Part shown: positions 1 to 64,000 of the stretch, piece after piece
How positions within the stretch are numbered: the stretch's first letter is position 1
How the letters are laid out: each line of letters opens with the position of its first letter
Virus record (IMG/VR): IMGVR_UViG_3300012344_000018
Span: 32,238 to 96,237 of that record
DNA: 64,000 nt
From: a virus
Lineage: Duplodnaviria > Caudoviricetes
Direction: 5' to 3' (one strand)
Program-made: the position numbers and the translations under genes
Notes under the pieces: generated by a model
Seen by the model: only the letters and a program-made list of their open reading frames with translations
Databases searched by the model: none
Told to the model about the DNA's origin: nothing

Positions 1-3000
1 TAGGAGAATAAAGGAAGTTTCTAAATCTTTCAAAAGCAGTACCAGCATCAAGTTTATTTCCATCACTAATTCCAGCTAATTGGTCAAAATCTACAACATT
101 AAATTCTTTACAGATAGCATCTGCAAGAGTTGTAGATTTATCATTATAAAGACCTCTTAGGAAACTAGGTACAGCATTAACCCACATTTCTTTACCTTTA
201 AGATAATCAGATTTATCAAAGAAATCTTTAGCTATATATTCTCCAGCAATAGAAGATTCACCTACAGTAATATTACCAATACCACCAGTTATATTAAGCA
301 TCATAAACTTAGCAGAAGTAAATGCTTGCATAACACTAGCAGCTTTAGTATAATTAGCATTGCTTTCTTTAAACTGATTATATATTAATCTTCTTATCCA
401 ATTTTCATATTGACCTTGAAGTCTAGTATCTTTTTGTTTAAGATAATTAATTTCATCTTTAGCTCCTCTTTGACCATCTCTTTTAAGATTAGACCAACCA
501 AGATTCTTTTCATATACTTCCATTCTATCAAGCATTTCTTTTCCATAGAATAACATATACTTATTATCTTGAATTGCATTAAAATGAGCAGCTTGAGTTA
601 TAAAGTTACTAATAACTGTACGATAATCTCTATTCATAAGAGCTTCATGAATTGCTTTATTTTTAGATTCAGCTTCTTCAATTCTAGCATTATAATCAGC
701 CATTGCTTTATTGTATTCCTCTTCATCAGTATAAGAAGTTCTATTAGGTTTGGTTTTTCTAATATTCTCTATATTAATAGAATCTTTACTACGAAGTTCT
801 TTCATAAGCATAGGCATATCTATAGTTCTATCATCAGCATAATCTATATGATAAAATGGGTCACGACCATTTTGAAGTTTATCACTATAACCTAAGAACT
901 CTAAGAATTGACTTCCCCACCATCTAGCATTATGTTCTCTACCTTTACTCATCATAGGCATATATCCATGACCTATATATCGTTTAGCACTTTCAGTCTT
1001 AGCAAGACTTCTAAGAGTACTATTTAAATAATCAAGAAGTCTTTGTTGATGAGAATTAAGAACTTTATTACTATCATAAGTAGTATCAGTAGATTTCTTA
1101 TAATTATCTATATTTCCTAAACCTTCTCTATAATTAGCATTTTTATATGCACCTTTAGGTTCAAGTTCAGTTTGAGAATAACCAGCTGTCCAAGTACCAT
1201 TGTCATATCTAGGAATAACTTGAGTTTTTCTCCATATAAGAGTAGGTTCAAAAAGATGAGTAAAAGGATTATAAACATGATTACGTTCATACCATTCTTT
1301 AAACTCTTTATCTCCTTTAGCTCTTTGTTTTTTAAGTTCAGCTTCATAATATGGAGTATTTACAGTTTCAAGATATTTACCAATAGTATTAAGAGCTTTA
1401 GTCTTAGCTTCCATTTCTTGACGAAGTGCAGCAGCTTTCTTTCCACTCTTATTTTTTAAATATTTATCCATATCTACTTTAAGAGCAGAATATAAATATC
1501 TATTAGGAACTCTAGGTTTACTTTCATCATAAACTATATTTCCTTCACTATCTGTAACTACTTGGAACTTATCATCAACTTTAGGAATACCCATCATATT
1601 AACTCGTTCCCAAGCTTTATAATATTTATCTCCTTTAGCTTTAGCTCTTTCTCTTTCAAGATTAAAAGCAGTTTCATTATAAGAATTTAAATCGACATAA
1701 TTTCTAATAAACCAACCAATCGACTTACCATTAGTACCATCTACTGTTTTCTTAATTCCAGCAAATAATGGTTGATAAGCATCATAAAGTTTATTTAAAT
1801 CTTCCTCAGTCATTTGAGAAGTTTCAATATGTTTAGTAGATACATCATAATAAGGTCTAAGAATATCATTTACTTGCTTTACAATCTTTTGATATTCTTC
1901 ATTAGGAATACCATTAGATGACATTCTTCTATAAATTTCAGTAGGATAAACAGTGTTATCTTCAGGAGCATTACTTATTAATATTCTGTCACTACAAGTA
2001 CCAAATTTGTTTATATCGTATTTACGTTCTGCTTCTTCTTTTATTTTTTGTTGATATTCGTCAGAATATGCAGAACCATCTATACGACCATATTCATCAT
2101 AAGTAACTTTTCCTTCTTTAACAAGTTTCTTAGTGACAGCTTTAAATACTTCACTTCTATTACCTTTATATCCTAAAGACTTATAAGCTTCATGTATCTC
2201 TTTTTGAATATCAGGGTCAATAGTCCATTTAGCATTAGCTGCTAACCAAGCTTTAGCTCTTTTATAATCTTCATTTGCTTCAAGTTGAGATACTGGAACT
2301 CTAAGTCTTCCATAAGCATCACGAGCTTCAGCAGTTTCAATTATATCAAGATTCTTATTAAGTTGTTCTTCAAAACCTTTCTTTACTTTATTATCATTAT
2401 ATTTATTTCTTATTTCATTAATCTTAGCTAAATAGTTATCTAAAGCTTTGCAATCAGCATAATTATTAGTACGAGCTTTTCTATATCTTTCTTCATCTAC
2501 TATTTCTATAACTTCACCTTTATCATTAACTCTTGCTCCAGGATAACCTATAACAAAAGATTCTTTTTCTTCATAAGTATTAAAATCTATAGTAGAACGA
2601 AGTTCAAGAATTTTACTTTGTAAATCTTTAAGTTTAGATTCATCAGCAGGGTCAAGAACTCCATTAATTCTACCTTCATTTATCTTTGCTATCTGAGCAC
2701 GAAGTTTAGTATATTCTTCAAATATAGGCATATGATGAGCAATCATTTCTTCATCATTATCATAAAGTTCTTTATAATAGTCATCTACAAATCTTCTATT
2801 AACATGGTCTAATAAGAACTTATCATATTTATGTTGAGCAAGAATATAATCTTTAGGATTGTCAATTCTATTAGCTTTAGCTTCTCTAAGTTCTTTAGCT
2901 ATTGCTTTATAATCAGATTCAAACTTTTCATTATAAGGACGAATACTTCTACCATCTTTATCAATTATATCATCAAAAGAAAGATTAACTCCGTCTCTTC

Positions 3001-6000
3001 TAGCATCAGCAAAAATCTTATCTAGTTCTTTATTAAAACTTTCTACTCGTTTCATTGCTTGCATTTCTTTAGCTCTAATATCAGCCATTACATTTCTAGT
3101 AATAACTTGCACAAAAGCATTACCAGAATCTTGTAAATCACCAACCCAAGCATCAAACCAACTAGTAGAATGAAAGCCATCAAATACACTAATAATATTA
3201 TTTTGAATCATTGGATTATCACTAAGTTTAGCAAGATAATCAGTAGCAAATAATGTTTCAGCTTGTTCAAGATTAGAACTATTAATAAGAGACTTAATGT
3301 TATCTTGAATCTTCTGAATATAATTAATAGTATTATCTGATTGTTTAGTCTTATCAACTTTAACAGAAACAATATCTCCATATTTAGTAATTAAAGCTCT
3401 AGCGTCAAGAAGAGTTTTTAAGAAACGTCTTTGTTCCATAGGATTGTTTCTAATATAATTAATAGTTTCAGCTTCAACTACAGAATGATAATGACCATTC
3501 TCATCAGCAAAAAATTGATTCAAATTAGAATTAACTTGTTCAACTTTAGTTCTAACATAATCACTAATTGCACCATAAACTTTTTCTTCTTCATTACTAA
3601 ATTGAACTTTCTTACCTTCAAATCCTTTTTCCCCTAATTTACGAACTTGACGTCTAGCTTCATAATCACCTTCATTTGCTCTACGAGACATATCTCTATA
3701 AGCGTCAATACTATAATCAAGAATAGTAGCATATTTCTTCTCATTAGTATCAAGAATAATATTTTTATTCTCAACTTTAGGAACTTCTTTAACTACTACA
3801 GTATTTGGAGCAACTATTATTCCTAAATCACCAAGACGACTAATTTCATTTGGAGAATATTTTCTAAATACAAAATTTGTATCTATAGTTCCATCATCTC
3901 CAGTTTCAGCATCTATATAATTAGAAACTATATGTTGTTGATGTCCAAATCTATAATTTACCATTCTACTTAGATAAATGTTTTGTATAGTAAATTCCTT
4001 ACCATTAGATGTAGGATATTTAGCAACTATATCTTGAATAGCTGCTCTAGCTGCACCTTCATTATATTTATCAGGATGATTTAAATCAAATACTCTTTCA
4101 TTCTTTAGTTTCTTATATTTAATTCCAAGATTGTATTTAGAAGCAAGTTCATTTATATCTTCTAATTCAAGATTTTCACCATTATTCTTTTCAATCTCAT
4201 TGATATAATCAAGATAAAAAGCTTCAGGTTTAAACTTATTATTTTCTTTAGTAAGACTTATTCCTGAAGTTTCATTTTCATCAAGTTTATTAATAGGATA
4301 AGCATAAACAGTTGTACCTATAGATTGAATCTTATAAAGAATACTTCTATATTCTTTATCAGCAGTTTTCTTAGTTTTAATTTCTACATAACTATTGCTT
4401 CTAAAATCATTAGGAATTTGTCTAGTAGAAGTGTCAGTTATAACACCATATTTAATAGCAAGTCTTCTATCTTCTTTAAGTTTATTCAATCTATCTTTAA
4501 AATCTTTTATTTCTTTAGAAATACGTTTTCTTTCTTCTTCATCAGTTTCATTATTAATCTCACCTTGAAGCTCAGAAATAGTATTTTCTAAATCAGTAGT
4601 ATCAGATAAATCAAATCTAAGAAGTTCTCTACTTTTTCTATTTTTATTAAGTTCATTAACTAGACGTTTACCTACTTTAGTTTTAGTTTCTGTTTTATGA
4701 TAAATAAATGAAGCATCACTATGTGAACGAATATAATCTTCAGCAACACCGTAGTCACTTACTTTATTATTAAACTCTTCAAGTATTTGTTTAACTAAAC
4801 TAACTCCACCGAAAAGACTATTATCTTTAAGACTATCATTAGTAATAAACTTATTAATAGCATTTCTTCTCATTTTAAAATTTTCAACTACAAAAGCATA
4901 TTTAATCATATCTATTGCAGCAAGTTTAATAAGAGGATTATCACTATTAATTGCTTGGTCAAACATCATATATGCAGTTTCAATATCAACAGTATCATCT
5001 TTAAAACTAATAGTTTGTTTAGATTGACCAGTTTGTTGAGCTTCATATTGATTAAACAAATTTACTTTGCAAAGACCAAATATACCAGCATCTTCAGTAT
5101 TAACTTGAAGCCAAGCTACTTTTTGAGCTGGAGTAAGTTTAGCAAACGTTTCAATTTCTTTTTGTGTAGGATAAACAATATCATTGACTGCAAACTTAAT
5201 GTCACTAGAAGCGTTATAACCAAATATTCTTTGACGTTCAGCTATTTCATCACTATCATTGTTTAAACTAAACTGAGCAAAAGTACCATCTTGATTAAAA
5301 ATAGGATTAACAGTCATTCTTATAGCAGGAGTATTATTATATATTCCACTAAGAACATATTGTTGAAAATCAGAATATTCTTTCTCATTTATTTGTCTAG
5401 TATTATCACTAAAAGAATCTTCAAGACTATAAATTATATCTTTAAACCAATTAGCTTGAGTATCAAAAAGCATACTATTAATACTAGTAGAAGTAGAAGT
5501 AGCATATTTTAAGAAACAATGAAGCGAAGGATAAGCTGAATCTGAATCAATACTTTGAGTCATATAATGATATAAATCATAAGATTTAATACCATTGTTA
5601 TCAACAATAAGCCCAGGATATATAGATTCAAGAAATGAAATAGAACTACCATCTTCTTTAGTAACATCAAGAACACTATGTTGTCTAGCATTATCTCCAT
5701 TTACAATAGTTTCAATATCTCTAAAAACTTTATTAGTTGCAAATATAGTTTGTTTAGCTCCAAATCTATCAGGATTACAAACTCTTGCTAAACTACTAAT
5801 ACCTTGAGCAAGTTTATTAATATCATTATAAGCAAAGAGAATATTAAGGTCAAATAACAATCTTTCTACGGGGGGGTTAGTTTGACCATCTTCTTCATTA
5901 ATTCTTGCAGCTAAATCATCGTAGTCAAGAATAATTCTATTATTATCTGTAAGACTATAATTAGTTTTAAGTACAGTATTAATTTTATCTATAGCTTTTT

Positions 6001-9000
6001 GTACACTATCTTCTTCAGTTACACCTATATTAAGTTCTATAGCTAGTTTCTTAATAGCGTTCTCAATAGGTTTAGAAGTTTCTTCTACATAAATAGATTT
6101 ATTAGCATTATATTCATTAACAATTCTAGTAATAGCAGGCTGCATAATAAATGCACAAGTAGTATCATAATTACTACCAATATCAGGAAGAGTTTTATAT
6201 ACAGCAAAAGTAAAATCATTTACGTTAGGTATAGCACCTTCCTTTACTGCATCAAGAATATGAGCAGTAGTTTGAGAAGTATAAGCAGTAAGAATACGTC
6301 CATCTACATTTTTATTGTCTTCAGACCAACCTATTCTAGTATGAGTAATAGTACATTTACTATTACCTAAATCTTTAACGTTATCTTTACCGAATCTATT
6401 AATAAGTTCTTTAAGTTGTTTATTGTCTTTATAATGATAATTAATTTGAATAGTATTATCAGAATTAATAGTTGGTCTAACTGTGTTACATACTGACACA
6501 AATGTATCACGAGTGACACTAAATGCTTTAAGTTTAGCACCACTCATAACATCTTCCTGATAATCAGCTTGCTCAAGAAAATCATAAGGACTTCTAGCTT
6601 TACGAATTTCTTTAACTACAGGATTGATAACTTTATCACGTGCAGAAATAATATCATCAAAATTAGAACGAGAAAGATTCTCTTCAAGAGATTCATCAGA
6701 TTGAAGAATATCAATCATATCATCAAGAAGTCTATTGTTACGAGCATTACGAGTATTAGCATTTTCAACATTTTGACTAAGATACTCATCATAAGTCATA
6801 AGACCAAGCTTCTTAGCAGCATTATTAAATTTATCAATTCTAGCTTGAAGAATAGCTTTTGCTTTATCAGACTTAAAGTTTTTCTTATTAATATATTCGT
6901 TACTAATAGAATCAACCATATCTTCATGAATAGATATAAAGTTATTATCTGCTTCATCAAGATTGGATTTATTCTCACGAATATAATCAGCTACAAACTG
7001 AAGTTGTTTAAGATAACTATCTTTAGTAAGTTTACCAGTCTTTTCATTCTTTACAGCTTGAGATTCAAATGCAGTATGAGCATCCTTTACAAGTTGTTTT
7101 GTTTCATCAGAAAGAGCTTCATAAGCTTCAGATTCTTCAGCAGAAAGTTCTTTACGAGACTTTTCAAATTGTTCATCTATTTCTTTATTAAGTTGTTCAA
7201 AAGCAGCTTTAACTGATTTATCTTTAATCTTATCAGCTTTTTCAAGATGTCTATTTACATAGTTAGCATAATCGTAAATATCAAGAGTTTCAGAATAAGA
7301 CTGTTTTCTAATATTACCACGCTTATCTACATAACTACTATATTGAATACCATATACAGAGTCAATATCAAAGTCAGAACCAGTCTGTGAAACCCAATCA
7401 TCAGGAACTACAATAGTTGAACCTTGAGCATCATCAAGGAAACCAACTACTTTCATAACACAAACAGATTGCTTACCTTCAGTAGGAATACGATAACCAA
7501 TAAGAGTATCAAGACTAGCATCCTGAAGCTGTTTCAGAAGTCCTCCTATAATATTTCCGTTTTCATCTCTAATTTCATCAGCTTCTTTATAACTTCCATC
7601 TTCATTCTTAGCAAAACCAAAATTAGACTTAGGAAGCATAATTTCAATATATCTCTTACCATTTGGATGATATTTAAGTTCTTTGTTTATTGTACTACCT
7701 TTAACAATATGTTGTTTATCAGCTTTAAAACCTACATTAGTAATCTGAGCAGCATGGAAACCGGGAAGTTTTTGACGAGTAATATTTCTATTAAATACAG
7801 ACTGACTAACACTTTCAAGTTTACTAATAGCATTACTAAGAATCATTGGCATATTAGGATTTGGTCTTCCTGTCATAGGATTAACAACTTCATTTTCAAT
7901 AAGAGTTACATAATCCATCATATTACTATCAAGACCAAGACGCATACATTCTTCTTTAAGCTTAGAGAAGAACATCTTATAATCTATACCACTAATAGTA
8001 CCATCGTCATTAAATTTAATATTGCCATTTTCATCTCTTGGAATATTAATTTCATCAGCTAAAGTATTAAAACTATCTTTAATATTAGCCGAGTAAAGTC
8101 TAAAGAACTCTTGTTTCTTAGCATAAAGAGGACTTAAAGGACTAATATTATCGATAATCTTTTTCATTATCTGAATACCAGCTTTATTCTCAGCATCCAT
8201 ATGTTGTGGAGTTTCTTGCTGAGTATAAAGATGATTATAATCATAATATTCAGCATAAGCTTGAGCGTGAGCATTAAAGTCATCAATATGTTCTTGAGTA
8301 ACTTCACCAGTTTTAGAATCAAATATTTCAAGCACTCTAGCTTTACCAGCTTTACTTGTCTCTTCAGTATTAAGTTGGTCAATATTATTATCTTTCATAA
8401 GATTATAAACTTGTTCAAGTTGAGTACCTCTAATAAATCTAGGAACAAGAACAAATTCAGCATTCTTAATTTGACGAGGAACAAATTTCTTACTTATAGG
8501 GTCAAAGTATTGGTCATAATAAAAATTCTTCTGAACTTGAACAAATTCTTTAATATCTCCACTACTAAGAGGTTCGTCATTTTGAATCTTTTCAATAAGA
8601 GGTAAATACTTAGTTAATTGTCCACGACCAGCTACACGACGAACCCATTCTTCAAATGTAATATAAGACTGAGCATCGTTTACAGTAGTACCAGTGAAAC
8701 CACCACCACGCTTAATACTTCTATCTTTATTTAATTCTGGAGTACCATCAGATTTATATTGAATAGGTCCGCCCATCAAATCTCTAGCTTGTTCAATAGT
8801 AAGACCTGCGTGTTTAACAAGGTCTTTTACTAAAGTACCATCTGCTCCTTCAGTATGTCCATCAGGAAATTGTTTTATTACTTTACATTCTTCAGAGGTT
8901 CTAATTGTATTCTTAATAGTTATACCTCTAAACTTAGTCATTTGTTGAACATCAATAGGATTCTTAAAACTAGCAAAACGTTTTTGAATTTCGCCATTAT

Positions 9001-12000
9001 TAAGAGGAGAACCTACTACAGCTAAAGATTCACTAGCGTAATCGCTAGCGTAATCACAAAAACCATAAGGTACACCACTAGCTTGACTTTCCTTACTACG
9101 TTTCAAGAAAGTCTGAGTATCTTTATAAAACTTAGTATCTCCTTCAAATAAATCATTAAATGAAATATAAGCAAGTCTATTATTAAGAACAAAATCAGCT
9201 ACGTTTTGGTCATTAATAAGACCAGCAACATCAAGACCCTTATAAGTATCAAATTTTTCAACTTGTTGATTAACATAATTAGTTATAAACTTACTAATCA
9301 TTTGAGTAACTTTATCATTTTGTTCTTTAGATAGATTAACTTGTACTTTGTCGCCATCAGAAGTAAAAGGAATATAAGCATCAATATCCCCCCCGTAGAG
9401 AGAACTGAATAGTTCATTCATTAAATTTTGAGCTACATTTGTAGTCGTACCATCATTATTAGTTATACTAAATCTATCATCTTTAAATAGACGACCAGTA
9501 AAAGTAAGACCTTTAGTTTTATCATTATATTCAACAAAATGTTTATGTCCTTTACCTACTTCATATACAGCGTAAGCTTTACGAGCAGATTCTTCATCAA
9601 ATCCCCAACCTTCTTTAAATTTAGGTTCTCCAAATTTATGGTCTGGACTTTCACCTTCTTGCCAACGTTGAATCCTACCATTAGCATCAGTAACAAACCA
9701 TTGATTAATATTATGAGCCATATCAGTAAGTTCTTGAATAAAAACATTACGATATTGTTGGAAAAGAGGATGATTAATATTAATCTGTTTATCTATAATA
9801 ACATCTCCTATCTTACCAGTACGATTAGCTTCACGTCTAATATTAGATACAAGACTTTGACGAACATCAGAACCAAATTCATTTCCTATATGATAAGGTT
9901 TAGCATTTGTAATATAAACATTATTATCAGCATCAAATTCAGCTTTACCTTGAAGTACATATCTTTCTTGATTTCCTAATTCATCTGTATATGTATAACC
10001 AATAGTAATATTATCTCCATTACGATAACTTCCTTTATGATTAGTATCTTTAAGAATTTGATAGTCTCTAATCTTACGTCTATTAATTCTAGTAGCACGT
10101 AAATCTCTAATCATTTGATTATAATCTTCACGAGATTCAACTTTGATAAATTGTTTAAGTTGAGCCTCAGTAGGAGACTTTTCTACTTTAGGTATATCAG
10201 TCAAAACTTTATTAATAGCTGCTTCAACTTCTGCATTATTTTCTATAGTAAATAAATCTCCATAATTAGCATCATGATAAGCATATCTAGCTGCTCTAAC
10301 AATAAAATTCTTAGGAGCATCAGAAGGAATGCGCATAAAATAATTAGCTAGATTAATATCATATTTATTATCACTATCAAAATCTTTCTCAGTATTAAAG
10401 AAATTAGCAAAACCAGTATAAACATAATCTCCTTTACTCATTCCTGAATAAAGAACATTTTCACCTGTATTAGGATTACCAGCACCATTAAACAAACTAA
10501 TATTAAGAAGTTGTCTAGCGTAAGCAGTTGGAGCATATTTATCTCCTATTTTCTTAAATAATCCATAAACAATAATCTTATCATTGGCATTTCTTTGTTC
10601 AAGAAGAATATTACTAAGATTATATTGATTGCCTTGGAACTTATAATTACCATATTGAATTAAAGCTTCAGGAGAAAGTTTACCTTCAGCATCAGTACTC
10701 ATTTCAGTTCCATTAAGAGCATTCATAAGATTAGTAAGCATAGAACTGTTTATAATGTCAGAACTTTGATTACCAAGAACATTACGAGAATTAAATTGAA
10801 GAGCAATACTAGAATATGGTTCAAGAAGTCCAGCAAGTTCATTAGCATTAGCTATACTTTGTTGACTAATAATACTTTCGTGAGGAATAACTAATTTAGC
10901 ATTAGGGTCTTCTTCAAGAGCAAATCTATATTTACGTTTAGCATCTTCATTTTCTTCTCTATATTGTTGATTAAGAGTTGCAGCTTTGGCTGTGCTTGCT
11001 AAATTATTTATAAGAATATTAGCATTTGCTATAACACTAACTTTACCATTAATTTTATTAGTTCTAAGGAATGAACCAATAGAATTTTTATCCATATCAG
11101 GATAATATGTATGAAGAGCTTGAGATAAATTAGATTCTATACCACTAAAAGCTTCTTGCATACGAATATCGTTGTTAGTCTTAAGTCCGCTATTATAACG
11201 AGTTATATATTTGTTTACAATATCTATAGCTTCCGTAGCATGATTCTCAAGATTAGTAAGAGAAGTGTGCTTAATATTATTTTGGAAACTAAATCTTAAT
11301 GATTGAGTACGACTAGCTTCTTTATTAGAAGATATAGCATGGACTTCTTTGTTACCTTCAACTCTAGTTTCAGTTTTAGGCATAATACTTCTAATAAATT
11401 GACGTCTAAAAGAATAAGCAAAATCTTTATTAGATTTAAGTGTATCTACAAGTTTAATAAGACCTGCCATTTCTTTATTATTATTAGCTATATTTTCAAT
11501 AGACTTAATAAAAGAAGGAACATTATCTCTACTACATTGAGAAATAATTGTAGCAATAGCCTTTTTACCATCAATAAAATCTAATGTACCAAGAGGATTA
11601 CTTCTATCATAAGAATATTTTCCATCAACTTTAGCTGTAGAAGTAAGTTTAGGAATAGTAAACATGATAAGTCTAACACTATCATCAATACCATTCATAA
11701 AATTACTACCCATACCACTATTATCATCCCATCTAGCAGTAGTAGTATCTACATCATATTCTTTATTAGTACCATCTACAAAGTCTTGATTATCATCATT
11801 GACAAATGTGTCTTCTGTTAAACCTTCTTCGTCAAATCTTTCATCAACAGAATCATCAGATTTAGTTCTAAGAAGACCAAGACGACTATCTCCAGCATAT
11901 ATTGCATTAAAGAATTTAGCTTTGTTAGTAAGCATTTCTTTAAACATAGCAAGAGTGTTTCTATCTTCAATAGGAAGAGTTTGAAAATCTTTATCTATAG

Positions 12001-12544
12001 AAAGAAAATCTTCATTACTTTTATAGCTAAGAAGTTGATTTGTGGCTCTAAGTGTATTTTCTTTTGTACTAGGAACATTTCTAACTTTCATAAGTTTTGT
12101 AGCTAATTGTTTAGCAATAAACTTGATAGTTCTATTTGCATAATAATTAGCTCTATCATCTTTATGGTCAGAATCTTTTCCTTTAAGAACATCAGATATA
12201 TAGAAAGTCAAAATATTATTAGCAGCAACTCTATTAGCTGCAACTTTAGCTTGACTATTAGCATAACCAAATCTCTGAATAGTATCAGCATATTTAGACT
12301 TACTAGTTTGATAAGCAACATTAAAATGTTTAGATTCATAGAAATCCATAGCATCTTTTGCTGCATCATCAGTTTTACGATAATCATCAAATTCTTTAGT
12401 AAATCCACTATCTGTATTAGGATTATAAACTAGAGCTGTAATAGTGTTAAACTTTACATTATTAACTCCACACATTTCTTTGAGACGGGTTCCAGTCTCA
12501 GTAGCAGCAAATCTTTTTGCATCTACATTACAACTACCATTCAT
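1..12544 (-). CDS. Giant virion RNA polymerase (crAss-like ejected RNAP subunit), >4,180 aa, 3' end beyond the window
   Basis: Missing from the ORF track because there is no stop in the window. ATG at 12544 (MNGSCNVDAKRF...). The same frame reads IGYRIPTEGKQSVCVMKVVGFLDDAQGSTIVVPDDWVSQTGSDFDIDSVY, with the catalytic DFDID at 7361-7375, and is still open at position 2 (...FERFRNFLYSP). I spot-checked the frame rather than every codon. Confidence 0.93.
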   Translation of the reverse strand, partial: MNGSCNVDAKRFAATETGTRLKEMCGVNNVKFNTITALVYNPNTDSGFTKEFDDYRKTDDAAKDAMDFYESKHFNVAYQTSKSKYADTIQRFGYANSQAKVAANRVAANNILTFYISDVLKGKDSDHKDDRANYYANRTIKFIAKQLATKLMKVRNVPSTKENTLRATNQLLSYKSNEDFLSIDKDFQTLPIEDRNTLAMFKEMLTNKAKFFNAIYAGDSRLGLLRTKSDDSVDERFDEEGLTEDTFVNDDNQDFVDGTNKEYDVDTTTARWDDNSGMGSNFMNGIDDSVRLIMFTIPKLTSTAKVDGKYSYDRSNPLGTLDFIDGKKAIATIISQCSRDNVPSFIKSIENIANNNKEMAGLIKLVDTLKSNKDFAYSFRRQFIRSIMPKTETRVEGNKEVHAISSNKEASRTQSLRFSFQNNIKHTSLTNLENHATEAIDIVNKYITRYNSGLKTNNDIRMQEAFSGIESNLSQALHTYYPDMDKNSIGSFLRTNKINGKVSVIANANILINNLASTAKAATLNQQYREENEDAKRKYRFALEEDPNAKLVIPHESIISQQSIANANELAGLLEPYSSIALQFNSRNVLGNQSSDIINSSMLTNLMNALNGTEMSTDAEGKLSPEALIQYGNYKFQGNQYNLSNILLEQRNANDKIIVYGLFKKIGDKYAPTAYARQLLNISLFNGAGNPNTGENVLYSGMSKGDYVYTGFANFFNTEKDFDSDNKYDINLANYFMRIPSDAPKNFIVRAARYAYHDANYGDLFTIENNAEVEAAINKVLTDIPKVEKSPTEAQLKQFIKVESREDYNQMIRDLRATRINRRKIRDYQILKDTNHKGSYRNGDNITIGYTYTDELGNQERYVLQGKAEFDADNNVYITNAKPYHIGNEFGSDVRQSLVSNIRREANRTGKIGDVIIDKQININHPLFQQYRNVFIQELTDMAHNINQWFVTDANGRIQRWQEGESPDHKFGEPKFKEGWGFDEESARKAYAVYEVGKGHKHFVEYNDKTKGLTFTGRLFKDDRFSITNNDGTTTNVAQNLMNELFSSLYGGDIDAYIPFTSDGDKVQVNLSKEQNDKVTQMISKFITNYVNQQVEKFDTYKGLDVAGLINDQNVADFVLNNRLAYISFNDLFEGDTKFYKDTQTFLKRSKESQASGVPYGFCDYASDYASESLAVVGSPLNNGEIQKRFASFKNPIDVQQMTKFRGITIKNTIRTSEECKVIKQFPDGHTEGADGTLVKDLVKHAGLTIEQARDLMGGPIQYKSDGTPELNKDRSIKRGGGFTGTTVNDAQSYITFEEWVRRVAGRGQLTKYLPLIEKIQNDEPLSSGDIKEFVQVQKNFYYDQYFDPISKKFVPRQIKNAEFVLVPRFIRGTQLEQVYNLMKDNNIDQLNTEETSKAGKARVLEIFDSKTGEVTQEHIDDFNAHAQAYAEYYDYNHLYTQQETPQHMDAENKAGIQIMKKIIDNISPLSPLYAKKQEFFRLYSANIKDSFNTLADEINIPRDENGNIKFNDDGTISGIDYKMFFSKLKEECMRLGLDSNMMDYVTLIENEVVNPMTGRPNPNMPMILSNAISKLESVSQSVFNRNITRQKLPGFHAAQITNVGFKADKQHIVKGSTINKELKYHPNGKRYIEIMLPKSNFGFAKNEDGSYKEADEIRDENGNIIGGLLKQLQDASLDTLIGYRIPTEGKQSVCVMKVVGFLDDAQGSTIVVPDDWVSQTGSDFDIDSVYGIQYSSYVDKRGNIRKQSYSETLDIYDYANYVNRHLEKADKIKDKSVKAAFEQLNKEIDEQFEKSRKELSAEESEAYEALSDETKQLVKDAHTAFESQAVKNEKTGKLTKDSYLKQLQFVADYIRENKSNLDEADNNFISIHEDMVDSISNEYINKKNFKSDKAKAILQARIDKFNNAAKKLGLMTYDEYLSQNVENANTRNARNNRLLDDMIDILQSDESLEENLSRSNFDDIISARDKVINPVVKEIRKARSPYDFLEQADYQEDVMSGAKLKAFSVTRDTFVSVCNTVRPTINSDNTIQINYHYKDNKQLKELINRFGKDNVKDLGNSKCTITHTRIGWSEDNKNVDGRILTAYTSQTTAHILDAVKEGAIPNVNDFTFAVYKTLPDIGSNYDTTCAFIMQPAITRIVNEYNANKSIYVEETSKPIENAIKKLAIELNIGVTEEDSVQKAIDKINTVLKTNYSLTDNNRIILDYDDLAARINEEDGQTNPPVERLLFDLNILFAYNDINKLAQGISSLARVCNPDRFGAKQTIFATNKVFRDIETIVNGDNARQHSVLDVTKEDGSSISFLESIYPGLIVDNNGIKSYDLYHYMTQSIDSDSAYPSLHCFLKYATSTSTSINSMLFDTQANWFKDIIYSLEDSFSDNTRQINEKEYSDFQQYVLSGIYNNTPAIRMTVNPIFNQDGTFAQFSLNNDSDEIAERQRIFGYNASSDIKFAVNDIVYPTQKEIETFAKLTPAQKVAWLQVNTEDAGIFGLCKVNLFNQYEAQQTGQSKQTISFKDDTVDIETAYMMFDQAINSDNPLIKLAAIDMIKYAFVVENFKMRRNAINKFITNDSLKDNSLFGGVSLVKQILEEFNNKVSDYGVAEDYIRSHSDASFIYHKTETKTKVGKRLVNELNKNRKSRELLRFDLSDTTDLENTISELQGEINNETDEEERKRISKEIKDFKDRLNKLKEDRRLAIKYGVITDTSTRQIPNDFRSNSYVEIKTKKTADKEYRSILYKIQSIGTTVYAYPINKLDENETSGISLTKENNKFKPEAFYLDYINEIEKNNGENLELEDINELASKYNLGIKYKKLKNERVFDLNHPDKYNEGAARAAIQDIVAKYPTSNGKEFTIQNIYLSRMVNYRFGHQQHIVSNYIDAETGDDGTIDTNFVFRKYSPNEISRLGDLGIIVAPNTVVVKEVPKVENKNIILDTNEKKYATILDYSIDAYRDMSRRANEGDYEARRQVRKLGEKGFEGKKVQFSNEEEKVYGAISDYVRTKVEQVNSNLNQFFADENGHYHSVVEAETINYIRNNPMEQRRFLKTLLDARALITKYGDIVSVKVDKTKQSDNTINYIQKIQDNIKSLINSSNLEQAETLFATDYLAKLSDNPMIQNNIISVFDGFHSTSWFDAWVGDLQDSGNAFVQVITRNVMADIRAKEMQAMKRVESFNKELDKIFADARRDGVNLSFDDIIDKDGRSIRPYNEKFESDYKAIAKELREAKANRIDNPKDYILAQHKYDKFLLDHVNRRFVDDYYKELYDNDEEMIAHHMPIFEEYTKLRAQIAKINEGRINGVLDPADESKLKDLQSKILELRSTIDFNTYEEKESFVIGYPGARVNDKGEVIEIVDEERYRKARTNNYADCKALDNYLAKINEIRNKYNDNKVKKGFEEQLNKNLDIIETAEARDAYGRLRVPVSQLEANEDYKRAKAWLAANAKWTIDPDIQKEIHEAYKSLGYKGNRSEVFKAVTKKLVKEGKVTYDEYGRIDGSAYSDEYQQKIKEEAERKYDINKFGTCSDRILISNAPEDNTVYPTEIYRRMSSNGIPNEEYQKIVKQVNDILRPYYDVSTKHIETSQMTEEDLNKLYDAYQPLFAGIKKTVDGTNGKSIGWFIRNYVDLNSYNETAFNLERERAKAKGDKYYKAWERVNMMGIPKVDDKFQVVTDSEGNIVYDESKPRVPNRYLYSALKVDMDKYLKNKSGKKAAALRQEMEAKTKALNTIGKYLETVNTPYYEAELKKQRAKGDKEFKEWYERNHVYNPFTHLFEPTLIWRKTQVIPRYDNGTWTAGYSQTELEPKGAYKNANYREGLGNIDNYKKSTDTTYDSNKVLNSHQQRLLDYLNSTLRSLAKTESAKRYIGHGYMPMMSKGREHNARWWGSQFLEFLGYSDKLQNGRDPFYHIDYADDRTIDMPMLMKELRSKDSINIENIRKTKPNRTSYTDEEEYNKAMADYNARIEEAESKNKAIHEALMNRDYRTVISNFITQAAHFNAIQDNKYMLFYGKEMLDRMEVYEKNLGWSNLKRDGQRGAKDEINYLKQKDTRLQGQYENWIRRLIYNQFKESNANYTKAASVMQAFTSAKFMMLNITGGIGNITVGESSIAGEYIAKDFFDKSDYLKGKEMWVNAVPSFLRGLYNDKSTTLADAICKEFNVVDFDQLAGISDGNKLDAGTAFERFRNFLYSP

Positions 12545-12572
12545 AGCTTTAATTTTATTATTATGTTAAACG

Positions 12573-12609
12573 AAAAAGTTCTAGAGGCTTTTAAAATGTC
12601 CTCTAGAAC
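12573..12609 (-). terminator. Intrinsic terminator-like hairpin between the 2396-aa cargo gene and the vRNAP gene
   Basis: GTTCTAGAGG/CCTCTAGAAC stem followed by a T-run on the minus strand. Confidence 0.55.
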
Positions 12610-12633
12610 CATGAATTGTTATTAATGAATAAT

Positions 12634-15600
12634 CTATCGACAAGTGATAGAAACTTCTCCTTGCTCTATCAGTGAAGCAAATTTGGCTTGTTCTGACAAT
12701 GGAAGACTTGTAATAGAATCGAAAACTGTTGAATATGATGAAATACTTCTATCAGGAACAGAAGAATAATCTATATCTTCATCTTCATCAAATTCATCTT
12801 CTGTAACTTCATCAACATTATCATCTATAAGTCCATTATCTTCTGACTTATCTTCATCTTCTTCTGATTGAAGTGTTTCTTTAGGAATATCTTCAGTTTC
12901 ACTTTCTTGTTGTGGTACAACATTATCAATTTTTGTTTGTTCAGTTTCATCTTCTTTAAAATTTAAAGTTCCTTCTTGACTTTTACTTTTAGTTTTTTTC
13001 TCATTACTAAATGCTTTAGCAAGAGTATTAAACTCTTTAGCTCTAAGAGATTCATCAGCTATATCAAATCCAAATATATTATTGATAAACTCCATAATCC
13101 TTTGCCATATAGATTTAGTACCTTTATTAAGATGCTCACCTTCTACATGAACAGAATTAAGATATTGAATAAGACCTTCAGAAGTAAGACTTTCTACTAT
13201 AAATTCTTCAATAGCAGTATCTTCTTTATTCTTATCAAGAAGCTTATCAAACTTATATTCAGCTATATGATTAATAAATTCTTTAGCATGATTTTCATCT
13301 TTGAAAATATTATCATGTCTAGCATTTACTTCATTGAATTTACCAGCAGCTAAATCAAGAATATCAGCATCTATAGCTTGAGTAAAATCATCATAAATAG
13401 TTTTAAGTTGTCGTTTAGCTTTAGCTTTATTACGACTAGCATTAATTTGTTTATGAAGATTTTCATGAATTAAAACTCTAGCAGCACGATTACCACCACC
13501 AAGATTAGAATTAGAAGCTATATTAAGCCAATCTTTACCTACAACAATACTATTTGTTTTAGGGTCAAAATAAGCTACAACTCCAGGGTCACCATTTTCT
13601 TTAGTTTTTTCTGCTTGAATTGCTTCATCATCAAAAGTAATATTTTCAGGAAACAAACCATCAAGAACAGTTGAATATTTATGACCTTTAACTTTATTTT
13701 TAAGAGCTTCATAATTTTGTGTTGCTTGGTCTGACATTAATCGTTCTGCAATAGCTGCACCTTTAGAAACAATATCTTTATCGTTAAGTATATTAGTAAT
13801 ATCTGCTTGAAGAGTATCAGTAGGAGTAGATTCATCAAGTTCTTCTACGGGGGGGTTCTCTTGCTCTAGTTTATCATGTATCTCTATATTCAAAGTTTGA
13901 TTACCACCTTGTTTTCTAATAGCAACTCTTCTATAATTAGAACTATTCTCTTGAGCTAAATCTACTCTAAGAAGATTATTACCAATAAGAAATCCATTAT
14001 AAGAACTAGTGTTTATATTAAAAGCATTATTTCCATTATAAGCAGAAATATTAATATGAAATCCTTCATTATCATAATGAATAAATTTATTCTTAATAGG
14101 CATACTTCTATTATTATCAGCAGCTACAAGAGTAGAATTTATATTAACTCTAGTATTTTCTCTAATATCATCTTCGAGTAAAAGTCTAGCTTCAGCAAAT
14201 GCTACATTTCTTTTACCTTCAGAAGTTTCAACTTTAATCATATTAGGAACATTACCTAACTTATTCTTAGCAAATAAAGTATATTTATTTCCATTATCAC
14301 AAATAAGTTGAACATTTCCATAATTATCATAATAAACTCTTATACCAGCAAGAATGCCATTTTTATCAAAAGAATAAATATTAGCAATTAAATCTCTAAC
14401 GTCATTCCAATCGTTAATATCTTTTATATTGTCAAGTCTTTCTTGAACTTGACCTATAACAGATTCAACTAAAGTTTCAAGAACTTGATTTCTAGGTATT
14501 TCAGTTTCTCTACCATTATGAATATATGTCATTGGTCTAAGAGTAATAGGATAAGCTGCAACATAATCAATAGTACCATTTGTATTAGGAAGACAAAGAT
14601 ATGTTTGATTATTTCTAGAACTTCCAGTAGTACCATAAGTTTGATTACCTAACCCAGATATTAAAACATAACCATTAGTACCTACACCAATATAAGCTTC
14701 TGTTCCAGCACTCAAAGCTGTTGCAATAGGAGCTGCAACTTCTGCTGTATTTCTAGTAGTTCCATCTGTCTTAAGTTCTTTATCTTTAGCTCTTATTACT
14801 TCACCTTTAGACATCATACCTACAGTAATTCTAAACTCACCATCAGCAATCATATTAGCAGCAGATATTTCAGCTCTAAGTTTATTATAATAATTATCTA
14901 TAGAACTACCTAAATCTTCATGAAATATATCAGTATCGTCTTTAAATTCATAATTATATCTCCATATTTTAGCAATACCTTCTAAAGCTTTATCATAAGT
15001 AGAACCTTGTTCTTGATTTATTTTTAGAATACCAGCTTTAACTGCTTGTTGTATTCTAGGATGAGTTGCAAAAGCAGTAGCTAATTGTTTACGTTCTTCT
15101 TTTGTAAGTTTATCGAAAGCCGCTCTATAAACAATATCATCGAGAGTAGCAAAATCTCCTTCACGACTAAGAACTTGTTTAAAGAAAGTTTTAGCAGCTC
15201 CATCATTCTCTTCTCTAGTTAAATCTAATTCATGTAACCAACAATCAGCAACTCTAGTATTTCTACCAGTAATGGGATTTACAGCAGATAATGCTTGCCA
15301 ACCTATAGTAACACCATTATGTTTATAAAGAATAACTTGAGTGGATTTATTACCTTTATTACCTATTTCTACTTCAAGTTCATCTCCAGATTGAACTAAA
15401 GATAATTCTTTTTCAGCAGCTTTTATACCATCTTCGTCAAGAACTTCAGAAAGATTATTGATATTAATCTGATTAAGATAATTACCAGTAATTCTTTCTA
15501 TATTTCTTTGATAAGTAGTTTTATGACTATCTCTTAAATATCCAGCTCTATCTACTTGATTTTCATCAGTAAGAACAAATAATTGTTTTGCTTCATCAGT

Positions 15601-18600
15601 TTTAAGATAATTCTTAATAGCATCAAATATAAAATCAGAAGATTCAGCTCCTTGTGTTACATTTTCAACATATCTAAGAATATCTTCAAGACGACCATAA
15701 TATTTTCCATTACGTAAAGGAAGATTTACATTAGAAGCATATTCCTTAAGAAAATCATTGGCTACTTTATTATATTGTTGAGTAAGTTCATTAAATCTAT
15801 CAAGTGCTTTATCAGCAGTCATTATAATTAAATCAGGAATAGAAGCAAATTTCTTACTCTTAGCTTTCATCATTTGTTGAACTTTCTCAGGAAGTTTAAA
15901 CCACGTATCAGTCATTTCTTTAGCTTCTTCTTCACTAAATCCAAGTTTAACAGCTTCATCAATATATTCTTGTTTAGCAACAGATAAATCTAAATCAGGA
16001 TTACTCTTAACATCATTAAGAATCTTTCTACTCATTCTATCTTTAAATTCATCTTGTTCTTCAAGAGTAGGACCTTTCTTTTCTTCAACTTTAGTTTCTT
16101 CTTTAGGTTTAGTCTGAGGCTCTTCTTCAGGTTTAGTTTCTTCTTCTGTTTGATTAGCTTGGTCATTAGATGTTTGACTTCCAGTTTCTATTGAGAACCC
16201 CCCCGTAGAAGAGTCTGCTGTATTTTCATTATCTTGAGTTTGTTCTTCTTTTTGTTTTTCAGCTTCTTCTAGAGATTTTTCATAAGCATCTACATCAGCT
16301 TGAGTACCAAGTTTACCTCTCTCAAAAGATACAACATTACCTTCATTATCAAATTTAACATAAGGGTTATAAACTATTTGAACTTCAGGATTAGTTGCAA
16401 TATCAGTATTGGTATAAAATCTATCATCAGTAATACTTGTACCAGTAACTTCATAAGTTCCATCTTCTCCAGCTATAAGTTCATATCCATTATCTACATT
16501 ATTAGCTTTTGTAGGATTGCCATCAGTATCAAATTTGAAATCTATTGATTTCTTTGGTGTGAACTCTTGTTTCTGTTGAGTAACATTCGTTTTTTGCTTA
16601 TTTGCTGGCTTTGTATTCGATTGTTTATTATCAGATGATGAATTATCCACCGATTGTGATTCAGTGGATTCTGTATGCTTTTCTGTGTCTTTTTTTGTCG
16701 ATGATTGATTATTACTTGTATTATCTTGACCATTAGTGTCAGTACTTGTATCTACACTATCATCTTTAGTAGTATTATCATCAATAGTTTTATCTTCAGA
16801 ATCTTTAGCTTTATTTCTAGCATCTTTAATCTTATTACGCATATTAAGTAACTCTTGAATCTGTTTTCCAAGACGATAATTAAGACCAGAATTAAGATGA
16901 AGTATATCAAGAGCTTCTTTAAAAGATGACTTTTCAGAAGTAGTCATAAAAGAAGTAGCCGCATCAAAATCATCATTATTATCTACATAATAAGCATCAA
17001 CTGCATTTTGAATAGATTTGTTTTGTTCATCATTATATTTATCTGCAAGTTCGTTAATAAGCTTATAACTATTATCAATAACTTTCTTTCTAGTTTCATT
17101 CATTGTGTTTTGAAGGAAACTTAATTCTTGAGAAAGAGTATCAGCATTAGTTACAAGTTGAGCTTGATTATATCTTCTATTAAGTTCTATATCAGAACGA
17201 GTAACAAGAAGTTTACTAAATGTATCACTAGGAAGACCAACTTTATCAGCTTTAACAATAAGATTATTAATTTCAGTAGTACTAATATTATGTTTATTAA
17301 GTTGGTCTAAAACATTATCAGTACTTTCAAAATTAGCAAGTCTTTCATTAAACTTATATTTCTTAGCAAAAGCTTTAAAGTTAGCCACTATTTGAGCATC
17401 GGTTTGTTTTTCAGCACCAGTAACATCTTTACCTTTAAATATATTATCAAACTCTTCTCCTATATTAGTAGCATTTCTAACAATTTGACCATTTTCATCA
17501 AAATCAGAATTAATCATGTGAGCAACAGTTAGACGATATTCATTATCATCTAACATTTCACTATATTCTTTAAGAGTTCTATCTATATTATCAATAGCTA
17601 CTTTATCACTAAGAGTAAGCTTATTCTTCATAAGACGTTCCTCCCCGGCATAAAGTGCCGCCATAGTATTGCTTATAAGAGCATGACTAGCAGCAGCTCT
17701 AAATTGTTCAGGAGTATATTTATTACCAAGAACTTTTTGAATATCTTCATTAGAAAAAGCATCAGCAATAAGTTTATCATATTGTTGTTCTCTAAGACCA
17801 AGAGCCTGAATAGTTTGTTGATACTTAACGTTATTGCTAGCAATTCCTTGAAGATATTCGATAGGAACTATATCATTCTTATGAGCTTTATTTAAAGCAT
17901 TATTATCTACAAGATTAATAAGTTTAGATAAATTATTAGTATAACTATCAATAGTATTATCTATCTTGACAAGAAGTCTTTGTTGATGTTCTTTAGATTC
18001 TGCTTCATTAATTACACCTTTATTTACCATAGCTTTACGAACTTCATCACTAGACATAAAAGCTTTAAGATAATCAAGATTACCTTTATGTGCAGCATTT
18101 AAAGTCATATCTGTAATAAAGTCATTATCTGCTTTTTGCTTAGCAGCAGATGTATCACTTTCGCCTTTTAGAGTTTTATCATCTTCTCCTATAGAATAAG
18201 GATTTTTTCCATCTTTAATTTGTTGAGCACGTTGAATATATCTATTAGTAATAGCAGACCAACTATTCATATCTTCTCTACGAGACTTAATTTCTCCTAG
18301 TTCACTAATACTAAAAGGAGATTTCTTTTTACTTTCTCCAGTTTGACTATCAGGCTTAGCATTAGCTCTATCTTCTAATGTTTGTTGAAGTCTTCCAAAA
18401 CCACTACCTAAATGTTGAAATACAACACCACCCATAACTCCCCAAAAAGCAGAATCATAAATAGCTCCACTCTGAAGATACTTTTGAAGACGATTGTCAA
18501 AAGAAGAATGTACATCTTCACCAAGAAGTTCTTTACCTACGTGCATACCTTCTTCTTGAGCAATAGTATTAACAGCTTCTTCTATGCCTTCAGTTAATTC

Positions 18601-19824
18601 TCCAGCTATAACTACTTTTTCTCCTTTAAGTCTATCTGTCAAATTATGTCTAGCTTTAGTCCATTTAGAAAGGTTTTGTTGATACTTTTCAAATTCTTCA
18701 GCAGTTCTACCAACTCTAGCTTTTTGTTCTCTAAGAACTTTATTAAGAACTCCAGCATCTTCACCAGACTTAATTCCTTTCCACATATTTCTAAGTCCAT
18801 ACATTTGAAGAATATCAAATCCAATATTCCAATAATTAAATTTAAAATCTTCATCAGCAGAACGTTTAGCAATACGACGAGCAATAGCATCTTTATTAGA
18901 TGAATCACCTCCAGCTTCTTCAACAAGTTGTTGATTTTTATTTATAAAATCAGCATATTCTTGCTCATTCATACTATTAAGTTTATTAGAAGCTTCATCA
19001 TACATATCTTTATATACACCTTGAGCTTCTTGATAATTCTCCATAGTACGTTGAAGAAGAGCATTAGTAGAAAGACTTGCAAGTCTTCCGACATTACTTT
19101 CTATTCCTCCACCTGTTGCAGCAACTATTCCTTTTTGAAAACCATTTAAAACTTTACCTTCATCAATAGCCTTATTAACTCCAGATAAAGCTCTAAGACC
19201 TTTACGAGTTCTAGCTCCAACTTTAGCAAGTTTTCCAAGATAGCCAATACCTTTAGTAATACCAGTACTAGGAATAAGAAGAGTAAGACTACTCATAACA
19301 CTAGGAAGATTACTAGCCCACCAACCAAAATTAGTAAGACCACCATGTAGTATATCAGCACGAGTTGGGTCACTATAAATAGGAGCAACATTATTATCAA
19401 AATAATGTTGCCATTCTTGAAGTTTATTACTTATAGGATTTTGATAATCTCCATCTGATTGAAGAAAACCATTAGTAATAGCATCAAATAAATCAGGAAA
19501 CGATTTAAGAGTTCCAAGAACAGTTTGTGAAACAACAGCTTGAGCTAAAGAATTAAAACCTTTAGTCCAATTAGATTGAGCATCAGCTAATTCTTTATCT
19601 AGATTAGGAGAAACTCTATTAGGAGTAATACCATATCTTTCATATTTACTTGCTCCTTCAAACACAAAATTAGAAGGATTAGCTTTATAAAAAGTATCTG
19701 CCAATCCTCCTTGTTGAGGACTGGCACTAATTATAGTTTTAGGTTGTTTATTTTTCTTAGATTTACTCCAAAGAGGATTAAGAACTTCATAACCACCTTT
19801 ATTTATAAATTGACTTGTATCCAT
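12634..19824 (-). CDS. Large virion cargo / RNAP-associated protein with a C-terminal zincin-like domain (2396 aa)
   Basis: Adjacent to the vRNAP. Has HExxH (LIHENLH) followed by EEFIVE, hydrophobic Gly-rich N-terminal segments and an acidic linker. Confidence 0.75.
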   Translation of the reverse strand: MDTSQFINKGGYEVLNPLWSKSKKNKQPKTIISASPQQGGLADTFYKANPSNFVFEGASKYERYGITPNRVSPNLDKELADAQSNWTKGFNSLAQAVVSQTVLGTLKSFPDLFDAITNGFLQSDGDYQNPISNKLQEWQHYFDNNVAPIYSDPTRADILHGGLTNFGWWASNLPSVMSSLTLLIPSTGITKGIGYLGKLAKVGARTRKGLRALSGVNKAIDEGKVLNGFQKGIVAATGGGIESNVGRLASLSTNALLQRTMENYQEAQGVYKDMYDEASNKLNSMNEQEYADFINKNQQLVEEAGGDSSNKDAIARRIAKRSADEDFKFNYWNIGFDILQMYGLRNMWKGIKSGEDAGVLNKVLREQKARVGRTAEEFEKYQQNLSKWTKARHNLTDRLKGEKVVIAGELTEGIEEAVNTIAQEEGMHVGKELLGEDVHSSFDNRLQKYLQSGAIYDSAFWGVMGGVVFQHLGSGFGRLQQTLEDRANAKPDSQTGESKKKSPFSISELGEIKSRREDMNSWSAITNRYIQRAQQIKDGKNPYSIGEDDKTLKGESDTSAAKQKADNDFITDMTLNAAHKGNLDYLKAFMSSDEVRKAMVNKGVINEAESKEHQQRLLVKIDNTIDSYTNNLSKLINLVDNNALNKAHKNDIVPIEYLQGIASNNVKYQQTIQALGLREQQYDKLIADAFSNEDIQKVLGNKYTPEQFRAAASHALISNTMAALYAGEERLMKNKLTLSDKVAIDNIDRTLKEYSEMLDDNEYRLTVAHMINSDFDENGQIVRNATNIGEEFDNIFKGKDVTGAEKQTDAQIVANFKAFAKKYKFNERLANFESTDNVLDQLNKHNISTTEINNLIVKADKVGLPSDTFSKLLVTRSDIELNRRYNQAQLVTNADTLSQELSFLQNTMNETRKKVIDNSYKLINELADKYNDEQNKSIQNAVDAYYVDNNDDFDAATSFMTTSEKSSFKEALDILHLNSGLNYRLGKQIQELLNMRNKIKDARNKAKDSEDKTIDDNTTKDDSVDTSTDTNGQDNTSNNQSSTKKDTEKHTESTESQSVDNSSSDNKQSNTKPANKQKTNVTQQKQEFTPKKSIDFKFDTDGNPTKANNVDNGYELIAGEDGTYEVTGTSITDDRFYTNTDIATNPEVQIVYNPYVKFDNEGNVVSFERGKLGTQADVDAYEKSLEEAEKQKEEQTQDNENTADSSTGGFSIETGSQTSNDQANQTEEETKPEEEPQTKPKEETKVEEKKGPTLEEQDEFKDRMSRKILNDVKSNPDLDLSVAKQEYIDEAVKLGFSEEEAKEMTDTWFKLPEKVQQMMKAKSKKFASIPDLIIMTADKALDRFNELTQQYNKVANDFLKEYASNVNLPLRNGKYYGRLEDILRYVENVTQGAESSDFIFDAIKNYLKTDEAKQLFVLTDENQVDRAGYLRDSHKTTYQRNIERITGNYLNQININNLSEVLDEDGIKAAEKELSLVQSGDELEVEIGNKGNKSTQVILYKHNGVTIGWQALSAVNPITGRNTRVADCWLHELDLTREENDGAAKTFFKQVLSREGDFATLDDIVYRAAFDKLTKEERKQLATAFATHPRIQQAVKAGILKINQEQGSTYDKALEGIAKIWRYNYEFKDDTDIFHEDLGSSIDNYYNKLRAEISAANMIADGEFRITVGMMSKGEVIRAKDKELKTDGTTRNTAEVAAPIATALSAGTEAYIGVGTNGYVLISGLGNQTYGTTGSSRNNQTYLCLPNTNGTIDYVAAYPITLRPMTYIHNGRETEIPRNQVLETLVESVIGQVQERLDNIKDINDWNDVRDLIANIYSFDKNGILAGIRVYYDNYGNVQLICDNGNKYTLFAKNKLGNVPNMIKVETSEGKRNVAFAEARLLLEDDIRENTRVNINSTLVAADNNRSMPIKNKFIHYDNEGFHINISAYNGNNAFNINTSSYNGFLIGNNLLRVDLAQENSSNYRRVAIRKQGGNQTLNIEIHDKLEQENPPVEELDESTPTDTLQADITNILNDKDIVSKGAAIAERLMSDQATQNYEALKNKVKGHKYSTVLDGLFPENITFDDEAIQAEKTKENGDPGVVAYFDPKTNSIVVGKDWLNIASNSNLGGGNRAARVLIHENLHKQINASRNKAKAKRQLKTIYDDFTQAIDADILDLAAGKFNEVNARHDNIFKDENHAKEFINHIAEYKFDKLLDKNKEDTAIEEFIVESLTSEGLIQYLNSVHVEGEHLNKGTKSIWQRIMEFINNIFGFDIADESLRAKEFNTLAKAFSNEKKTKSKSQEGTLNFKEDETEQTKIDNVVPQQESETEDIPKETLQSEEDEDKSEDNGLIDDNVDEVTEDEFDEDEDIDYSSVPDRSISSYSTVFDSITSLPLSEQAKFASLIEQGEVSITCR

Positions 19825-19830
19825 ATCTTT

Positions 19831-21759
19831 TTAATTATTAGAATCAAAATAACCAATACTATTAAGAATATAATTTCTAATAAGAGTATATTTATTCTTT
19901 AAATAGTCAAGTTCAAGAGAATTATCAAGACCTTGAGATTGAAGAAGTTTAGCTCTATCATAAGTTGCATTATATAATTCTTGTGCAGCACCGTTAGCCC
20001 AATTACTCACTTCAGCTTCAATATTAGTATTCTTTTTAAACTTGCCATCTTCATCAAAGAAAGTTTGATTTGCAGCATCAATAAAGTCTGTAAGTATCTC
20101 AGCACGATTAATCATATCTTGAGCTTTAGCTTTATCTACAAATGTTTTTGTTCCATCTTTATGAAGAAGATAAGCTTGTGAAGCTCCTGGGTCAATTCCT
20201 AATTCTCCTCCTTCACTATCTCCTAAAGCAGGTATAGTATATCTATAACCATAATATTCCATACCATTAAGTTCTTTAAGAGCACGCATTTTAGTATCTC
20301 GATTAAGACTTTCTTCTACAGAACCTTTAAATAGATTTTCTACAAATATTTTAATAGGTTTTCCTACAGGATTACCATCTTTATCTACTTTAGGCAAAAT
20401 AGTAATTTCAGTACCACTCATGTTACCCATTATAGCAGCACTAAATTTCAATTTATTATTACCTATAGCTCCAGCAATAGCATCATTAAGAAGTTGTCTA
20501 TTTTTAGTATCTAATTTCTTTTGAACTCCATCTTCATTATCATCATCTCCAAAATTAGTAGCATAAACATTATATTGAGTCATATCAGCTGCTGAAAGAA
20601 GATTTTCATAATGGTCTTCAAGATTTTTCTTATAAATATTGTAAGATTGAGCATCAACCAACCCTCTACTAAAATCAGATTCAAGTCTAGCCATACTAGC
20701 TCCAAGACTACCAGCAACAGTAGTACTCATAGTCATATCTTTTTGTCTTTCTTCTTCTTTAGTAGTAAGTTCTTGATTAATGTCTTTAGTTCTTCTAAGA
20801 ACATCTTCTATAGCTCCAAACTGTCCAGCTATATTATTTTTATCTACAACTGTTTCAAGTCCAACACCTTTTATAATAGGAGCATAATCAGGATTAACAA
20901 AGTAATCATCACTTATACCTCTTTCACTAACTGTCATAGTTTGGTCACTTAAACCACTTCTCCATTTCCAATAGTTATTCTTAGCATAAGCAATAGAACC
21001 AGTTTCATTTATATTCTGATTACCGTTATCTAATTTAATAAGTTTTCCATCTTTATCTACACCTGCAAGTTTAAATCTTTTTTCTCCTCTAACACCTTCT
21101 TGAATAGTTCTATTTCCACTACCAGGTAAATGGTTAGTATCGACATTATCTAAAGCCATCATAATCTTATAAAGATTAGGATTATCTTTAGCAACAGTTA
21201 TTCTAGTTTTACCATTAACTGTTTCTTGTTTAACTCCTAATTTATTAAAAGCTTGTATTCCTTTAGCATCATCAGAATAACCCATATTAGAGAGAAATTG
21301 TTGAAAACCACTAAAACCATAATCTTCATCTTTAGCAGCCCAATCAACATTTCCAGCTCCTTTTCCTCCAATCATATCTGCTATTTCAGAATAAATTGGA
21401 ATACGTCCATATCTTTTAGTCTTAGCTGAATCAAATTCTATAGCAATAGATGTAGCATTATTTCCAAATAAATTATTAATACCATCTACATATTCTTTAT
21501 AATATTTATTTTTAATATCTAGTGGAGTTCCATTATCCATTGCAGTTTTAAAAGCAAGAGCTTGTTTTTGGTCAGCTGTAGCACGATTCATCATACCATT
21601 ATAAACTCTTCCTTTATTACGAAGTATTTTTATATTATCAAGCATTTTAGCTTGTTGATTCTTATCTTTAAAATAAGATTTAGAAGCATAATTAGCTGCT
21701 CCTTCATAATCATTCTTATTAAGAAATTGATTATATGTTTCAAATTCAAATAAAGCCAT
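19831..21759 (-). CDS. Virion cargo/ejection protein (642 aa)
   Basis: Long ORF in the cargo cluster with phage-like codon usage; function from synteny only. Confidence 0.55.
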   Translation of the reverse strand: MALFEFETYNQFLNKNDYEGAANYASKSYFKDKNQQAKMLDNIKILRNKGRVYNGMMNRATADQKQALAFKTAMDNGTPLDIKNKYYKEYVDGINNLFGNNATSIAIEFDSAKTKRYGRIPIYSEIADMIGGKGAGNVDWAAKDEDYGFSGFQQFLSNMGYSDDAKGIQAFNKLGVKQETVNGKTRITVAKDNPNLYKIMMALDNVDTNHLPGSGNRTIQEGVRGEKRFKLAGVDKDGKLIKLDNGNQNINETGSIAYAKNNYWKWRSGLSDQTMTVSERGISDDYFVNPDYAPIIKGVGLETVVDKNNIAGQFGAIEDVLRRTKDINQELTTKEEERQKDMTMSTTVAGSLGASMARLESDFSRGLVDAQSYNIYKKNLEDHYENLLSAADMTQYNVYATNFGDDDNEDGVQKKLDTKNRQLLNDAIAGAIGNNKLKFSAAIMGNMSGTEITILPKVDKDGNPVGKPIKIFVENLFKGSVEESLNRDTKMRALKELNGMEYYGYRYTIPALGDSEGGELGIDPGASQAYLLHKDGTKTFVDKAKAQDMINRAEILTDFIDAANQTFFDEDGKFKKNTNIEAEVSNWANGAAQELYNATYDRAKLLQSQGLDNSLELDYLKNKYTLIRNYILNSIGYFDSNN

Positions 21760-21763
21760 AATC

Positions 21764-22873
21764 TTATTTATTAATTAATTTTTTACCTTCAGGACCATAA
21801 ACAGCATCATCAGAATTATTGCTTGGAGGATATGGACCTTTACCATCCATAGAACCTCCTTTAGTTCCACTGCCACTACCTTTAACATAATCATCTTTTC
21901 CAGTAATATCTGTTGAAGTAGAACCAGTTCTACTAAATGTAAAGTTTTTAATAAGACTAGGATATTTCTTAAATAAAATATCTACATAATTAGCTGTTAT
22001 AATTCCTCTTTCATTAGTTATATTAGATTGATACATATTCTTTTGTTCTTCAAGTCTTTGTTTCTCTAAAGGATCTTGAGTATTAGCAATTTGAGTATCA
22101 ATATCATCAAGAAGAATTTTATTAACTCTATATTCTTGTTCAAGACTAGCTTTCCATTTAGGGTCATTATTTATTACATCTACTAATTGAGATTTAACTT
22201 GACTATAAGAAAGAGCCATTCTACTAGAACCTCTAACTTTTTGAAAACTAGAACCAGTACCTTCAGAAGTAGTAGTATTATCACCAGTTGTTCTAGTAGA
22301 TTCTTTACTACTAATACCAATCATAGATATAGCGTTCTTCATCATAGTAAGATTATCTACTTCTTCCACTGGTGTCCAACTAGCATTCCATTCAGTACCA
22401 CCTACTATATTACCTTCATCATCATAAGTATCTTGATAATGATATTTATTAGAAATATTCCAAGCTTTCTTAGTTAATTTACTAATATTACCATCAGTAT
22501 CAACTTCTTGTTTAGCTTTTTCGTATTGTTCATTTGCACGAATACGACCCATAACTTCAGGAGAAGAAACAGCTTTACCAGCTTCAAGTATAGCAGTATC
22601 TAAAGCATCACCATAATCTCCCATAGTAGCGGCATCATCTATTCGTTTTTGAATTTTTCTAGCATAATCGTATTTCCATTTATCTTCAGCAGCATTAAGT
22701 TTAAGATTTCCTAAAGCTACATCAATAGCAGACTTTTGTTTAATAGCTTCATCATAACGCTGATTACGAATATTAATCATATTCCAAAGTCCACTTAAAT
22801 CTCTTTTTCCAAGTATTCTCTGTGGAACACTTCCACCTATTTGAATACCTTGATATTCTTGTTGTTTAGCCAT
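21764..22873 (-). CDS. Virion cargo/ejection protein (369 aa)
   Basis: Long ORF in the cargo cluster; synteny. Confidence 0.5.
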   Translation of the reverse strand: MAKQQEYQGIQIGGSVPQRILGKRDLSGLWNMINIRNQRYDEAIKQKSAIDVALGNLKLNAAEDKWKYDYARKIQKRIDDAATMGDYGDALDTAILEAGKAVSSPEVMGRIRANEQYEKAKQEVDTDGNISKLTKKAWNISNKYHYQDTYDDEGNIVGGTEWNASWTPVEEVDNLTMMKNAISMIGISSKESTRTTGDNTTTSEGTGSSFQKVRGSSRMALSYSQVKSQLVDVINNDPKWKASLEQEYRVNKILLDDIDTQIANTQDPLEKQRLEEQKNMYQSNITNERGIITANYVDILFKKYPSLIKNFTFSRTGSTSTDITGKDDYVKGSGSGTKGGSMDGKGPYPPSNNSDDAVYGPEGKKLINK

Positions 22874-22912
22874 ATTATTAATATTTATATTATTAATAGA
22901 ACAAAAATAAAT

Positions 22913-22948
22913 AATACTTCCAATAGTATCAATACTATCAGAAGTATT
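22913..22948 (-). terminator. Hairpin/terminator after the cargo C1-like gene
   Basis: AATACTTC...GAAGTATT inverted repeat with inner ATAGTAT/ATACTAT. A TATTTTTG (-7-like) element lies at 22902-22909. Confidence 0.45.
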
Positions 22949-22962
22949 TAATTTATTTTATG

Positions 22963-25900
22963 TTATTCTATACCATATCGTCTTCTATCTCTTTGATTTA
23001 ATCTTCCAAGTATAGCACCTTTAAGTTCATTATTATTTGTATTCTTGTATAAATTAGCAAGTACTTCAGGGCTTAAATCATATCCTAAGCTAATAGCATT
23101 TTTAACAACAGAAGGATTATTAGCACTAGATATAGCAGCTATTTCATTTTGTCTGCTATCATATCTATTTTCGACACTACTAGCAAAGTTATTCCAAGCT
23201 TGAGAAAGACCACTTAAATCAACACTTAATTGCCTAGCTCTAGATAATTCAGCTTCATTCTTAGCTTGAATTGCAGCATTTTTAATACTAGCAACATTTT
23301 GATAATATTGATTTCTAGCAGCAGCATTTCTTGCTCTAACTTGTTGTTCATTAGCAAGATTCTGATTTCTAAGTTCAACTTCTTTATTACTTTTTTCATC
23401 AAGAAGTTTATTAGTTTCCATCATAGCATCAGTATCAGTTTGTTGCATACGACTTAAAGCTCCTTGAGCACTAGCAGTATTACCGCTAATTAAATTACGA
23501 CTATTAAGTCTATTACGTTCTACATTAGCACGCTGAGCTTCATTATGATAAGTAGTATCAAAAGATACTGGAGTCTCATCTACATAATTAGGTAAAGCAT
23601 AATCAAAATTCAAGTTCTTATAAGCATTACGACTAAACAAGCTTCCACTAAGTGCAGATAAAGTATCAATACCTAAGCCAATATAATCTTGAGCAGCAGG
23701 TTTAAAAGAAGATTGACGACCTAAATAATTATAATCAGAAGGGTTAAAACTAGAATCACTATTAGCTGTATATTTAGGAATAGCTATAGGATTAAAATTA
23801 GGAATAGCTCTAGCAGTAAGGTCTATATTAGCAAAAGAGGGATATTTTCTTCTATTAGTTCCATAAGAATAAATAGGAGCAAGCATACCATCTTCGGCTT
23901 TAGGTCTTCCTACGGGGGGGTTAGTAAAACCTCCTATTCTTTTAGCTATACGTCTAGCACCAACTCTTCTATTTAAAGCTTCTTTCTTAGCATCAGTTTC
24001 TTTAGCAGTAGAATAATTTTGATATTTACCAGCACGATAAATAAAGTTACTTCTACCAGCAGCTCTAGCTGCATCAAATGCTTGATTAAAGTTTCCTACT
24101 TTAGAGTAATCAGCTTGACCCGTATAATTACCATTCTTATCGTAAATATAACCTACATTAGTTTTATGATTAATAATAGTATTGCCTCTACGAGTATATT
24201 TAACTCCATTAATAGTCTTAGTCTCTCCATCATGTAATTGATAATTACCTTTAGTTACATTACCTGTATATTGAGGAGTAGTTTTTACTTGACGAGAAAC
24301 TACTTTATTTTTTTCTCTAACTTTTTGCTTACTATCTTTTTTAGTTGATAATTGAGATATAAGTTTAGAATTTCTATAATTTATAGCATTATTTACAGCA
24401 AAATTTGCAGCATCAACCATAGATTGAGTTTTGTCTTTTAAAGAACGTTTATCTTCAGATTGTAATTGAGATATAAGCTTACTTCTATACATATTGTTAG
24501 CAAAATCTACACTTCTTCTACCAGAATCAACCATAGATTGAGTATTTCTTCTTAACTCATCAGCAGTCATATATTTAGTAGGTTTATTATTATTTTGCTT
24601 GCTACTTTCTTTTTTATTATCTCTATTACTAGGAAGTTGTCTTATAAGATAATTTTGATAAGCAAGATTTGCAGCATTCATTGCATTATCTATATCATCT
24701 TGATTAAATTTTGTAACTTGTTGTTTATCTTTTTCACTAGGTAATTGAGATATTAACCAATTAATATAAGTATTAGTATAATCAGGTATATTAGTATTTG
24801 TATTTATACCTATATTAGTACCAATACTAGCTTTCTTTCTAAGTTCAGGATATTTATTATAAACTTTAGTTCTAACATCACTTCTTCTATGAAGTCCAGC
24901 AAGTCTTAAAGCATCAACTGCATCAGCTCTAGTAGGAATAGGATAACTTCTATTACCTCCAGCAAAATCTTTAGATGCTACATTAGGATAAGGATGTTTA
25001 GAAGAACCACGGTCTTTAGAAGTTAAACCTCCACCAAGACTGTATTTGTTCTTAGATAAACGTAAATATCTATTATTTCCTAAAGGTTTATACACAGTCA
25101 TGCGTTTAGTACTTATACCAGTATTTCCGTTATCATCAAATTTTTTCCAAATACCGCTACCTTTTTTAATAGCATTGGCAGGTAACGGTTCAGAATATCT
25201 TCCATGATGACCTACTTGCCATGTTGTATGTCTAGAAGGAGTGCTAATTATATACCTAGAATCTCCAATTCCAGCGCTAGTTGTTCCACTCCAAGGTTCG
25301 CCCATAGAAGCAGCTTTACCTCCATGAGAATTACCTCCAGCTTTACCAAAATTAAAACTTCTACCGCTTTTGCTTTTTACAGTTTTAGTAGGAAGAGTAA
25401 TATTGCCAGGAAGTTTTCTATATTGACCTATAGTTTTAGCATCTTGAACTTCTCGCATATTAGTAATGCGATATACTCTATTAGTAGGAAGCATATTCTT
25501 TGTAACTATTCCACTACGAACTTGTTTAAGATTTAAACCTCTGCTAATCATAGGAACAGTACCAGTAATTAAATTAGGATTTGTATTATTACCATAAGCA
25601 TCAACATCACCTTTATAATAATCAATCATTTGTGCTATATTATAAAAAAGTCCTACAGGATTAAGGGATGTAATAAAACCTAAACCTTCATTAGCTTTTT
25701 GTTGAGCTTGTTCTTTAGTTTGAATATATCTTCTATTTCTATAACTGTCAGTACCAGGAATACCTCCTTCAACTAAAGTACTATTTGGATTTTTACTAAC
25801 TCTTTTAGCTTTAGTTACAGTACCACCAGGTCTATATTTATTACTACCATCATCATTAAGACCATTATTTCTCTTAAAGCTTTGTTGAGCAGCAAATACT

Positions 25901-26452
25901 TTGTCTTTGTTATATCCTCTCATTACAGCTTGAGCAGGACTTATTCCACCAAGAATAGGTTGAGCTGAATATATACGTAAAGTTGCCCTTACGTTGAGCA
26001 ACTTCACCACCTTCAGCTTCGATTTCATTACCGCCAACATTAATACCTATGCCAGTTTGACCAGTTTCATTTATATCCTCATGAGAACCCCCCCGTAGAA
26101 GAAATGTGTTGTTTCCAATCTTCCTAGCACTACCACCATCAGTAATAGCAATATTTCTACTACCAAGTCTTTTAGTACCACCTATACGATATTTAAGATT
26201 ATAATCTTTATCGTCGTAACTAGTTTCAGCATTAGCATAGTTATTAAGTGTACTAGCTAATTGATTTTGATTACTAATATCAAGTTGTTGTTGAGCAAGT
26301 CTTTGTTGCTCTTCTAAAGCACGTCTTTGAGCTTTAGCTTGTTGACTACTAGTAATAAGACCTCCAACAAAATTAATTGCAGCAGGAATAAGAGAACCCC
26401 AAAATGCTTGAGGTCTCTTATTAGTTTGTTGTCTTTTTAATCGATATACCAT
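22963..26452 (-). CDS. Modular cargo protein (C1-like), split by a frameshift near 25981 (ORFs 25910-26452 and 22963-26040)
   Basis: The N-terminal ORF reads ...EAEGGEVAQRKGN, then the protein-like sequence continues in another frame as TLRIYSAQPILGGISPAQAVM. It lies directly after the muzzle gene and has recurring K-Y-x-x-G-G motifs. Confidence 0.7.
24340..24770 (-). repeat. Four degenerate intragenic repeats (LISQL/LIRQL-x-S..K), two preceded by TQSMVD
   Basis: LISQLPSEKDK, LIRQLPSNRDNK, KLISQLQSEDK and KLISQLSTKKD in the translation. Confidence 0.7.
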
Positions 26453-26453
26453 A

Positions 26454-29400
26454 TTAATAATTATTAGTTATAAATGTAACTTCTTCAAATTTAATTCTTC
26501 TATCATTATCGAAAATAAATCTAGCAACAATATATCTACCATAAATAAGAGATTTACTATCATCTAGTTTATTATATTCAGATTTAATGTTTTCATCAGT
26601 TATTTCTTTTCTTTCATAAGCATGAGTTTTAGTATTATAAACTATAGCTACAAACTTACCATTATCAAGAAGTTTATTTACATCATTTCTAAAGTAATTA
26701 AATTCCCAATGACCTTTTTGAAAAGTAGGAAGTTTATAAGCATTGAAAGCATTAGTATCACCATTGTCGTTTATATCAATAGCTCCAGTATAAGTTTCAT
26801 CACTATAAAGAATAATACTATTTCCGCTAAATCGTCTATTAAGAAGTTCAGCTGGATTCATATTATTAAACTTAGCAGTAAGAGTATTAAGTATATAATG
26901 AATACTTTCAAGACTTTTAGCTTGCTCTGGATTAACATTGCAAACAACATCTATATAAGACTTATATGTTTTATCTGAAAGAGGTTTTGTAGTATAAACA
27001 GTATCATCAACTGTTGGTTTACTATCATAAGTATAATCATAATAAGCACTACGTTCTACTTCTACATCACCAGTCTTATAAATAATAAGTGCTCTTATTC
27101 TACAACTTGTAGTAAGCTCTATTAAATCACTAGTATTAGGATTAAATGTTTTACTATTTTTATTAGGCTGACTGCCATCAAGAGTATAGTATATAGTATC
27201 TACAGATTCATTTTCTGTTTCAAGACTAAGTTTATATTTATTTACTATTCGTATTATAGGAACAAGCGCATAATCCCCAATATTTATAGTTTTATCATTA
27301 GTGGTATCTTTATAAGTAACATTCAATGCAACATGATTTGAAATACTATCAATTAAAGTTATACTTTCTCCTTTAGCAAATTCGTCTTTTGTAATACTAA
27401 AACATTTACTTGTACTATTACCATAACCTTCAGCAACTATTTTACAAGTATATTCAGAAGTATTTGTTATAACAATATATTCTTTATTTCTAACACAAGT
27501 TATATAATTTATTAGAACGTCAGGAGTTTCATCATGATTCACAGACTCTTTTAAATAAACAGTATTACCATCCAGAATTTCAACATCATAATTTCTATAA
27601 CTTATAGTTAAAGGTTTGTCTGCATTAAAAAGATAACCATTAGGGTCTTTACTATTATTACAATAAAGAACTCCTGGATTATATACATTTCCATCATAAG
27701 TAAAGTTTATACTATCGTTCCAAACACCATCTTTGTCATTATGTTCAAGTTTTACACTTTTAATTGTAATCTTAGATAAATCTACACTTACTGGTGTAAT
27801 ATCAACTCCTTCATCATTTTGATATTCATCTAAAGTATTACATAGTTTACCATATAAAATAGTCTTTTTTCCATAAATATCACTTATCTTATAATCATCA
27901 ATATAATAAGTTGCATATTCTGAATCAACAGAACCAAAGAAAACACTTATAGTCTTATCTGTATCTTCGTCATAATGATATAACTTTATATACTTATAAT
28001 TCTTTACTACATCTGTAAGTTTATATCTTATTTCGTTACCATATACTAATATTGGGTACTTAATTAGATTTATAGTATTTCCTGTAGGAAGACTAGGTTT
28101 AGCTCCACTACTTTCATTAGATGAAGCATTATATTGAGGATAATAAAGACTCTCTTTATTTCTTAAATTTTTATATCCAGTTTCAGATTCATCAAACTTA
28201 TAAAGTCTATTTCTATCTTTAATATTATCTAGAAAATAAGCAGTATTATAAGTTCTATAGCAATTAGTAAAACTATAATCATGAAGACTTATAAAAGTAT
28301 TAGTATTAAAATTATAACTAACAGTTATAGGATAATCTGTATTATCTACATTTACATATATACATATAATAAGACGATTAGTAATTAAATCTTCTCCAAA
28401 TCTAATAGTACTAATATTCAAATCTTTAATGAAATTATTAATATCAGAAGAAAGAACAGAAGCTTTACCATTCTCATATTTAAATATTATCTTATTAGTA
28501 GCATCATACCAAATATAACCATTCTTACTAACAATAGATTCTTCTTTGTCTTTAAGACCTCCAAATCCTTCATTAGAAGGAAGTACTTCTTGATAATCAA
28601 TATCAAATACATCAGGAATCTGAAGTTGACTACTTTGAGTAAGTTTAGGAGTTCTATCAAATACAAATAGAGAATATTCAGTATGAACTAACATATAAAG
28701 ACCAATACCTACAATGTTAGTAATATTACCTTTATTCTCTTTGATAATCTTATACTGTTCAGTCTCAAATATTCTAAAACCATTTACTAGACTTTCATCA
28801 CTAATAACATTACTTCTACGAATAGTCTTGTTAAAGTTATCAATATAATCAGAATTATAATTAGTAAAACTTTTACTAGGTTTAGCAGTATAACAACCTT
28901 TTATTTCAAGAAAATCATGAAGTTTATCAGGAGTTAAAACTGAATTATAAAATACACCTTTAGTTCCACCAGCAGAAGTTACAAGACTTACAGCTCCTTT
29001 AGAATAATCTTGTTTAATGCTATAAGCATCTAAAGGTTTATCGCTATAAGAATAATCTGTTTTGGCTATAACGCCATAATCTGTTTCTGCTCCAGTATTA
29101 TCAACAACTTTACTAGATGCAGCATTAAAGATTATTTCTTTAAGTTTAGTTGCTGTAGCAGGATTAGAAGTATCTGCAAATAGTATTATCTTTTCTCTAT
29201 TATAGAAACCAGGAAGATAAACGTCACTATCATGCCGATTAGTATCATAATAATTTTCTGTAAGCCTATAAAGAGTCTTAGTCTTTTTATAATAGTTTCC
29301 TATATTAGAAGATAAAAGAAAAACATATTTATTAGATGTACTAGGAGATATAGATACATTAGAAGTTGTAACTATGCTCTTATTAAATGTTTTACCTTTA

Positions 29401-31487
29401 ATGATAGTATCAGCATTATTACCATATGTAAAACTATCTCCATATATAGATTCACTATTATAAATAAATCCAGCAGTACTAATATTCATAGAAGAAGTAT
29501 CTCCAAATAATTTATTCACATAAATAGCATTAGTTTCTATCTCTTCATAAGTAAGAAAATAGCCAATATATTTATCAGGAATATTAGTTGCTTGAATACT
29601 TATATAATTTATAGGATTATCATTATTAGCAGTATTAAGACTTCTAAGAAAATATCCATTAGTAAAAGAACCATCAGGTCTAATAAAATGAATATATATA
29701 TTATAAGTTTGAAAAGGTATTAATGTTTTATTTATAATACCATTATTTATATTAAAAGTATTACTTATAGTTTCAGTAGTTATACTAAGACTAGGAGCAT
29801 ATCCTCCTTTAGGTGCAGGAGGAGCAGAAGTTAATACATTAGTAACACTATCATTAATATATCCACCATAATGACCAGGAGTAGTATCTAATGGGTCAAT
29901 AAGATAAAATGTTCCATAGATATAAACATTCCAAGCTAATTTATCACTTGTAGTATTTTGAATAATATAAGTATGTTCACCTTTATTTGAACCATTATCT
30001 ACAGATATACTACCAGTAGTAACTATATAAATTGCTCCATCTTTAATATAAACCTCTTTTACATTGATTACACTTTTGTTACTAGAAGTATATATAGGAC
30101 AATAAGTTCTATTTTTATCGGCATCATAATCTAGTAATATAACAGTATAATTTTCTTTACAAGACCTCCAAACTTTTTTACCTTCTTCAGTAAGTTCAAC
30201 GTTTTTACTTTCATAAGGAGAAATAGATTGACCAAGACTATTATAAAGTCTAAGAACCTTAATAAAATTATTAATAATAAATGCTTTAAAATCACTTATT
30301 TGAATTTTACCATCAGAATTAGGAGTAACTTTAGATAATTCAAAAGTAGTATTATCAGTTTTAGTAGTTACTCCATTATAACTTATTTGCCCTTTAACTT
30401 TTGTATAAGTTTCTTGAGCTTCTGTAGTTTTATAAGATTTATTCTTTATAGTCAATCCAATATATTTATCTATATAAGCATTAACATCTATAGATTCGTT
30501 CTTATATTCTTCATAATTAGAAAGATAAATTCTATTATTGTAATTAACTATAGTCTTTATATTATAAAGTTGATTAGGAGATTTAAGAAACTCATCAACA
30601 GATTCTTCTTTAGTAAAGATATTATCTGCTACAACAATATTTTTAGTAATAATATCATATTCATTTTGAATACGACCTAAAACTTCTTCATCTCTTTTAA
30701 TTATATATCCAAGTTGATATTTTAAAAACTTATTATCAGCAGGAACATCTATATTTATACTTATACCTTTATCTGAAATGTTATTGTCATTAACAGCGAA
30801 ATTCTCAAAACCAGATTTACTTGTATCTAGCTTTACAAGTTCATCACCTTTTAAATAAGTATGAGAAGGTGCTTCCTTTTGTTTACTCTGAATAATAATA
30901 ACTTCAGGAGTTACTTGAAACCATTTAGTATAATCTACATCATTAATAGCAAATCTAATAAAAAATGTATATACACCGCAAACCAAACTACCAGTTGTAA
31001 TATTATAAGAATATGAAACTGCACCAATTTCTTCTTCTTGATTATGAGAAAGATTTGTAGCTGTATCTAGATTCCAAGATTTATAAGGCACTTGAATATT
31101 AAGACCATAATTATCTACAGCATCATATTCACCAACAGCGATAATCAATTCTCCTTTATAATTATAAGTATAAGAACCAGTTATTTTACCTCCTGAATAA
31201 CTCCATCCAACATTTACTTCAAAATAAGAACCATCATCCTTATAACGATAAATTCTAGAAACTTTATCGTTAGTACAATAAGTAAATATAACAACTTCTT
31301 TATTTGTAGGTATAGCACCACAAATATATTCAGAACTATTAGGACATTCAAATGCTACTTTAAATCCCCATTCATTAGTAAAATAACTACCAGTATCATC
31401 TACTACCATATTCTTAGCAGCAACAATACTATTATTAGGAATATCTTTAGGATTCCTATTTAAACTAAGTTTTGGTATTATTTCCAT
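26454..31487 (-). CDS. Tail muzzle / tail stabilisation protein (1677 aa) with inserted domains
   Basis: N-terminus MEIIPKLSLNRNP..NNSIVAAKNMVVD, later RRSNVISDES and GFGGL..KNGYIWYD segments, and position after the ring genes as in crAss-like phages. Confidence 0.8.
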   Translation of the reverse strand: MEIIPKLSLNRNPKDIPNNSIVAAKNMVVDDTGSYFTNEWGFKVAFECPNSSEYICGAIPTNKEVVIFTYCTNDKVSRIYRYKDDGSYFEVNVGWSYSGGKITGSYTYNYKGELIIAVGEYDAVDNYGLNIQVPYKSWNLDTATNLSHNQEEEIGAVSYSYNITTGSLVCGVYTFFIRFAINDVDYTKWFQVTPEVIIIQSKQKEAPSHTYLKGDELVKLDTSKSGFENFAVNDNNISDKGISINIDVPADNKFLKYQLGYIIKRDEEVLGRIQNEYDIITKNIVVADNIFTKEESVDEFLKSPNQLYNIKTIVNYNNRIYLSNYEEYKNESIDVNAYIDKYIGLTIKNKSYKTTEAQETYTKVKGQISYNGVTTKTDNTTFELSKVTPNSDGKIQISDFKAFIINNFIKVLRLYNSLGQSISPYESKNVELTEEGKKVWRSCKENYTVILLDYDADKNRTYCPIYTSSNKSVINVKEVYIKDGAIYIVTTGSISVDNGSNKGEHTYIIQNTTSDKLAWNVYIYGTFYLIDPLDTTPGHYGGYINDSVTNVLTSAPPAPKGGYAPSLSITTETISNTFNINNGIINKTLIPFQTYNIYIHFIRPDGSFTNGYFLRSLNTANNDNPINYISIQATNIPDKYIGYFLTYEEIETNAIYVNKLFGDTSSMNISTAGFIYNSESIYGDSFTYGNNADTIIKGKTFNKSIVTTSNVSISPSTSNKYVFLLSSNIGNYYKKTKTLYRLTENYYDTNRHDSDVYLPGFYNREKIILFADTSNPATATKLKEIIFNAASSKVVDNTGAETDYGVIAKTDYSYSDKPLDAYSIKQDYSKGAVSLVTSAGGTKGVFYNSVLTPDKLHDFLEIKGCYTAKPSKSFTNYNSDYIDNFNKTIRRSNVISDESLVNGFRIFETEQYKIIKENKGNITNIVGIGLYMLVHTEYSLFVFDRTPKLTQSSQLQIPDVFDIDYQEVLPSNEGFGGLKDKEESIVSKNGYIWYDATNKIIFKYENGKASVLSSDINNFIKDLNISTIRFGEDLITNRLIICIYVNVDNTDYPITVSYNFNTNTFISLHDYSFTNCYRTYNTAYFLDNIKDRNRLYKFDESETGYKNLRNKESLYYPQYNASSNESSGAKPSLPTGNTINLIKYPILVYGNEIRYKLTDVVKNYKYIKLYHYDEDTDKTISVFFGSVDSEYATYYIDDYKISDIYGKKTILYGKLCNTLDEYQNDEGVDITPVSVDLSKITIKSVKLEHNDKDGVWNDSINFTYDGNVYNPGVLYCNNSKDPNGYLFNADKPLTISYRNYDVEILDGNTVYLKESVNHDETPDVLINYITCVRNKEYIVITNTSEYTCKIVAEGYGNSTSKCFSITKDEFAKGESITLIDSISNHVALNVTYKDTTNDKTINIGDYALVPIIRIVNKYKLSLETENESVDTIYYTLDGSQPNKNSKTFNPNTSDLIELTTSCRIRALIIYKTGDVEVERSAYYDYTYDSKPTVDDTVYTTKPLSDKTYKSYIDVVCNVNPEQAKSLESIHYILNTLTAKFNNMNPAELLNRRFSGNSIILYSDETYTGAIDINDNGDTNAFNAYKLPTFQKGHWEFNYFRNDVNKLLDNGKFVAIVYNTKTHAYERKEITDENIKSEYNKLDDSKSLIYGRYIVARFIFDNDRRIKFEEVTFITNNY

Positions 31488-31489
31488 AA

Positions 31490-32239
31490 TTATCTTCTTG
31501 GGTCAAAAGTTGAATTATAAAAGAAGTTTCTCCAACCTTCAGCATTATATATTTCATTCTTAACAGAAGCAATAGCTTTACTCTTAAGACTATTCCACTG
31601 AAGAAAAGGATTAGTAACAGGACTATTACTTTTTAAATCATAAACTGGATGCTTACTTCCACGACTGAGATATTTAAAAAGTACATACCAACTAAGAGCT
31701 TCAAGTAAAAGTCCATTATCATATATATAAGGAACATCACAATCATAATATTCGTCATAGTAAGTTACAACTTCATAACTTTCAACTATAATAATATCAG
31801 TATCAAAGTTAAGTTCAATATTGTTTCCAGCTATAACAAAATTTCTATCTATATCTGGATTTATAATATTGCCAACTTTCATAGAATTGACTGGGTTATT
31901 TCCATCAGGTCTAAAAACAGCAATTTCAGAACTAACAGTATCTATACTATTTAGTCCTGAATTACAATTACAAGTAGAACTATTAAGTTCACTTATCTCA
32001 CAACCATTACTATCATATACTTTAATTTCCTTAGCATTAAGAGTACAAGGAAATATAGCAATTCTATTATTAACTTCTAGAGTTCTTTTCTTGCGTTCAG
32101 TAGGAAGTACTTTCATTTGAGAAAGAGCATCTATAACCCAAGCAGCAACTCTAGGAATCCAATCACTTTCACTAATATTAAAGTCATTATCAATCTTTCC
32201 GATTAATCGACTTAATTCTACTCGTTGTTTGATTTTCAT
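31490..32239 (-). CDS. Tail tubular / ring protein (P22 gp4-like, R1)
   Basis: Immediately upstream of the muzzle. Likely start is MKIKQRV at 32239 rather than 32278. Confidence 0.65.
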   Translation of the reverse strand: MKIKQRVELSRLIGKIDNDFNISESDWIPRVAAWVIDALSQMKVLPTERKKRTLEVNNRIAIFPCTLNAKEIKVYDSNGCEISELNSSTCNCNSGLNSIDTVSSEIAVFRPDGNNPVNSMKVGNIINPDIDRNFVIAGNNIELNFDTDIIIVESYEVVTYYDEYYDCDVPYIYDNGLLLEALSWYVLFKYLSRGSKHPVYDLKSNSPVTNPFLQWNSLKSKAIASVKNEIYNAEGWRNFFYNSTFDPRR

Positions 32240-33137
32240 TTCTAATATATTTAGAATAAAGTAATTTATCTGCTTCAAGACAAAGAGTAAGTTTAATCTT
32301 TAAACCTACATCTAGTTTAAGAATTTCATCTTTATTATAATTACATTCTCTAAGCAAATCTTCATTAGTCTTACCATGATATTTATTAGGACGACTATCA
32401 GCCATATCAAGTTTTATACCAATACCATTCTTACAATGACAAGCAAGTAAAGGAATTTCATACCAACATTCATCATGCTTATAAACTCTACAATCAACAC
32501 CATCATAAGGAATATTGTTTTGTTTACACCAATTAGCTTCTTCTTGGTTAAATACTCTAAGACCTTTAGCTTCAATTTCTTTTTTCTTAGCTCTAGTAGC
32601 AGCAAAATCTATAATCTTAACTCTATTTTCATCACTTACTAAAACTCTATTTATACATATCCAACCAAGCTTACCTTGAAACACATAACCTTTACCTTCA
32701 CTTATAAGTTGTCTATGAACTTCATTATAAAAAGTTCTGACTATATTAGTATAATCTTTATATCTAAGATTAAGTATCTTATCAGCTTTATTTATAACTT
32801 GAAGATTTTGATAATATCTTTCTTGATTCTTAGCTAAAAGAAGAAGTTTAAAACAAGCTCCTTTAACTTCAGCATCGTTTCTTTTGTCTTGATAAAGACC
32901 CATAGCTGCATTAAGAAGTCTTCCATTAATATATCTATTTTGTTGAAACTCAGGATATTCAATAATAGGAAGTTTAAACATATCTAGATATTTCATAAGT
33001 TCACTTCTTTTAGTAGTAATCAAATCTTCAAGTCTATCGTTATCAAGTTGAGCTATTTCTTTCTTACGAGTATATACATCTTTAGTATTTAAAAAATACT
33101 CATGTAAACCTATTGGTCTGTCTTTAATTCTAGCCAT
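32190..33137 (-). CDS. Conserved crAss tail-module protein (possible IHF-like family), 315 aa
   Basis: Synteny between ring genes; basic protein with a GYVFQGKLGWICINR segment. Confidence 0.45.
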   Translation of the reverse strand: MARIKDRPIGLHEYFLNTKDVYTRKKEIAQLDNDRLEDLITTKRSELMKYLDMFKLPIIEYPEFQQNRYINGRLLNAAMGLYQDKRNDAEVKGACFKLLLLAKNQERYYQNLQVINKADKILNLRYKDYTNIVRTFYNEVHRQLISEGKGYVFQGKLGWICINRVLVSDENRVKIIDFAATRAKKKEIEAKGLRVFNQEEANWCKQNNIPYDGVDCRVYKHDECWYEIPLLACHCKNGIGIKLDMADSRPNKYHGKTNEDLLRECNYNKDEILKLDVGLKIKLTLCLEADKLLYSKYIRNENQTTSRIKSINRKD

Positions 33138-33140
33138 ACT

Positions 33141-33827
33141 TTAAAATTTTATTGTATTAGGAGTTTCATCAGTCTCACGATGTTGAGAAAGTAAATCTCG
33201 TTTATAAATTATATCTTTAATAGTTCCATACATATCTTCAGGAATAAGATATTCATTATCATCATATAGTAAATTAGTAGAAGTTATTTCTCCATTAGCA
33301 AAACTAATTTCATTAGGATGTTCAAAACAACTCTCAATAACTATTTGATTCAATTCAACAGTCTTTCTACGGGGGGGATATATGTATATATATTCATTTA
33401 TATAATCATAACTGATAGCTCCACAAAGACCAGGTACAGAACTTCTAAATCTAGCAGAAGTTTCTTTAATATAAGGAAACTCTCTATTAGTAGCATAACC
33501 TACAGAACTAACTCTATCAAAAGGTAAATTATTAGTAAGTCTTACAGGTCTAGGAACTTTCTCAGTAGTTCTTTTAATCTTGTCAATAGCAACAAAATCT
33601 TTGACTTCATCAGGTAGAACTATATCACCGTCATTAACTTCAGTTAGAGTAACTCTAAATCTTTGAGTCAATCCTTTATCCACATAACCATGATTCTCAT
33701 AACTTCTTCTAATAACTTCATTACGAGTTTGAACTACTAGAAGTTTTAGATTCTCTCTAAGAGTATGATTATTGGGTTGACCTAGAGAATGAGCTAGCTC
33801 ACTAACCATCATTGCAATACTAGCCAT
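33141..33827 (-). CDS. Tail ring protein (R2-like), 228 aa
   Basis: Synteny and size; C-terminal DDNEYLIPEDM resembles adaptor/ring proteins. Confidence 0.55.
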   Translation of the reverse strand: MASIAMMVSELAHSLGQPNNHTLRENLKLLVVQTRNEVIRRSYENHGYVDKGLTQRFRVTLTEVNDGDIVLPDEVKDFVAIDKIKRTTEKVPRPVRLTNNLPFDRVSSVGYATNREFPYIKETSARFRSSVPGLCGAISYDYINEYIYIYPPRRKTVELNQIVIESCFEHPNEISFANGEITSTNLLYDDNEYLIPEDMYGTIKDIIYKRDLLSQHRETDETPNTIKF

Positions 33828-33870
33828 AGCTTTAACATTATTAGTAATATGAATATTAATAAAACATTAA

Positions 33871-33958
33871 AGCCCCCCCGTAGAAAGACGTTGATGTTTG
33901 GTTTGGATTCTACCAAGAGTTTAACTTCGGTAATCATCAGCATCTTCACGAGGAGGCT
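33871..33958 (-). promoter_or_regulatory. Long structured 5' leader hairpin containing the CTACGGGGGGG motif
   Basis: On the minus strand AGCCTCCTCGT pairs with ACGGGGGGGCT using G-U pairs. GATGCTGATG/CATCAACGTC and an inner TACCGAAG/CTTGGTA stem extend it. Confidence 0.55.
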
Positions 33959-34074
33959 TATCAACTAAAGCTTCATCATCAACATCATGTTAATTATAAG
34001 CTTCATTAGTATCAATCTGATTAATATTATATTTATTAGTTATTTGATGTCTTTTGATGTTTCTTTAGCAAGGA

Positions 34075-34106
34075 CAAAAATATTGATTTTGTCAATATCA
34101 TGCAAA
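34075..34106 (-). promoter_or_regulatory. Bacteroidota sigma-A-type promoter for the ring/muzzle/cargo operon
   Basis: TTTG-N20-TATTTTTG matches the -33/-7 consensus TTTG-N19-21-TAnnTTTG. An ATATTGA/TCAATAT palindrome at 34080-34098 overlaps the -7 element and the spacer. Confidence 0.6.
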
Positions 34107-34272
34107 TACTTGTCACTTTGATAGACATATCTGTGTGCGCACACAAAACGTGTCATTAACACTTGACGATTAATTAATCGACCTGATAATTAGAATGTTG
34201 TAGTGAACGTTATATCAAGCCAACTAAATAAAAATAAATAAACTAAATCATTAGCACGAATATCATTATTAC

Positions 34273-34307
34273 AAAAAGTGCTACTACTATCACTAGCAGC
34301 AGCACTT
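34273..34307 (-). terminator. Intrinsic terminator after the DGR RT
   Basis: AAGTGCTGCTGCTA/TAGTAGTAGCACTT stem followed by T-run. Confidence 0.75.
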
Positions 34308-34345
34308 AAAGCAAAAACAAAACCTAAACCAACATCATTATTATC

Positions 34346-35512
34346 TCAATTATTACGAATACCTCTTTTTCTTCTAACTTTTCTTTTATGTTTAATAGTA
34401 ACTTTATTATTTTGATTATTATCTTCAACTTTATTAATTAAATCTGATAATATATTATAAATCTTATTTCTTTTATAACCATAAGTCATATTAAGACAAG
34501 CAGTTAAAAGTCTTTTACAATCTCCGGCACTAAGCCAACCATAGTAAGAAGGAATTATTCTGCGTACTTTAATAGTACTAATTTTACCTTTAGTATATTC
34601 AGAAATAACTTTCTTAAATCTAAGTTTAATTCTCTTTCTAACTTTAGTATATCTATGAGTAAAAACATAACCTATAAAATCAATAGGACGTTTATCTACT
34701 GGGGCTATACAATAATTAGGCTTAACTTCTAAATGAAGAACTTCTTTAACATAAAGTTTAATACATATAAGTACCTTGTGAAGATAATCTTTACTAGGAT
34801 GAAATATAAGTATATCATCGGCATATCTAAAAACGTATTTAATCTTTAGTTCTTCTTTAATCCATCTATCAAGAGAAGTAAGATAAAGATTACATTCATA
34901 TCCACTAGGATAATTACCTAGAGGAAGACCACTAACATCTTTAGTATATTTATCTTCACCTTCATAAGTAAAAGAATCTATTATTTCATATAGAATATCA
35001 AGTACTTTTTTATCTTTAATTTTATGATTAATAATGCTTTTGAGTATATCATGACTTATATTAGGATAAAACTTTCTAATATCAAGTTTAAGATAATATT
35101 GAGTTTCATTACTATCTTTAGTTTTACGAAGAGTTTTTTCAACAGCTTTTTTACAAGCATGAATACCTCTACCTTGAATATTAGCATAAGTAAATGAAAC
35201 CATTCTACTAACCCAAATAGGTTTAAGAATATTCATTATAGCATGATGAGCAATTCTATCAGGATAATAAGGAAGTTTACTTATGATTCTTTTCTTAGGC
35301 TCATAAATAATATCATTTTTATAATCTGAAGTTTTATAAGTACCGTTAATTAAAGAAGCAAGAAGAAATAAATCTTCTTGCTTTCTATTTTCATCATGTT
35401 CTTCGATAAACTTTCTAGAACCAGTTTTTCCAACTCTAGCTTGATTATCAGCAAGAGCAATATTTTTGACAGTACAAATATCTTCATGTATATGTCCAAT
35501 TCTTTTAACCAT
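34346..35512 (-). CDS. DGR reverse transcriptase (~388 aa)
   Basis: Motifs PKKRII..PYYPDRIAHHAI, GRGIH, YLKLDIRKFY, GLPLGNYPSG, RYADD and IDFIGY. Likely start is MVKRIG at 35512; the longer ORF-track N-terminus is the TR read in an alternative frame. Confidence 0.92.
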   Translation of the reverse strand: MVKRIGHIHEDICTVKNIALADNQARVGKTGSRKFIEEHDENRKQEDLFLLASLINGTYKTSDYKNDIIYEPKKRIISKLPYYPDRIAHHAIMNILKPIWVSRMVSFTYANIQGRGIHACKKAVEKTLRKTKDSNETQYYLKLDIRKFYPNISHDILKSIINHKIKDKKVLDILYEIIDSFTYEGEDKYTKDVSGLPLGNYPSGYECNLYLTSLDRWIKEELKIKYVFRYADDILIFHPSKDYLHKVLICIKLYVKEVLHLEVKPNYCIAPVDKRPIDFIGYVFTHRYTKVRKRIKLRFKKVISEYTKGKISTIKVRRIIPSYYGWLSAGDCKRLLTACLNMTYGYKRNKIYNILSDLINKVEDNNQNNKVTIKHKRKVRRKRGIRNN

Positions 35513-35660
35513 ATCTTTATAATTAAAATGTTCTCTATTACATACTTTCCAACTTGAATACGAGACAAGCGTACTAGCACTTTTACTAGATGTATATCTT
35601 TTGTCAAGAGACAAGGAATAATCACTCCATTTAATTATTTTCGGTATTTCAACCGTAGAA

Positions 35661-35762
35661 CATTTTAGTAAAACCATTATTAGCCTTAGCGTTACTAACG
35701 GCATTATTAGCATTAAGGTAAAGAAGACTAATTCGAGACTCATTGTCAGTCTGACTACTATT
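35661..35762 (-). repeat. DGR template repeat (TR)
   Basis: 102-bp ungapped match to 36013-36114. Of 27 mismatches, 26 are at TR adenines. Rich in AAT/AGT triplets. Confidence 0.95.
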
Positions 35763-35994
35763 AGTAATTCAATTAATTGTTTACGTAGGAACAACATTCC
35801 CAATAGCAATTAAATGTACTTGCCCAACTAATCGGTTTTTTGGTGATTATCCTATTACATTTTGTATATTTAGAACTATCTCAATTTTAAACTATAACAC
35901 CGTTTATAATCGTTCCATTACAAATCTCATTTTATAGATTGACACGTTCAATACAATATGTAACTTAATATCGTTTAATCATACAATTATCAAT

Positions 35995-38580
35995 TTAATC
36001 ATCTAATATGGTCACCTTAGCAAAACCACCATCAGCCCCAGCGCGACCAACGGCAGAATAAGCATAAAGGCAAAGAAGACCAATGCGAAACTCACCGTCA
36101 GCCCGACCACCAGCATAAGTTGTGTGAATACTTTGGTCTATATAATTCCAATGATAACTATTCTTATAAGAAGTATAACTACTTATCTTACTAGGAACTA
36201 TATCACCTTTATTATTTACTTTTATTTCTTGTAGCCAATTTTCATTTACATTACCAAGACCCTCTATTTGATGTTCTTTGTTATCAATATTATTATCAAA
36301 CTTAGTAATATCATCAGTATAGTACCATATTCTCTTTTGCTTAGTACTATCATATTTAGTCAACATATTATCTACATTAATCCAAATATCTCCATACCAA
36401 AAAACATTAAAACCTCTCCAATGAGGAACAGTCCAAGCAACTTGATTTTGTATAATATTATAAGCAGGAGAAGTAACAATTTCAATAACTATATTACAAT
36501 CAGTTTGAAGTTTACCAAAATAAAGTTTTCTTTGATTATTACCAGTACCCCATTCTACATCATAAGTACCATCAGCAGTAATTGTTAGATTACCTTTTTC
36601 TCTTCTAAATACCACAGTTTGACCATCAGTTAATCCTGTAATCTTGTATGTAGTAGTACCACCAACAGCATTAGCATTAACATATATATTCCAATCTGTA
36701 GTTTGAATTTTAGTACTAGTTATAGTAAGAGTTTTATTATCAGTACTTCTAGTTGCTGTAATTCTACTGGTTGTATCATAATTATTCCAATAATGATTAG
36801 CAGAAACTGGAATTGTCCATTGTCTAGCAGCTCTAGCTTTAACACCAGTATTATTGCCTAATTCAAGAGTATAATCGTTAGGAACAAACTTTTCATTATT
36901 ATTGTAATTATTTAAATCGGTTCTTCCTTGTATTCCAGCACCTAAACCTCCTTGATGATAACCTTCATTAGTAAGACTAGCATTATATCCTTTCTTTACA
37001 TCAAAGTCAGCATATTCAATAATATAAGCCCAAACAATAGCTTCCCAAATTTGTTTATACAACATTTGACCACCATCAGTTTTTTGACTATATTGTCTCA
37101 TAGTAGCTAAAGGAAGATTAGTTCTAGCTTTACCTAATTGACATCTAAAAGAATCAATAGAACGCCATTTGTCTTTATTAGAATCATTAATTCCACCTCT
37201 AATATTAGTTTGATAATTAATAACATTTACAGCAGTATTAGAAGCTAAAGTACCAATCCATCCCCATTTAGAATTATTAAAAGCAGAATTAAGAACACAA
37301 GCTCTATCTATACCAATTATATGTCTCTTAATTTCTCTAGCATAAGAAACACACTTATAAAGACTTTGCCAAAGTTCATTACCTTCACCATCATTATCTT
37401 TAGACCATTGATAGAACTTACCACCAGTATCAACGCCTATCTCTCCATCATAACCATTAATAGAACAACCAAGTTCAACATTATATGTATTTGAAGCAAA
37501 AGTATAGCTACTTTCAAGATAAGCAGTTTTAGTATCAACGTCAATTTTAGTTATTCTACAAACAGCATCTTTAACTGTTTCATCAGAACTATTTACTTTG
37601 ACAAAACCATAAAGATACTTATAATCTGCAAACATATCATCAGTTACTGTGTGACGAAGTTTAACTTCAGTGTCAGTATCTTCAAGTATAGCAGATTGAG
37701 GTTCATCTAAAAGAACAATAGGAAGTTCTTTAACATAACCAGTGTTATCTTCTCTAAATCTACTATCATTAGGATGACAATAATATTGAATCTCTTTACC
37801 TTTATGAATACAAACTTTAAATCTACTTTGAATAGGAAGAGTCTTATGAAGTTCTAGATTGCCAATACGTTCACAAACAGTAGTAGCTTTGTTTACAGAA
37901 TCCCAACGAACACCATAAGCAAGTTTATTAATACTAGCCCATAGAACTTTACCATCTTTATCTTCTATTTTAGTAACATTACCTTCAGGTATTTGAATAG
38001 ATGTAACTTGATTAAAACTTATGAACTCTTTACCAATTGTCCCTTGAGCATTATAAAATTTGTCATTTACGACATCATATAATCCTACAATATTATCAGA
38101 TATACGTATAACAGGAATTAAATTATAAGTTATACTTTCTCTTTCTTTTATTATAACTTTATGTATTCTAAGTCCAACAATATCAGTACCTTGATATGGA
38201 ATATAACCATTATTTACATTGTTATTAGTATAAGGAATTGTAGCGCATAAAATATTATTAACATAAATTTCTCCTTTACTTATATCATTAACTACAATTC
38301 TTGCTAAATTAGTACCAAGTTTATTTGAAATATTACCATTATTGGTACTACTATTAATCCAAGTCATAATAGTATTTTTATTAAAACCAATAAGCCAATA
38401 ATTTCTACTATATATAAATCCTAATACTTTTTGAGTATTCCCATAAGTTTCTACATTATCAGATATAATAATATCAAAAGAAGCATTTTTAGTAAATGCA
38501 ATATTATTAATTATATATTTGTTAATATTATCTTTTGTCAGTTCTATATATTGAAGTTCTCTATACAAACTTTTATCCAT
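35995..38580 (-). CDS. DGR target: tail fibre / receptor-binding protein with a C-terminal variable (CLec-like) domain, 861 aa
   Basis: C-terminal GGRAD..IGLLCL....VGRAGADGGF is encoded by the VR. N-terminal lectin-like module (LIPVIR..VGLYDVV) and YGVRWD..RIGN fibre segment. AAGGAGG lies upstream of the ATG. Confidence 0.88.
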   Translation of the reverse strand: MDKSLYRELQYIELTKDNINKYIINNIAFTKNASFDIIISDNVETYGNTQKVLGFIYSRNYWLIGFNKNTIMTWINSSTNNGNISNKLGTNLARIVVNDISKGEIYVNNILCATIPYTNNNVNNGYIPYQGTDIVGLRIHKVIIKERESITYNLIPVIRISDNIVGLYDVVNDKFYNAQGTIGKEFISFNQVTSIQIPEGNVTKIEDKDGKVLWASINKLAYGVRWDSVNKATTVCERIGNLELHKTLPIQSRFKVCIHKGKEIQYYCHPNDSRFREDNTGYVKELPIVLLDEPQSAILEDTDTEVKLRHTVTDDMFADYKYLYGFVKVNSSDETVKDAVCRITKIDVDTKTAYLESSYTFASNTYNVELGCSINGYDGEIGVDTGGKFYQWSKDNDGEGNELWQSLYKCVSYAREIKRHIIGIDRACVLNSAFNNSKWGWIGTLASNTAVNVINYQTNIRGGINDSNKDKWRSIDSFRCQLGKARTNLPLATMRQYSQKTDGGQMLYKQIWEAIVWAYIIEYADFDVKKGYNASLTNEGYHQGGLGAGIQGRTDLNNYNNNEKFVPNDYTLELGNNTGVKARAARQWTIPVSANHYWNNYDTTSRITATRSTDNKTLTITSTKIQTTDWNIYVNANAVGGTTTYKITGLTDGQTVVFRREKGNLTITADGTYDVEWGTGNNQRKLYFGKLQTDCNIVIEIVTSPAYNIIQNQVAWTVPHWRGFNVFWYGDIWINVDNMLTKYDSTKQKRIWYYTDDITKFDNNIDNKEHQIEGLGNVNENWLQEIKVNNKGDIVPSKISSYTSYKNSYHWNYIDQSIHTTYAGGRADGEFRIGLLCLYAYSAVGRAGADGGFAKVTILDD
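36013..36114 (-). repeat. DGR variable repeat (VR)
   Basis: Adenine-specific differences from the TR; locally GC-rich; at the 3' end of the target gene. Confidence 0.95.
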
Positions 38581-38589
38581 ATTACCTCC

Positions 38590-39333
38590 TTAAGCTCCAG
38601 CTTCACTAGTTGTTGTACTAATTACTCTAATAGATTTAGTCACTTGAGTTCCATCTTCTAAAGTAAAAATAAAGTTTTCAGGAGAACCAATATCAGTTAA
38701 TTTAGCATAACCACTTAAATCAGGTTCAGCTTTAAACTCACCAACTTTCTCCCATTTCTTAGTAGTTTTAATATAAATATATTCATTATATTTATTATCA
38801 TCAGCTGTACTAGATGTATTTTTTTTACAATATATCTTACCTTGTATTTTAGATTCATCAGTAGGAAGTTCTTCATTATCCCCTAGAATAACAAATACTT
38901 CTGTATTAGGATTAGTCAAATCCACATCAATACCAGCAGCTACAGAACCGTCAGCAGCAATAGTATAAGGTTTTGCAGTACCACCAGCAGTAATAATAAA
39001 CGCAGCACCTCCAACACCATCATTCCAAGAAGCAGTACCAAAACCATAATTAATATCTGCAAAGAAAGAATCATGACTAGTAACAGTTTTAAGTTTAGCA
39101 AGGTTTCTAGACTTAACTCCTTCATCATTACCTATTTCAAGAGCTACAGCTCCAAGAGTAGAACCAAGACTAGTAAGAATACTACCTACTTCTTTATCTA
39201 AAGAATCAATCTTCTCTTGAATCTCTTGACGACCCTCACCAGCAGCATAACCTAAAGCTGTTCTAAGAATATTCTTATGCTCAGGAGACATATCCCGAGC
39301 ATCAACCATACGATTAATATCACTTTGTTTCAT
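38590..39333 (-). CDS. Putative fibre/structural protein (247 aa)
   Basis: YNEYIY..KWEKVG..DLSGY segment typical of phage fibre repeats; adjacent to the DGR target. Confidence 0.5.
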   Translation of the reverse strand: MKQSDINRMVDARDMSPEHKNILRTALGYAAGEGRQEIQEKIDSLDKEVGSILTSLGSTLGAVALEIGNDEGVKSRNLAKLKTVTSHDSFFADINYGFGTASWNDGVGGAAFIITAGGTAKPYTIAADGSVAAGIDVDLTNPNTEVFVILGDNEELPTDESKIQGKIYCKKNTSSTADDNKYNEYIYIKTTKKWEKVGEFKAEPDLSGYAKLTDIGSPENFIFTLEDGTQVTKSIRVISTTTSEAGA

Positions 39334-39352
39334 AACTAGTTAAGAATTAAAA

Positions 39353-39673
39353 TTAATTTAAACGTTTATCAATATCTTTATAATCATATCCAAACTTAGC
39401 AAGTACTGGCTTTATAATCCAACTCCAACTTACAGGAGCAATTATAGCTGAATTAACAATAAGTTTAATATCAGTACCTATAGCATAATAAACTATTCCA
39501 ACAGCAGCCATACTTATAAGCAAAAGAACTCTTTTCATAGTTCTTGTAATATTACCTTTAGCTATATCTATAAAACAAGTAATAAATAGATAAGCTAAAA
39601 CATTTACTACTATACAATAACTAAAATCAAAACTAGTAGTAAGATTTCTAATAACATCTTCTATTATATCCAT
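39353..39673 (-). CDS. Small multi-pass membrane protein, holin-like (106 aa)
   Basis: About 3 hydrophobic segments and a charged C-terminus; TATATTTG -7 element at 39696-39703. Confidence 0.5.
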   Translation of the reverse strand: MDIIEDVIRNLTTSFDFSYCIVVNVLAYLFITCFIDIAKGNITRTMKRVLLLISMAAVGIVYYAIGTDIKLIVNSAIIAPVSWSWIIKPVLAKFGYDYKDIDKRLN

Positions 39674-39764
39674 AGCACAATAATTAATTTTTCTACAAAT
39701 ATATTAATCAACATCACTAGCATCATCATTAGCATCAATATTTTAACTATCTATTTAACCAAAT

Positions 39765-39799
39765 AAAAAAGTGCTTATTACTGATAGTAACAAGCACTT
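39765..39799 (-). terminator. Intrinsic terminator ending the accessory cassette
   Basis: AAGTGCTTGTTAC/GTAATAAGCACTT stem followed by T-run. Confidence 0.75.
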
Positions 39800-39804
39800 A
39801 ATCA

Positions 39805-40224
39805 TTATCTACATTCATACCAATCTATAGGAATACCTTTATGAACCATATCTGCATACCAACGATTAAAAGGAAGTCCATCATAACCATCAATATCATT
39901 GATAACGTCATTAACATATTTAGTTAAATGATTTTCGTCAGGAATACTACTTCCTAGATAGTCAGCTTTACCCATGTTTATAACAAATAAAGCATCATAA
40001 ATATAATCAGAATCAATATGAATATTATTTTCTTTAAGTAAATCTTGAAGATGTTCTTTAGTAATAACAGCTAAAGGAACTTCATTATTATTAGAATCTC
40101 TAGTTGTCATTTTACTAATAGCAAATTCAGCTAGACGTCTATTAAAATGTCTTCCGTTATATCTAAGATAAATCATCATATCTTCAGGAAGTTCATCATA
40201 TTGGTCAAAAGAAGTTTTAGTCAT
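39805..40224 (-). CDS. Hypothetical protein, accessory cassette gene 5 (139 aa)
   Basis: Protein-like ORF (YGxHF-like YNGRHFN, NMGKADYLGSSI, FNRWYADM). Confidence 0.7.
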   Translation of the reverse strand: MTKTSFDQYDELPEDMMIYLRYNGRHFNRRLAEFAISKMTTRDSNNNEVPLAVITKEHLQDLLKENNIHIDSDYIYDALFVINMGKADYLGSSIPDENHLTKYVNDVINDIDGYDGLPFNRWYADMVHKGIPIDWYECR

Positions 40225-40287
40225 AACTTTAGTATTAGAACCCCCACGTAGAAGGACTGTAGATGTTCTTCTACGGGCGGGCTTTAT

Positions 40288-40506
40288 TTAATAATCATAT
40301 CTTCCACGACGACTTCTTTCTCTATCTCTATCATCGTCATCATAACGACTTCTTCTACGAGAATCATAATCGTAATCGTCATAATCGTCTTTACGTTCAC
40401 AACTATCAATAGCTTCTTCAAGCTCTTGAATTTCTATTCTCATTTTATGAAGTTTCTCCTTCATTTCGGAGAGTGACTTCTTTCCTGTCTTTATCATAAT
40501 CATCAT
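40288..40506 (-). CDS. Small highly charged protein, cassette gene 4 (72 aa)
   Basis: Coiled-coil N-terminus followed by a D/Y/R-rich tail. Confidence 0.7.
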   Translation of the reverse strand: MMIMIKTGKKSLSEMKEKLHKMRIEIQELEEAIDSCERKDDYDDYDYDSRRRSRYDDDDRDRERSRRGRYDY

Positions 40507-40510
40507 AATT

Positions 40511-40981
40511 TTATTTATTAATTACAGCATCTAGAATTTTAGCTATATCTGCTTTCATTCCAGCAACTTCATTTTTAATACCTACTATTTCTTCATCACG
40601 AGCTTTATCTTTAGCATATTGTGGATTGAGTTCTTTAAGAACTTCTTCACATTGAGTAATTTGAAGTTTATATTTATCAATATGTTCTATAACATAATTA
40701 GCATTGTGAAGAGTAGATTCTACTTCAGATTGAATAGCTTGTTTGGTTTCAGCGATAACTAATTTACCATTATTATAAGAAACTATAGTTGCGGCACTTG
40801 GAACATTATTATATTCAGCAACATTTCCGTTTACTTTAATAGATAGTTTCATAACCATTCCTGAACCATCAATAGAATATTGAGGAACAGTAGTTCCAAC
40901 AATCTCTCCAATACTAAACTTAACACCATTAGTCTTATCTAGAATATAAACAAGACTACCTTGACTTAAAGCTGAAAACAT
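40511..40981 (-). CDS. Hypothetical protein with C-terminal coiled coil, cassette gene 3 (156 aa)
   Basis: ORF coupled to the upstream gene by a TAATG overlap. Confidence 0.75.
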   Translation of the reverse strand: MFSALSQGSLVYILDKTNGVKFSIGEIVGTTVPQYSIDGSGMVMKLSIKVNGNVAEYNNVPSAATIVSYNNGKLVIAETKQAIQSEVESTLHNANYVIEHIDKYKLQITQCEEVLKELNPQYAKDKARDEEIVGIKNEVAGMKADIAKILDAVINK

Positions 40982-41295
40982 TATACCACGAGTTGAAGTT
41001 TATTATTTTGTTTATCAAATACTACAATGTGAAGTCCTTCAGTAAGAGAAGTTAAAGCTTCACCATTACTAGCTAGAAGAGGAAGAGTAACATTATTAAC
41101 TGACATTTCAAAGCCAGTTGCAGTAGTTGTAGCTGCACTAAAATTAATAACCATAATACCAGCAACACCCATAGCTCTGAATGTATGATTAGGCATACTA
41201 AAAACAGCATTAGCAGTAGAACTGCCAGCAGTCGTTTGAGTAGCAGCTACTAAAGGAATACCGCCACGATTACCAATGTATTCATTATAAGCCAT
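40981..41295 (-). CDS. Small beta-rich hypothetical protein, cassette gene 2 (104 aa)
   Basis: Start MAYNEY at 41295, preceded by AAGGAGG. Confidence 0.7.
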   Translation of the reverse strand: MAYNEYIGNRGGIPLVAATQTTAGSSTANAVFSMPNHTFRAMGVAGIMVINFSAATTTATGFEMSVNNVTLPLLASNGEALTSLTEGLHIVVFDKQNNKLQLVV

Positions 41296-41308
41296 AACAT
41301 TTCCTCCT

Positions 41309-42259
41309 TTAATTCCAAAATCCATTAAGATTAACTCCATTACCGTAATACCCATATTGAGCAGCTACACAATTAGGAACTGCAACAAAAGGTTGATAAG
41401 GAGTAGTAACTGTACTAGGTTGAGCACATTTGATTTCACTAACTTCTTTCTGAATACCAGCAAGAGCAGAAGCTAGAGGATTAACAGCAGCAGCTATTTG
41501 TTGACCAAATACTCCAGTTTGATGTTCAGTAGTAAGCTGGGTTTGAAGAGCATTAATTTTATCTTGCATAGCTGATTTCTCAGAAGCATCAAGTTTAGCA
41601 ATAATTCTATCTCCTACAGAATCTACTGATTTTTCAATATTACAAGTCTGGTCACGAAGAGCATAACCTACATCAGAAAAACCACGAGTAACAGCATTGC
41701 CTACAGAACCAACAGATTCTTTAATAATATCAGTTTGACGAATAGTTTCAATTTGATTTTGATAGTTACCTTCAGTAATAGCAGTTTTTAAATTGCAGCA
41801 GCAAGTAGCAAGTTGATTTGCTAAAGTCATAGTATTCTGAGTACCAGCATTAAGTAAAGCACCAGTAGAAGAATCAATCTTACACCCAACTTGAGTAACA
41901 CCGTTATTAACTTGATTGATAGCAGCTTGAATCATATCAGCAGAAGTATTAAACATATTAGCAAGATTTTGAATAGCAGTACCGTTACCGTTAATAGCTT
42001 GCATAAGAAGGTCACGTCCATTATTATTATTTACCATATTAGCAAGAGGACCTAGACAACCATTGCCATTTCCACCAACACCATTAAACCAACCACCATT
42101 ACGCATAAGAGGATAAAGGAAAAACAGAAATATAACCCAAATCCAACTACCATTACCAAAACCTCCACCGTTACACATAAGAAGAGGAAGCAGACTATTA
42201 ACATCATTAGTCTGTCTAGTTCCACTATCAGGGAACATAAAAACTTTAGAATCGTCCAT
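41309..42259 (-). CDS. Gly/Asn-rich membrane-anchored coiled-coil protein with a CCC motif, cassette gene 1 (316 aa)
   Basis: GGFGNGSWIWVIFLFFL transmembrane segment, LATCCCNLK and a long heptad region. Confidence 0.75.
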   Translation of the reverse strand: MDDSKVFMFPDSGTRQTNDVNSLLPLLMCNGGGFGNGSWIWVIFLFFLYPLMRNGGWFNGVGGNGNGCLGPLANMVNNNNGRDLLMQAINGNGTAIQNLANMFNTSADMIQAAINQVNNGVTQVGCKIDSSTGALLNAGTQNTMTLANQLATCCCNLKTAITEGNYQNQIETIRQTDIIKESVGSVGNAVTRGFSDVGYALRDQTCNIEKSVDSVGDRIIAKLDASEKSAMQDKINALQTQLTTEHQTGVFGQQIAAAVNPLASALAGIQKEVSEIKCAQPSTVTTPYQPFVAVPNCVAAQYGYYGNGVNLNGFWN

Positions 42260-42317
42260 AATTTAAAAAGTTAAATGATTAATAATAGAATGTACTATAC
42301 TAGTATTTTGTACACTG

Positions 42318-42349
42318 CAAAGATAAGGACAAATTCTAATATAAACAAA
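42318..42349 (-). promoter_or_regulatory. Bacteroidota sigma-A-type promoter for the accessory cassette
   Basis: TTTG(42349-42346)-N20-TATCTTTG(42325-42318). Confidence 0.7.
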
Positions 42350-42385
42350 AAGCTGACAATCTAGTTGTTCACTAGTTGTCAGCTT
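42347..42385 (-). terminator. Intrinsic terminator after the HTH gene
   Basis: AAGCTGACAA..CTAG / CTAG..TTGTCAGCTT stem followed by T-run. Confidence 0.7.
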
Positions 42386-42432
42386 AATAACGTCATTAAT
42401 AAGAAAATATTTATTTGCTTTTTACTTTCTTA

Positions 42433-42771
42433 TTAAACAAAAATAGGTTCTACATCTTTATTAGCAAGAGTAGCTTCAGCAGTAGCAAGTCTATAAGCTC
42501 TAGAAGTACTTACATATTGATAAGCAAGCTTTTGCAAATGTCTAACTGCTTGAACAGTTCTATTAAGAATCATAGCTATAGTTGTAACACTAAATCCAGC
42601 ATGAATCATTTGTTCAACAACCATACATCTAGTCATTACTACATTCTCTGCTCTAGATTTACCAACTATATCTTTACGAGTAATAGATAAACTTCCATCA
42701 GGAAGAGTAACAGCACAAGCTTTAATTACATTATCTATTACAGACCAAATAAGTTTTTCTTTATCATTCAT
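42433..42771 (-). CDS. DnaA C-terminal (domain IV)-like helix-turn-helix DNA-binding protein (112 aa)
   Basis: ITRKDIVGKSR...VMTR......GFSVTTIAMILNRTVQAVRH pattern resembles Bac_DnaA_C. Confidence 0.6.
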   Translation of the reverse strand: MNDKEKLIWSVIDNVIKACAVTLPDGSLSITRKDIVGKSRAENVVMTRCMVVEQMIHAGFSVTTIAMILNRTVQAVRHLQKLAYQYVSTSRAYRLATAEATLANKDVEPIFV

Positions 42772-42773
42772 AG

Positions 42774-43814
42774 TTACTTAACTTCTTTAAATATTCCAGC
42801 TTTAATAGCAGCATCTAAATCTAAATTATAATGTTTATCATTAGTATATACTTCAATATAGTTTGAATTATTTATTCTTACAGTACTATGATTAATATCT
42901 ATATTGCCATTCTTATCGTTATTTCCAATAAATATCCCATCGTTTTTATAAATTGCATAATTAGATTTAGCAAGAATTGAAACAGCAGCACCTTCATCAT
43001 TAATTATCATACCTATTATACTACCCTCATTATCATCCTTATTAAAATGTCCTAAAGCTATTTGGTCAGTAGATGCTAACAATACACGATTATTGTATGT
43101 ATCATTAGCATAACTTATAGCTTTATTACCAAAACCGATATTATTAAAAGCTGAAATAGTTTCAGTCATATTATTGTTAATATAACTGTTATTAGCTATA
43201 GCTATATAAGGAATATCATTTTCATCAGCATCATCATCAAAAGAAAACTTTATATAATTGCCGTTTATTGTTACATCATTTCCAGTTTCTTCATTATAAT
43301 GTTTAATATATTGTGTTTTAATTTCAACATCACCATCTCCAAACATAATACCGTTATCTACTCCTGAAAATGTAATATTAGCATCTATCATACCAATATT
43401 ACCACTTATACTTCCTCCTTTAGTTACAGAAAGAAAATCAGACTTAGAAGTAGTACTACCATCGCCTAGAAGTATATCATCTGAGGTAGCATTAGTTTTA
43501 ATATATTTTGGACAAGTAATATTATTACCAGTTATATTTGTAGAAGTTGTACCAGTAGGACTTGTAAAACTAGTATATATCTCATTAGGAGAAATCCTTG
43601 TTGATTTAGTTGTTTTTTCGATAACAGTTTTACTTATAAGCTGATTACACTCAACATTACCATTAATATTTAAATCTCCAGTTATAGTATCTCCATCTTT
43701 TGATACTTTATTATCTAAACTTTCTTGAAGATTAGTTATATCTCCAATACCAATACCAGCTATAAAAGCTTTATAACCTTCTCTTGTCTTTTCATATAGT
43801 TGTTTAATATTCAT
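42774..43814 (-). CDS. Putative tail-fibre-related protein (346 aa)
   Basis: DITNLQESLDNKVSKDGDTITGDL and DDILLGDGS fibre-type segments; beta-rich. Confidence 0.5.
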   Translation of the reverse strand: MNIKQLYEKTREGYKAFIAGIGIGDITNLQESLDNKVSKDGDTITGDLNINGNVECNQLISKTVIEKTTKSTRISPNEIYTSFTSPTGTTSTNITGNNITCPKYIKTNATSDDILLGDGSTTSKSDFLSVTKGGSISGNIGMIDANITFSGVDNGIMFGDGDVEIKTQYIKHYNEETGNDVTINGNYIKFSFDDDADENDIPYIAIANNSYINNNMTETISAFNNIGFGNKAISYANDTYNNRVLLASTDQIALGHFNKDDNEGSIIGMIINDEGAAVSILAKSNYAIYKNDGIFIGNNDKNGNIDINHSTVRINNSNYIEVYTNDKHYNLDLDAAIKAGIFKEVK

Positions 43815-43871
43815 AGTTATTTAATATTTTATTTTGTTCTACAATCAATTAATTTCAATTACAATGAATAA

Positions 43872-44159
43872 TTATATGAGCAATAAAACTAATGCTAATA
43901 TGAATCCAGCAATGCAGCCTAGCAAGTCAAATTTCAAATCTTGTAAATCAAACGACTTACCTATAAAGAAGTCTATAACTTCTTTAATAATGCCTACTGT
44001 AATAGCAGTTAAAACACCAATAGTAGTAGCAACAAGAGCTGAACGATTAAAAAGATTAGCATCTGCAATCGCAACAACAAGTACAATAACAATAGTAGTC
44101 ATAAAATGAGCTACTTTGTCCATACCAAATTTATTAACAATATTATCTAGTATATTCAT
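43872..44159 (-). CDS. Small membrane protein, VanZ-like (95 aa)
   Basis: DKVAHF...GIIKEVID...DLQDL..DLLG pattern and 3 hydrophobic helices. Confidence 0.55.
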   Translation of the reverse strand: MNILDNIVNKFGMDKVAHFMTTIVIVLVVAIADANLFNRSALVATTIGVLTAITVGIIKEVIDFFIGKSFDLQDLKFDLLGCIAGFILALVLLLI

Positions 44160-44162
44160 AAT

Positions 44163-44732
44163 TTATTCTCCTTCTACAAAAACTTTACCATTATCTTTAT
44201 TGGCTTGATAATTATCATAAGCTTCTTTATTTTCTTTATCTAGAGTTAAACTTACAACATTATCTGTTATAACTCCATCAGCTTTAACTTGACCATCAGG
44301 AGTAATTACATATTTAAATGAAGTATCATTATCTTTAATTCCATTACTTCTATTATAATTACTTATTTGTTTATCTACATAATCGATAAATAATTTAGCT
44401 TTTTCATTATTTCCTACAGAATAAGCAACACAAGCAGATTGAAATATATTCCAACAATTAAAAACAACACTGCCATTACCTTTACATCCATAGGAACAAT
44501 CATCTAAAATAGCTTTACCTCCATCAGCTACAAGATTTAGTAATCGTCTATATATTGGAACATAAGTAATCGGAATAGTAAGATAAACTACTTCAGTATC
44601 AACAGAAGTTCCTTCATCATAACTATCATTCTCGACATAAACTTCATTATACTGAGTTTGATTAGTATCAAGAGAAGAATTATCCAGTCCTTCTACGGGG
44701 GGGGTTTCTTGACTAACATTATCTTGAGACAT
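44163..44732 (-). CDS. Putative tail hub / structural protein (189 aa)
   Basis: Cys-containing LDDCSYGC..FNCWNIFQSA segment; synteny. Confidence 0.45.
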   Translation of the reverse strand: MSQDNVSQETPPVEGLDNSSLDTNQTQYNEVYVENDSYDEGTSVDTEVVYLTIPITYVPIYRRLLNLVADGGKAILDDCSYGCKGNGSVVFNCWNIFQSACVAYSVGNNEKAKLFIDYVDKQISNYNRSNGIKDNDTSFKYVITPDGQVKADGVITDNVVSLTLDKENKEAYDNYQANKDNGKVFVEGE

Positions 44733-44744
44733 AGTACTACATAT

Positions 44745-44969
44745 TTAAACATTAATAACTACATTACTAAGACTATTAACTTTATCATCAGATAAAAGAG
44801 TTACATTATCATAGCAATGTTTAACCATTTGTATAACACTAAGTTTAAGTATCTTAGTATTATTAACTAAATAACCTTGAGAAGTCAAAGCATTAATAGT
44901 CTTAACTATTTGAACTTCAACTTTCTCAAGGTTATTTATAGAAGCTTTTATAGCAGAATCATTATTCAT
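44745..44969 (-). CDS. Small hypothetical protein (74 aa)
   Basis: Tightly packed ORF in the operon. Confidence 0.6.
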   Translation of the reverse strand: MNNDSAIKASINNLEKVEVQIVKTINALTSQGYLVNNTKILKLSVIQMVKHCYDNVTLLSDDKVNSLSNVVINV

Positions 44970-44981
44970 AAGAACATCTTA

Positions 44982-45605
44982 TTAATGATTAAAAACTTTA
45001 TTACCAACAAATACAGAATGTTCATCAGCTATAATATCAAGTCGATTACCAATCTGATTTATTCTAGTTAGAGCATCTTGACCATTATAAATAATATCAA
45101 GACATTCTTTAGTTACATCATCTATCCATTCTTCCTTAAGTTTGGTAGATACATTAATTCCATTTATTTCATAAGCTGAAAAGACATTATAAAGTTTATA
45201 ATATTCAGTACTTACAAGTCTAAATATATTTTCTTTAATTAGTTCTTTATTTGCAGCAATATTGTTATGAACAATAATACCATTACAAACATTAATAACT
45301 GCAACTTTAAAACTGTCAAAACCAAGAGTAATAACATTTCTTACTTTAGCTCGTTCTTTACTTTCAGCATCTTGGAAAGCTTTATCTAATACTCCATTTA
45401 GTTTAACAACATTCTCACTAACTTGTTTAATAGCATCAGCCATTTGAATAATAGGCTTATTTCTATCTTTAGCTTTAAACAAATCAACTAGTTTAACTAC
45501 AAGAGTATAAGCTATATAAACACCACTACTTATTAGAACTGTAATATAAGATGAATCTTTAATAGCGTCATTAACTATTTGATTAACTTCATTAAAGTCA
45601 CCCAT
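44982..45605 (-). CDS. Membrane-anchored hypothetical protein (207 aa)
   Basis: N-terminal transmembrane segment followed by a helical domain. Confidence 0.65.
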   Translation of the reverse strand: MGDFNEVNQIVNDAIKDSSYITVLISSGVYIAYTLVVKLVDLFKAKDRNKPIIQMADAIKQVSENVVKLNGVLDKAFQDAESKERAKVRNVITLGFDSFKVAVINVCNGIIVHNNIAANKELIKENIFRLVSTEYYKLYNVFSAYEINGINVSTKLKEEWIDDVTKECLDIIYNGQDALTRINQIGNRLDIIADEHSVFVGNKVFNH

Positions 45606-45620
45606 TGTATCTATATAAGT

Positions 45621-45657
45621 AAAAGTAATACAGCTCCCCCGTAGAAGAGCTGCATTA
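45621..45657 (-). terminator. Intrinsic terminator with a motif variant in its loop
   Basis: TAATGCAGCTC/GAGCTGTATTA stem, loop TTCTACGGGG, then CTTTT. Confidence 0.7.
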
Positions 45658-45667
45658 TCAGTTTATA

Positions 45668-46609
45668 TTAATCCTTATCTACTACAAAAATTGCTGGAAG
45701 AGCAGCTTTATAATCTGCATTCTCTGTAGCACTAGCAAGTTTAGAATCATCACCCTTAGTACGACCTACAGCAATAATAACATCTTGCCATACAGACTCA
45801 TCACGAGTACGAGAAGCTTTACGTCCATACTTATAATGAATAGTATAAATATCATACCAGTCATCACTTACTTCCATAGGATAACCAGGATAAATACTAG
45901 CATCGTCTTGATATACATTATTAAATCCACGATTCTGAGCACAAACAGAAGCAAGATTCTTAACATACTCCTTGTCTCCAATAGGAGCTTGAGCATGAGT
46001 TGCTTCACCTAATGTAGCTAAACCATAAGCGTCATCTACAGCTGCAAACTCCCAATCTTGATAATCCTTACCTTCAACCTTAACCTTAGCAGCACTAATA
46101 GTAACAGTTACATTAAGACCATCAGCAGCAGTCATATTTTGAAGTTGTTCACCAAGCGACTTAGCAAGTTCAGCAGCAGTTGTAATCTTACCTTGACGAT
46201 AAGTATCAGTTACAGTCCAAAGATTACGCTCATGGAAAACTACACCTTTCTTACAAAGTTCAAGACTATAATTAAGTCCTTTCTCAGGAGCAGGAAGAGT
46301 AATCTCTTGACTAAATACAACACCTTCTTTAGGAGTAGTCTTAGTAGTAGTATGAGTAAGAGCGTCAATAACACCAGTAATTACTTGACTATCTTTACCA
46401 CGACCATAAATGAAGAAAATATCATCTTCCTTCATATCTGCGACACCAACTTTAGCTTCTGTAGTAATAAGAGTTTGCTTCCTATCATTACCACTACCAG
46501 CCATTTGAGAAAAAGCCATTTGACCAGCTAAAAGTTTAGTACCATCATTAACTACAGTAGTATCAGTAGGATAAGCAGTACCACTAGGTATAATAAATAA
46601 TTGTTTCAT
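45668..46609 (-). CDS. Structural protein, probably the auxiliary capsid protein (313 aa)
   Basis: Third gene downstream of the MCP in the conserved crAss capsid block; codon usage like the MCP. Confidence 0.55.
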   Translation of the reverse strand: MKQLFIIPSGTAYPTDTTVVNDGTKLLAGQMAFSQMAGSGNDRKQTLITTEAKVGVADMKEDDIFFIYGRGKDSQVITGVIDALTHTTTKTTPKEGVVFSQEITLPAPEKGLNYSLELCKKGVVFHERNLWTVTDTYRQGKITTAAELAKSLGEQLQNMTAADGLNVTVTISAAKVKVEGKDYQDWEFAAVDDAYGLATLGEATHAQAPIGDKEYVKNLASVCAQNRGFNNVYQDDASIYPGYPMEVSDDWYDIYTIHYKYGRKASRTRDESVWQDVIIAVGRTKGDDSKLASATENADYKAALPAIFVVDKD

Positions 46610-46622
46610 TGTTATTTAAATT

Positions 46623-47456
46623 TTATTGATTATTACCATTATCGCCTTGACGATAATTATTTCTTAAATTCTCCCTTTGTTGAGCTTCTTGAGCTTGTTG
46701 AGTAACAGCAATACTTCCAGTAACAGCAGTACGATAAAGTTCAACAGCGTGTTTAACAATATCTACGTGCATATATTCAGGAAGGTCACAATCTACACTA
46801 GCAACTCCAAGGTCAGCACCATATAAAACAGTGTTTGGTTTGCTAATATAAGACAACCTAATCTGTTTAGGAGTTAAACCTTTAAACTTATAATTTGCAG
46901 GTTGAGTACCACTATCAGGTTTATCAATATAAAGCTCAATAGATTCATCGTGAATACTAGCAACAGGACTTCTAAGATTTGGAGCAAGTATAAAATCGTT
47001 GACTACATCTGCAAGATACATATCATCAACAATACGAACTGGAAATATATTAGTATTAAAAGAATTACTTCCAGTATAATCTATACTTAAATCTACAATA
47101 TAAATATATTTAATAGGATTCTCACCAGCAGGATTAAAAACATCATCTTCTTGAAATGCTTTAATAGGTATTATATAGCTAGCTATATAAGAAGTCTTAG
47201 ATGTACCTAATTGAGCAAAGCCTTTCCAAACTTTATAAAGAGACTTAAGAGCATTAACTTGATTAAGCTTAGAATTATCAGTTACAACTCTATCATTAGT
47301 AATACCAACATTTTGAGTAATAACTTGATTTAAAGTATCACTGATACTATTATTAATCAGCAAGTCTATTTGTTGAGGGAGAATTGCACGGACATTCTGC
47401 ATACCCATTTGCTGAGCATACTGCCTGAACATCACGTGCATTTCTTCTATATTCAT
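46623..47456 (-). CDS. Ring/adaptor structural protein (277 aa)
   Basis: MNIEEMH..F....QQ N-terminus and CDLPEYMHVDIVKHAV C-terminal motif; synteny. Confidence 0.6.
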   Translation of the reverse strand: MNIEEMHVMFRQYAQQMGMQNVRAILPQQIDLLINNSISDTLNQVITQNVGITNDRVVTDNSKLNQVNALKSLYKVWKGFAQLGTSKTSYIASYIIPIKAFQEDDVFNPAGENPIKYIYIVDLSIDYTGSNSFNTNIFPVRIVDDMYLADVVNDFILAPNLRSPVASIHDESIELYIDKPDSGTQPANYKFKGLTPKQIRLSYISKPNTVLYGADLGVASVDCDLPEYMHVDIVKHAVELYRTAVTGSIAVTQQAQEAQQRENLRNNYRQGDNGNNQ

Positions 47457-47468
47457 AATCTAAATTAT

Positions 47469-48569
47469 TTAGATGAGTTTCATCTTGTTCTCAAGTTGTG
47501 TCTTGAAACCAGCATTATCTACATTATTAAAATAAGCTACAGCAGCATTCATATTCTCACCAATAAATTGACCATCAGGAGTAGAAATTTGTTGATTAAG
47601 TTCAGAACGAACAAGCTCACCTCTAGCAATACATAGTTCTATAAAACACTTAACTTGAATATTTTTATCATCAACAAAAGAGTTAAACTTATTAGGGTCT
47701 TCATTTATAAATGAAATCAGTTCTGATTCACGAGTAGAAGTTTCATTAGCAAGACCAATAGAAATGTTACGATGCTTATAAGTAAGATATGCAACATAAA
47801 GTGCAAGCATCTTAGAAGGAGAAGCATTAGCTTCAATAAAGTTACGCATAGCAACTTTACGAGCATTAAGAATTTTCTTCTCACGTTCTTTCTCCTTTTG
47901 AACATCTTTAATATAGAAACGAAGATTAGCATTACCACCAATAAACTTAGTATCTTTAGCCACTTCACTATAAAGCAAACAGTGACGATAAGCTATATAC
48001 TCAGCATAATTTATAGGATAACCGTATTTATACTTTGTAGCTTCAATACGATTAATCTCATCGTTTCTAAGAGTAGCATCTTTTTCAGTCTGTTCTGAAG
48101 CTTCATACTTCTTATTAACAGCATCTAATTTAGCTTTAATCTCAAGATAATCACGCTTATGATGATAAACAAAAGAAGCATCAAGAGTTTTTTCTCCATC
48201 TACAATAATTTGTATATTGCTAAGATAACGCTTAACAGCAGTTATAAACTCAGGATTATTGGAAGACATACTAACAAGTTCTGGATAATAAGCTTCAATC
48301 TCACCTTTATTAGCCATAAGCTTACGAGTAGAACCAATAGAACTACCAATAACAGTTTTAGGTTTACCTATAGCTAAAGAGTTAATTGCACGATAAGCAG
48401 AAACTCTAGCAACAGCAGCAATGACTATCTTTTTATTTTCAGTATATTCTGCTTCAAGGTCTTCATTCTTATTGATAGGAGATTCAACCTTAGAAGAAGA
48501 TCCATCTTTAGAAGGCTCATTACTTTTATCTTGACCTTTACTATCTACATTAAGTTTTAAATCAGCCAT
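47469..48569 (-). CDS. Conserved crAss capsid-module protein (366 aa)
   Basis: Directly downstream of the MCP. Confidence 0.55.
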   Translation of the reverse strand: MADLKLNVDSKGQDKSNEPSKDGSSSKVESPINKNEDLEAEYTENKKIVIAAVARVSAYRAINSLAIGKPKTVIGSSIGSTRKLMANKGEIEAYYPELVSMSSNNPEFITAVKRYLSNIQIIVDGEKTLDASFVYHHKRDYLEIKAKLDAVNKKYEASEQTEKDATLRNDEINRIEATKYKYGYPINYAEYIAYRHCLLYSEVAKDTKFIGGNANLRFYIKDVQKEKEREKKILNARKVAMRNFIEANASPSKMLALYVAYLTYKHRNISIGLANETSTRESELISFINEDPNKFNSFVDDKNIQVKCFIELCIARGELVRSELNQQISTPDGQFIGENMNAAVAYFNNVDNAGFKTQLENKMKLI

Positions 48570-48592
48570 AGTTATATTTGTTTAATAAGTTA

Positions 48593-50065
48593 TTAAAGTA
48601 CACATTTCAAATGGAAGAACTTAGTAGCCTTATCTACTTGAAGTCCATAAGAATCCTTAACCTCATAACGAGATACATCTACATCAGTAGCAAAACTATT
48701 TGTAGGAACTGCACCCCAAGAAGCAGGAATAGGAGTAAGACCCTTAATTACACCAGCGATATGTTCTTGACCTCTCATACGAACTTTACGAACATTTTGA
48801 TGTCCATTATAAGAAGAAAGGTCAATCAAGAAAGCTTGATGAGAACTCAAAGGAAGACCTGTACGTGGATGAATACGACCATTAGCTTTATCATTCTCAG
48901 CCATAGTACCCTTAGTAAGGAATGACATATTCTTAAGAGTAACAGTATGACCATCTACAGTCTTATACTTACGGAAATAACGACCATAAGTCAAATCACC
49001 ACCATCATCACCAATCATCTTATCACCAAGAGGTGTAAGGAAACCACTATCCTTAGCATCATTCTTAATTGCTCGGTCAAAGTCCTCAAAGAAACCTTTA
49101 CCACAAAGAAGAACTACATTCATATCGCCAGTATCAGTGTCTTTATCAAGAATATCACCAATAGTACGAGAAATCTTATTCAGAGTAAGTTCCTCACCAT
49201 AAGTATCGTAATTAGATTCATCGCAAATCTGTTGCATACCAGCAGTATGAGGAATTGGCTGACCATTATCTTCATCTAACAGAGTAATCTCACCATTAAT
49301 AGTCTTATTATACTCTGCAAACCAAAGACGCTCTTCATTAACAACACGTTGTTGAAGCTCAAATTGACGCATTTCCTCATTCATCCAAAGATTAGTAGTA
49401 CCACCACTCTTAGTCTTGAACTCATAAGTTACAATAGTATTAGCAATATTACCAGCAATTTCTTTACTAAAACGATGGAACTCAAGTTGAGAAGTCATCT
49501 TACCAGGTCCCATTACATTACTTCTATTACCCTTAGAATAACTCTGAGGAATAGTAGGAGCAGTCATAGACCAATACTTACCAACAGCAAGATTCTCAGC
49601 AGCTACATAAGCATTAGGGTCTGGATTTGTAAGACGAAGGCGATAAAGATAACCACCATGAGCACCAGCTCCAAGGTCTTTCATAATACGAACTTGAGTA
49701 ACACCATCAGGTGCAATCAAACCATATTGCTCAATAAACCAATGAGTTTTAAACTCAACTTCAAATGTAGTACCACCTTTACCAAGATTAGCAGTATTAC
49801 TACACCAAAGAACAGAATCATTAAACTTCATACGACCCATGGTCTTCCAAGTCCAATCAACTGAATCAATAGTAACAACACCAGCAGAACCTTGTCCTTC
49901 AGTTAAAAGATTAAGAGGAAATCTATCATCATCCATACCAAAGGTATAAGTCAGAGTAGAATTAATCTCAGCAGGTTTACTAATCATAAGATGAGCGATA
50001 GTTTCCTCATTAGAGTAACCTCTATCATCATAATTACCACGTTGTACTTCTCTTAATTTGTACAT
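48593..50065 (-). CDS. Major capsid protein (490 aa)
   Basis: Size, position after portal and scaffold, crAss-type sequence (FPLNLLTEG, EERLWFAEY, GMQQI) and high-expression codon bias. Confidence 0.85.
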   Translation of the reverse strand: MYKLREVQRGNYDDRGYSNEETIAHLMISKPAEINSTLTYTFGMDDDRFPLNLLTEGQGSAGVVTIDSVDWTWKTMGRMKFNDSVLWCSNTANLGKGGTTFEVEFKTHWFIEQYGLIAPDGVTQVRIMKDLGAGAHGGYLYRLRLTNPDPNAYVAAENLAVGKYWSMTAPTIPQSYSKGNRSNVMGPGKMTSQLEFHRFSKEIAGNIANTIVTYEFKTKSGGTTNLWMNEEMRQFELQQRVVNEERLWFAEYNKTINGEITLLDEDNGQPIPHTAGMQQICDESNYDTYGEELTLNKISRTIGDILDKDTDTGDMNVVLLCGKGFFEDFDRAIKNDAKDSGFLTPLGDKMIGDDGGDLTYGRYFRKYKTVDGHTVTLKNMSFLTKGTMAENDKANGRIHPRTGLPLSSHQAFLIDLSSYNGHQNVRKVRMRGQEHIAGVIKGLTPIPASWGAVPTNSFATDVDVSRYEVKDSYGLQVDKATKFFHLKCVL

Positions 50066-50094
50066 AGTTATTTAATTAATTTGTTAAACATTAC

Positions 50095-51444
50095 CTAGAA
50101 GAGCAAGTCTTCTACGTTTACTTTACCATTATTAGCAGCAGCTGGTTTAGTAATTACAACAGTTTTACGACCTTCATTTTCTTTAGCCTTTAGCTTTAGA
50201 GTTTTAACTTGTTGTTCTCTAACAGCCATATCAATAAGGTCTTTATAACTTCCACCTGTAAAAGTCAGCCATGCAGAAATAAGTTGTTCATTTAAATCAT
50301 CATCAGGAGTTCTAGCAGCTAAATCTCTTTGATAAGCAGTAGTAATATTTCCATCTTTATCTTCATCTTGACGATATAGATAATTAAAGAAATCATCAAT
50401 AGTAGTAGTAACCTTTTGACCATTTACTTCACGTACAAATGACTTAGGTAATTGATATTCACCAACTTTACCTTCAGCAAGTTTATTATGTACATTAGTC
50501 CAATAAGCAGTAGTTTGCTCTTCTTGTTCTTTACGTTGAGCTTCAGCTTGACGAGCATATTCTTCATTACGTTTCTTATCTGCGTTTTGAAGATTTTCAA
50601 GTTGAGCTTTAGCTTCATCATAAAGACCACCACTATCTTTAAGATACTTAATGTAATTATCATTAAGAGTAGTATTACCAAACTCTTGAGCAGCAGCTTT
50701 AATTATAGCAATTTGTTGAGCTTCATTATCTTGTTCTACTTTAATTCCACTTCTATCAGGAAGTTCACCAAAACCACGAGGAGAACCATTAACAGCTAGA
50801 TAATTAGCAAATTGAGCAAGAATAGGATTATCTGTAAATACTTTATTAACAGCAGCTTGTTGAAGTTCATTAGAACGAAGAGAAATGACATTCTCAATAT
50901 AAGATTTAACACCAGCAGCATCGTTAGTAAATTCTACTGGATTTCCTTTCTCATCAACAATTTCTTCACCAATAGCTTTTTGAATAGCATCTAAAGAAAG
51001 TTCATCAGCTCCTTCTTCAGTACCTTTTTCTTTATTATTTACATCAAAACCTTTAAGCCATTCATCAACATCTTTAGCTTCTTTAAATACTTTACCATCA
51101 GGGTCAAGAACATTACCATCTTTATCAACAGTATAAGTCTTACCGTCTAGTTCAATATTCGTTCCTTCCTCTAGCCCCCCCGTAGAAGGGTTTGTATTGT
51201 TGTTTTCTTTACCACCTTTATTAGACTCTTCCTTTGGAGGTTCATTAGCTGGAGGTTCATTAGCTGGAGGTTCATTTTCATTACCTTTTTCTCCACTAAC
51301 GTGTGGAGGATTGCTAGGATTACCAGCAGGAGGAGGAGTAGTACTACCACCTCCATTTCCACCATTACCTTCAAAATCAATCTCAGCTGGACCTAAAAGT
51401 CTTTTGTGCTGACGAACACCTAAAGTATTACGAAATACAAACAT
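50095..51444 (-). CDS. Putative scaffolding protein (449 aa)
   Basis: Acidic, Pro-rich disordered N-terminus (PPANE x2) and coiled coil; between portal and MCP. Confidence 0.6.
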   Translation of the reverse strand: MFVFRNTLGVRQHKRLLGPAEIDFEGNGGNGGGSTTPPPAGNPSNPPHVSGEKGNENEPPANEPPANEPPKEESNKGGKENNNTNPSTGGLEEGTNIELDGKTYTVDKDGNVLDPDGKVFKEAKDVDEWLKGFDVNNKEKGTEEGADELSLDAIQKAIGEEIVDEKGNPVEFTNDAAGVKSYIENVISLRSNELQQAAVNKVFTDNPILAQFANYLAVNGSPRGFGELPDRSGIKVEQDNEAQQIAIIKAAAQEFGNTTLNDNYIKYLKDSGGLYDEAKAQLENLQNADKKRNEEYARQAEAQRKEQEEQTTAYWTNVHNKLAEGKVGEYQLPKSFVREVNGQKVTTTIDDFFNYLYRQDEDKDGNITTAYQRDLAARTPDDDLNEQLISAWLTFTGGSYKDLIDMAVREQQVKTLKLKAKENEGRKTVVITKPAAANNGKVNVEDLLF

Positions 51445-51497
51445 AATTAAAACATTTAAATGATTAATATAATAATACTAACTTTTGTTAGTTGGTG

Positions 51498-51505
51498 CAA
51501 AACTA
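51498..51505 (-). promoter_or_regulatory. -7 element (TAGTTTTG) upstream of the scaffold/capsid genes
   Basis: TAnnTTTG followed by CA, about 54 nt before the ATG. Confidence 0.5.
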
Positions 51506-51849
51506 ACACCTTTACGATTATTATTTGTAGTAGCATGACTTATTTAATATTAATTAGCATGACAATTATCTACTATATAATGTACACACGTAAGTATTAC
51601 TGATTGGTCAGTAACTTCTTGACTACCAGCACCATAATAAACTTCATCATCATTTCCATCATAAGCATTATTATGTCTGATTCAACTTGATTCAATAGAA
51701 TTAATCTTGATTACAAACATTGTCATAGATAGTAAATATTGAAACAATATTAGACTTTCACATATTCATACTATTAACTATACATAATTCAAATTTGATG
51801 CTCATAGAAATGATTTTAAAATATTAAATATAATTCTTTGAGATAAAAG

Positions 51850-51875
51850 AAAAGGCTCATCTATAAGACGAGCCT
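51850..51875 (-). terminator. Intrinsic terminator after the portal gene
   Basis: AGGCTCGTCT/AGATGAGCCT stem followed by TTTCTTTT. Confidence 0.7.
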
Positions 51876-51883
51876 CAACTTTA

Positions 51884-54307
51884 TTATTTATCGTATCTAT
51901 TCTTATTTGTACGAGCAATCTTTAAATCGTTCTTCATTTGTTCTCGTTTAACTTGTCTATCAGCAGCAGCATTATAACTATCAACAGCAAGTTTTTCTCT
52001 TTCTAATTGAACTTTTGATTGTTCAATAGCACGTTTAGTTTCTTCTTGCATACGAGTAAGATTTGCTGTTGCAAATTCATCATTATCTGGATTCTTATCT
52101 CCAAGTAAAGCAATATCACCTTTAGCATATTCAAGTTGTAAATCATATTGTGCTTTAAGGGCAAGCGTTTGTCTATCTTGTTCTCCTTTAGCTTGAATTT
52201 CAGCTAACTTCATTTGTTGAGCTTGAGCTTGAATTTGTTGGTCAACTTGCTTCATTTGTTCTTCATGCTGACGTTTTATCTCTGAAAACTTTCTGATACT
52301 ATCGGATATAAGTGCAACATTATCTCCAGTAATAGCAGCAAGAGCAGATTCAAGGTCTCCATTTTGTGCAGCACTAAAAGCCCATTGTTTAAGTTGTTTA
52401 ACTTTATCTATTTCTTTAGCATTATTACGAACTGTAACAGAATAATCCGAATTAATAAAACTATTAACATCAAGACTTAGATATTTACGAGTACCTGCAT
52501 TATGGTCATAATATGAAGTATCAAGTCCATCAACAAACGCTAACTTAGCATAATCTATATCTCTATTATAATCTTTACGCCTATATTCGTCAAACATTTG
52601 AAATATAATAATAGAACCAGTAGAAGATTGACTAATAGCATTTTCAGTAGTAGAAGCTCCAGCAGATTGAGCAATCTGTCCATAACGTTGAGCATTCATA
52701 TCTACAAGTTCACGAGCTTCAAGTTTTATCGCTTCTTTAAGATTAGTAAGTTCTGTAATATATTGACCCATATTAGCATTAAGCATACGAACTTGTTGCA
52801 TCTTAACTCCAGCAGCATCATCTTCATCGTCAACGAGTAAAGTTCCATCAGAAGCCATTTTATAAATAACATCTTCAGCATTATTTACAATCAATGACTT
52901 TGGCAACATAAGTATCAGCATCTTGTTCTTTGCTATTACCATTTCCTGATGATAAGCAACTATATTCCTAAATACTTGAAAAGGAGTAATAATACTTATA
53001 ATACTAAACTGACCCATATAAGGAATAACTTCCATAATACCATTATAAGGAAGTTTACCATCACGTTGATAAGCTATAGGTCTAGCTTTAATTGGATATA
53101 TACCAGTATAACGAGTACCAATACGATAACCTTCATAAACTTGTTGTTCCCATTCCCAACTAATATCTATATCTCCAGCTTCAGGATTAAGAACATAAGT
53201 TTCGTCAACTATTCTTTGGTCTTCCATACCAAGTTGATTAGTAAATCTAAGAATACCTCTCTTAGCAAAACCTTTCCAAACTACGTGCCAAACTTCATAA
53301 AGATTACCATTGTTTTCATAAGGACAAAGATTATTACTCTTAAAGAAATTTCGTTCTTCATTACTAAACTTATCACAAACTCCAGCATAAGCTTCATAGA
53401 ATTGTTTATAATTAAGAACTCTATTAGGAGATTTATCCATATAATTTGAATAGTAACTTTCAAGATAATTTTTATCATTATCCGACAAATCAGCATCAAA
53501 CATATCCATTATTTGATTATAAGACATCATAAGTTTACGAGCAAACATATCATGGTCTTCAACAAACATATTATTATTAGGGATAGGATATGCTTCTATA
53601 ACTGGAACACTTTCTTTATATATCTTATGATTACGAACTTCAGCATAACTATAACATTCACCAATAGAACAATAGTTAAAGAAATTAGTAAGATAAATAA
53701 CTAAATCATTAGTCATATCTCTAACATAATCAAGAAGTTCTTGTCCTTGTTTACTTTCTTTATCTATATAGTCTTTATTAAATTTATCAATAAACTCTTC
53801 AGCATCAGGCATAGCATCTTGAGGATTTACACTATCAGGAGCTTGTCCATTAGCTTGAGCTTCTTGAACCATTTGTTGATACTTCTTTTGAAACTCTTGT
53901 TGAAAAGCTTGTTGAGCAGCTTCAGCTATTTTTTGTTTAAGAGCTACATCACGATTTAAAACTATATCTGGATTATTAGCACCAACTATAAATTCATGAG
54001 CACCTTTAAAATATTCACCAATATAACGTCTAACAATATCTGACATTATATCATAATTACGAAGAGTAGCAGGAAAGTGTTTATACTTTTCTTTAGAAGC
54101 ATTATATGGATTAAGAGTCTTTTTATAAAACTCATAAGGAATATTACCATGTAGAACTTTAAGTTTAAGTTCTACATCGCTTCTATCATTCATACTCTCA
54201 CCAAGACTAATAATATAATCTATACTATTAGCATACCAACTAGGTTTAGCTTTTTCTTCAGCTCCAACCTTTTGTTTAGGGAATTGATAATCTCTAGGAA
54301 CAATCAT
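51884..54307 (-). CDS. Portal protein (807 aa)
   Basis: Follows the terminase; size and long Gln-rich C-terminal coiled coil typical of crAss portals. Confidence 0.85.
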   Translation of the reverse strand: MIVPRDYQFPKQKVGAEEKAKPSWYANSIDYIISLGESMNDRSDVELKLKVLHGNIPYEFYKKTLNPYNASKEKYKHFPATLRNYDIMSDIVRRYIGEYFKGAHEFIVGANNPDIVLNRDVALKQKIAEAAQQAFQQEFQKKYQQMVQEAQANGQAPDSVNPQDAMPDAEEFIDKFNKDYIDKESKQGQELLDYVRDMTNDLVIYLTNFFNYCSIGECYSYAEVRNHKIYKESVPVIEAYPIPNNNMFVEDHDMFARKLMMSYNQIMDMFDADLSDNDKNYLESYYSNYMDKSPNRVLNYKQFYEAYAGVCDKFSNEERNFFKSNNLCPYENNGNLYEVWHVVWKGFAKRGILRFTNQLGMEDQRIVDETYVLNPEAGDIDISWEWEQQVYEGYRIGTRYTGIYPIKARPIAYQRDGKLPYNGIMEVIPYMGQFSIISIITPFQVFRNIVAYHQEMVIAKNKMLILMLPKSLIVNNAEDVIYKMASDGTLLVDDEDDAAGVKMQQVRMLNANMGQYITELTNLKEAIKLEARELVDMNAQRYGQIAQSAGASTTENAISQSSTGSIIIFQMFDEYRRKDYNRDIDYAKLAFVDGLDTSYYDHNAGTRKYLSLDVNSFINSDYSVTVRNNAKEIDKVKQLKQWAFSAAQNGDLESALAAITGDNVALISDSIRKFSEIKRQHEEQMKQVDQQIQAQAQQMKLAEIQAKGEQDRQTLALKAQYDLQLEYAKGDIALLGDKNPDNDEFATANLTRMQEETKRAIEQSKVQLEREKLAVDSYNAAADRQVKREQMKNDLKIARTNKNRYDK

Positions 54308-54319
54308 ATAATTTAAATT

Positions 54320-56605
54320 TTAATCAGTAAACCAATCTCTTGTTAATATATCATCTTTATAATTATTAAGAGTAACTTTCTTTCTATGAGCAAGTTCTTT
54401 AGCTGCTTGAACATCACTAAGTCTCCATTGAAGAGCACGTATAATCATTTGCGAAACTCTATCGTAATTACCTTTACTATTCCATTTCTTAAGTTCAAGA
54501 ATAGTTTGATAATCATATATTGTTTGAAATACATATATAGGTTGACCAAATTCATTCTTACCAACTTCAGAATAAAGCATTTCTTTAAGCAAACGAAGAC
54601 CTTCAAGAACTTTAGTTCCAACTCCAGCTTGACCTGCTCCACCACCCATATTAACACCATAAGTAGCAGAAGCCTTAGCTTTAACTGAATTATCCCATAA
54701 TTCTACTGGGTCTTTCATCAAGTACTTTAATGCTTTCCATTTAGTAAAGTTTCTAACAGTCTCACCTCTATTTACTTCAACTCCTGTAGTTCCAATACAA
54801 TTATAATAACGAGCCATTAAATAACATATCCAATCAGCATCTTCAAGTTTATCAGGACGACCATAATAAGCACAAACAAGTCTAGTTTTAAATCCATTAT
54901 ATTGAGTAGGATTTTCCCAAACAGCAATACTATTATGAGAATGTTTATTGGTAATAGCATCTTTTTCTTTATCTACACCAACTGGGTCATAACTAATAGA
55001 ATATTGACCTTGAGGAATACCTACTCCAGGAACTTTAATAGGATTAAACCATTTACGAATACAACCATGAGGATGTTCATGTGATTTACGTGGAACTCCT
55101 TCAATCCATTCAAAGTAATCAATATTAAGTTTACCACCTTCTTTACGAGTACGTTCATTACTTTTAAATACAACTTTGTTTTCTTCTTCAACAAACTTAC
55201 CATCTACATAGAATTGATAACTATTATCATTCTTTAATGTCTCTTCCCAAGCAAGTAGTTTCTCAGAAGTAAATATATTCTCAGTAGTAGAACTAAACGA
55301 TTCACTAGGCATATTTGCATATTGACCTAGATAATTAATATAGTCAGCAAAAGACTTACTACTTTCTTTTTTAAGCTTACGTTCTCTATATGCAATAGTA
55401 AGACCAATATCTATATTAGAATTACCATCTTTATCCATCGCATACATATCTCCAATCTGACCTTGAAGTCCCCAACAATAAGGCTTAAAATATCCACATA
55501 CTTCATTACGTGAATCTTTATCCCAAACATTCTCAAAAGACATAAAATGAAACTTCTTAGGATTATAAAAGTTTCTCTCAAATACTTGCATATTACCACT
55601 AGTAGCAGTACCCCAAGCAAATAGATTACCAGTTACATAACTACCAGTACGCATAGCAGGTTCGGTAACATTCATATAATCGTCAAAGTTTTCCATTGTA
55701 GAAACCTCCTCAGTCTTAACACTAACAGCATCTTTACCAATAGCACAATCTGGATTATTATTAGCAGAAGCACTAAACAAAGCACTATTCCAAGACTTAG
55801 GACTTATGTCACCATTTGGAAGTTTAAAACCAAGACTAAAGTTTTCAGCAGCTCTACTTAAAATACCTCTTTTAAATATAGTGTTATTTTCATAGAAATA
55901 TAAATTGTTAATAGTAAAGTCAGTAAGACCACCAGTCTTAGTAAGATATTTACTATCAGCCGCAACATGAATAACCATTTTGTTAGGTTGAAGGTTTATC
56001 TTATTTGCACTATGAGCAGCCATAATATAAGAAAAACCACCACGACGAGTTTTATCTATAAGAAGATGAAAACCGTTAAGTTCACAAAACTCAATAATAG
56101 CAAAAGTCCAAAACTGAGCATCAATAAATTTAGGAAAATCTTGTTTCTTCTTAGCAACAGAACCTTTCTCTGTATGAATAACAGTTTTTTCATCAAGCTG
56201 TTTTATTATAATATAATTGAGATAATTATACATATCTCCACTTATATGTAGTTGACGAACTTCACCATTTCTCATAAAACAAGGAGCTTCATAACCATGA
56301 CTTCTTCTATATTCTTCACGCTTACGAAGTTGTCTATGTGGAATAGAATCTTCTTTATAAAATGTATATTTACCGTTAGCTCTATAAAAGTCAGCCATTT
56401 CATGTAAAAGATAAGTATTAACAAATTTATCTCCTTCACGAATATCAAGAAGAAAACCACCACTATCACCAATCATAAACAAGTCATTAGGGTCATTATA
56501 GCCTTCATCTTTAGCTCGTCTATATTGTGTTTTATCTTCAAGTATATATTGACGAAAAGGATAATCATCAATATATTTAGAAATATAAATATTATCTTCT
56601 TCCAT
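54320..56605 (-). CDS. terL: Terminase large subunit (761 aa)
   Basis: Walker A-like IDKTRRGGFSY, VKTEE Walker B, GTA motif and nuclease-domain YSISYDP...VEVNRG...NYDRVS. Confidence 0.9.
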   Translation of the reverse strand: MEEDNIYISKYIDDYPFRQYILEDKTQYRRAKDEGYNDPNDLFMIGDSGGFLLDIREGDKFVNTYLLHEMADFYRANGKYTFYKEDSIPHRQLRKREEYRRSHGYEAPCFMRNGEVRQLHISGDMYNYLNYIIIKQLDEKTVIHTEKGSVAKKKQDFPKFIDAQFWTFAIIEFCELNGFHLLIDKTRRGGFSYIMAAHSANKINLQPNKMVIHVAADSKYLTKTGGLTDFTINNLYFYENNTIFKRGILSRAAENFSLGFKLPNGDISPKSWNSALFSASANNNPDCAIGKDAVSVKTEEVSTMENFDDYMNVTEPAMRTGSYVTGNLFAWGTATSGNMQVFERNFYNPKKFHFMSFENVWDKDSRNEVCGYFKPYCWGLQGQIGDMYAMDKDGNSNIDIGLTIAYRERKLKKESSKSFADYINYLGQYANMPSESFSSTTENIFTSEKLLAWEETLKNDNSYQFYVDGKFVEEENKVVFKSNERTRKEGGKLNIDYFEWIEGVPRKSHEHPHGCIRKWFNPIKVPGVGIPQGQYSISYDPVGVDKEKDAITNKHSHNSIAVWENPTQYNGFKTRLVCAYYGRPDKLEDADWICYLMARYYNCIGTTGVEVNRGETVRNFTKWKALKYLMKDPVELWDNSVKAKASATYGVNMGGGAGQAGVGTKVLEGLRLLKEMLYSEVGKNEFGQPIYVFQTIYDYQTILELKKWNSKGNYDRVSQMIIRALQWRLSDVQAAKELAHRKKVTLNNYKDDILTRDWFTD

Positions 56606-56611
56606 AATAAC

Positions 56612-56968
56612 TTACTTAATAATAGAAATGATAAGGAGTAGAATACTGCCAATAGCAGCACCTACTCCAATATTACGTTGTCTCTTTATTTTCTTGCATG
56701 ACCTATCCAATAATAAATATCTTTGTCTAGCTTGTTCTGCAAGTACACTATCATTTCTAACAATTTGTCGAAGACTATTATTAATATCTCTTTCATAATC
56801 TAATTGAATTAGTTTAGCATTAGCTTTACGTAAGTCATTAATAGCAACTTTAACTGAATCACTATCTAACCCCCCCGTAGGAAGACTGCTAGATTTACTT
56901 GATGAGTTGATAGAACAACTTAACAGTACTATCATTATCAAGAACTTCAACTTCGATAACTTTTGCAT
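56612..56968 (-). CDS. Spanin-like membrane/lipoprotein (118 aa)
   Basis: Signal peptide with LLSC, coiled coil and C-terminal transmembrane segment; overlaps the upstream TM gene in the lysis cluster. Confidence 0.45.
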   Translation of the reverse strand: MQKLSKLKFLIMIVLLSCSINSSSKSSSLPTGGLDSDSVKVAINDLRKANAKLIQLDYERDINNSLRQIVRNDSVLAEQARQRYLLLDRSCKKIKRQRNIGVGAAIGSILLLIISIIK

Positions 56969-57161
56969 TTTTAATACTATCTAATTGTTTAACTTTATAT
57001 TTAATACTATCATTAGTTTGTTCTATATTATCAACTTCTTGTTTAGGAACTTCTTTATTAGTACATTGTTTAATTGTAGCATAAATTGTAACTCCAATAC
57101 AAAAAATAACAAATAGAAGAACAACATGACCTTTAATAAAATCTTTAGTATTTATATCCAT
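56895..57161 (-). CDS. Membrane-anchored lysis accessory protein (i-spanin-like, 88 aa)
   Basis: N-terminal transmembrane segment and short coiled coil. Confidence 0.45.
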   Translation of the reverse strand: MDINTKDFIKGHVVLLFVIFCIGVTIYATIKQCTNKEVPKQEVDNIEQTNDSIKYKVKQLDSIKNAKVIEVEVLDNDSTVKLFYQLIK

Positions 57162-57165
57162 ATCA

Positions 57166-57441
57166 TTAATTCAATAATTTACTAGAAAACAATTTATAAC
57201 TATGTATATCTTTAATAATCTGAACATTGATATTATCTTGAATTTCTTCAGGACAAATTAAACAACCACCGTCAAACATTATTTTATTATATGTCTTTAA
57301 AGGGATAGTAGCAAGACCTTTATTTGGAACATATATAGTTTTAGTTGGTGGAGAAGCAAATATTTCATTTATAATACTTTCAAATTTTTCTAAAGTTAAA
57401 ACAGTATCATAAATAGGAATTTCATTATATGATTTGTTCAT
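57166..57441 (-). CDS. Hypothetical protein (91 aa)
   Basis: Coupled to the endolysin gene by a TAATG overlap. Confidence 0.55.
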   Translation of the reverse strand: MNKSYNEIPIYDTVLTLEKFESIINEIFASPPTKTIYVPNKGLATIPLKTYNKIMFDGGCLICPEEIQDNINVQIIKDIHSYKLFSSKLLN

Positions 57442-58046
57442 TATAAATCCTCCTCATTAAGTAATGTATAAGTAAATCTAGCACCATAACCTTGACTAAA
57501 TTGATAATGAGCTAGTTTCATAAGCTTATTAAAGTTCTTAGTATTTTGAAGAACTTGACAACCAGCAGACCAACCATTAACTAATGTAGAATTAGTTCCA
57601 GCTTTATGAATATTAATACCAAAAGTACCTTCTTCAATAGTCTTAGGGTCTAAATCATAAACAACATCTTTATTATGGTCTCTATAAACTTTTACAGGTT
57701 TAGCTTGAACTAAAGCTTCATATTTACCTTGATGATAACCAATCATCCAAGTAGCTCTATATTGACCAGGAACTAGAATTGCACAACCTTTAGAAGATAT
57801 AGGTTTAAGCATAGTACTAAGTCCAGGGTCAGTAGTAGCTGGAAATATATCTCTAGTTTTAACACCATAAATATCTTTATATTCGACTACAATAAAATCA
57901 TCAAATTGATTTGTAACTTTATTACCAGCTTTACGAACACCAATAATATTAAGATTATATTTTCCATTGTCAAAATAAGCATATCCTTTCTTAGCAAATA
58001 TCTTACTAAAATCAGCAGCTTCTATTTTATCTCTAAGTTTATTCAT
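57441..58046 (-). CDS. Putative endolysin (L,D-transpeptidase-like Cys peptidase, 201 aa)
   Basis: LNIIGVR..NQFDD, TTDPG and GINIH...WSAGCQV (H...SxGC catalytic pattern); next to spanin-like genes. Confidence 0.7.
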   Translation of the reverse strand: MNKLRDKIEAADFSKIFAKKGYAYFDNGKYNLNIIGVRKAGNKVTNQFDDFIVVEYKDIYGVKTRDIFPATTDPGLSTMLKPISSKGCAILVPGQYRATWMIGYHQGKYEALVQAKPVKVYRDHNKDVVYDLDPKTIEEGTFGINIHKAGTNSTLVNGWSAGCQVLQNTKNFNKLMKLAHYQFSQGYGARFTYTLLNEEDL

Positions 58047-58047
58047 A

Positions 58048-59040
58048 TCAATCGAAATTTATTTCAGTTTGTTTATTAAGAAGTCCTTTACTATTAAGAT
58101 AAATACGTCTATCTTGAAACATATCATCAATCATATTTCTAATATAATTTATACGATACCAATTAACTGTTTCTTCTCCATTTTTATCTATTTCATAAAG
58201 TCCTTTTTCGTCACGATAAGGCATTCCATATTGATTAAGTTTAAAAGGTGTACCTATATGACAAAGTCCACAACCAACACAAGGAATACCTAAAATAAGT
58301 TCAACCATTCTAGCATAAGTAGAAAGCTGAATAGTATAATGACTTCCATTACACTCAGGAAGAGTATTAAAAGGAGGAAGCATCTTTTCATCTTTTTCAA
58401 CCCATTGATTTGTAAGTTGAACAGGTTTACAAGTCTTATCTTTCTTATAATATCCACTAGTAAAATGAAGACCGTCTTTATTTGTTTTCCAATCTAGAAT
58501 TACAAATTGTTCTGGTCTTATAGCAAGAACATCAATAGTACCACTAATAAGAAGTTCAGGAAGAAATACTCCTATTTCTGAATATATAGTATAACCTTCA
58601 GAAACATAATAATCAAAAACCTCATATATCTTTTGGTATTTATTATTAGTAGCTTTCTTAAATCCTTCTATATCTAGAGGATGAGCTGTAAGATTAGGAA
58701 TATCAGCAACAGTTATACATCTTCCACTTTCAACTTTATTTAAATATTGAATAGCATCTTTAAACATACTATTACCTTTAATTCCATCTTCAAGACCATT
58801 ATGAGTAGCACTTCCTCTAGTACAAGCTTCATTAGTAATATTTTCCCAACGTCTTTCAAGTTCTTTCTCAGTTATTCCAAGTTCTTGAGCTTTCTTATGA
58901 AGCCAATACTTCTTGTCAAACTTAGGAGCATAATTACCAATTATAGTAGTAACAGATGTATATTCATTTCCATAAGTATCATTATATTTATGACCTTCTT
59001 CTTGGAAATAAAGATAATTATCTTTATAAATACTATTCAT
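58048..59040 (-). CDS. PD-(D/E)XK (Cas4/RecB-like) nuclease (330 aa)
   Basis: SVTT, RGSATH, YSE...GTIDVL...ILDWKT and QLSTY motifs. Confidence 0.85.
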   Translation of the reverse strand: MNSIYKDNYLYFQEEGHKYNDTYGNEYTSVTTIIGNYAPKFDKKYWLHKKAQELGITEKELERRWENITNEACTRGSATHNGLEDGIKGNSMFKDAIQYLNKVESGRCITVADIPNLTAHPLDIEGFKKATNNKYQKIYEVFDYYVSEGYTIYSEIGVFLPELLISGTIDVLAIRPEQFVILDWKTNKDGLHFTSGYYKKDKTCKPVQLTNQWVEKDEKMLPPFNTLPECNGSHYTIQLSTYARMVELILGIPCVGCGLCHIGTPFKLNQYGMPYRDEKGLYEIDKNGEETVNWYRINYIRNMIDDMFQDRRIYLNSKGLLNKQTEINFD

Positions 59041-59057
59041 ATCTTTTAAGTTTAAGT

Positions 59058-59675
59058 TTAATAAGCACTAGCATCCATACTAGATGAAACTGCACCACCA
59101 CCTCTAGCTATTTCAGTTTCTTTTTCATAAAGAAGATTTTGTTTAGCTTCTTCAAGTTTCTTCATAATAGTAGGAATTTCACCAGCTTTCTTATTAACTG
59201 AATCAACAATATTAAGTATTTCTCCCATACTTTCTACATTTATTTCAGCACGTCTAGAAAGCTTTTGATTAAGAATATCATTCATAACTTCAATAGCAAT
59301 ATTAATATTATGAAGTCCTTTATTTATATTCTCAACAACTCTACCAGCTTCAGTTATACATTGACTATAATATTTCTTTATCAATTTAAGAACCAACATA
59401 TCAGGAACATAATTAGAAGAAAGTCCTGCTTGTTCTATAGCCATTTTAAGAGCTTCACTATCACTAAGACCAGCTTGTTTAGCTGGAGATTTAGGGTCGC
59501 CTAAATAATAAATAATGATACATTCTTTTATATATTGAGACTTATCTTTAGTTTTATCTCTTTCATAAAGCTTTCTAACATCAGAATCAAGAAGTTGTCT
59601 AACATTAGGCGCAGCAGGCATACCATTCTCATCTATAGTTATAAGCTTATCTATAATTAGCTTGTCGTTCACCAT
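59058..59675 (-). CDS. Conserved hypothetical protein (possible terminase small subunit), 205 aa
   Basis: Likely start MVNDKL at 59675; helical, C-terminal ARGG; close to terL. Confidence 0.5.
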   Translation of the reverse strand: MVNDKLIIDKLITIDENGMPAAPNVRQLLDSDVRKLYERDKTKDKSQYIKECIIIYYLGDPKSPAKQAGLSDSEALKMAIEQAGLSSNYVPDMLVLKLIKKYYSQCITEAGRVVENINKGLHNINIAIEVMNDILNQKLSRRAEINVESMGEILNIVDSVNKKAGEIPTIMKKLEEAKQNLLYEKETEIARGGGAVSSSMDASAY

Positions 59676-60189
59676 AACAATTATATCTAATATTATTATC
59701 AGTATTGTCACCAACAACTTCCATATTAGCAAAACTAAACATAAGAACTTTAGCAAAAGTTTCACCATTGGAATCAACTAGACTATTATATAGCTTTCTA
59801 TTGAGATTAGCATATATACTAACCATATAATTAAAATATCTAGCTTCTTTAGCTTTCTTTTTATTAGCTATAACTAATTGCTTTCTAAATAAAATAAATT
59901 TTTCTTCAGAAAGATTTTCTTTAGCATCATCTAAAAGCTCTTTATTGTCTCTAATAGCTTTACCACCTTCATTTATTCTAAGATTTCCTATATAAGGAAG
60001 ACCAGTCCATTTACCTTCATTGACATATTGACAAGCGTCAATTTCAATTTGATTAATAAGGTCTAGAGCAATATCCTTATCTATAATGTTTTCATCTATA
60101 CAATCAAGAACTTCTTGTTTACGTACAATCTTAACATCATATCCACCATTAGGAAATTTTCTAGTTTCAACACCATCTTCATTAATCAT
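59647..60189 (-). CDS. Hypothetical protein (180 aa)
   Basis: Protein-like ORF in the operon. Confidence 0.65.
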   Translation of the reverse strand: MINEDGVETRKFPNGGYDVKIVRKQEVLDCIDENIIDKDIALDLINQIEIDACQYVNEGKWTGLPYIGNLRINEGGKAIRDNKELLDDAKENLSEEKFILFRKQLVIANKKKAKEARYFNYMVSIYANLNRKLYNSLVDSNGETFAKVLMFSFANMEVVGDNTDNNIRYNCYGERQANYR

Positions 60190-60292
60190 AATATAAGTTT
60201 TATAATGATTACCGTTTGGAGCTTCGGCTGCATAAGCAGCCTCATCTCCTCACTGATTAGTATTAGAACCCCCCCGTAGAAAGGTTGAAGTA

Positions 60293-60823
60293 TTAATCTT
60301 CTTTAGTCTTATCTTCTACAAAGTAACAATCAACTATAGGTTTAGCATTATCATTAATTGCAGCATGAATAGCATTATTAGGAATAATCTTAAACTCAAC
60401 AAAATATGTAGGTTGTTTTATATGAATACATTGAGAAGAAACTTTAGGGTCACTAACAGCAAGTCTAGTAATAAAACCAGGACTAAGACTATTATATTTA
60501 GCAGTTACATGATAACCTAAAGCCAAATCACTACCAGCAACATTCAACACATCACCAACTTTAATTTCATTAATAAAGTCATTATCTTTACCGTGCTTAA
60601 TCATAATAGCAACACCATTAACAGTAGAGTTTTTATTTTGCTTAATATTATTTATTAAAAGCATAGGAGATTCTTTAATAAGAATAGCAACTAGACTATA
60701 ATAAGGAGCTAGATTTACATTAGACACTAAAGACTGAAGATAATTAACATCAATCTCACTACGCATAGTTGGAAGATTATAAGTATAATCTTTACCATCA
60801 AAATTTACTTTTAAATGTTCCAT
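60293..60823 (-). CDS. Hypothetical protein (176 aa), first gene of the minus-strand operon
   Basis: Likely start MEHLKV at 60823. Confidence 0.65.
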   Translation of the reverse strand: MEHLKVNFDGKDYTYNLPTMRSEIDVNYLQSLVSNVNLAPYYSLVAILIKESPMLLINNIKQNKNSTVNGVAIMIKHGKDNDFINEIKVGDVLNVAGSDLALGYHVTAKYNSLSPGFITRLAVSDPKVSSQCIHIKQPTYFVEFKIIPNNAIHAAINDNAKPIVDCYFVEDKTKED

Positions 60824-60939
60824 AAAATCAATATTTAAATTAATAACTAGATTAATAACATTATCTTTAAAAGTTATGTAATATTTCAAAAACAGTTCTG
60901 CTCGAACTAATGATAATAGTGAAGCTGAACTTGATGCTG

Positions 60940-60947
60940 CAAATATA
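60940..60947 (-). promoter_or_regulatory. -7 element (TATATTTG) for the minus-strand operon
   Basis: TAnnTTTG followed by CAG; divergent from an identical TATATTTGCAG at 61042. Confidence 0.55.
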
Positions 60948-61041
60948 GATAATAATACTGATACTACAATAGATTATAGTGGTAAAATTTAGTCGATTAT
61001 GTTAAAAAATGTAAATCCCTTGTAGCTTATATAATATAATG

Positions 61042-61049
61042 TATATTTG
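61042..61049 (+). promoter_or_regulatory. -7 element (TATATTTG) driving the candidate ncRNA
   Basis: TAnnTTTG placed so that the expected start falls at or near G61055. Confidence 0.55.
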
Positions 61050-61054
61050 CAGAC

Positions 61055-61457
61055 GGTACGGTCAGGAGTATTAGACGTAATCATAACGATGATTATAATC
61101 GTGCTAATAGTAATGAAGGAGTAAGAAATACTGAAACTTCCTCTGAAGCTGATTGTAAAGCTCTTGCTACTTAGATGAGTGTTCGATTTCACGATGGTGG
61201 TAGTAATCTTAATTACAAACCTGACACTGCATTAGTTCTTCCCAATTAACTAACAAGTTGTGTGGATAGTTCTTGCTAATGTGGACAGCGACCGAAGATG
61301 CTTCTCGTAAAGATAAAACATTAAAGATTTATCAGAGAGTATCAAATCTATTATAAAGTTGTACAACCGATACTTCTTGATAATAGTCAAAAGACTTATT
61401 ATGTCTTATAAAGAACTAATAATAAAATAGGATATGAAGCGTCATATTGACCGTACC
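61055..61457 (+). ncRNA. Candidate ~400-nt structured non-coding RNA of unknown family
   Basis: 10-bp perfect closing stem GGTACGGTCA/TGACCGTACC, internal hairpins, upstream promoter element, downstream terminator and no long ORF. Confidence 0.55.
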
Positions 61458-61461
61458 AAAT

Positions 61462-61497
61462 AAAGGCTGCTAGAGTTAATTCTCTAGTAGCCTTTTT
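61462..61497 (+). terminator. Intrinsic terminator after the candidate ncRNA
   Basis: AAAGGCTGCTAGAG/CTCTAGTAGCCTTT stem followed by TT. Confidence 0.8.
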
Positions 61498-62175
61498 CAT
61501 TTCTAATAGTTTACAAACTAAATATACTAATGATAATATTAATGAAACTAAAGATACATATAATAATAAGAATAGAACTCAATTCATAAGTCCTTCTACG
61601 GGGCGGGTAAATAGACATCTAGTACTTCAAGATTCGTCTAGAACTTCTAATGCTTATAATGACAAAGATAGAACTTATATTATCGATGATAAAGGAGATA
61701 TAAATAATATTAGTAAGACTAATAAAGCTGATGGTAAAATAATAACGAAAGATATTATTTTAAATATAAATATAAATAAATTACTGGTGATTATATAACT
61801 AGTAAAGATGATAATGATAGTAATAATAGTAGTAAAAGAGAAGGAGAAAATGATATTGAATATGATTGTGAAGAACTTTATAATAGAGAGAATGTAAATG
61901 ATAATAAAGAAAGTGTTGATAACAATAATTATACTAATAGTTATAAATATAATACAGATTGTAAAGTTGAAGATGATACAAAATAATATTGAATAAAAGA
62001 AATAATGAAGATGAAGATTATAGCATAAAAGATTGTTATGATGAAAATAGCGAAGATAGTGAAGATGATAGTATATGTGTATAGTATATTATATAAATGT
62101 AAGGGGGAGGGTATGTAGTTAGACCCCCACCCGAGAATGGACGTATTGAAGTCCCCCGTACTCAAACTTAAACTT

Positions 62176-62230
62176 TTGACATCAAGAAAGAGACAAATTC
62201 AACAACAAGAAAAGAAACAAGTCTTGGCAT
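62176..62230 (+). repeat. ~24-bp tandem units (TTGACATCAAGAAA...ACAA) upstream of the first plus-strand gene
   Basis: Units at 62176, ~62199 and 62224 (partial); the first 14 bp are identical to 63184. Confidence 0.55.
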
Positions 62231-62288
62231 GGAACGAATCTGTGCTACAGCTTATGCTGTTATTATTCATTTTAATACACAATAGATT

Positions 62289-62840
62289 ATGAAAAGTTTA
62301 AATGCTAAAGTTACAGTTTCTAATGTTAGTTTGTACACAACTGAAGAAGGTCGTCAAATGATTGCTCTCATTATTAATGAGAGTATTCCTGCTCGTCGTC
62401 TTGACAAGAATACTGGTGAACTTGTTGCTTGTTATGCTAATGACATCAAGATGCCATTACGTCAGTTCATGCACATTGTATTTTATGATACTGCGACTAT
62501 GTTTCAGTATTATCTTAATACTGATGGCAGAGAACGTGGTTATTACAAGACAATGTCTCAGACTGAGTATTACAATATTCTTGTTGGTGCTACTCTTTCT
62601 CTTACTATTGAAAAGTATGAAGATGGTGAAGAGTTTGTCAATGAGATTACAGGTGAGACTGATTCTTCTGACGGTGTTACATTTCACACTCGTATTGCTG
62701 ACATTGAACTGTCTAAGTTCGGTGACGACTTTGCCTTTGGTGAGCCAAAAGACATGCTTAAGATGATGCAAATCATTGATGCTGCTAAGAAAGCTCGTCA
62801 TACAAAGTTTGACTTTGCTACTGAGAAAGCTGCTGAGTAA
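62289..62840 (+). CDS. Hypothetical early protein (183 aa)
   Basis: Strongly biased codons; followed by a terminator. Confidence 0.8.
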   Translation: MKSLNAKVTVSNVSLYTTEEGRQMIALIINESIPARRLDKNTGELVACYANDIKMPLRQFMHIVFYDTATMFQYYLNTDGRERGYYKTMSQTEYYNILVGATLSLTIEKYEDGEEFVNEITGETDSSDGVTFHTRIADIELSKFGDDFAFGEPKDMLKMMQIIDAAKKARHTKFDFATEKAAE

Positions 62841-62847
62841 TGAGAAT

Positions 62848-62875
62848 GCGAGAGTGGGAGAAATCCTGCTCTCGC
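62848..62875 (+). terminator. Hairpin/terminator
   Basis: GCGAGAGTGGGA/TCCTGCTCTCGC stem with GAAA loop and a T-rich tail. Confidence 0.65.
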
Positions 62876-62903
62876 TATTGTTTAATCTTTAAATTTTTAA
62901 GTT

Positions 62904-63113
62904 ATGAATAATGAAGTAGCAAAAACTCTTGCAAAAGTTGCAATGAGTATTAAATCTAATGTTGTTAATGTTTGTATTGAAACTACTAATGGTCACATTT
63001 ACAAAAATATTGTAGTAGATGATTTTGACGAAAAAGGTGTTTATTTTAACGATACAAACTATGTTTGTTACGACAAAATTAGCAAGTTTTATTTTAATGC
63101 AGTTTGCGACTAA
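62904..63113 (+). CDS. Small hypothetical early protein (69 aa)
   Basis: ORF with an AT-rich leader. Confidence 0.65.
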   Translation: MNNEVAKTLAKVAMSIKSNVVNVCIETTNGHIYKNIVVDDFDEKGVYFNDTNYVCYDKISKFYFNAVCD

Positions 63114-63115
63114 TT

Positions 63116-63145
63116 AATAAGGTGGAGAACATTCTCCACCTTATT
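63116..63145 (+). terminator. Perfect hairpin/terminator
   Basis: AATAAGGTGGAGAA/TTCTCCACCTTATT. Confidence 0.7.
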
Positions 63146-63159
63146 TACCTATCTTACAT

Positions 63160-63232
63160 TTGACAACATTAAACAAACAAGAGTTGACATCAAGAAACAT
63201 ACAAGACTTGACAACAAATAAAAAAACAAGAA
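63160..63232 (+). repeat. Three tandem 24-bp units TTGACAwCA...ACAAGA
   Basis: Units start at 63160, 63184 and 63208. Confidence 0.75.
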
Positions 63233-63352
63233 GCGGTAGAAGAAAGTTAGAATGCTTATAAGACTTATAAGACTTATGTTTCTTCTGCTATTCCTGATAT
63301 TGGACGAGGAATTGAAATAAATGTTCATGTAACTAATAAATAAGGAGAACTT

Positions 63353-63655
63353 ATGAAAGCTAAAATTCTAAAAGTAGTGTTTATTAATAATGGTACTTAT
63401 GATATATGTCATATTACTATTGATAAAACTTTAGATAAGACTGATACTAAAGGTAATCATTTTAATGACAATACTATAAACATTAGTGAATATACAGCAC
63501 ATTATTTTGGTATTAATGAATATGCTGTAGGTCTAAGTATAGACTTTGATATTATTCAACATAAAGCTGGAGAACATATAAGTACTGAATGTAATGATGA
63601 TTATGTTTTCAAGAATAATTGTGTTGAATATAGAGTTAATAAAGTAACTATATAA
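63353..63655 (+). CDS. Hypothetical early protein (100 aa)
   Basis: TAAGGAG upstream of the ATG. Confidence 0.7.
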   Translation: MKAKILKVVFINNGTYDICHITIDKTLDKTDTKGNHFNDNTINISEYTAHYFGINEYAVGLSIDFDIIQHKAGEHISTECNDDYVFKNNCVEYRVNKVTI

Positions 63656-63664
63656 GGAGGACTT

Positions 63665-63892
63665 ATGAATAATAGTTTAATTGTTGCTATACTTATGGCT
63701 TGTAAAGCTAGTAATGACAAAGATGTTCTAGCTATTAGAACTAAAGAAGATGGAGTTTATAATAGTTTCAATATTACAGATGTTGGAACTGAATCTGTTA
63801 AAATAATAAATAAACGTGGTTATCCAGTTGAAGATGTTATTGAGTATTGTGATATAACTGGTATTCAAATTAGTGATAATGAAATGAATTAA
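63665..63892 (+). CDS. Hypothetical early protein (75 aa)
   Basis: TAAGGAGG upstream; N-terminus (MNN..V) and length resemble 62904-63113. Confidence 0.65.
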   Translation: MNNSLIVAILMACKASNDKDVLAIRTKEDGVYNSFNITDVGTESVKIINKRGYPVEDVIEYCDITGIQISDNEMN

Positions 63893-64000
63893 CGTGTTGG
63901 TGAGTGAGAAAATGTAGATGAAAGTGTTGCTGGGACTATCCCTCCTACTACTCTTTTATCTACTCTTTCTACTCATCATTCTATTCACATTACTTATTAT

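Follow-up and report, generated by a model that had tools for sequence, protein, structure and literature searches.

A G-rich asymmetric sequence element maintained at orthologous positions in Intestiviridae phage genomes

What maintains a short G-rich word at dispersed positions on both strands of a phage genome, inside genes as well as between them? In the window, that is, the whole stretch of 64,000 nt analysed here, the 11-mer CTACGGGGGGG is found in 12 exact copies and four copies with one mismatch, against the 0.02 expected from dinucleotide shuffles of the window (mean 0.02, maximum 1). All 16 matches lie exactly where the initial annotation had placed them, and the peptides that it had read across them (PPV four times, TGG three times, PPRR, YGG and RGG) were all reproduced. 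The sites, with their state in related genomes, are the following:

5866..5876, plus strand: exact copy, antisense to the virion-RNAP ORF (2..12544, minus strand), reading N-P-P-V-E; orthologous copy in G001, G004, cr8_1, G005 and cr271_1.
9388..9398, minus strand: exact copy, sense in the virion-RNAP ORF, reading L-Y-G-G in a highly variable, indel-rich loop of the protein; 7 of 8 relatives, p-crAssphage and cr107_1 among them, retain the ortholog at protein identities of 31-51%.
13845..13855, plus strand: exact copy, antisense in a 2396-aa ORF (12634..19824, minus strand), reading N-P-P-V-E; orthologous in G004, cr271_1, cr3_1 and p-crAssphage, the proteins of the last three being only 22-26% identical.
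16198..16208, minus strand: exact copy, sense in the same 2396-aa ORF, reading S-T-G-G; orthologous in G004 and G005.
23910..23920, plus strand: exact copy, antisense in ORF 22963..26040 (minus strand), reading N-P-P-V-G; orthologous in G001 (with a 24-nt insertion directly 5'), G004 and G005.
26088..26098, minus strand: exact copy, sense in ORF 25910..26452 (minus strand), reading L-R-G-G; this ORF is the N-terminal part of the gene of ORF 22963..26040, severed by a 2-nt deletion ~100 nt downstream of the site; conserved as far as G005, at a flank identity of ~71%.
33367..33377, plus strand: exact copy, antisense in ORF 33141..33827 (minus strand), reading Y-P-P-R-R; G001 and G004 share the site, but cr8_1, G005 and genomes further away have none at the aligned position.
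33873..33883, minus strand: exact intergenic copy lying 46 nt before the start of ORF 33141..33827; decayed in the G001 and G004 alignments, mostly by G-to-A transitions; a copy is retained in the corresponding spacer of cr8_1.
40241..40281, both strands: intergenic inverted pair between two co-directional genes, 40241-40251 (minus) CTACGTGGGGG and 40271-40281 (plus) CTACGGGCGGG, able to pair as an imperfect hairpin.
44693..44704, plus strand: copy whose run is extended to G8 (44697-44704), close to the 5' end of ORF 44163..44732 (minus strand) and antisense to it, reading T-P-P-V-E; G7 in G001, with indels 3' of the site.
45634..45644, minus strand: variant CTACGGGGGAG, intergenic, a perfect 12-bp hairpin with a UACG loop and then a U-rich stretch, which looks like a terminator; identical sequence in G001 and G004.
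51175..51185, minus strand: exact copy, sense in ORF 50095..51444 (minus strand), reading S-T-G-G; orthologous in G001, G004, G005 and cr271_1, decayed to CTACGGAGAAG in cr8_1.
56870..56880, minus strand: exact copy, sense in ORF 56612..56968 (minus strand), reading P-T-G-G; orthologous in five relatives, G005 keeping the nucleotides in a different reading frame.
60269..60279, minus strand: exact intergenic copy lying 14 nt past the stop of ORF 60293..60889 (minus strand), with the tail TTCTAATACTAA; a G6 version in G001 and G004, with a 7-nt deletion alongside.
61596..61606, plus strand: variant CTACGGGGCGG, intergenic, in a 1.4-kb non-coding stretch at a divergent gene switch; the interrupted run is identical letter for letter in G001 and G004.

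Over the 96-kb genome the motif reaches 26 copies, 13 on the plus and 13 on the minus strand, and nearly all G runs of at least 6 are motif copies. Fifteen of the 26 lie within ORFs, essential genes among them, half of the copies are antisense, and of the intergenic copies only some precede gene starts; this does not fit promoters of phage RNA polymerases (T7 class or crAss virion RNAP), which are expected in sense orientation ahead of transcription units. The rarity of CCC and GGG codons was confirmed by codon counts in the ORFs: CCC accounts for 21 of 767 proline codons and GGG for 40 of 1672 glycine codons, and 14 of those 21 and 17 of those 40 fall within the motif. The 11-mer itself is real but proved to be only the core of an element of about 18-22 nt, composed of a 5' pyrimidine tract that varies between C and T only, TAC, a run of G5-7 and a semi-conserved 3' tail. 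The partly conserved flank described at 40231 and 60259 is likewise real, being the tail TTCTAATACTAA common to copies 40241 and 60269; in p-crAssphage and Rudgehvirus the semi-conserved tail lies about one helical turn from TAC. The element is asymmetric and dispersed every 2-8 kb along the genome, whereas a parS-like site, one of the roles first considered, is expected to be palindromic and clustered near the origin or partition locus.

That selection acts on the nucleic acid itself, rather than on the protein, is strongly supported, because four observations converge. When synonymous codons were permuted gene by gene, with intergenic DNA unchanged (a codon-preserving shuffle that had been proposed with the initial annotation), the in-gene copies were lost and the YTACG7 count, 18 in the real sequence, averaged 3.7 (maximum 6), a residue that approximates the number of pure-run copies outside ORFs. 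In 60 orthologous in-gene pairs the core TACGGGGG is 93-100% identical, compared with ~50% for its flanks, and the motif is found at orthologous residues despite protein identities of only 22-47%. Finally, two sites, one in the cr107_1 primase and one in G005, keep the same nucleotides in a shifted reading frame. The same four observations strongly support the idea of a genome-wide cis-acting site system. In-gene copies are in frame and add no length, and lost sites decayed through several G-to-A transitions. Purifying selection retains the copies against a strong AT mutation bias, in variable loops and spacers.

Mapping across related crAss-like genomes found the motif in all ten Intestiviridae examined, including the prototype crAssphage and the cultured Rudgehvirus jaberico, at orthologous positions inside and outside genes and in lineage-specific "dialects". 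It is absent from crAss001, phi14:2, cr127_1, cr56_1, cr10_1, cr118_1 and FpV4, and is missing in the tested representatives of Steigviridae, Crevaviridae and Suoliviridae. A host word of the Chi, KOPS or uptake type, as had been envisaged, is expected to be enriched in host DNA; in 81 Bacteroidales genomes, YTACGGGGGG was not enriched, its count being at or below that of the reversed control (0-7 per genome in most, 16-18 in two, one of these a tandem array), and host-signal versions are therefore unsupported. In the genomes of 185,579 species, only scattered single occurrences of the 10-mer were present among the matches listed. The motif is a family-wide signal of Intestiviridae and not a host signal, and no description of it or its function was found in the literature searched.

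The layout of the copies fits a process that reads one strand. Each strand carries one copy per ~7 kb, and spacing per strand is more even than random (CV 0.32-0.50, p<=0.005 in 13 of 16 genome-strand sets), whereas pooled sites are less regular (CV 0.52-0.82). The strand split is ~1:1 in most relatives (11:6 in cr271_1), and sense and antisense copies are about equally frequent in every genome examined. Orientation alternates above chance (26/31 in cr107_1, p<0.0002; p=0.004 in G004; p=0.011 in G005), with no single switch as in replication-skewed words, so the orientation skew of Chi or KOPS with replication direction is not seen. The dialect tracks orientation to transcription: sense copies have pure G6-7 runs, whereas in antisense and intergenic copies the runs are often shortened or interrupted. 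Among the copies of G005 there are two different 3' tails, and in cr8_1 a C lies inside the G run in 15 of 27 copies.

Our tentative preference, held with a confidence somewhat short of even, is that the element may be an Intestiviridae-specific cis-acting signal whose G-rich strand is read by a phage enzyme of DNA metabolism. Such a candidate reader would be phage-encoded and would meet the DNA from either direction. Its activity at the motif might be a programmed single-strand nick, which we regard as rather unlikely; a primer start or a loading site for a helicase or primosome could also be imagined, with still less confidence, and the same low confidence attaches to a Chi-like site at which a translocating helicase-nuclease would be switched or halted, marking phage DNA as self. 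Homologous primases occur in phages that are devoid of the motif, which argues against primase as the reader, and the RepL-like gene beside the intergenic inverted pair does not track the dialect. Three further points weigh against a DNA signal: an orientation-dependent dialect is not predicted by a purely DNA-level reading, the degenerate pyrimidine tract is most simply explained through G-U pairing in RNA, and folding of the G strand is not seen at the DNA level.

Nick-associated motifs are described for T5, phiKMV-like phages, tf and Rembedalsseter (PMC3517423; PMC11780129). They resemble the present motif in being short, far above chance, strand-specific and family-conserved despite low nucleotide similarity, and in occurring inside and outside coding sequences, in any frame, at ~13-30 per genome. 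The conservation of nick motifs within a family, inside and outside genes, is a precedent (PMC11780129; PMC3517423). Those motifs lie on one strand only and cluster toward one genome end; unlike them, this motif is equally distributed on both strands (13 and 13), alternating and evenly spaced, and the element is longer (at least 14 nt versus 9) with an added G5-7 run. For the phages analysed here, the literature searched yielded no long-read study with strand-specific drops in coverage. The motif also resembles the Chi sites of RecBCD and AddAB, which are G-rich, orientation-specific, read on one strand and present about once per 4-7 kb in genes and spacers. Primase and Chi sites span 3-8 nt, and Chi (5-8 nt) is over-represented in the host chromosome since its reader is a host enzyme. 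Unlike Chi, this word of at least 14 nt is not enriched in the 81 Bacteroidales genomes and would need a phage-encoded reader; among the scanned proteins of this genome, no RecB- or AddB-type nuclease was identified, only a Dda/RecD-like SF1 helicase and a Gam-like protein.

The DUS of Neisseria and the USS of Pasteurellaceae are comparable 10-12-nt words, hundreds-fold over expectation on both strands, found within genes and also in inverted pairs with a second role as terminators. They mark the chromosome of the competent bacterium, whose own uptake machinery reads them; here, by contrast, the word marks the phage and is not enriched in genomes of the host order. REP/BIME elements are similar in that a GC-rich segment adjoins a conserved GTAG/CTAC tetranucleotide, that inverted pairs lie in spacers and that hairpins may stabilise RNA. 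REPs, however, are extragenic imperfect palindromes of 20-40 nt, whereas more than half of the present copies lie in genes and the element is non-palindromic with no DNA fold; a REP/RAYT type was rejected on the genic location and the missing DNA fold, and no transposase-like or RAYT-like protein was noticed among ~20 scanned proteins of the genome.

The main rival explanation, which we hold to be unlikely although with an appreciable share of probability, is that the G strand, once transcribed, folds into a small hairpin, its pyrimidine tract joined to its G run by G-C and G-U pairs around a C(UACG)G tetraloop of the UNCG class. Hairpins of this kind might serve as pause or termination sites for transcription, as barriers to 3' exonucleases or as binding sites for a phage protein, and antisense-oriented copies would act on antisense transcripts. 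The 16S rRNA helix CUCC[UACG]GGAG is a UNCG-tetraloop RNA hairpin that has the same C(UACG)G loop, short stem, pyrimidine 5' arm and G-rich 3' arm; the resemblance is one of hairpin design only, with no evidence of homology or of a link to the ribosome. RNAalifold returned the same stem and UACG loop in 9 of 9 genomes tested. Folded as RNA, 28-nt sites average -6.9 kcal/mol on the G strand; the averages are -1.9 for their C strand and -1.3 for 28-mers of random sequence. Treated as DNA, the G strand does not fold. The C/T-restricted tract can pair with G throughout, and the dependence of the dialect on transcriptional orientation points the same way. Some intergenic copies lie in strong terminator-like hairpins, as at 45634 (RNA -17.5 kcal/mol, z -6.4; DNA -5.7, z -4.2). 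Folding is uneven, however: 7 of the 16 window sites reach z <= -1.8 against composition-matched shuffles, and the other 9 fold no better than shuffles. A stable hairpin with a U tract is present at 45634 and at the pair 40241/40271, while in-gene copies have weak stems and no U tract, as most copies lack one. In cr8_1 the hairpin is weak (-3.2 kcal/mol), 15 of 27 copies having a C in the run. No covariation beyond the invariant core was seen in any of nine genomes plus Rudgehvirus, the only stem changes being one-sided C to U opposite an invariant G. Moreover, relative to the only genes known, about half of the copies run antisense, we know of no antisense transcription for these phages, and even spacing and alternation per strand have no obvious RNA rationale.

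It is distinctly doubtful that the copies are bound as duplex DNA by an architectural, partition or packaging protein of the phage that would organise or condense the genome, with loops anchored at convergent sites, for example. Phage specificity, lineage dialects, even distribution independent of gene position, and an asymmetric element of 18-22 bp with its tail about one helical turn from TAC (p-crAssphage, Rudgehvirus) are all compatible with this. A duplex binder, however, has no need of regularity that is greater per strand than pooled and ought to ignore orientation to transcription, and base-specific recognition of a duplex seldom leaves five or six neighbouring positions free to be C or T.

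It is very improbable that the copies do nothing for the phage and are merely the trace of a selfish process, be it a mobile mini-element, biased gene conversion or linkers for recombination where modules meet. Indels often lie directly beside sites, intergenic copies form close inverted pairs, which recur in every relative examined, and homology blocks occasionally end no more than 20 nt from a site, as the swapped virion-RNAP module does on its left side (genome position 30863); but of 52 block ends just 4 are close to a site where 1.7 would be expected, an enrichment that is not significant. The sites are orthologous and fixed in position family-wide, without turnover, in-gene copies add no length, no transposase or target duplication was seen, and insertions should not be evenly spaced. 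An artefact of sequencing or assembly, whether from poly-G ends of reads or from chimeric junctions, was a danger named from the start and has practically no probability left: the cr8_1 record terminates exactly on a copy, so the repeat can break assemblies, but the same orthologous sites recur in independent assemblies from several studies and platforms, with conserved flanks, fixed run length and copies in frame within long ORFs, and it was rejected on this cross-genome conservation.

Returning to a signal read on the G-rich strand by a phage enzyme, its boldest form, to which we give little credence, is that of a phage-private, strand-specific self-marking word, evenly spaced on both strands, a code of a new kind. 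An enzyme tracking from any entry point would soon meet the word. If this were true, Intestiviridae would treat their own DNA differently from that of the host, which lacks the word, and the dialects would be compatibility barriers between co-infecting lineages.

The virus record to which the window (bases 32238-96237) belongs comprises 96,237 bp at 29% G+C, and its closest named record is that of crAss-like phage cr8_1 (Intestiviridae, Obtuvirinae), with 72-79% nucleotide identity. The copies of the word CTACGGGGGGG reported by the initial annotation were reproduced in number and coordinates, the window holding 12 exact and 4 one-mismatch copies compared to an expectation of 0.02 in dinucleotide shuffles. 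The whole genome (G000) carries 26 copies of the motif, 13 per strand, and these contain all 18 of its G/C runs of at least 6 nt and 20 of the 24 of at least 5. Alignment of the copies extends the element to about (C)AGTCCTTC-TAC-GGGGGGG-TT(CT/AG), in which a pyrimidine tract, TAC, a G run and a tail follow one another on the strand called here the G strand (its complement being the C strand). Two copies carry G8 in place of G7 (window 44697-44704 and genome 22644-22651, the latter outside the window); relatives have G7 or G6 at both sites, and the G8 copies are possibly slippage variants.

Eight more Intestiviridae were compared: G001, G004 and G005 (IMG/VR), cr271_1, cr3_1, cr107_1, the prototype crAssphage BK010471 and the cultured Rudgehvirus jaberico. 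The mapping across related Crassvirales that had been proposed found a pyrimidine tract followed by TA(C/T) and G4-7 in every Intestiviridae genome examined, with 15-31 copies each and a version (dialect) proper to each lineage. It was found in none of seven other phages, namely crAss001, phi14:2 (Steigviridae), cr127_1 (Crevaviridae), cr56_1, cr10_1, cr118_1 (Suoliviridae) and FpV4.

Dialects of the motif in Intestiviridae
G000, G001 and G004: YCTTCTACG7
cr8_1: CCTTTTACGGGG(G/C)GGCTAGAG
G005: CTCTTCTACG5-7 with two different tails
cr271_1: TCTTCTACGGGGGAGCT
cr3_1: TTCCTCTACGGGGGA
p-crAssphage: CCATCCTC(T/C)ACGGGG(G/A)GT
cr107_1: CTCCTTTA(T/C)GGGGGAA
Rudgehvirus: CTCCTYTACAGGGG

The cr127_1 genome (MT774393.1) holds ten copies of another GC-rich word of 25-38 nt, GGCCACAAGGGCGAGAGGTGTTCCG (e.g. 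at 11357, 28872 and 42233), on both strands, some of them forming inverted pairs; private words scattered through the genome may be more frequent among Crassvirales. In the cr8_1 record (NC_055877.1), copies of the motif lie at 45-55, 110-120 and 92658-92668, such that its last bases are a motif copy and its first base lies 44 nt ahead of another; these record-end copies occupy a spacer with an inverted pair, upstream of a RepL-like gene. Since the record terminates exactly on a copy, the repeat probably broke the assembly.

Outside one swapped module, the DNA of G000, G001 and G004 is about 80% identical. The module consists of the virion-RNAP gene and the adjoining giant gene (window 2..19824), whose proteins are 84-90% identical to those of G004, whereas identity to G001 is no more than 26-32%. 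Additionally, a 2-nt deletion with respect to G001 (window ~25980-25985) yields the overlapping ORFs 25910..26452 and 22963..26040 (-), which G001 and cr8_1 keep as one gene of 1055-1183 aa; the break lies about 100 nt downstream of a motif copy, outside the G run, and either a true frameshift or an error of sequencing could explain it.

The initial annotation suggested that selection acts on the nucleic acid rather than on the protein, and several results agree with this. Its translations of the in-gene copies were all correct, and the rarity of the codons concerned was borne out: GGG accounts for 40 of 1672 Gly codons, 17 of the 40 in the motif, and CCC for 21 of 767 Pro codons, 14 of the 21 in the motif. 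The codon-preserving shuffle, performed as within-gene permutation of synonymous codons, revealed enrichment, YTACG7 falling from 18 copies to 3.7 on average, a residue close to the number of pure-run copies outside ORFs, where the DNA was left unshuffled. Relatives with proteins of 22-47% identity carry counterparts of G000 copies at the same residue and with orientation unchanged; the primase site is kept in 8/8 genomes compared and the sense site of the virion RNAP (ORF 2..12544, minus strand) in 7/8 (sense meaning that the G run is on the coding strand), and the antisense site of the 2396-aa protein (ORF 12634..19824, minus strand) is also found in cr271_1, cr3_1 and p-crAssphage. In 60 pairs of orthologous sites, TACGGGGG is 93-100% identical to its G000 counterpart, compared to about 50% for the flanks, and in primase and RNAP the motif forms an L-Y-G-G island within indel-bearing variable loops. 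The cr107_1 primase and one G005 site carry the same nucleotides in another reading frame. At lost sites the G run has eroded through several G-to-A transitions, which shows the mutation pressure withstood by the surviving ones.

Sense and antisense copies are about equally numerous in every genome, and spacing along each strand is more even than random (CV 0.32-0.50, p<=0.005 in 13 of the 16 genome-strand sets; 0.46 and 0.35 in G000). Orientation alternates above chance, in G000 at 18/26 (p=0.08), in cr107_1 at 26/31 (p<0.0002), and likewise in G004 (p=0.004) and G005 (p=0.011); close inverted pairs are frequent among intergenic copies (e.g. 40241/40271). The G run is pure in 15/15 in-gene copies of G000 compared to 3/11 intergenic ones. 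In relatives the pure run belongs to sense copies, whereas those in antisense or intergenic positions often have a shorter or C-interrupted run, and G005 has separate tails for the two classes. A role as recombination linker at mosaic boundaries was not convincing, 4 of 52 homology-block ends lying near sites against 1.7 expected.

One copy is located in a 1.4-kb stretch without a long ORF at a divergent gene switch (window 60890-62288), which also contains a strong terminator-like hairpin (~61462-61497) and, at 62100-62165, three clustered G5/C5 runs, among them a degenerate motif-like GAGTACGGGGGAC (minus strand); Rfam gave nothing significant there. The only Rfam match in the window is an RT-17 RNA (35528-35618, minus strand; 43 bits, above the gathering score) adjoining the ORF 34346..35809 (minus strand), and a link of the motif to an RNA guide or other ncRNA was rejected accordingly. 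RT-17 RNA motifs accompany diversity-generating retroelements.

The motif is tentatively read as a one-strand signal for a phage DNA-metabolism enzyme arriving from either side. It is the reading that best fits the regular spacing along each strand, the balanced use of the two strands, a placement independent of genes, the lack of the motif in host DNA and the co-evolving dialects. The putative enzyme would recognise one strand, approached from either direction, and the site might serve nicking, priming or loading, or a Chi-like switch. The closest published precedent is a motif associated with nicks and conserved among tf-like Pseudomonas phages, although it is confined to one strand (PMC11780129) and the Intestiviridae motif is found on both. 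On the other hand, a Chi- or KOPS-like signal of the host, also put forward initially, or an uptake signal, was rejected, since host-order DNA shows no enrichment of the word: in 81 Bacteroidales genomes it occurs no more often than its reversed control, and a survey of prokaryotes with one genome for each species gave, among the matches listed, scattered single ones only. The papers searched for the motif's sequence, for crAss promoters and motifs and for nicks, and the study of the crAssphage phage-plasmid, contained no description of it.

It is unlikely that an RNA hairpin is the functional form, although it would account for the C/T degeneracy of the tract and the dependence of the dialect on transcription direction; the antisense half of the copies and the even spacing are left unexplained. 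As RNA, the G strand pairs the pyrimidine tract with the G run (including G-U pairs) in a short stem capped by the loop C(UACG)G, recovered by RNAalifold in 9/9 genomes. The mean folding energy of the G strand is -6.9 kcal/mol, whereas the C strand averages -1.9 and random 28-mers -1.3. When compared with composition-matched shuffles, however, z <= -1.8 is attained at no more than 7 of the 16 window sites. With DNA parameters 15/16 sites are unfolded (MFE 0 to -1.6 kcal/mol, z about 0), so a single-stranded-DNA hairpin was rejected. A hairpin is thus plausible in RNA only, and unproven, because DNA folding is absent save at the intergenic copy at 45634, the cr8_1 RNA fold is weak and no covarying stem extension was found in four registers across nine genomes plus Rudgehvirus. 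A duplex architectural site appears improbable, the footprint of a selfish process highly improbable, and an artefact can practically be dismissed.

Candidate readers of the proposed one-strand signal are encoded in the replication arm.

Replication-arm genes
Split Dda/RecD-like helicase, family-B-type polymerase neighbourhood, SNF2-like helicase
RecT, primase, ATP-dependent ligase
Gam-like end protector, DUF932 protein, dUTPase

Primase homologues are also present in motif-free phages. Three unannotated replication-module proteins (genome 14847-15668, 15762-16730 and 18437-18925) are found in almost every genome with the motif, while BLAST gave no match to them in genomes without it; Pfam and PHROGs matched 0/3, and neither an atlas look-up for two of them nor a homologue search for gene 18437-18925 gave a functional lead. 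The RepL-like initiator is an unlikely reader because G001 and G004 share the G000 dialect yet have no BLAST match to its protein. In the Dda/RecD-like SF1 helicase gene (genome 5786-8494, outside the window), about 1.3 kb holding a 334-aa ORF separates an N-terminal ORF (5786-6298) from a C-terminal one (7655-8494). This stretch may represent an intron that encodes a homing endonuclease, or an insertion of another kind; the cr8_1 gene is intact.

Intestiviridae include the most abundant human-gut virus, and to our knowledge their replication, recombination and DNA packaging are largely unknown. The motif, usable as a simple marker of the family, probably accounts for assembly breaks in its genomes. 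The sites are short, countable and found in the cultured Rudgehvirus jaberico, and are thus open to native long-read mapping, pull-down and recoding; cultured crAss002 and Carjivirus communis presumably carry them as well (for crAss002, the genome examined is that of its uncultured congener cr107_1). The cultured hosts are Bacteroides cellulosilyticus WH2 for Rudgehvirus jaberico, B. xylanisolvens for crAss002 and Phocaeicola for Carjivirus communis. The price of the motif is that rare codons and slippery G7 runs are forced into essential genes. A signal fixed in place through the history of the family at such cost must serve an important step in Intestiviridae biology, on which the motif offers a concrete handle.

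Follow-up and report, generated by a model that had tools for sequence, protein, structure and literature searches.

Evidence for a structured RNA gene of about 400 nucleotides in the divergent gap upstream of the late operon of crAss-like phages

A stretch between divergently transcribed genes in a crAss-like phage, 61054-61497 on the + strand, is very probably a real structured RNA gene. The window, by which we mean the whole stretch of DNA analyzed, is the final 64 kb of a 96,237-bp IMG/VR virus record that is rated complete, and coordinates refer to this window. The initial annotation had proposed a stand-alone phage RNA gene of no known class at the early/late boundary. That reading is supported by a promoter and a terminator that are both conserved, by compensatory changes in the helices, by a G-U bias that marks one strand, and by the lack of a conserved reading frame and of any Rfam, tRNA or tmRNA match.

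The phage is crAss-like, a member of the Intestiviridae. Its portal and large terminase are encoded on the - strand of the window, and the nearest named relative by terminase sequence, at 79.6% amino acid identity, is cr8_1 (Fohxhuevirus, Obtuvirinae, Intestiviridae, Crassvirales), from human faeces. The predicted RNA unit lies in a 1.4-kb gap (60890-62289) that is free of long ORFs, with the - strand late operon on one side and + strand genes on the other. The -7 box of the late-operon promoter, from which lysis, terminase and portal genes lie downstream, is 94 bp from the -7 box of the RNA unit and is found in the same sequence context, the two promoters standing back to back. A block at 60935-60976, which contains the late-operon -7 box, is the only portion of the gap common to nearly all relatives. 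The RNA unit occurs as a single copy in the genome, and the genes neighboring it could be assigned to no Pfam or PHROG family. The + strand genes of the genome include a 334-residue ORF (C1:6488-7492, locus L166) with homing-endonuclease domains resembling those of I-HmuI and NUMOD proteins.

Table 1. Coordinates of the predicted RNA unit, its flanking signals and its proposed helices, in window positions.
Feature	Position	Strand	Description
Late-operon divergent promoter, -7 box	60938-60947	-	Back to back with RNA promoter
Bacteroidota (host-type) promoter	61020-61049	+	Partial -33 TTG 61020-22, 19-nt spacer, -7 box TAnnTTTG 61042-49
Predicted RNA	61054-61497	+	About 405 nt to end of closing stem, about 445 nt with terminator hairpin; ends predicted from promoter and terminator
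P1 closing stem	61055-61064 with 61448-61457	+	Perfect, 10 bp
P2	61069-74 with 61104-09	+	Inner hairpin 61078-84/61089-95
P3 hairpin	61115-18/61137-40	+	Internal loop AGUA/GAAA 61119-23/61133-36; P3a 61124-25/61131-32; apical loop 61126-30
P5 module	61164-71/61199-61206	+	Encloses UAGAUG 61172-77, hairpin P5a 61179-81/61190-92, GAUGGU 61193-98
P7	61227-35 with 61276-84	+	Encloses conserved block 61257-75
P8 (tentative)	61297-61306 with 61335-43	+	One bulge; P8a hairpin 61312-17/61328-33
3' domain	61344-61447	+	Hairpins 61391-95/61403-07 and 61432-37/61442-47; third GAUrNUUCU copy 61369-79
Intrinsic terminator	61462-61497	+	14-bp stem 61462-95 (6 GC), 6-nt loop, then U run

The signals that bound the unit are given in Table 1. 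The -7 element, the perfect pairing between the two ends and the strong terminator described in the initial annotation can all be read at these positions, and the unit is richer in GC than its flanks (0.34-0.385 versus 0.22-0.29) and free of + strand ORFs of 60 or more codons, as had also been noted there. The promoter block is nearly invariant across all homologues, and relatives carry the full TTTG at -33. Two terminator-like sites occur in the region 60600-62400, compared with an expectation of 0.2. The terminator is identical in the window copy and in three related loci (L112, L019 and L002), while a fourth, L010, has a related stem and the same loop. Compared with dinucleotide shuffles, the minimum free energy of the predicted transcript gives z = -4.6 when the terminator is included and -3.2 when it is left off.

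For comparison, 80 loci around terminase homologues were collected. The terminase served well as search anchor; the neighboring protein encoded at 60293-60889, tried as an alternative anchor, found nothing. BLAST and nhmmer searches over the terminase loci detected it in just two, L019 and L002, with an identity of about 72%. A pattern scan of metagenomes added L112, which is full length and 88.5% identical to the window RNA, L106, which comes from human gut, and L109, which contains the 5' half only. A search by architecture, requiring the same promoter box followed by a terminator, then yielded diverged units at the same syntenic place in L010, L023 (identical to L025), L030 and L031. The homologues come from about ten contigs of related crAss-like phages, and all lie in the divergent gap upstream of the terminase and late operon. 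They fall into five diverged groups: A (the window and L112), B (L019, L002, L106 and L109), C (L010), D (L023/L025) and E (L030 and L031). Groups C and D could not be aligned automatically to the rest. They nevertheless share with the others the promoter, the CAAAUAG apical loop, the P5 module (a helix, UAGAU, a hairpin, GGU and a helix), and a P7-like helix following CUG; the terminator loop is shared as well in group C.

Both nhmmer and a first covariance model, R1, recover groups A and B only. Weak R1 matches in L027 and L009, from which the P5 module is deleted, were treated as noise. Pattern scans of IMG/VR found no additional member, and BLAST of the gap against published phages gave no match. 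A pattern scan of bacterial genomes returned 14 matches, all in unrelated taxa and at about the number expected by chance, and these were taken to be chance matches. A second covariance model, R2, which represents only the core of the RNA family, found no match in cr8_1 or in the stretch of p-crAssphage upstream of the terminase, gap included.

The helices in Table 1 were derived from alignments and from folding single sequences. The closing stem P1 exists in four to five sequence versions (window, L112, L019, L002 and L010), with changes on both sides, and all of them are complementary; the version in L010 is an unrelated one of 7 bp. No shuffle in 1000 was as stable as the P1 duplex of the window, and between 0 and 5 in 1000 were for each sequence tested. 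Groups A, B and C have this stem; groups D and E do not. The outer helix of P2 covaries among the window, L112 and L002, with 0-25 of 500 shuffles reaching its duplex energy, while its inner hairpin, an insertion, is found in the window copy alone. P3 and P3a show changes on both sides in L030 and L031. The CAAAUAG motif of the P3 apical loop is present in all five groups, and the internal loop, judged by its sequence, resembles a loop-E/bulged-G motif.

The P5 helix has five different sequences (in the window, L019/L002, L030, L010 and L023), every one of them paired, and every group retains the internal-loop motifs UAGAU and GGU. In P7, the inner five pairs vary among the window, L019, L002, L030 and L031 and are always paired, while the outer pairs C-G, U-G and G-U are constant. 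These U-G and G-U pairs, being conserved, point to the + strand as the one that folds. P8 is offered tentatively because its energy test was not significant. The initial annotation had listed several internal hairpins; those at 61078-95, 61391-61407 and 61432-47 are present. The one it placed at about 61329-61383 has a rival, since the 15-nt hairpin 61329-43/61369-83 competes with the pairing of 61335-43 to 61297-61306 that forms P8. L112 favors P8: all three of its changes in 61335-43 are tolerated or compensated there, and two of them break the hairpin with 61369-83.

For the 3' domain, several mutually exclusive pairings are predicted. Group B has in this domain a perfect 16-bp long-range helix, which group A lacks; L019 and L002 differ in it by an exchange of C-G for U-A. 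The small hairpin at 61391-61407 is broken in L002 by a change that is compensated in the long-range helix. The motif GAUrNUUCUyG occurs three times (61265-75, 61297-61307 and 61369-79), and each copy is complementary to the AGAGAGUAUC segment at 61334-43. The three copies may constitute a conformational switch or repeated protein sites.

Statistics were computed on an alignment of eight sequences from groups A, B and E, re-aligned by model R2. In this alignment 86.5% of the cells are paired, compared with 74.5% after shuffling and 35-44% after sliding by 1-3 columns. Changes on both sides were seen in ten pairs, a count reached in 2 of 500 shuffles; the count is conservative, because the alignment displaces P5 in group E and the final P7 pairs in groups B and E by one column or puts them into insert columns. 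The covariation score was 0.413, against 0.197 for shuffled alignments, and none of 500 shuffles reached it. G-U pairs number 38 and A-C pairs 6, an excess which indicates that the + strand is the folded strand. Because the family is small, this covariation rests on five or six lineages. Collecting homologues and examining their covariation, as the initial annotation had recommended, thus gave relatives in five groups, with compensatory changes in the terminal stem and in internal helices. The RNA fold is conserved while the sequence changes.

The unit is non-coding, and no conserved reading frame crosses it. The window, L019 and L002 share a small open frame of 24-25 codons whose ATG lies at 61175. 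It was rejected as a gene because it is cut after three codons in L112; the differences within it are not at third positions and form compensated hairpins. Indels among the homologous RNAs measure 1, 3, 4 and 15 nt. We also observed a 115-codon stop-free frame with no start codon (61451-61795, + strand) that runs through the terminator and is unusual for DNA of 27% GC. It is interrupted by TAA and TGA in L019, L002 and L112. The coding-looking flanks had suggested an interrupted gene or an intron, an idea that was rejected: the flanking frames contain stops in the same three relatives, and no intron core was found, a search for the group I catalytic core (RF00028) giving no match at E up to 10. 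The flanks are spacer, and the unit has its own promoter and terminator.

At gathering level, the Rfam search that the initial annotation had called for found nothing at the RNA unit. The only match in the whole window is RT-17 (35528-35618, - strand, 43 bits), in a stretch where an earlier reading had seen a diversity-generating retroelement. Permissive Rfam 15 scans (E up to 10) of the window copy, L030 and L019 gave only sub-threshold matches, the best of them at most 30 bits and lying over the terminator. ARAGORN, also recommended earlier, reports no tRNA or tmRNA gene in the window. The noted lack of an RNase P signature agrees with the lack of any RNase P match in Rfam, and there is no match to 6S RNA either. 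At E up to 10, none was found to ROOL, GOLLD, raiA, OLE, group I or II introns or small ribozymes.

The RNA is patchily distributed and its sequence turns over quickly. A search with R2, the core model, of five cr8_1-like records, a group with 79-80% terminase identity of which four members, cr8_1 included, are rated complete, gave no match anywhere, and at the same spot these genomes have an A/G-rich spacer of about 320 nt. The RNA gene is therefore dispensable or accessory. Compared with the window, the RNA body is 70% identical in L019 and L002, and in L010 it cannot be aligned; the corresponding values are 84-85% and 82% for the terminase gene, and 89% and 86% for the exonuclease gene. The terminator together with the following stretch of about 200 nt is 84-85% identical in L019 and L002, and the block 61495-61680 is 83-85% identical. 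The neighboring gene 60293-60889, at 69-70% identity, evolves as fast as the RNA, so the fast turnover may belong to the region rather than to the RNA. L112 resembles the window across the RNA and L019 downstream of the terminator, a pattern that suggests a recombination breakpoint near the terminator. A G-run/C-run hairpin at 62104-62133, ahead of 24-bp tandem units, is kept also in L080, a relative without the RNA.

In the phage phi14:2, early genes are transcribed by an injected virion polymerase, while middle and late genes are transcribed by host RNA polymerase from sigma-type promoters (bioRxiv 10.1101/2020.03.07.982082). Taken with this scheme, the host-type and late-like promoter of the window RNA points to transcription by host RNA polymerase in the middle or late phase, and argues against early transcription by a virion polymerase. 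Host RNA polymerase would start at about 61054-56 from the Bacteroidota -33/-7 promoter, and transcription would end at the terminator (61462-97). The transcript would fold into a multi-helix body comprising P2, P3, the P5 module, P7 and P8, closed in the window lineage by the stem between its 5' and 3' ends. The RNA might then, at a middle or late stage of infection, act in trans as a scaffold or decoy for protein, with the invariant internal loops and the repeated GAUrNUUCU motifs holding a host or phage protein. Its role might be an accessory one shaped by conflict with the host, such as counter-defence or host takeover, as is suggested by its patchy presence and by a sequence that turns over fast while the fold stays the same.

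Several observations favor a scaffold or decoy that binds protein and acts in trans. It is the internal loops and short repeats, rather than the helices, that stay invariant, the phage genome holds no complementary target (a search there for antisense targets gave only chance-level matches), the gene is accessory and fast-evolving, and the strong terminator lies well ahead of any gene. Co-occurrence of neighboring genes pointed to no partner, the neighbors being found in genomes with and without the RNA. We put this mechanism forward as a tentative proposal, held with low confidence and judged less probable than not, although it leads the alternatives weighed below. A judgment that blends the structured RNA gene with the scaffold or decoy mechanism comes out somewhat on the side of confidence.

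A sequence motif with core TCTACGGGG is found at 61592-61608, after the terminator, and has an inverted partner about 540 nt further on, at 62151-62162. Between the two lies a spacer (61700-62090) that is purine-rich and AT-rich, with a GC skew of +0.7. The motif occurs also in L010, in inverted orientation in L030 and L031, and as a hairpin in L052; it is found as well at L168:4846-4862 and 4966-4982. The p-crAssphage gap has it as an inverted repeat of 17 bp, adjacent to a RepL-like gene. The motif is a candidate origin or early-promoter element.

The RNA might also be tied to a replication origin or to an early/late switch, acting in cis or nearly so as a primer, an R-loop precursor or a regulator of early control. 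It lies in the divergent gap where the cumulative GC skew turns, it adjoins the conserved motif pair and its purine-rich spacer, and the equivalent p-crAssphage gap places a similar inverted motif beside a gene for a RepL-like initiator. We consider this unlikely, however. The conserved 14-bp terminator stops the transcript before it reaches the motif and the spacer, and close relatives that lack the RNA replicate all the same. In L030 and L031, moreover, the motif is on the strand opposite to the RNA, so motif and RNA do not form one unit.

Slightly less probable again is an RNA that works alone, whether as a self-assembling large RNA like ROOL and GOLLD or as a ribozyme. No partner gene was found, and the size, the many helices, the invariant internal loops and the phage origin do recall the orphan large RNAs of phages and prophages. 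Against this, the Rfam scans described above found neither these families nor RNase P, introns or ribozymes, the GC content is low and the predicted stability modest, and we saw no conserved palindromic loops of a kind that could provide contacts between the members of a multimer.

Patchy presence could also be explained if the unit were a selfish or decaying insert, such as a remnant intron or a MITE-like element, or served merely as an insulator between late and early transcription. The RNA does sit in a spacer that relatives possess without it, it is bounded by a 10-bp terminal inverted repeat, its A-rich flanks look coding (the 115-codon frame among them), and the probable recombination breakpoint lies close by. 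But the two ends change together in the manner of an RNA helix, with G-U pairs and in four versions, whereas a transposase site would keep its sequence. The genome has one copy, no target-site duplication is seen at its ends, and the stops in the flanking frames of relatives and the lack of an intron core apply here too; insulation, for its part, would not need a conserved fold of 400 nt. We regard this explanation as improbable. A leader or riboswitch-like element controlling read-through into + strand genes, or a message encoding a very small protein, is the least credible of all, for although the large fold immediately precedes a terminator and the frame at 61175 is open in three of the copies, the next + strand ORF (62289) is about 790 nt away and is not conserved in RNA-bearing relatives, predicted folds include no competitor of the terminator stem, and the small frame is truncated in L112, its differences being those of compensated hairpins.

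Returning to the scaffold or decoy as the preferred reading, the working model that we favor is provided by CsrB/RsmZ and 6S RNA, stand-alone RNAs that end in a terminator and titrate proteins through repeats or mimicry. The window RNA has no homology to these, and contains only three GAUrNUUCU repeats, which possibly are mere alternative pairing partners. Y RNAs, which are bound by Ro60/Rsr (TROVE) proteins, are similar to the window RNA in that their 5' and 3' ends pair and close a structured body. The Ro-binding stem of Y RNAs is conserved in sequence, unlike the closing stem of the window RNA, which differs in every lineage. The window RNA is also about four times as long as a Y RNA and has no Rfam Y RNA match. 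One of the early genes of the crAss-like phage crAss001 is for a TROVE protein (PMC8375218). TROVE (PF05731) is absent from the 96-kb genome of the window phage, in a search for which a Bacteroides control genome was positive.

ROOL and GOLLD are, like the window RNA, large folded orphan RNAs of phages and prophages, patchy in distribution and with no known protein partner or function. They are longer (about 580-800 nt, compared with about 405 nt), and there is no match to RF03087 or RF01998. The window RNA differs further in being AT-rich, in not lying beside tRNA genes, and in being confined to one crAss lineage. It is a new RNA family within this known kind of phage-borne orphan large RNAs.

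Our survey of the literature for structured RNAs of crAss-like phages found only a remark on phi14:2, in which abundant long non-coding transcripts, with no function assigned, arise from the gene-free gaps g004-g005 and g005-g006 (bioRxiv 10.1101/2020.03.07.982082; Nature 2021). These transcripts and the window RNA both occupy long gene-free gaps near the early region of a Crassvirales genome. The phages belong to different families, however, phi14:2 to the Steigviridae and the window phage to the Intestiviridae. The phi14:2 transcripts are early, a class that its authors assign to the rifampicin-resistant virion polymerase, while the window RNA has a host-type promoter like that of the late operon. 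No structure has been described for the phi14:2 transcripts, and model R2, the core of the window RNA family only, found no match at E up to 1 in positions 1-7000 of the phi14:2 genome (NC_021806), gap included.

It is conceivable that large structured RNAs, each particular to a lineage and quick to evolve, are a general feature of Crassvirales at the early/late switch, of which the window family and the phi14:2 transcripts would be instances, and that these serve as decoys or scaffolds that disarm Bacteroidales defence or seize a host RNA-binding protein. We think this broader idea rather doubtful. If it were true, phages would have in such RNAs a weapon of a new kind, subject to exchange and diversification in an arms race. 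The impact of the present family is limited, because it is rare, at about ten contigs, and because its function is a guess.

In the human gut, crAss-like phages outnumber all other viruses. To our knowledge, their non-coding genes are almost entirely uncharacterized, the phi14:2 transcripts being the sole published hint. The family described here adds, in a human-gut lineage, a bounded RNA that is supported by covariation and has a testable secondary structure. For RNA biology it offers a new orphan fold of about 400 nt, and for phage biology a candidate accessory factor.
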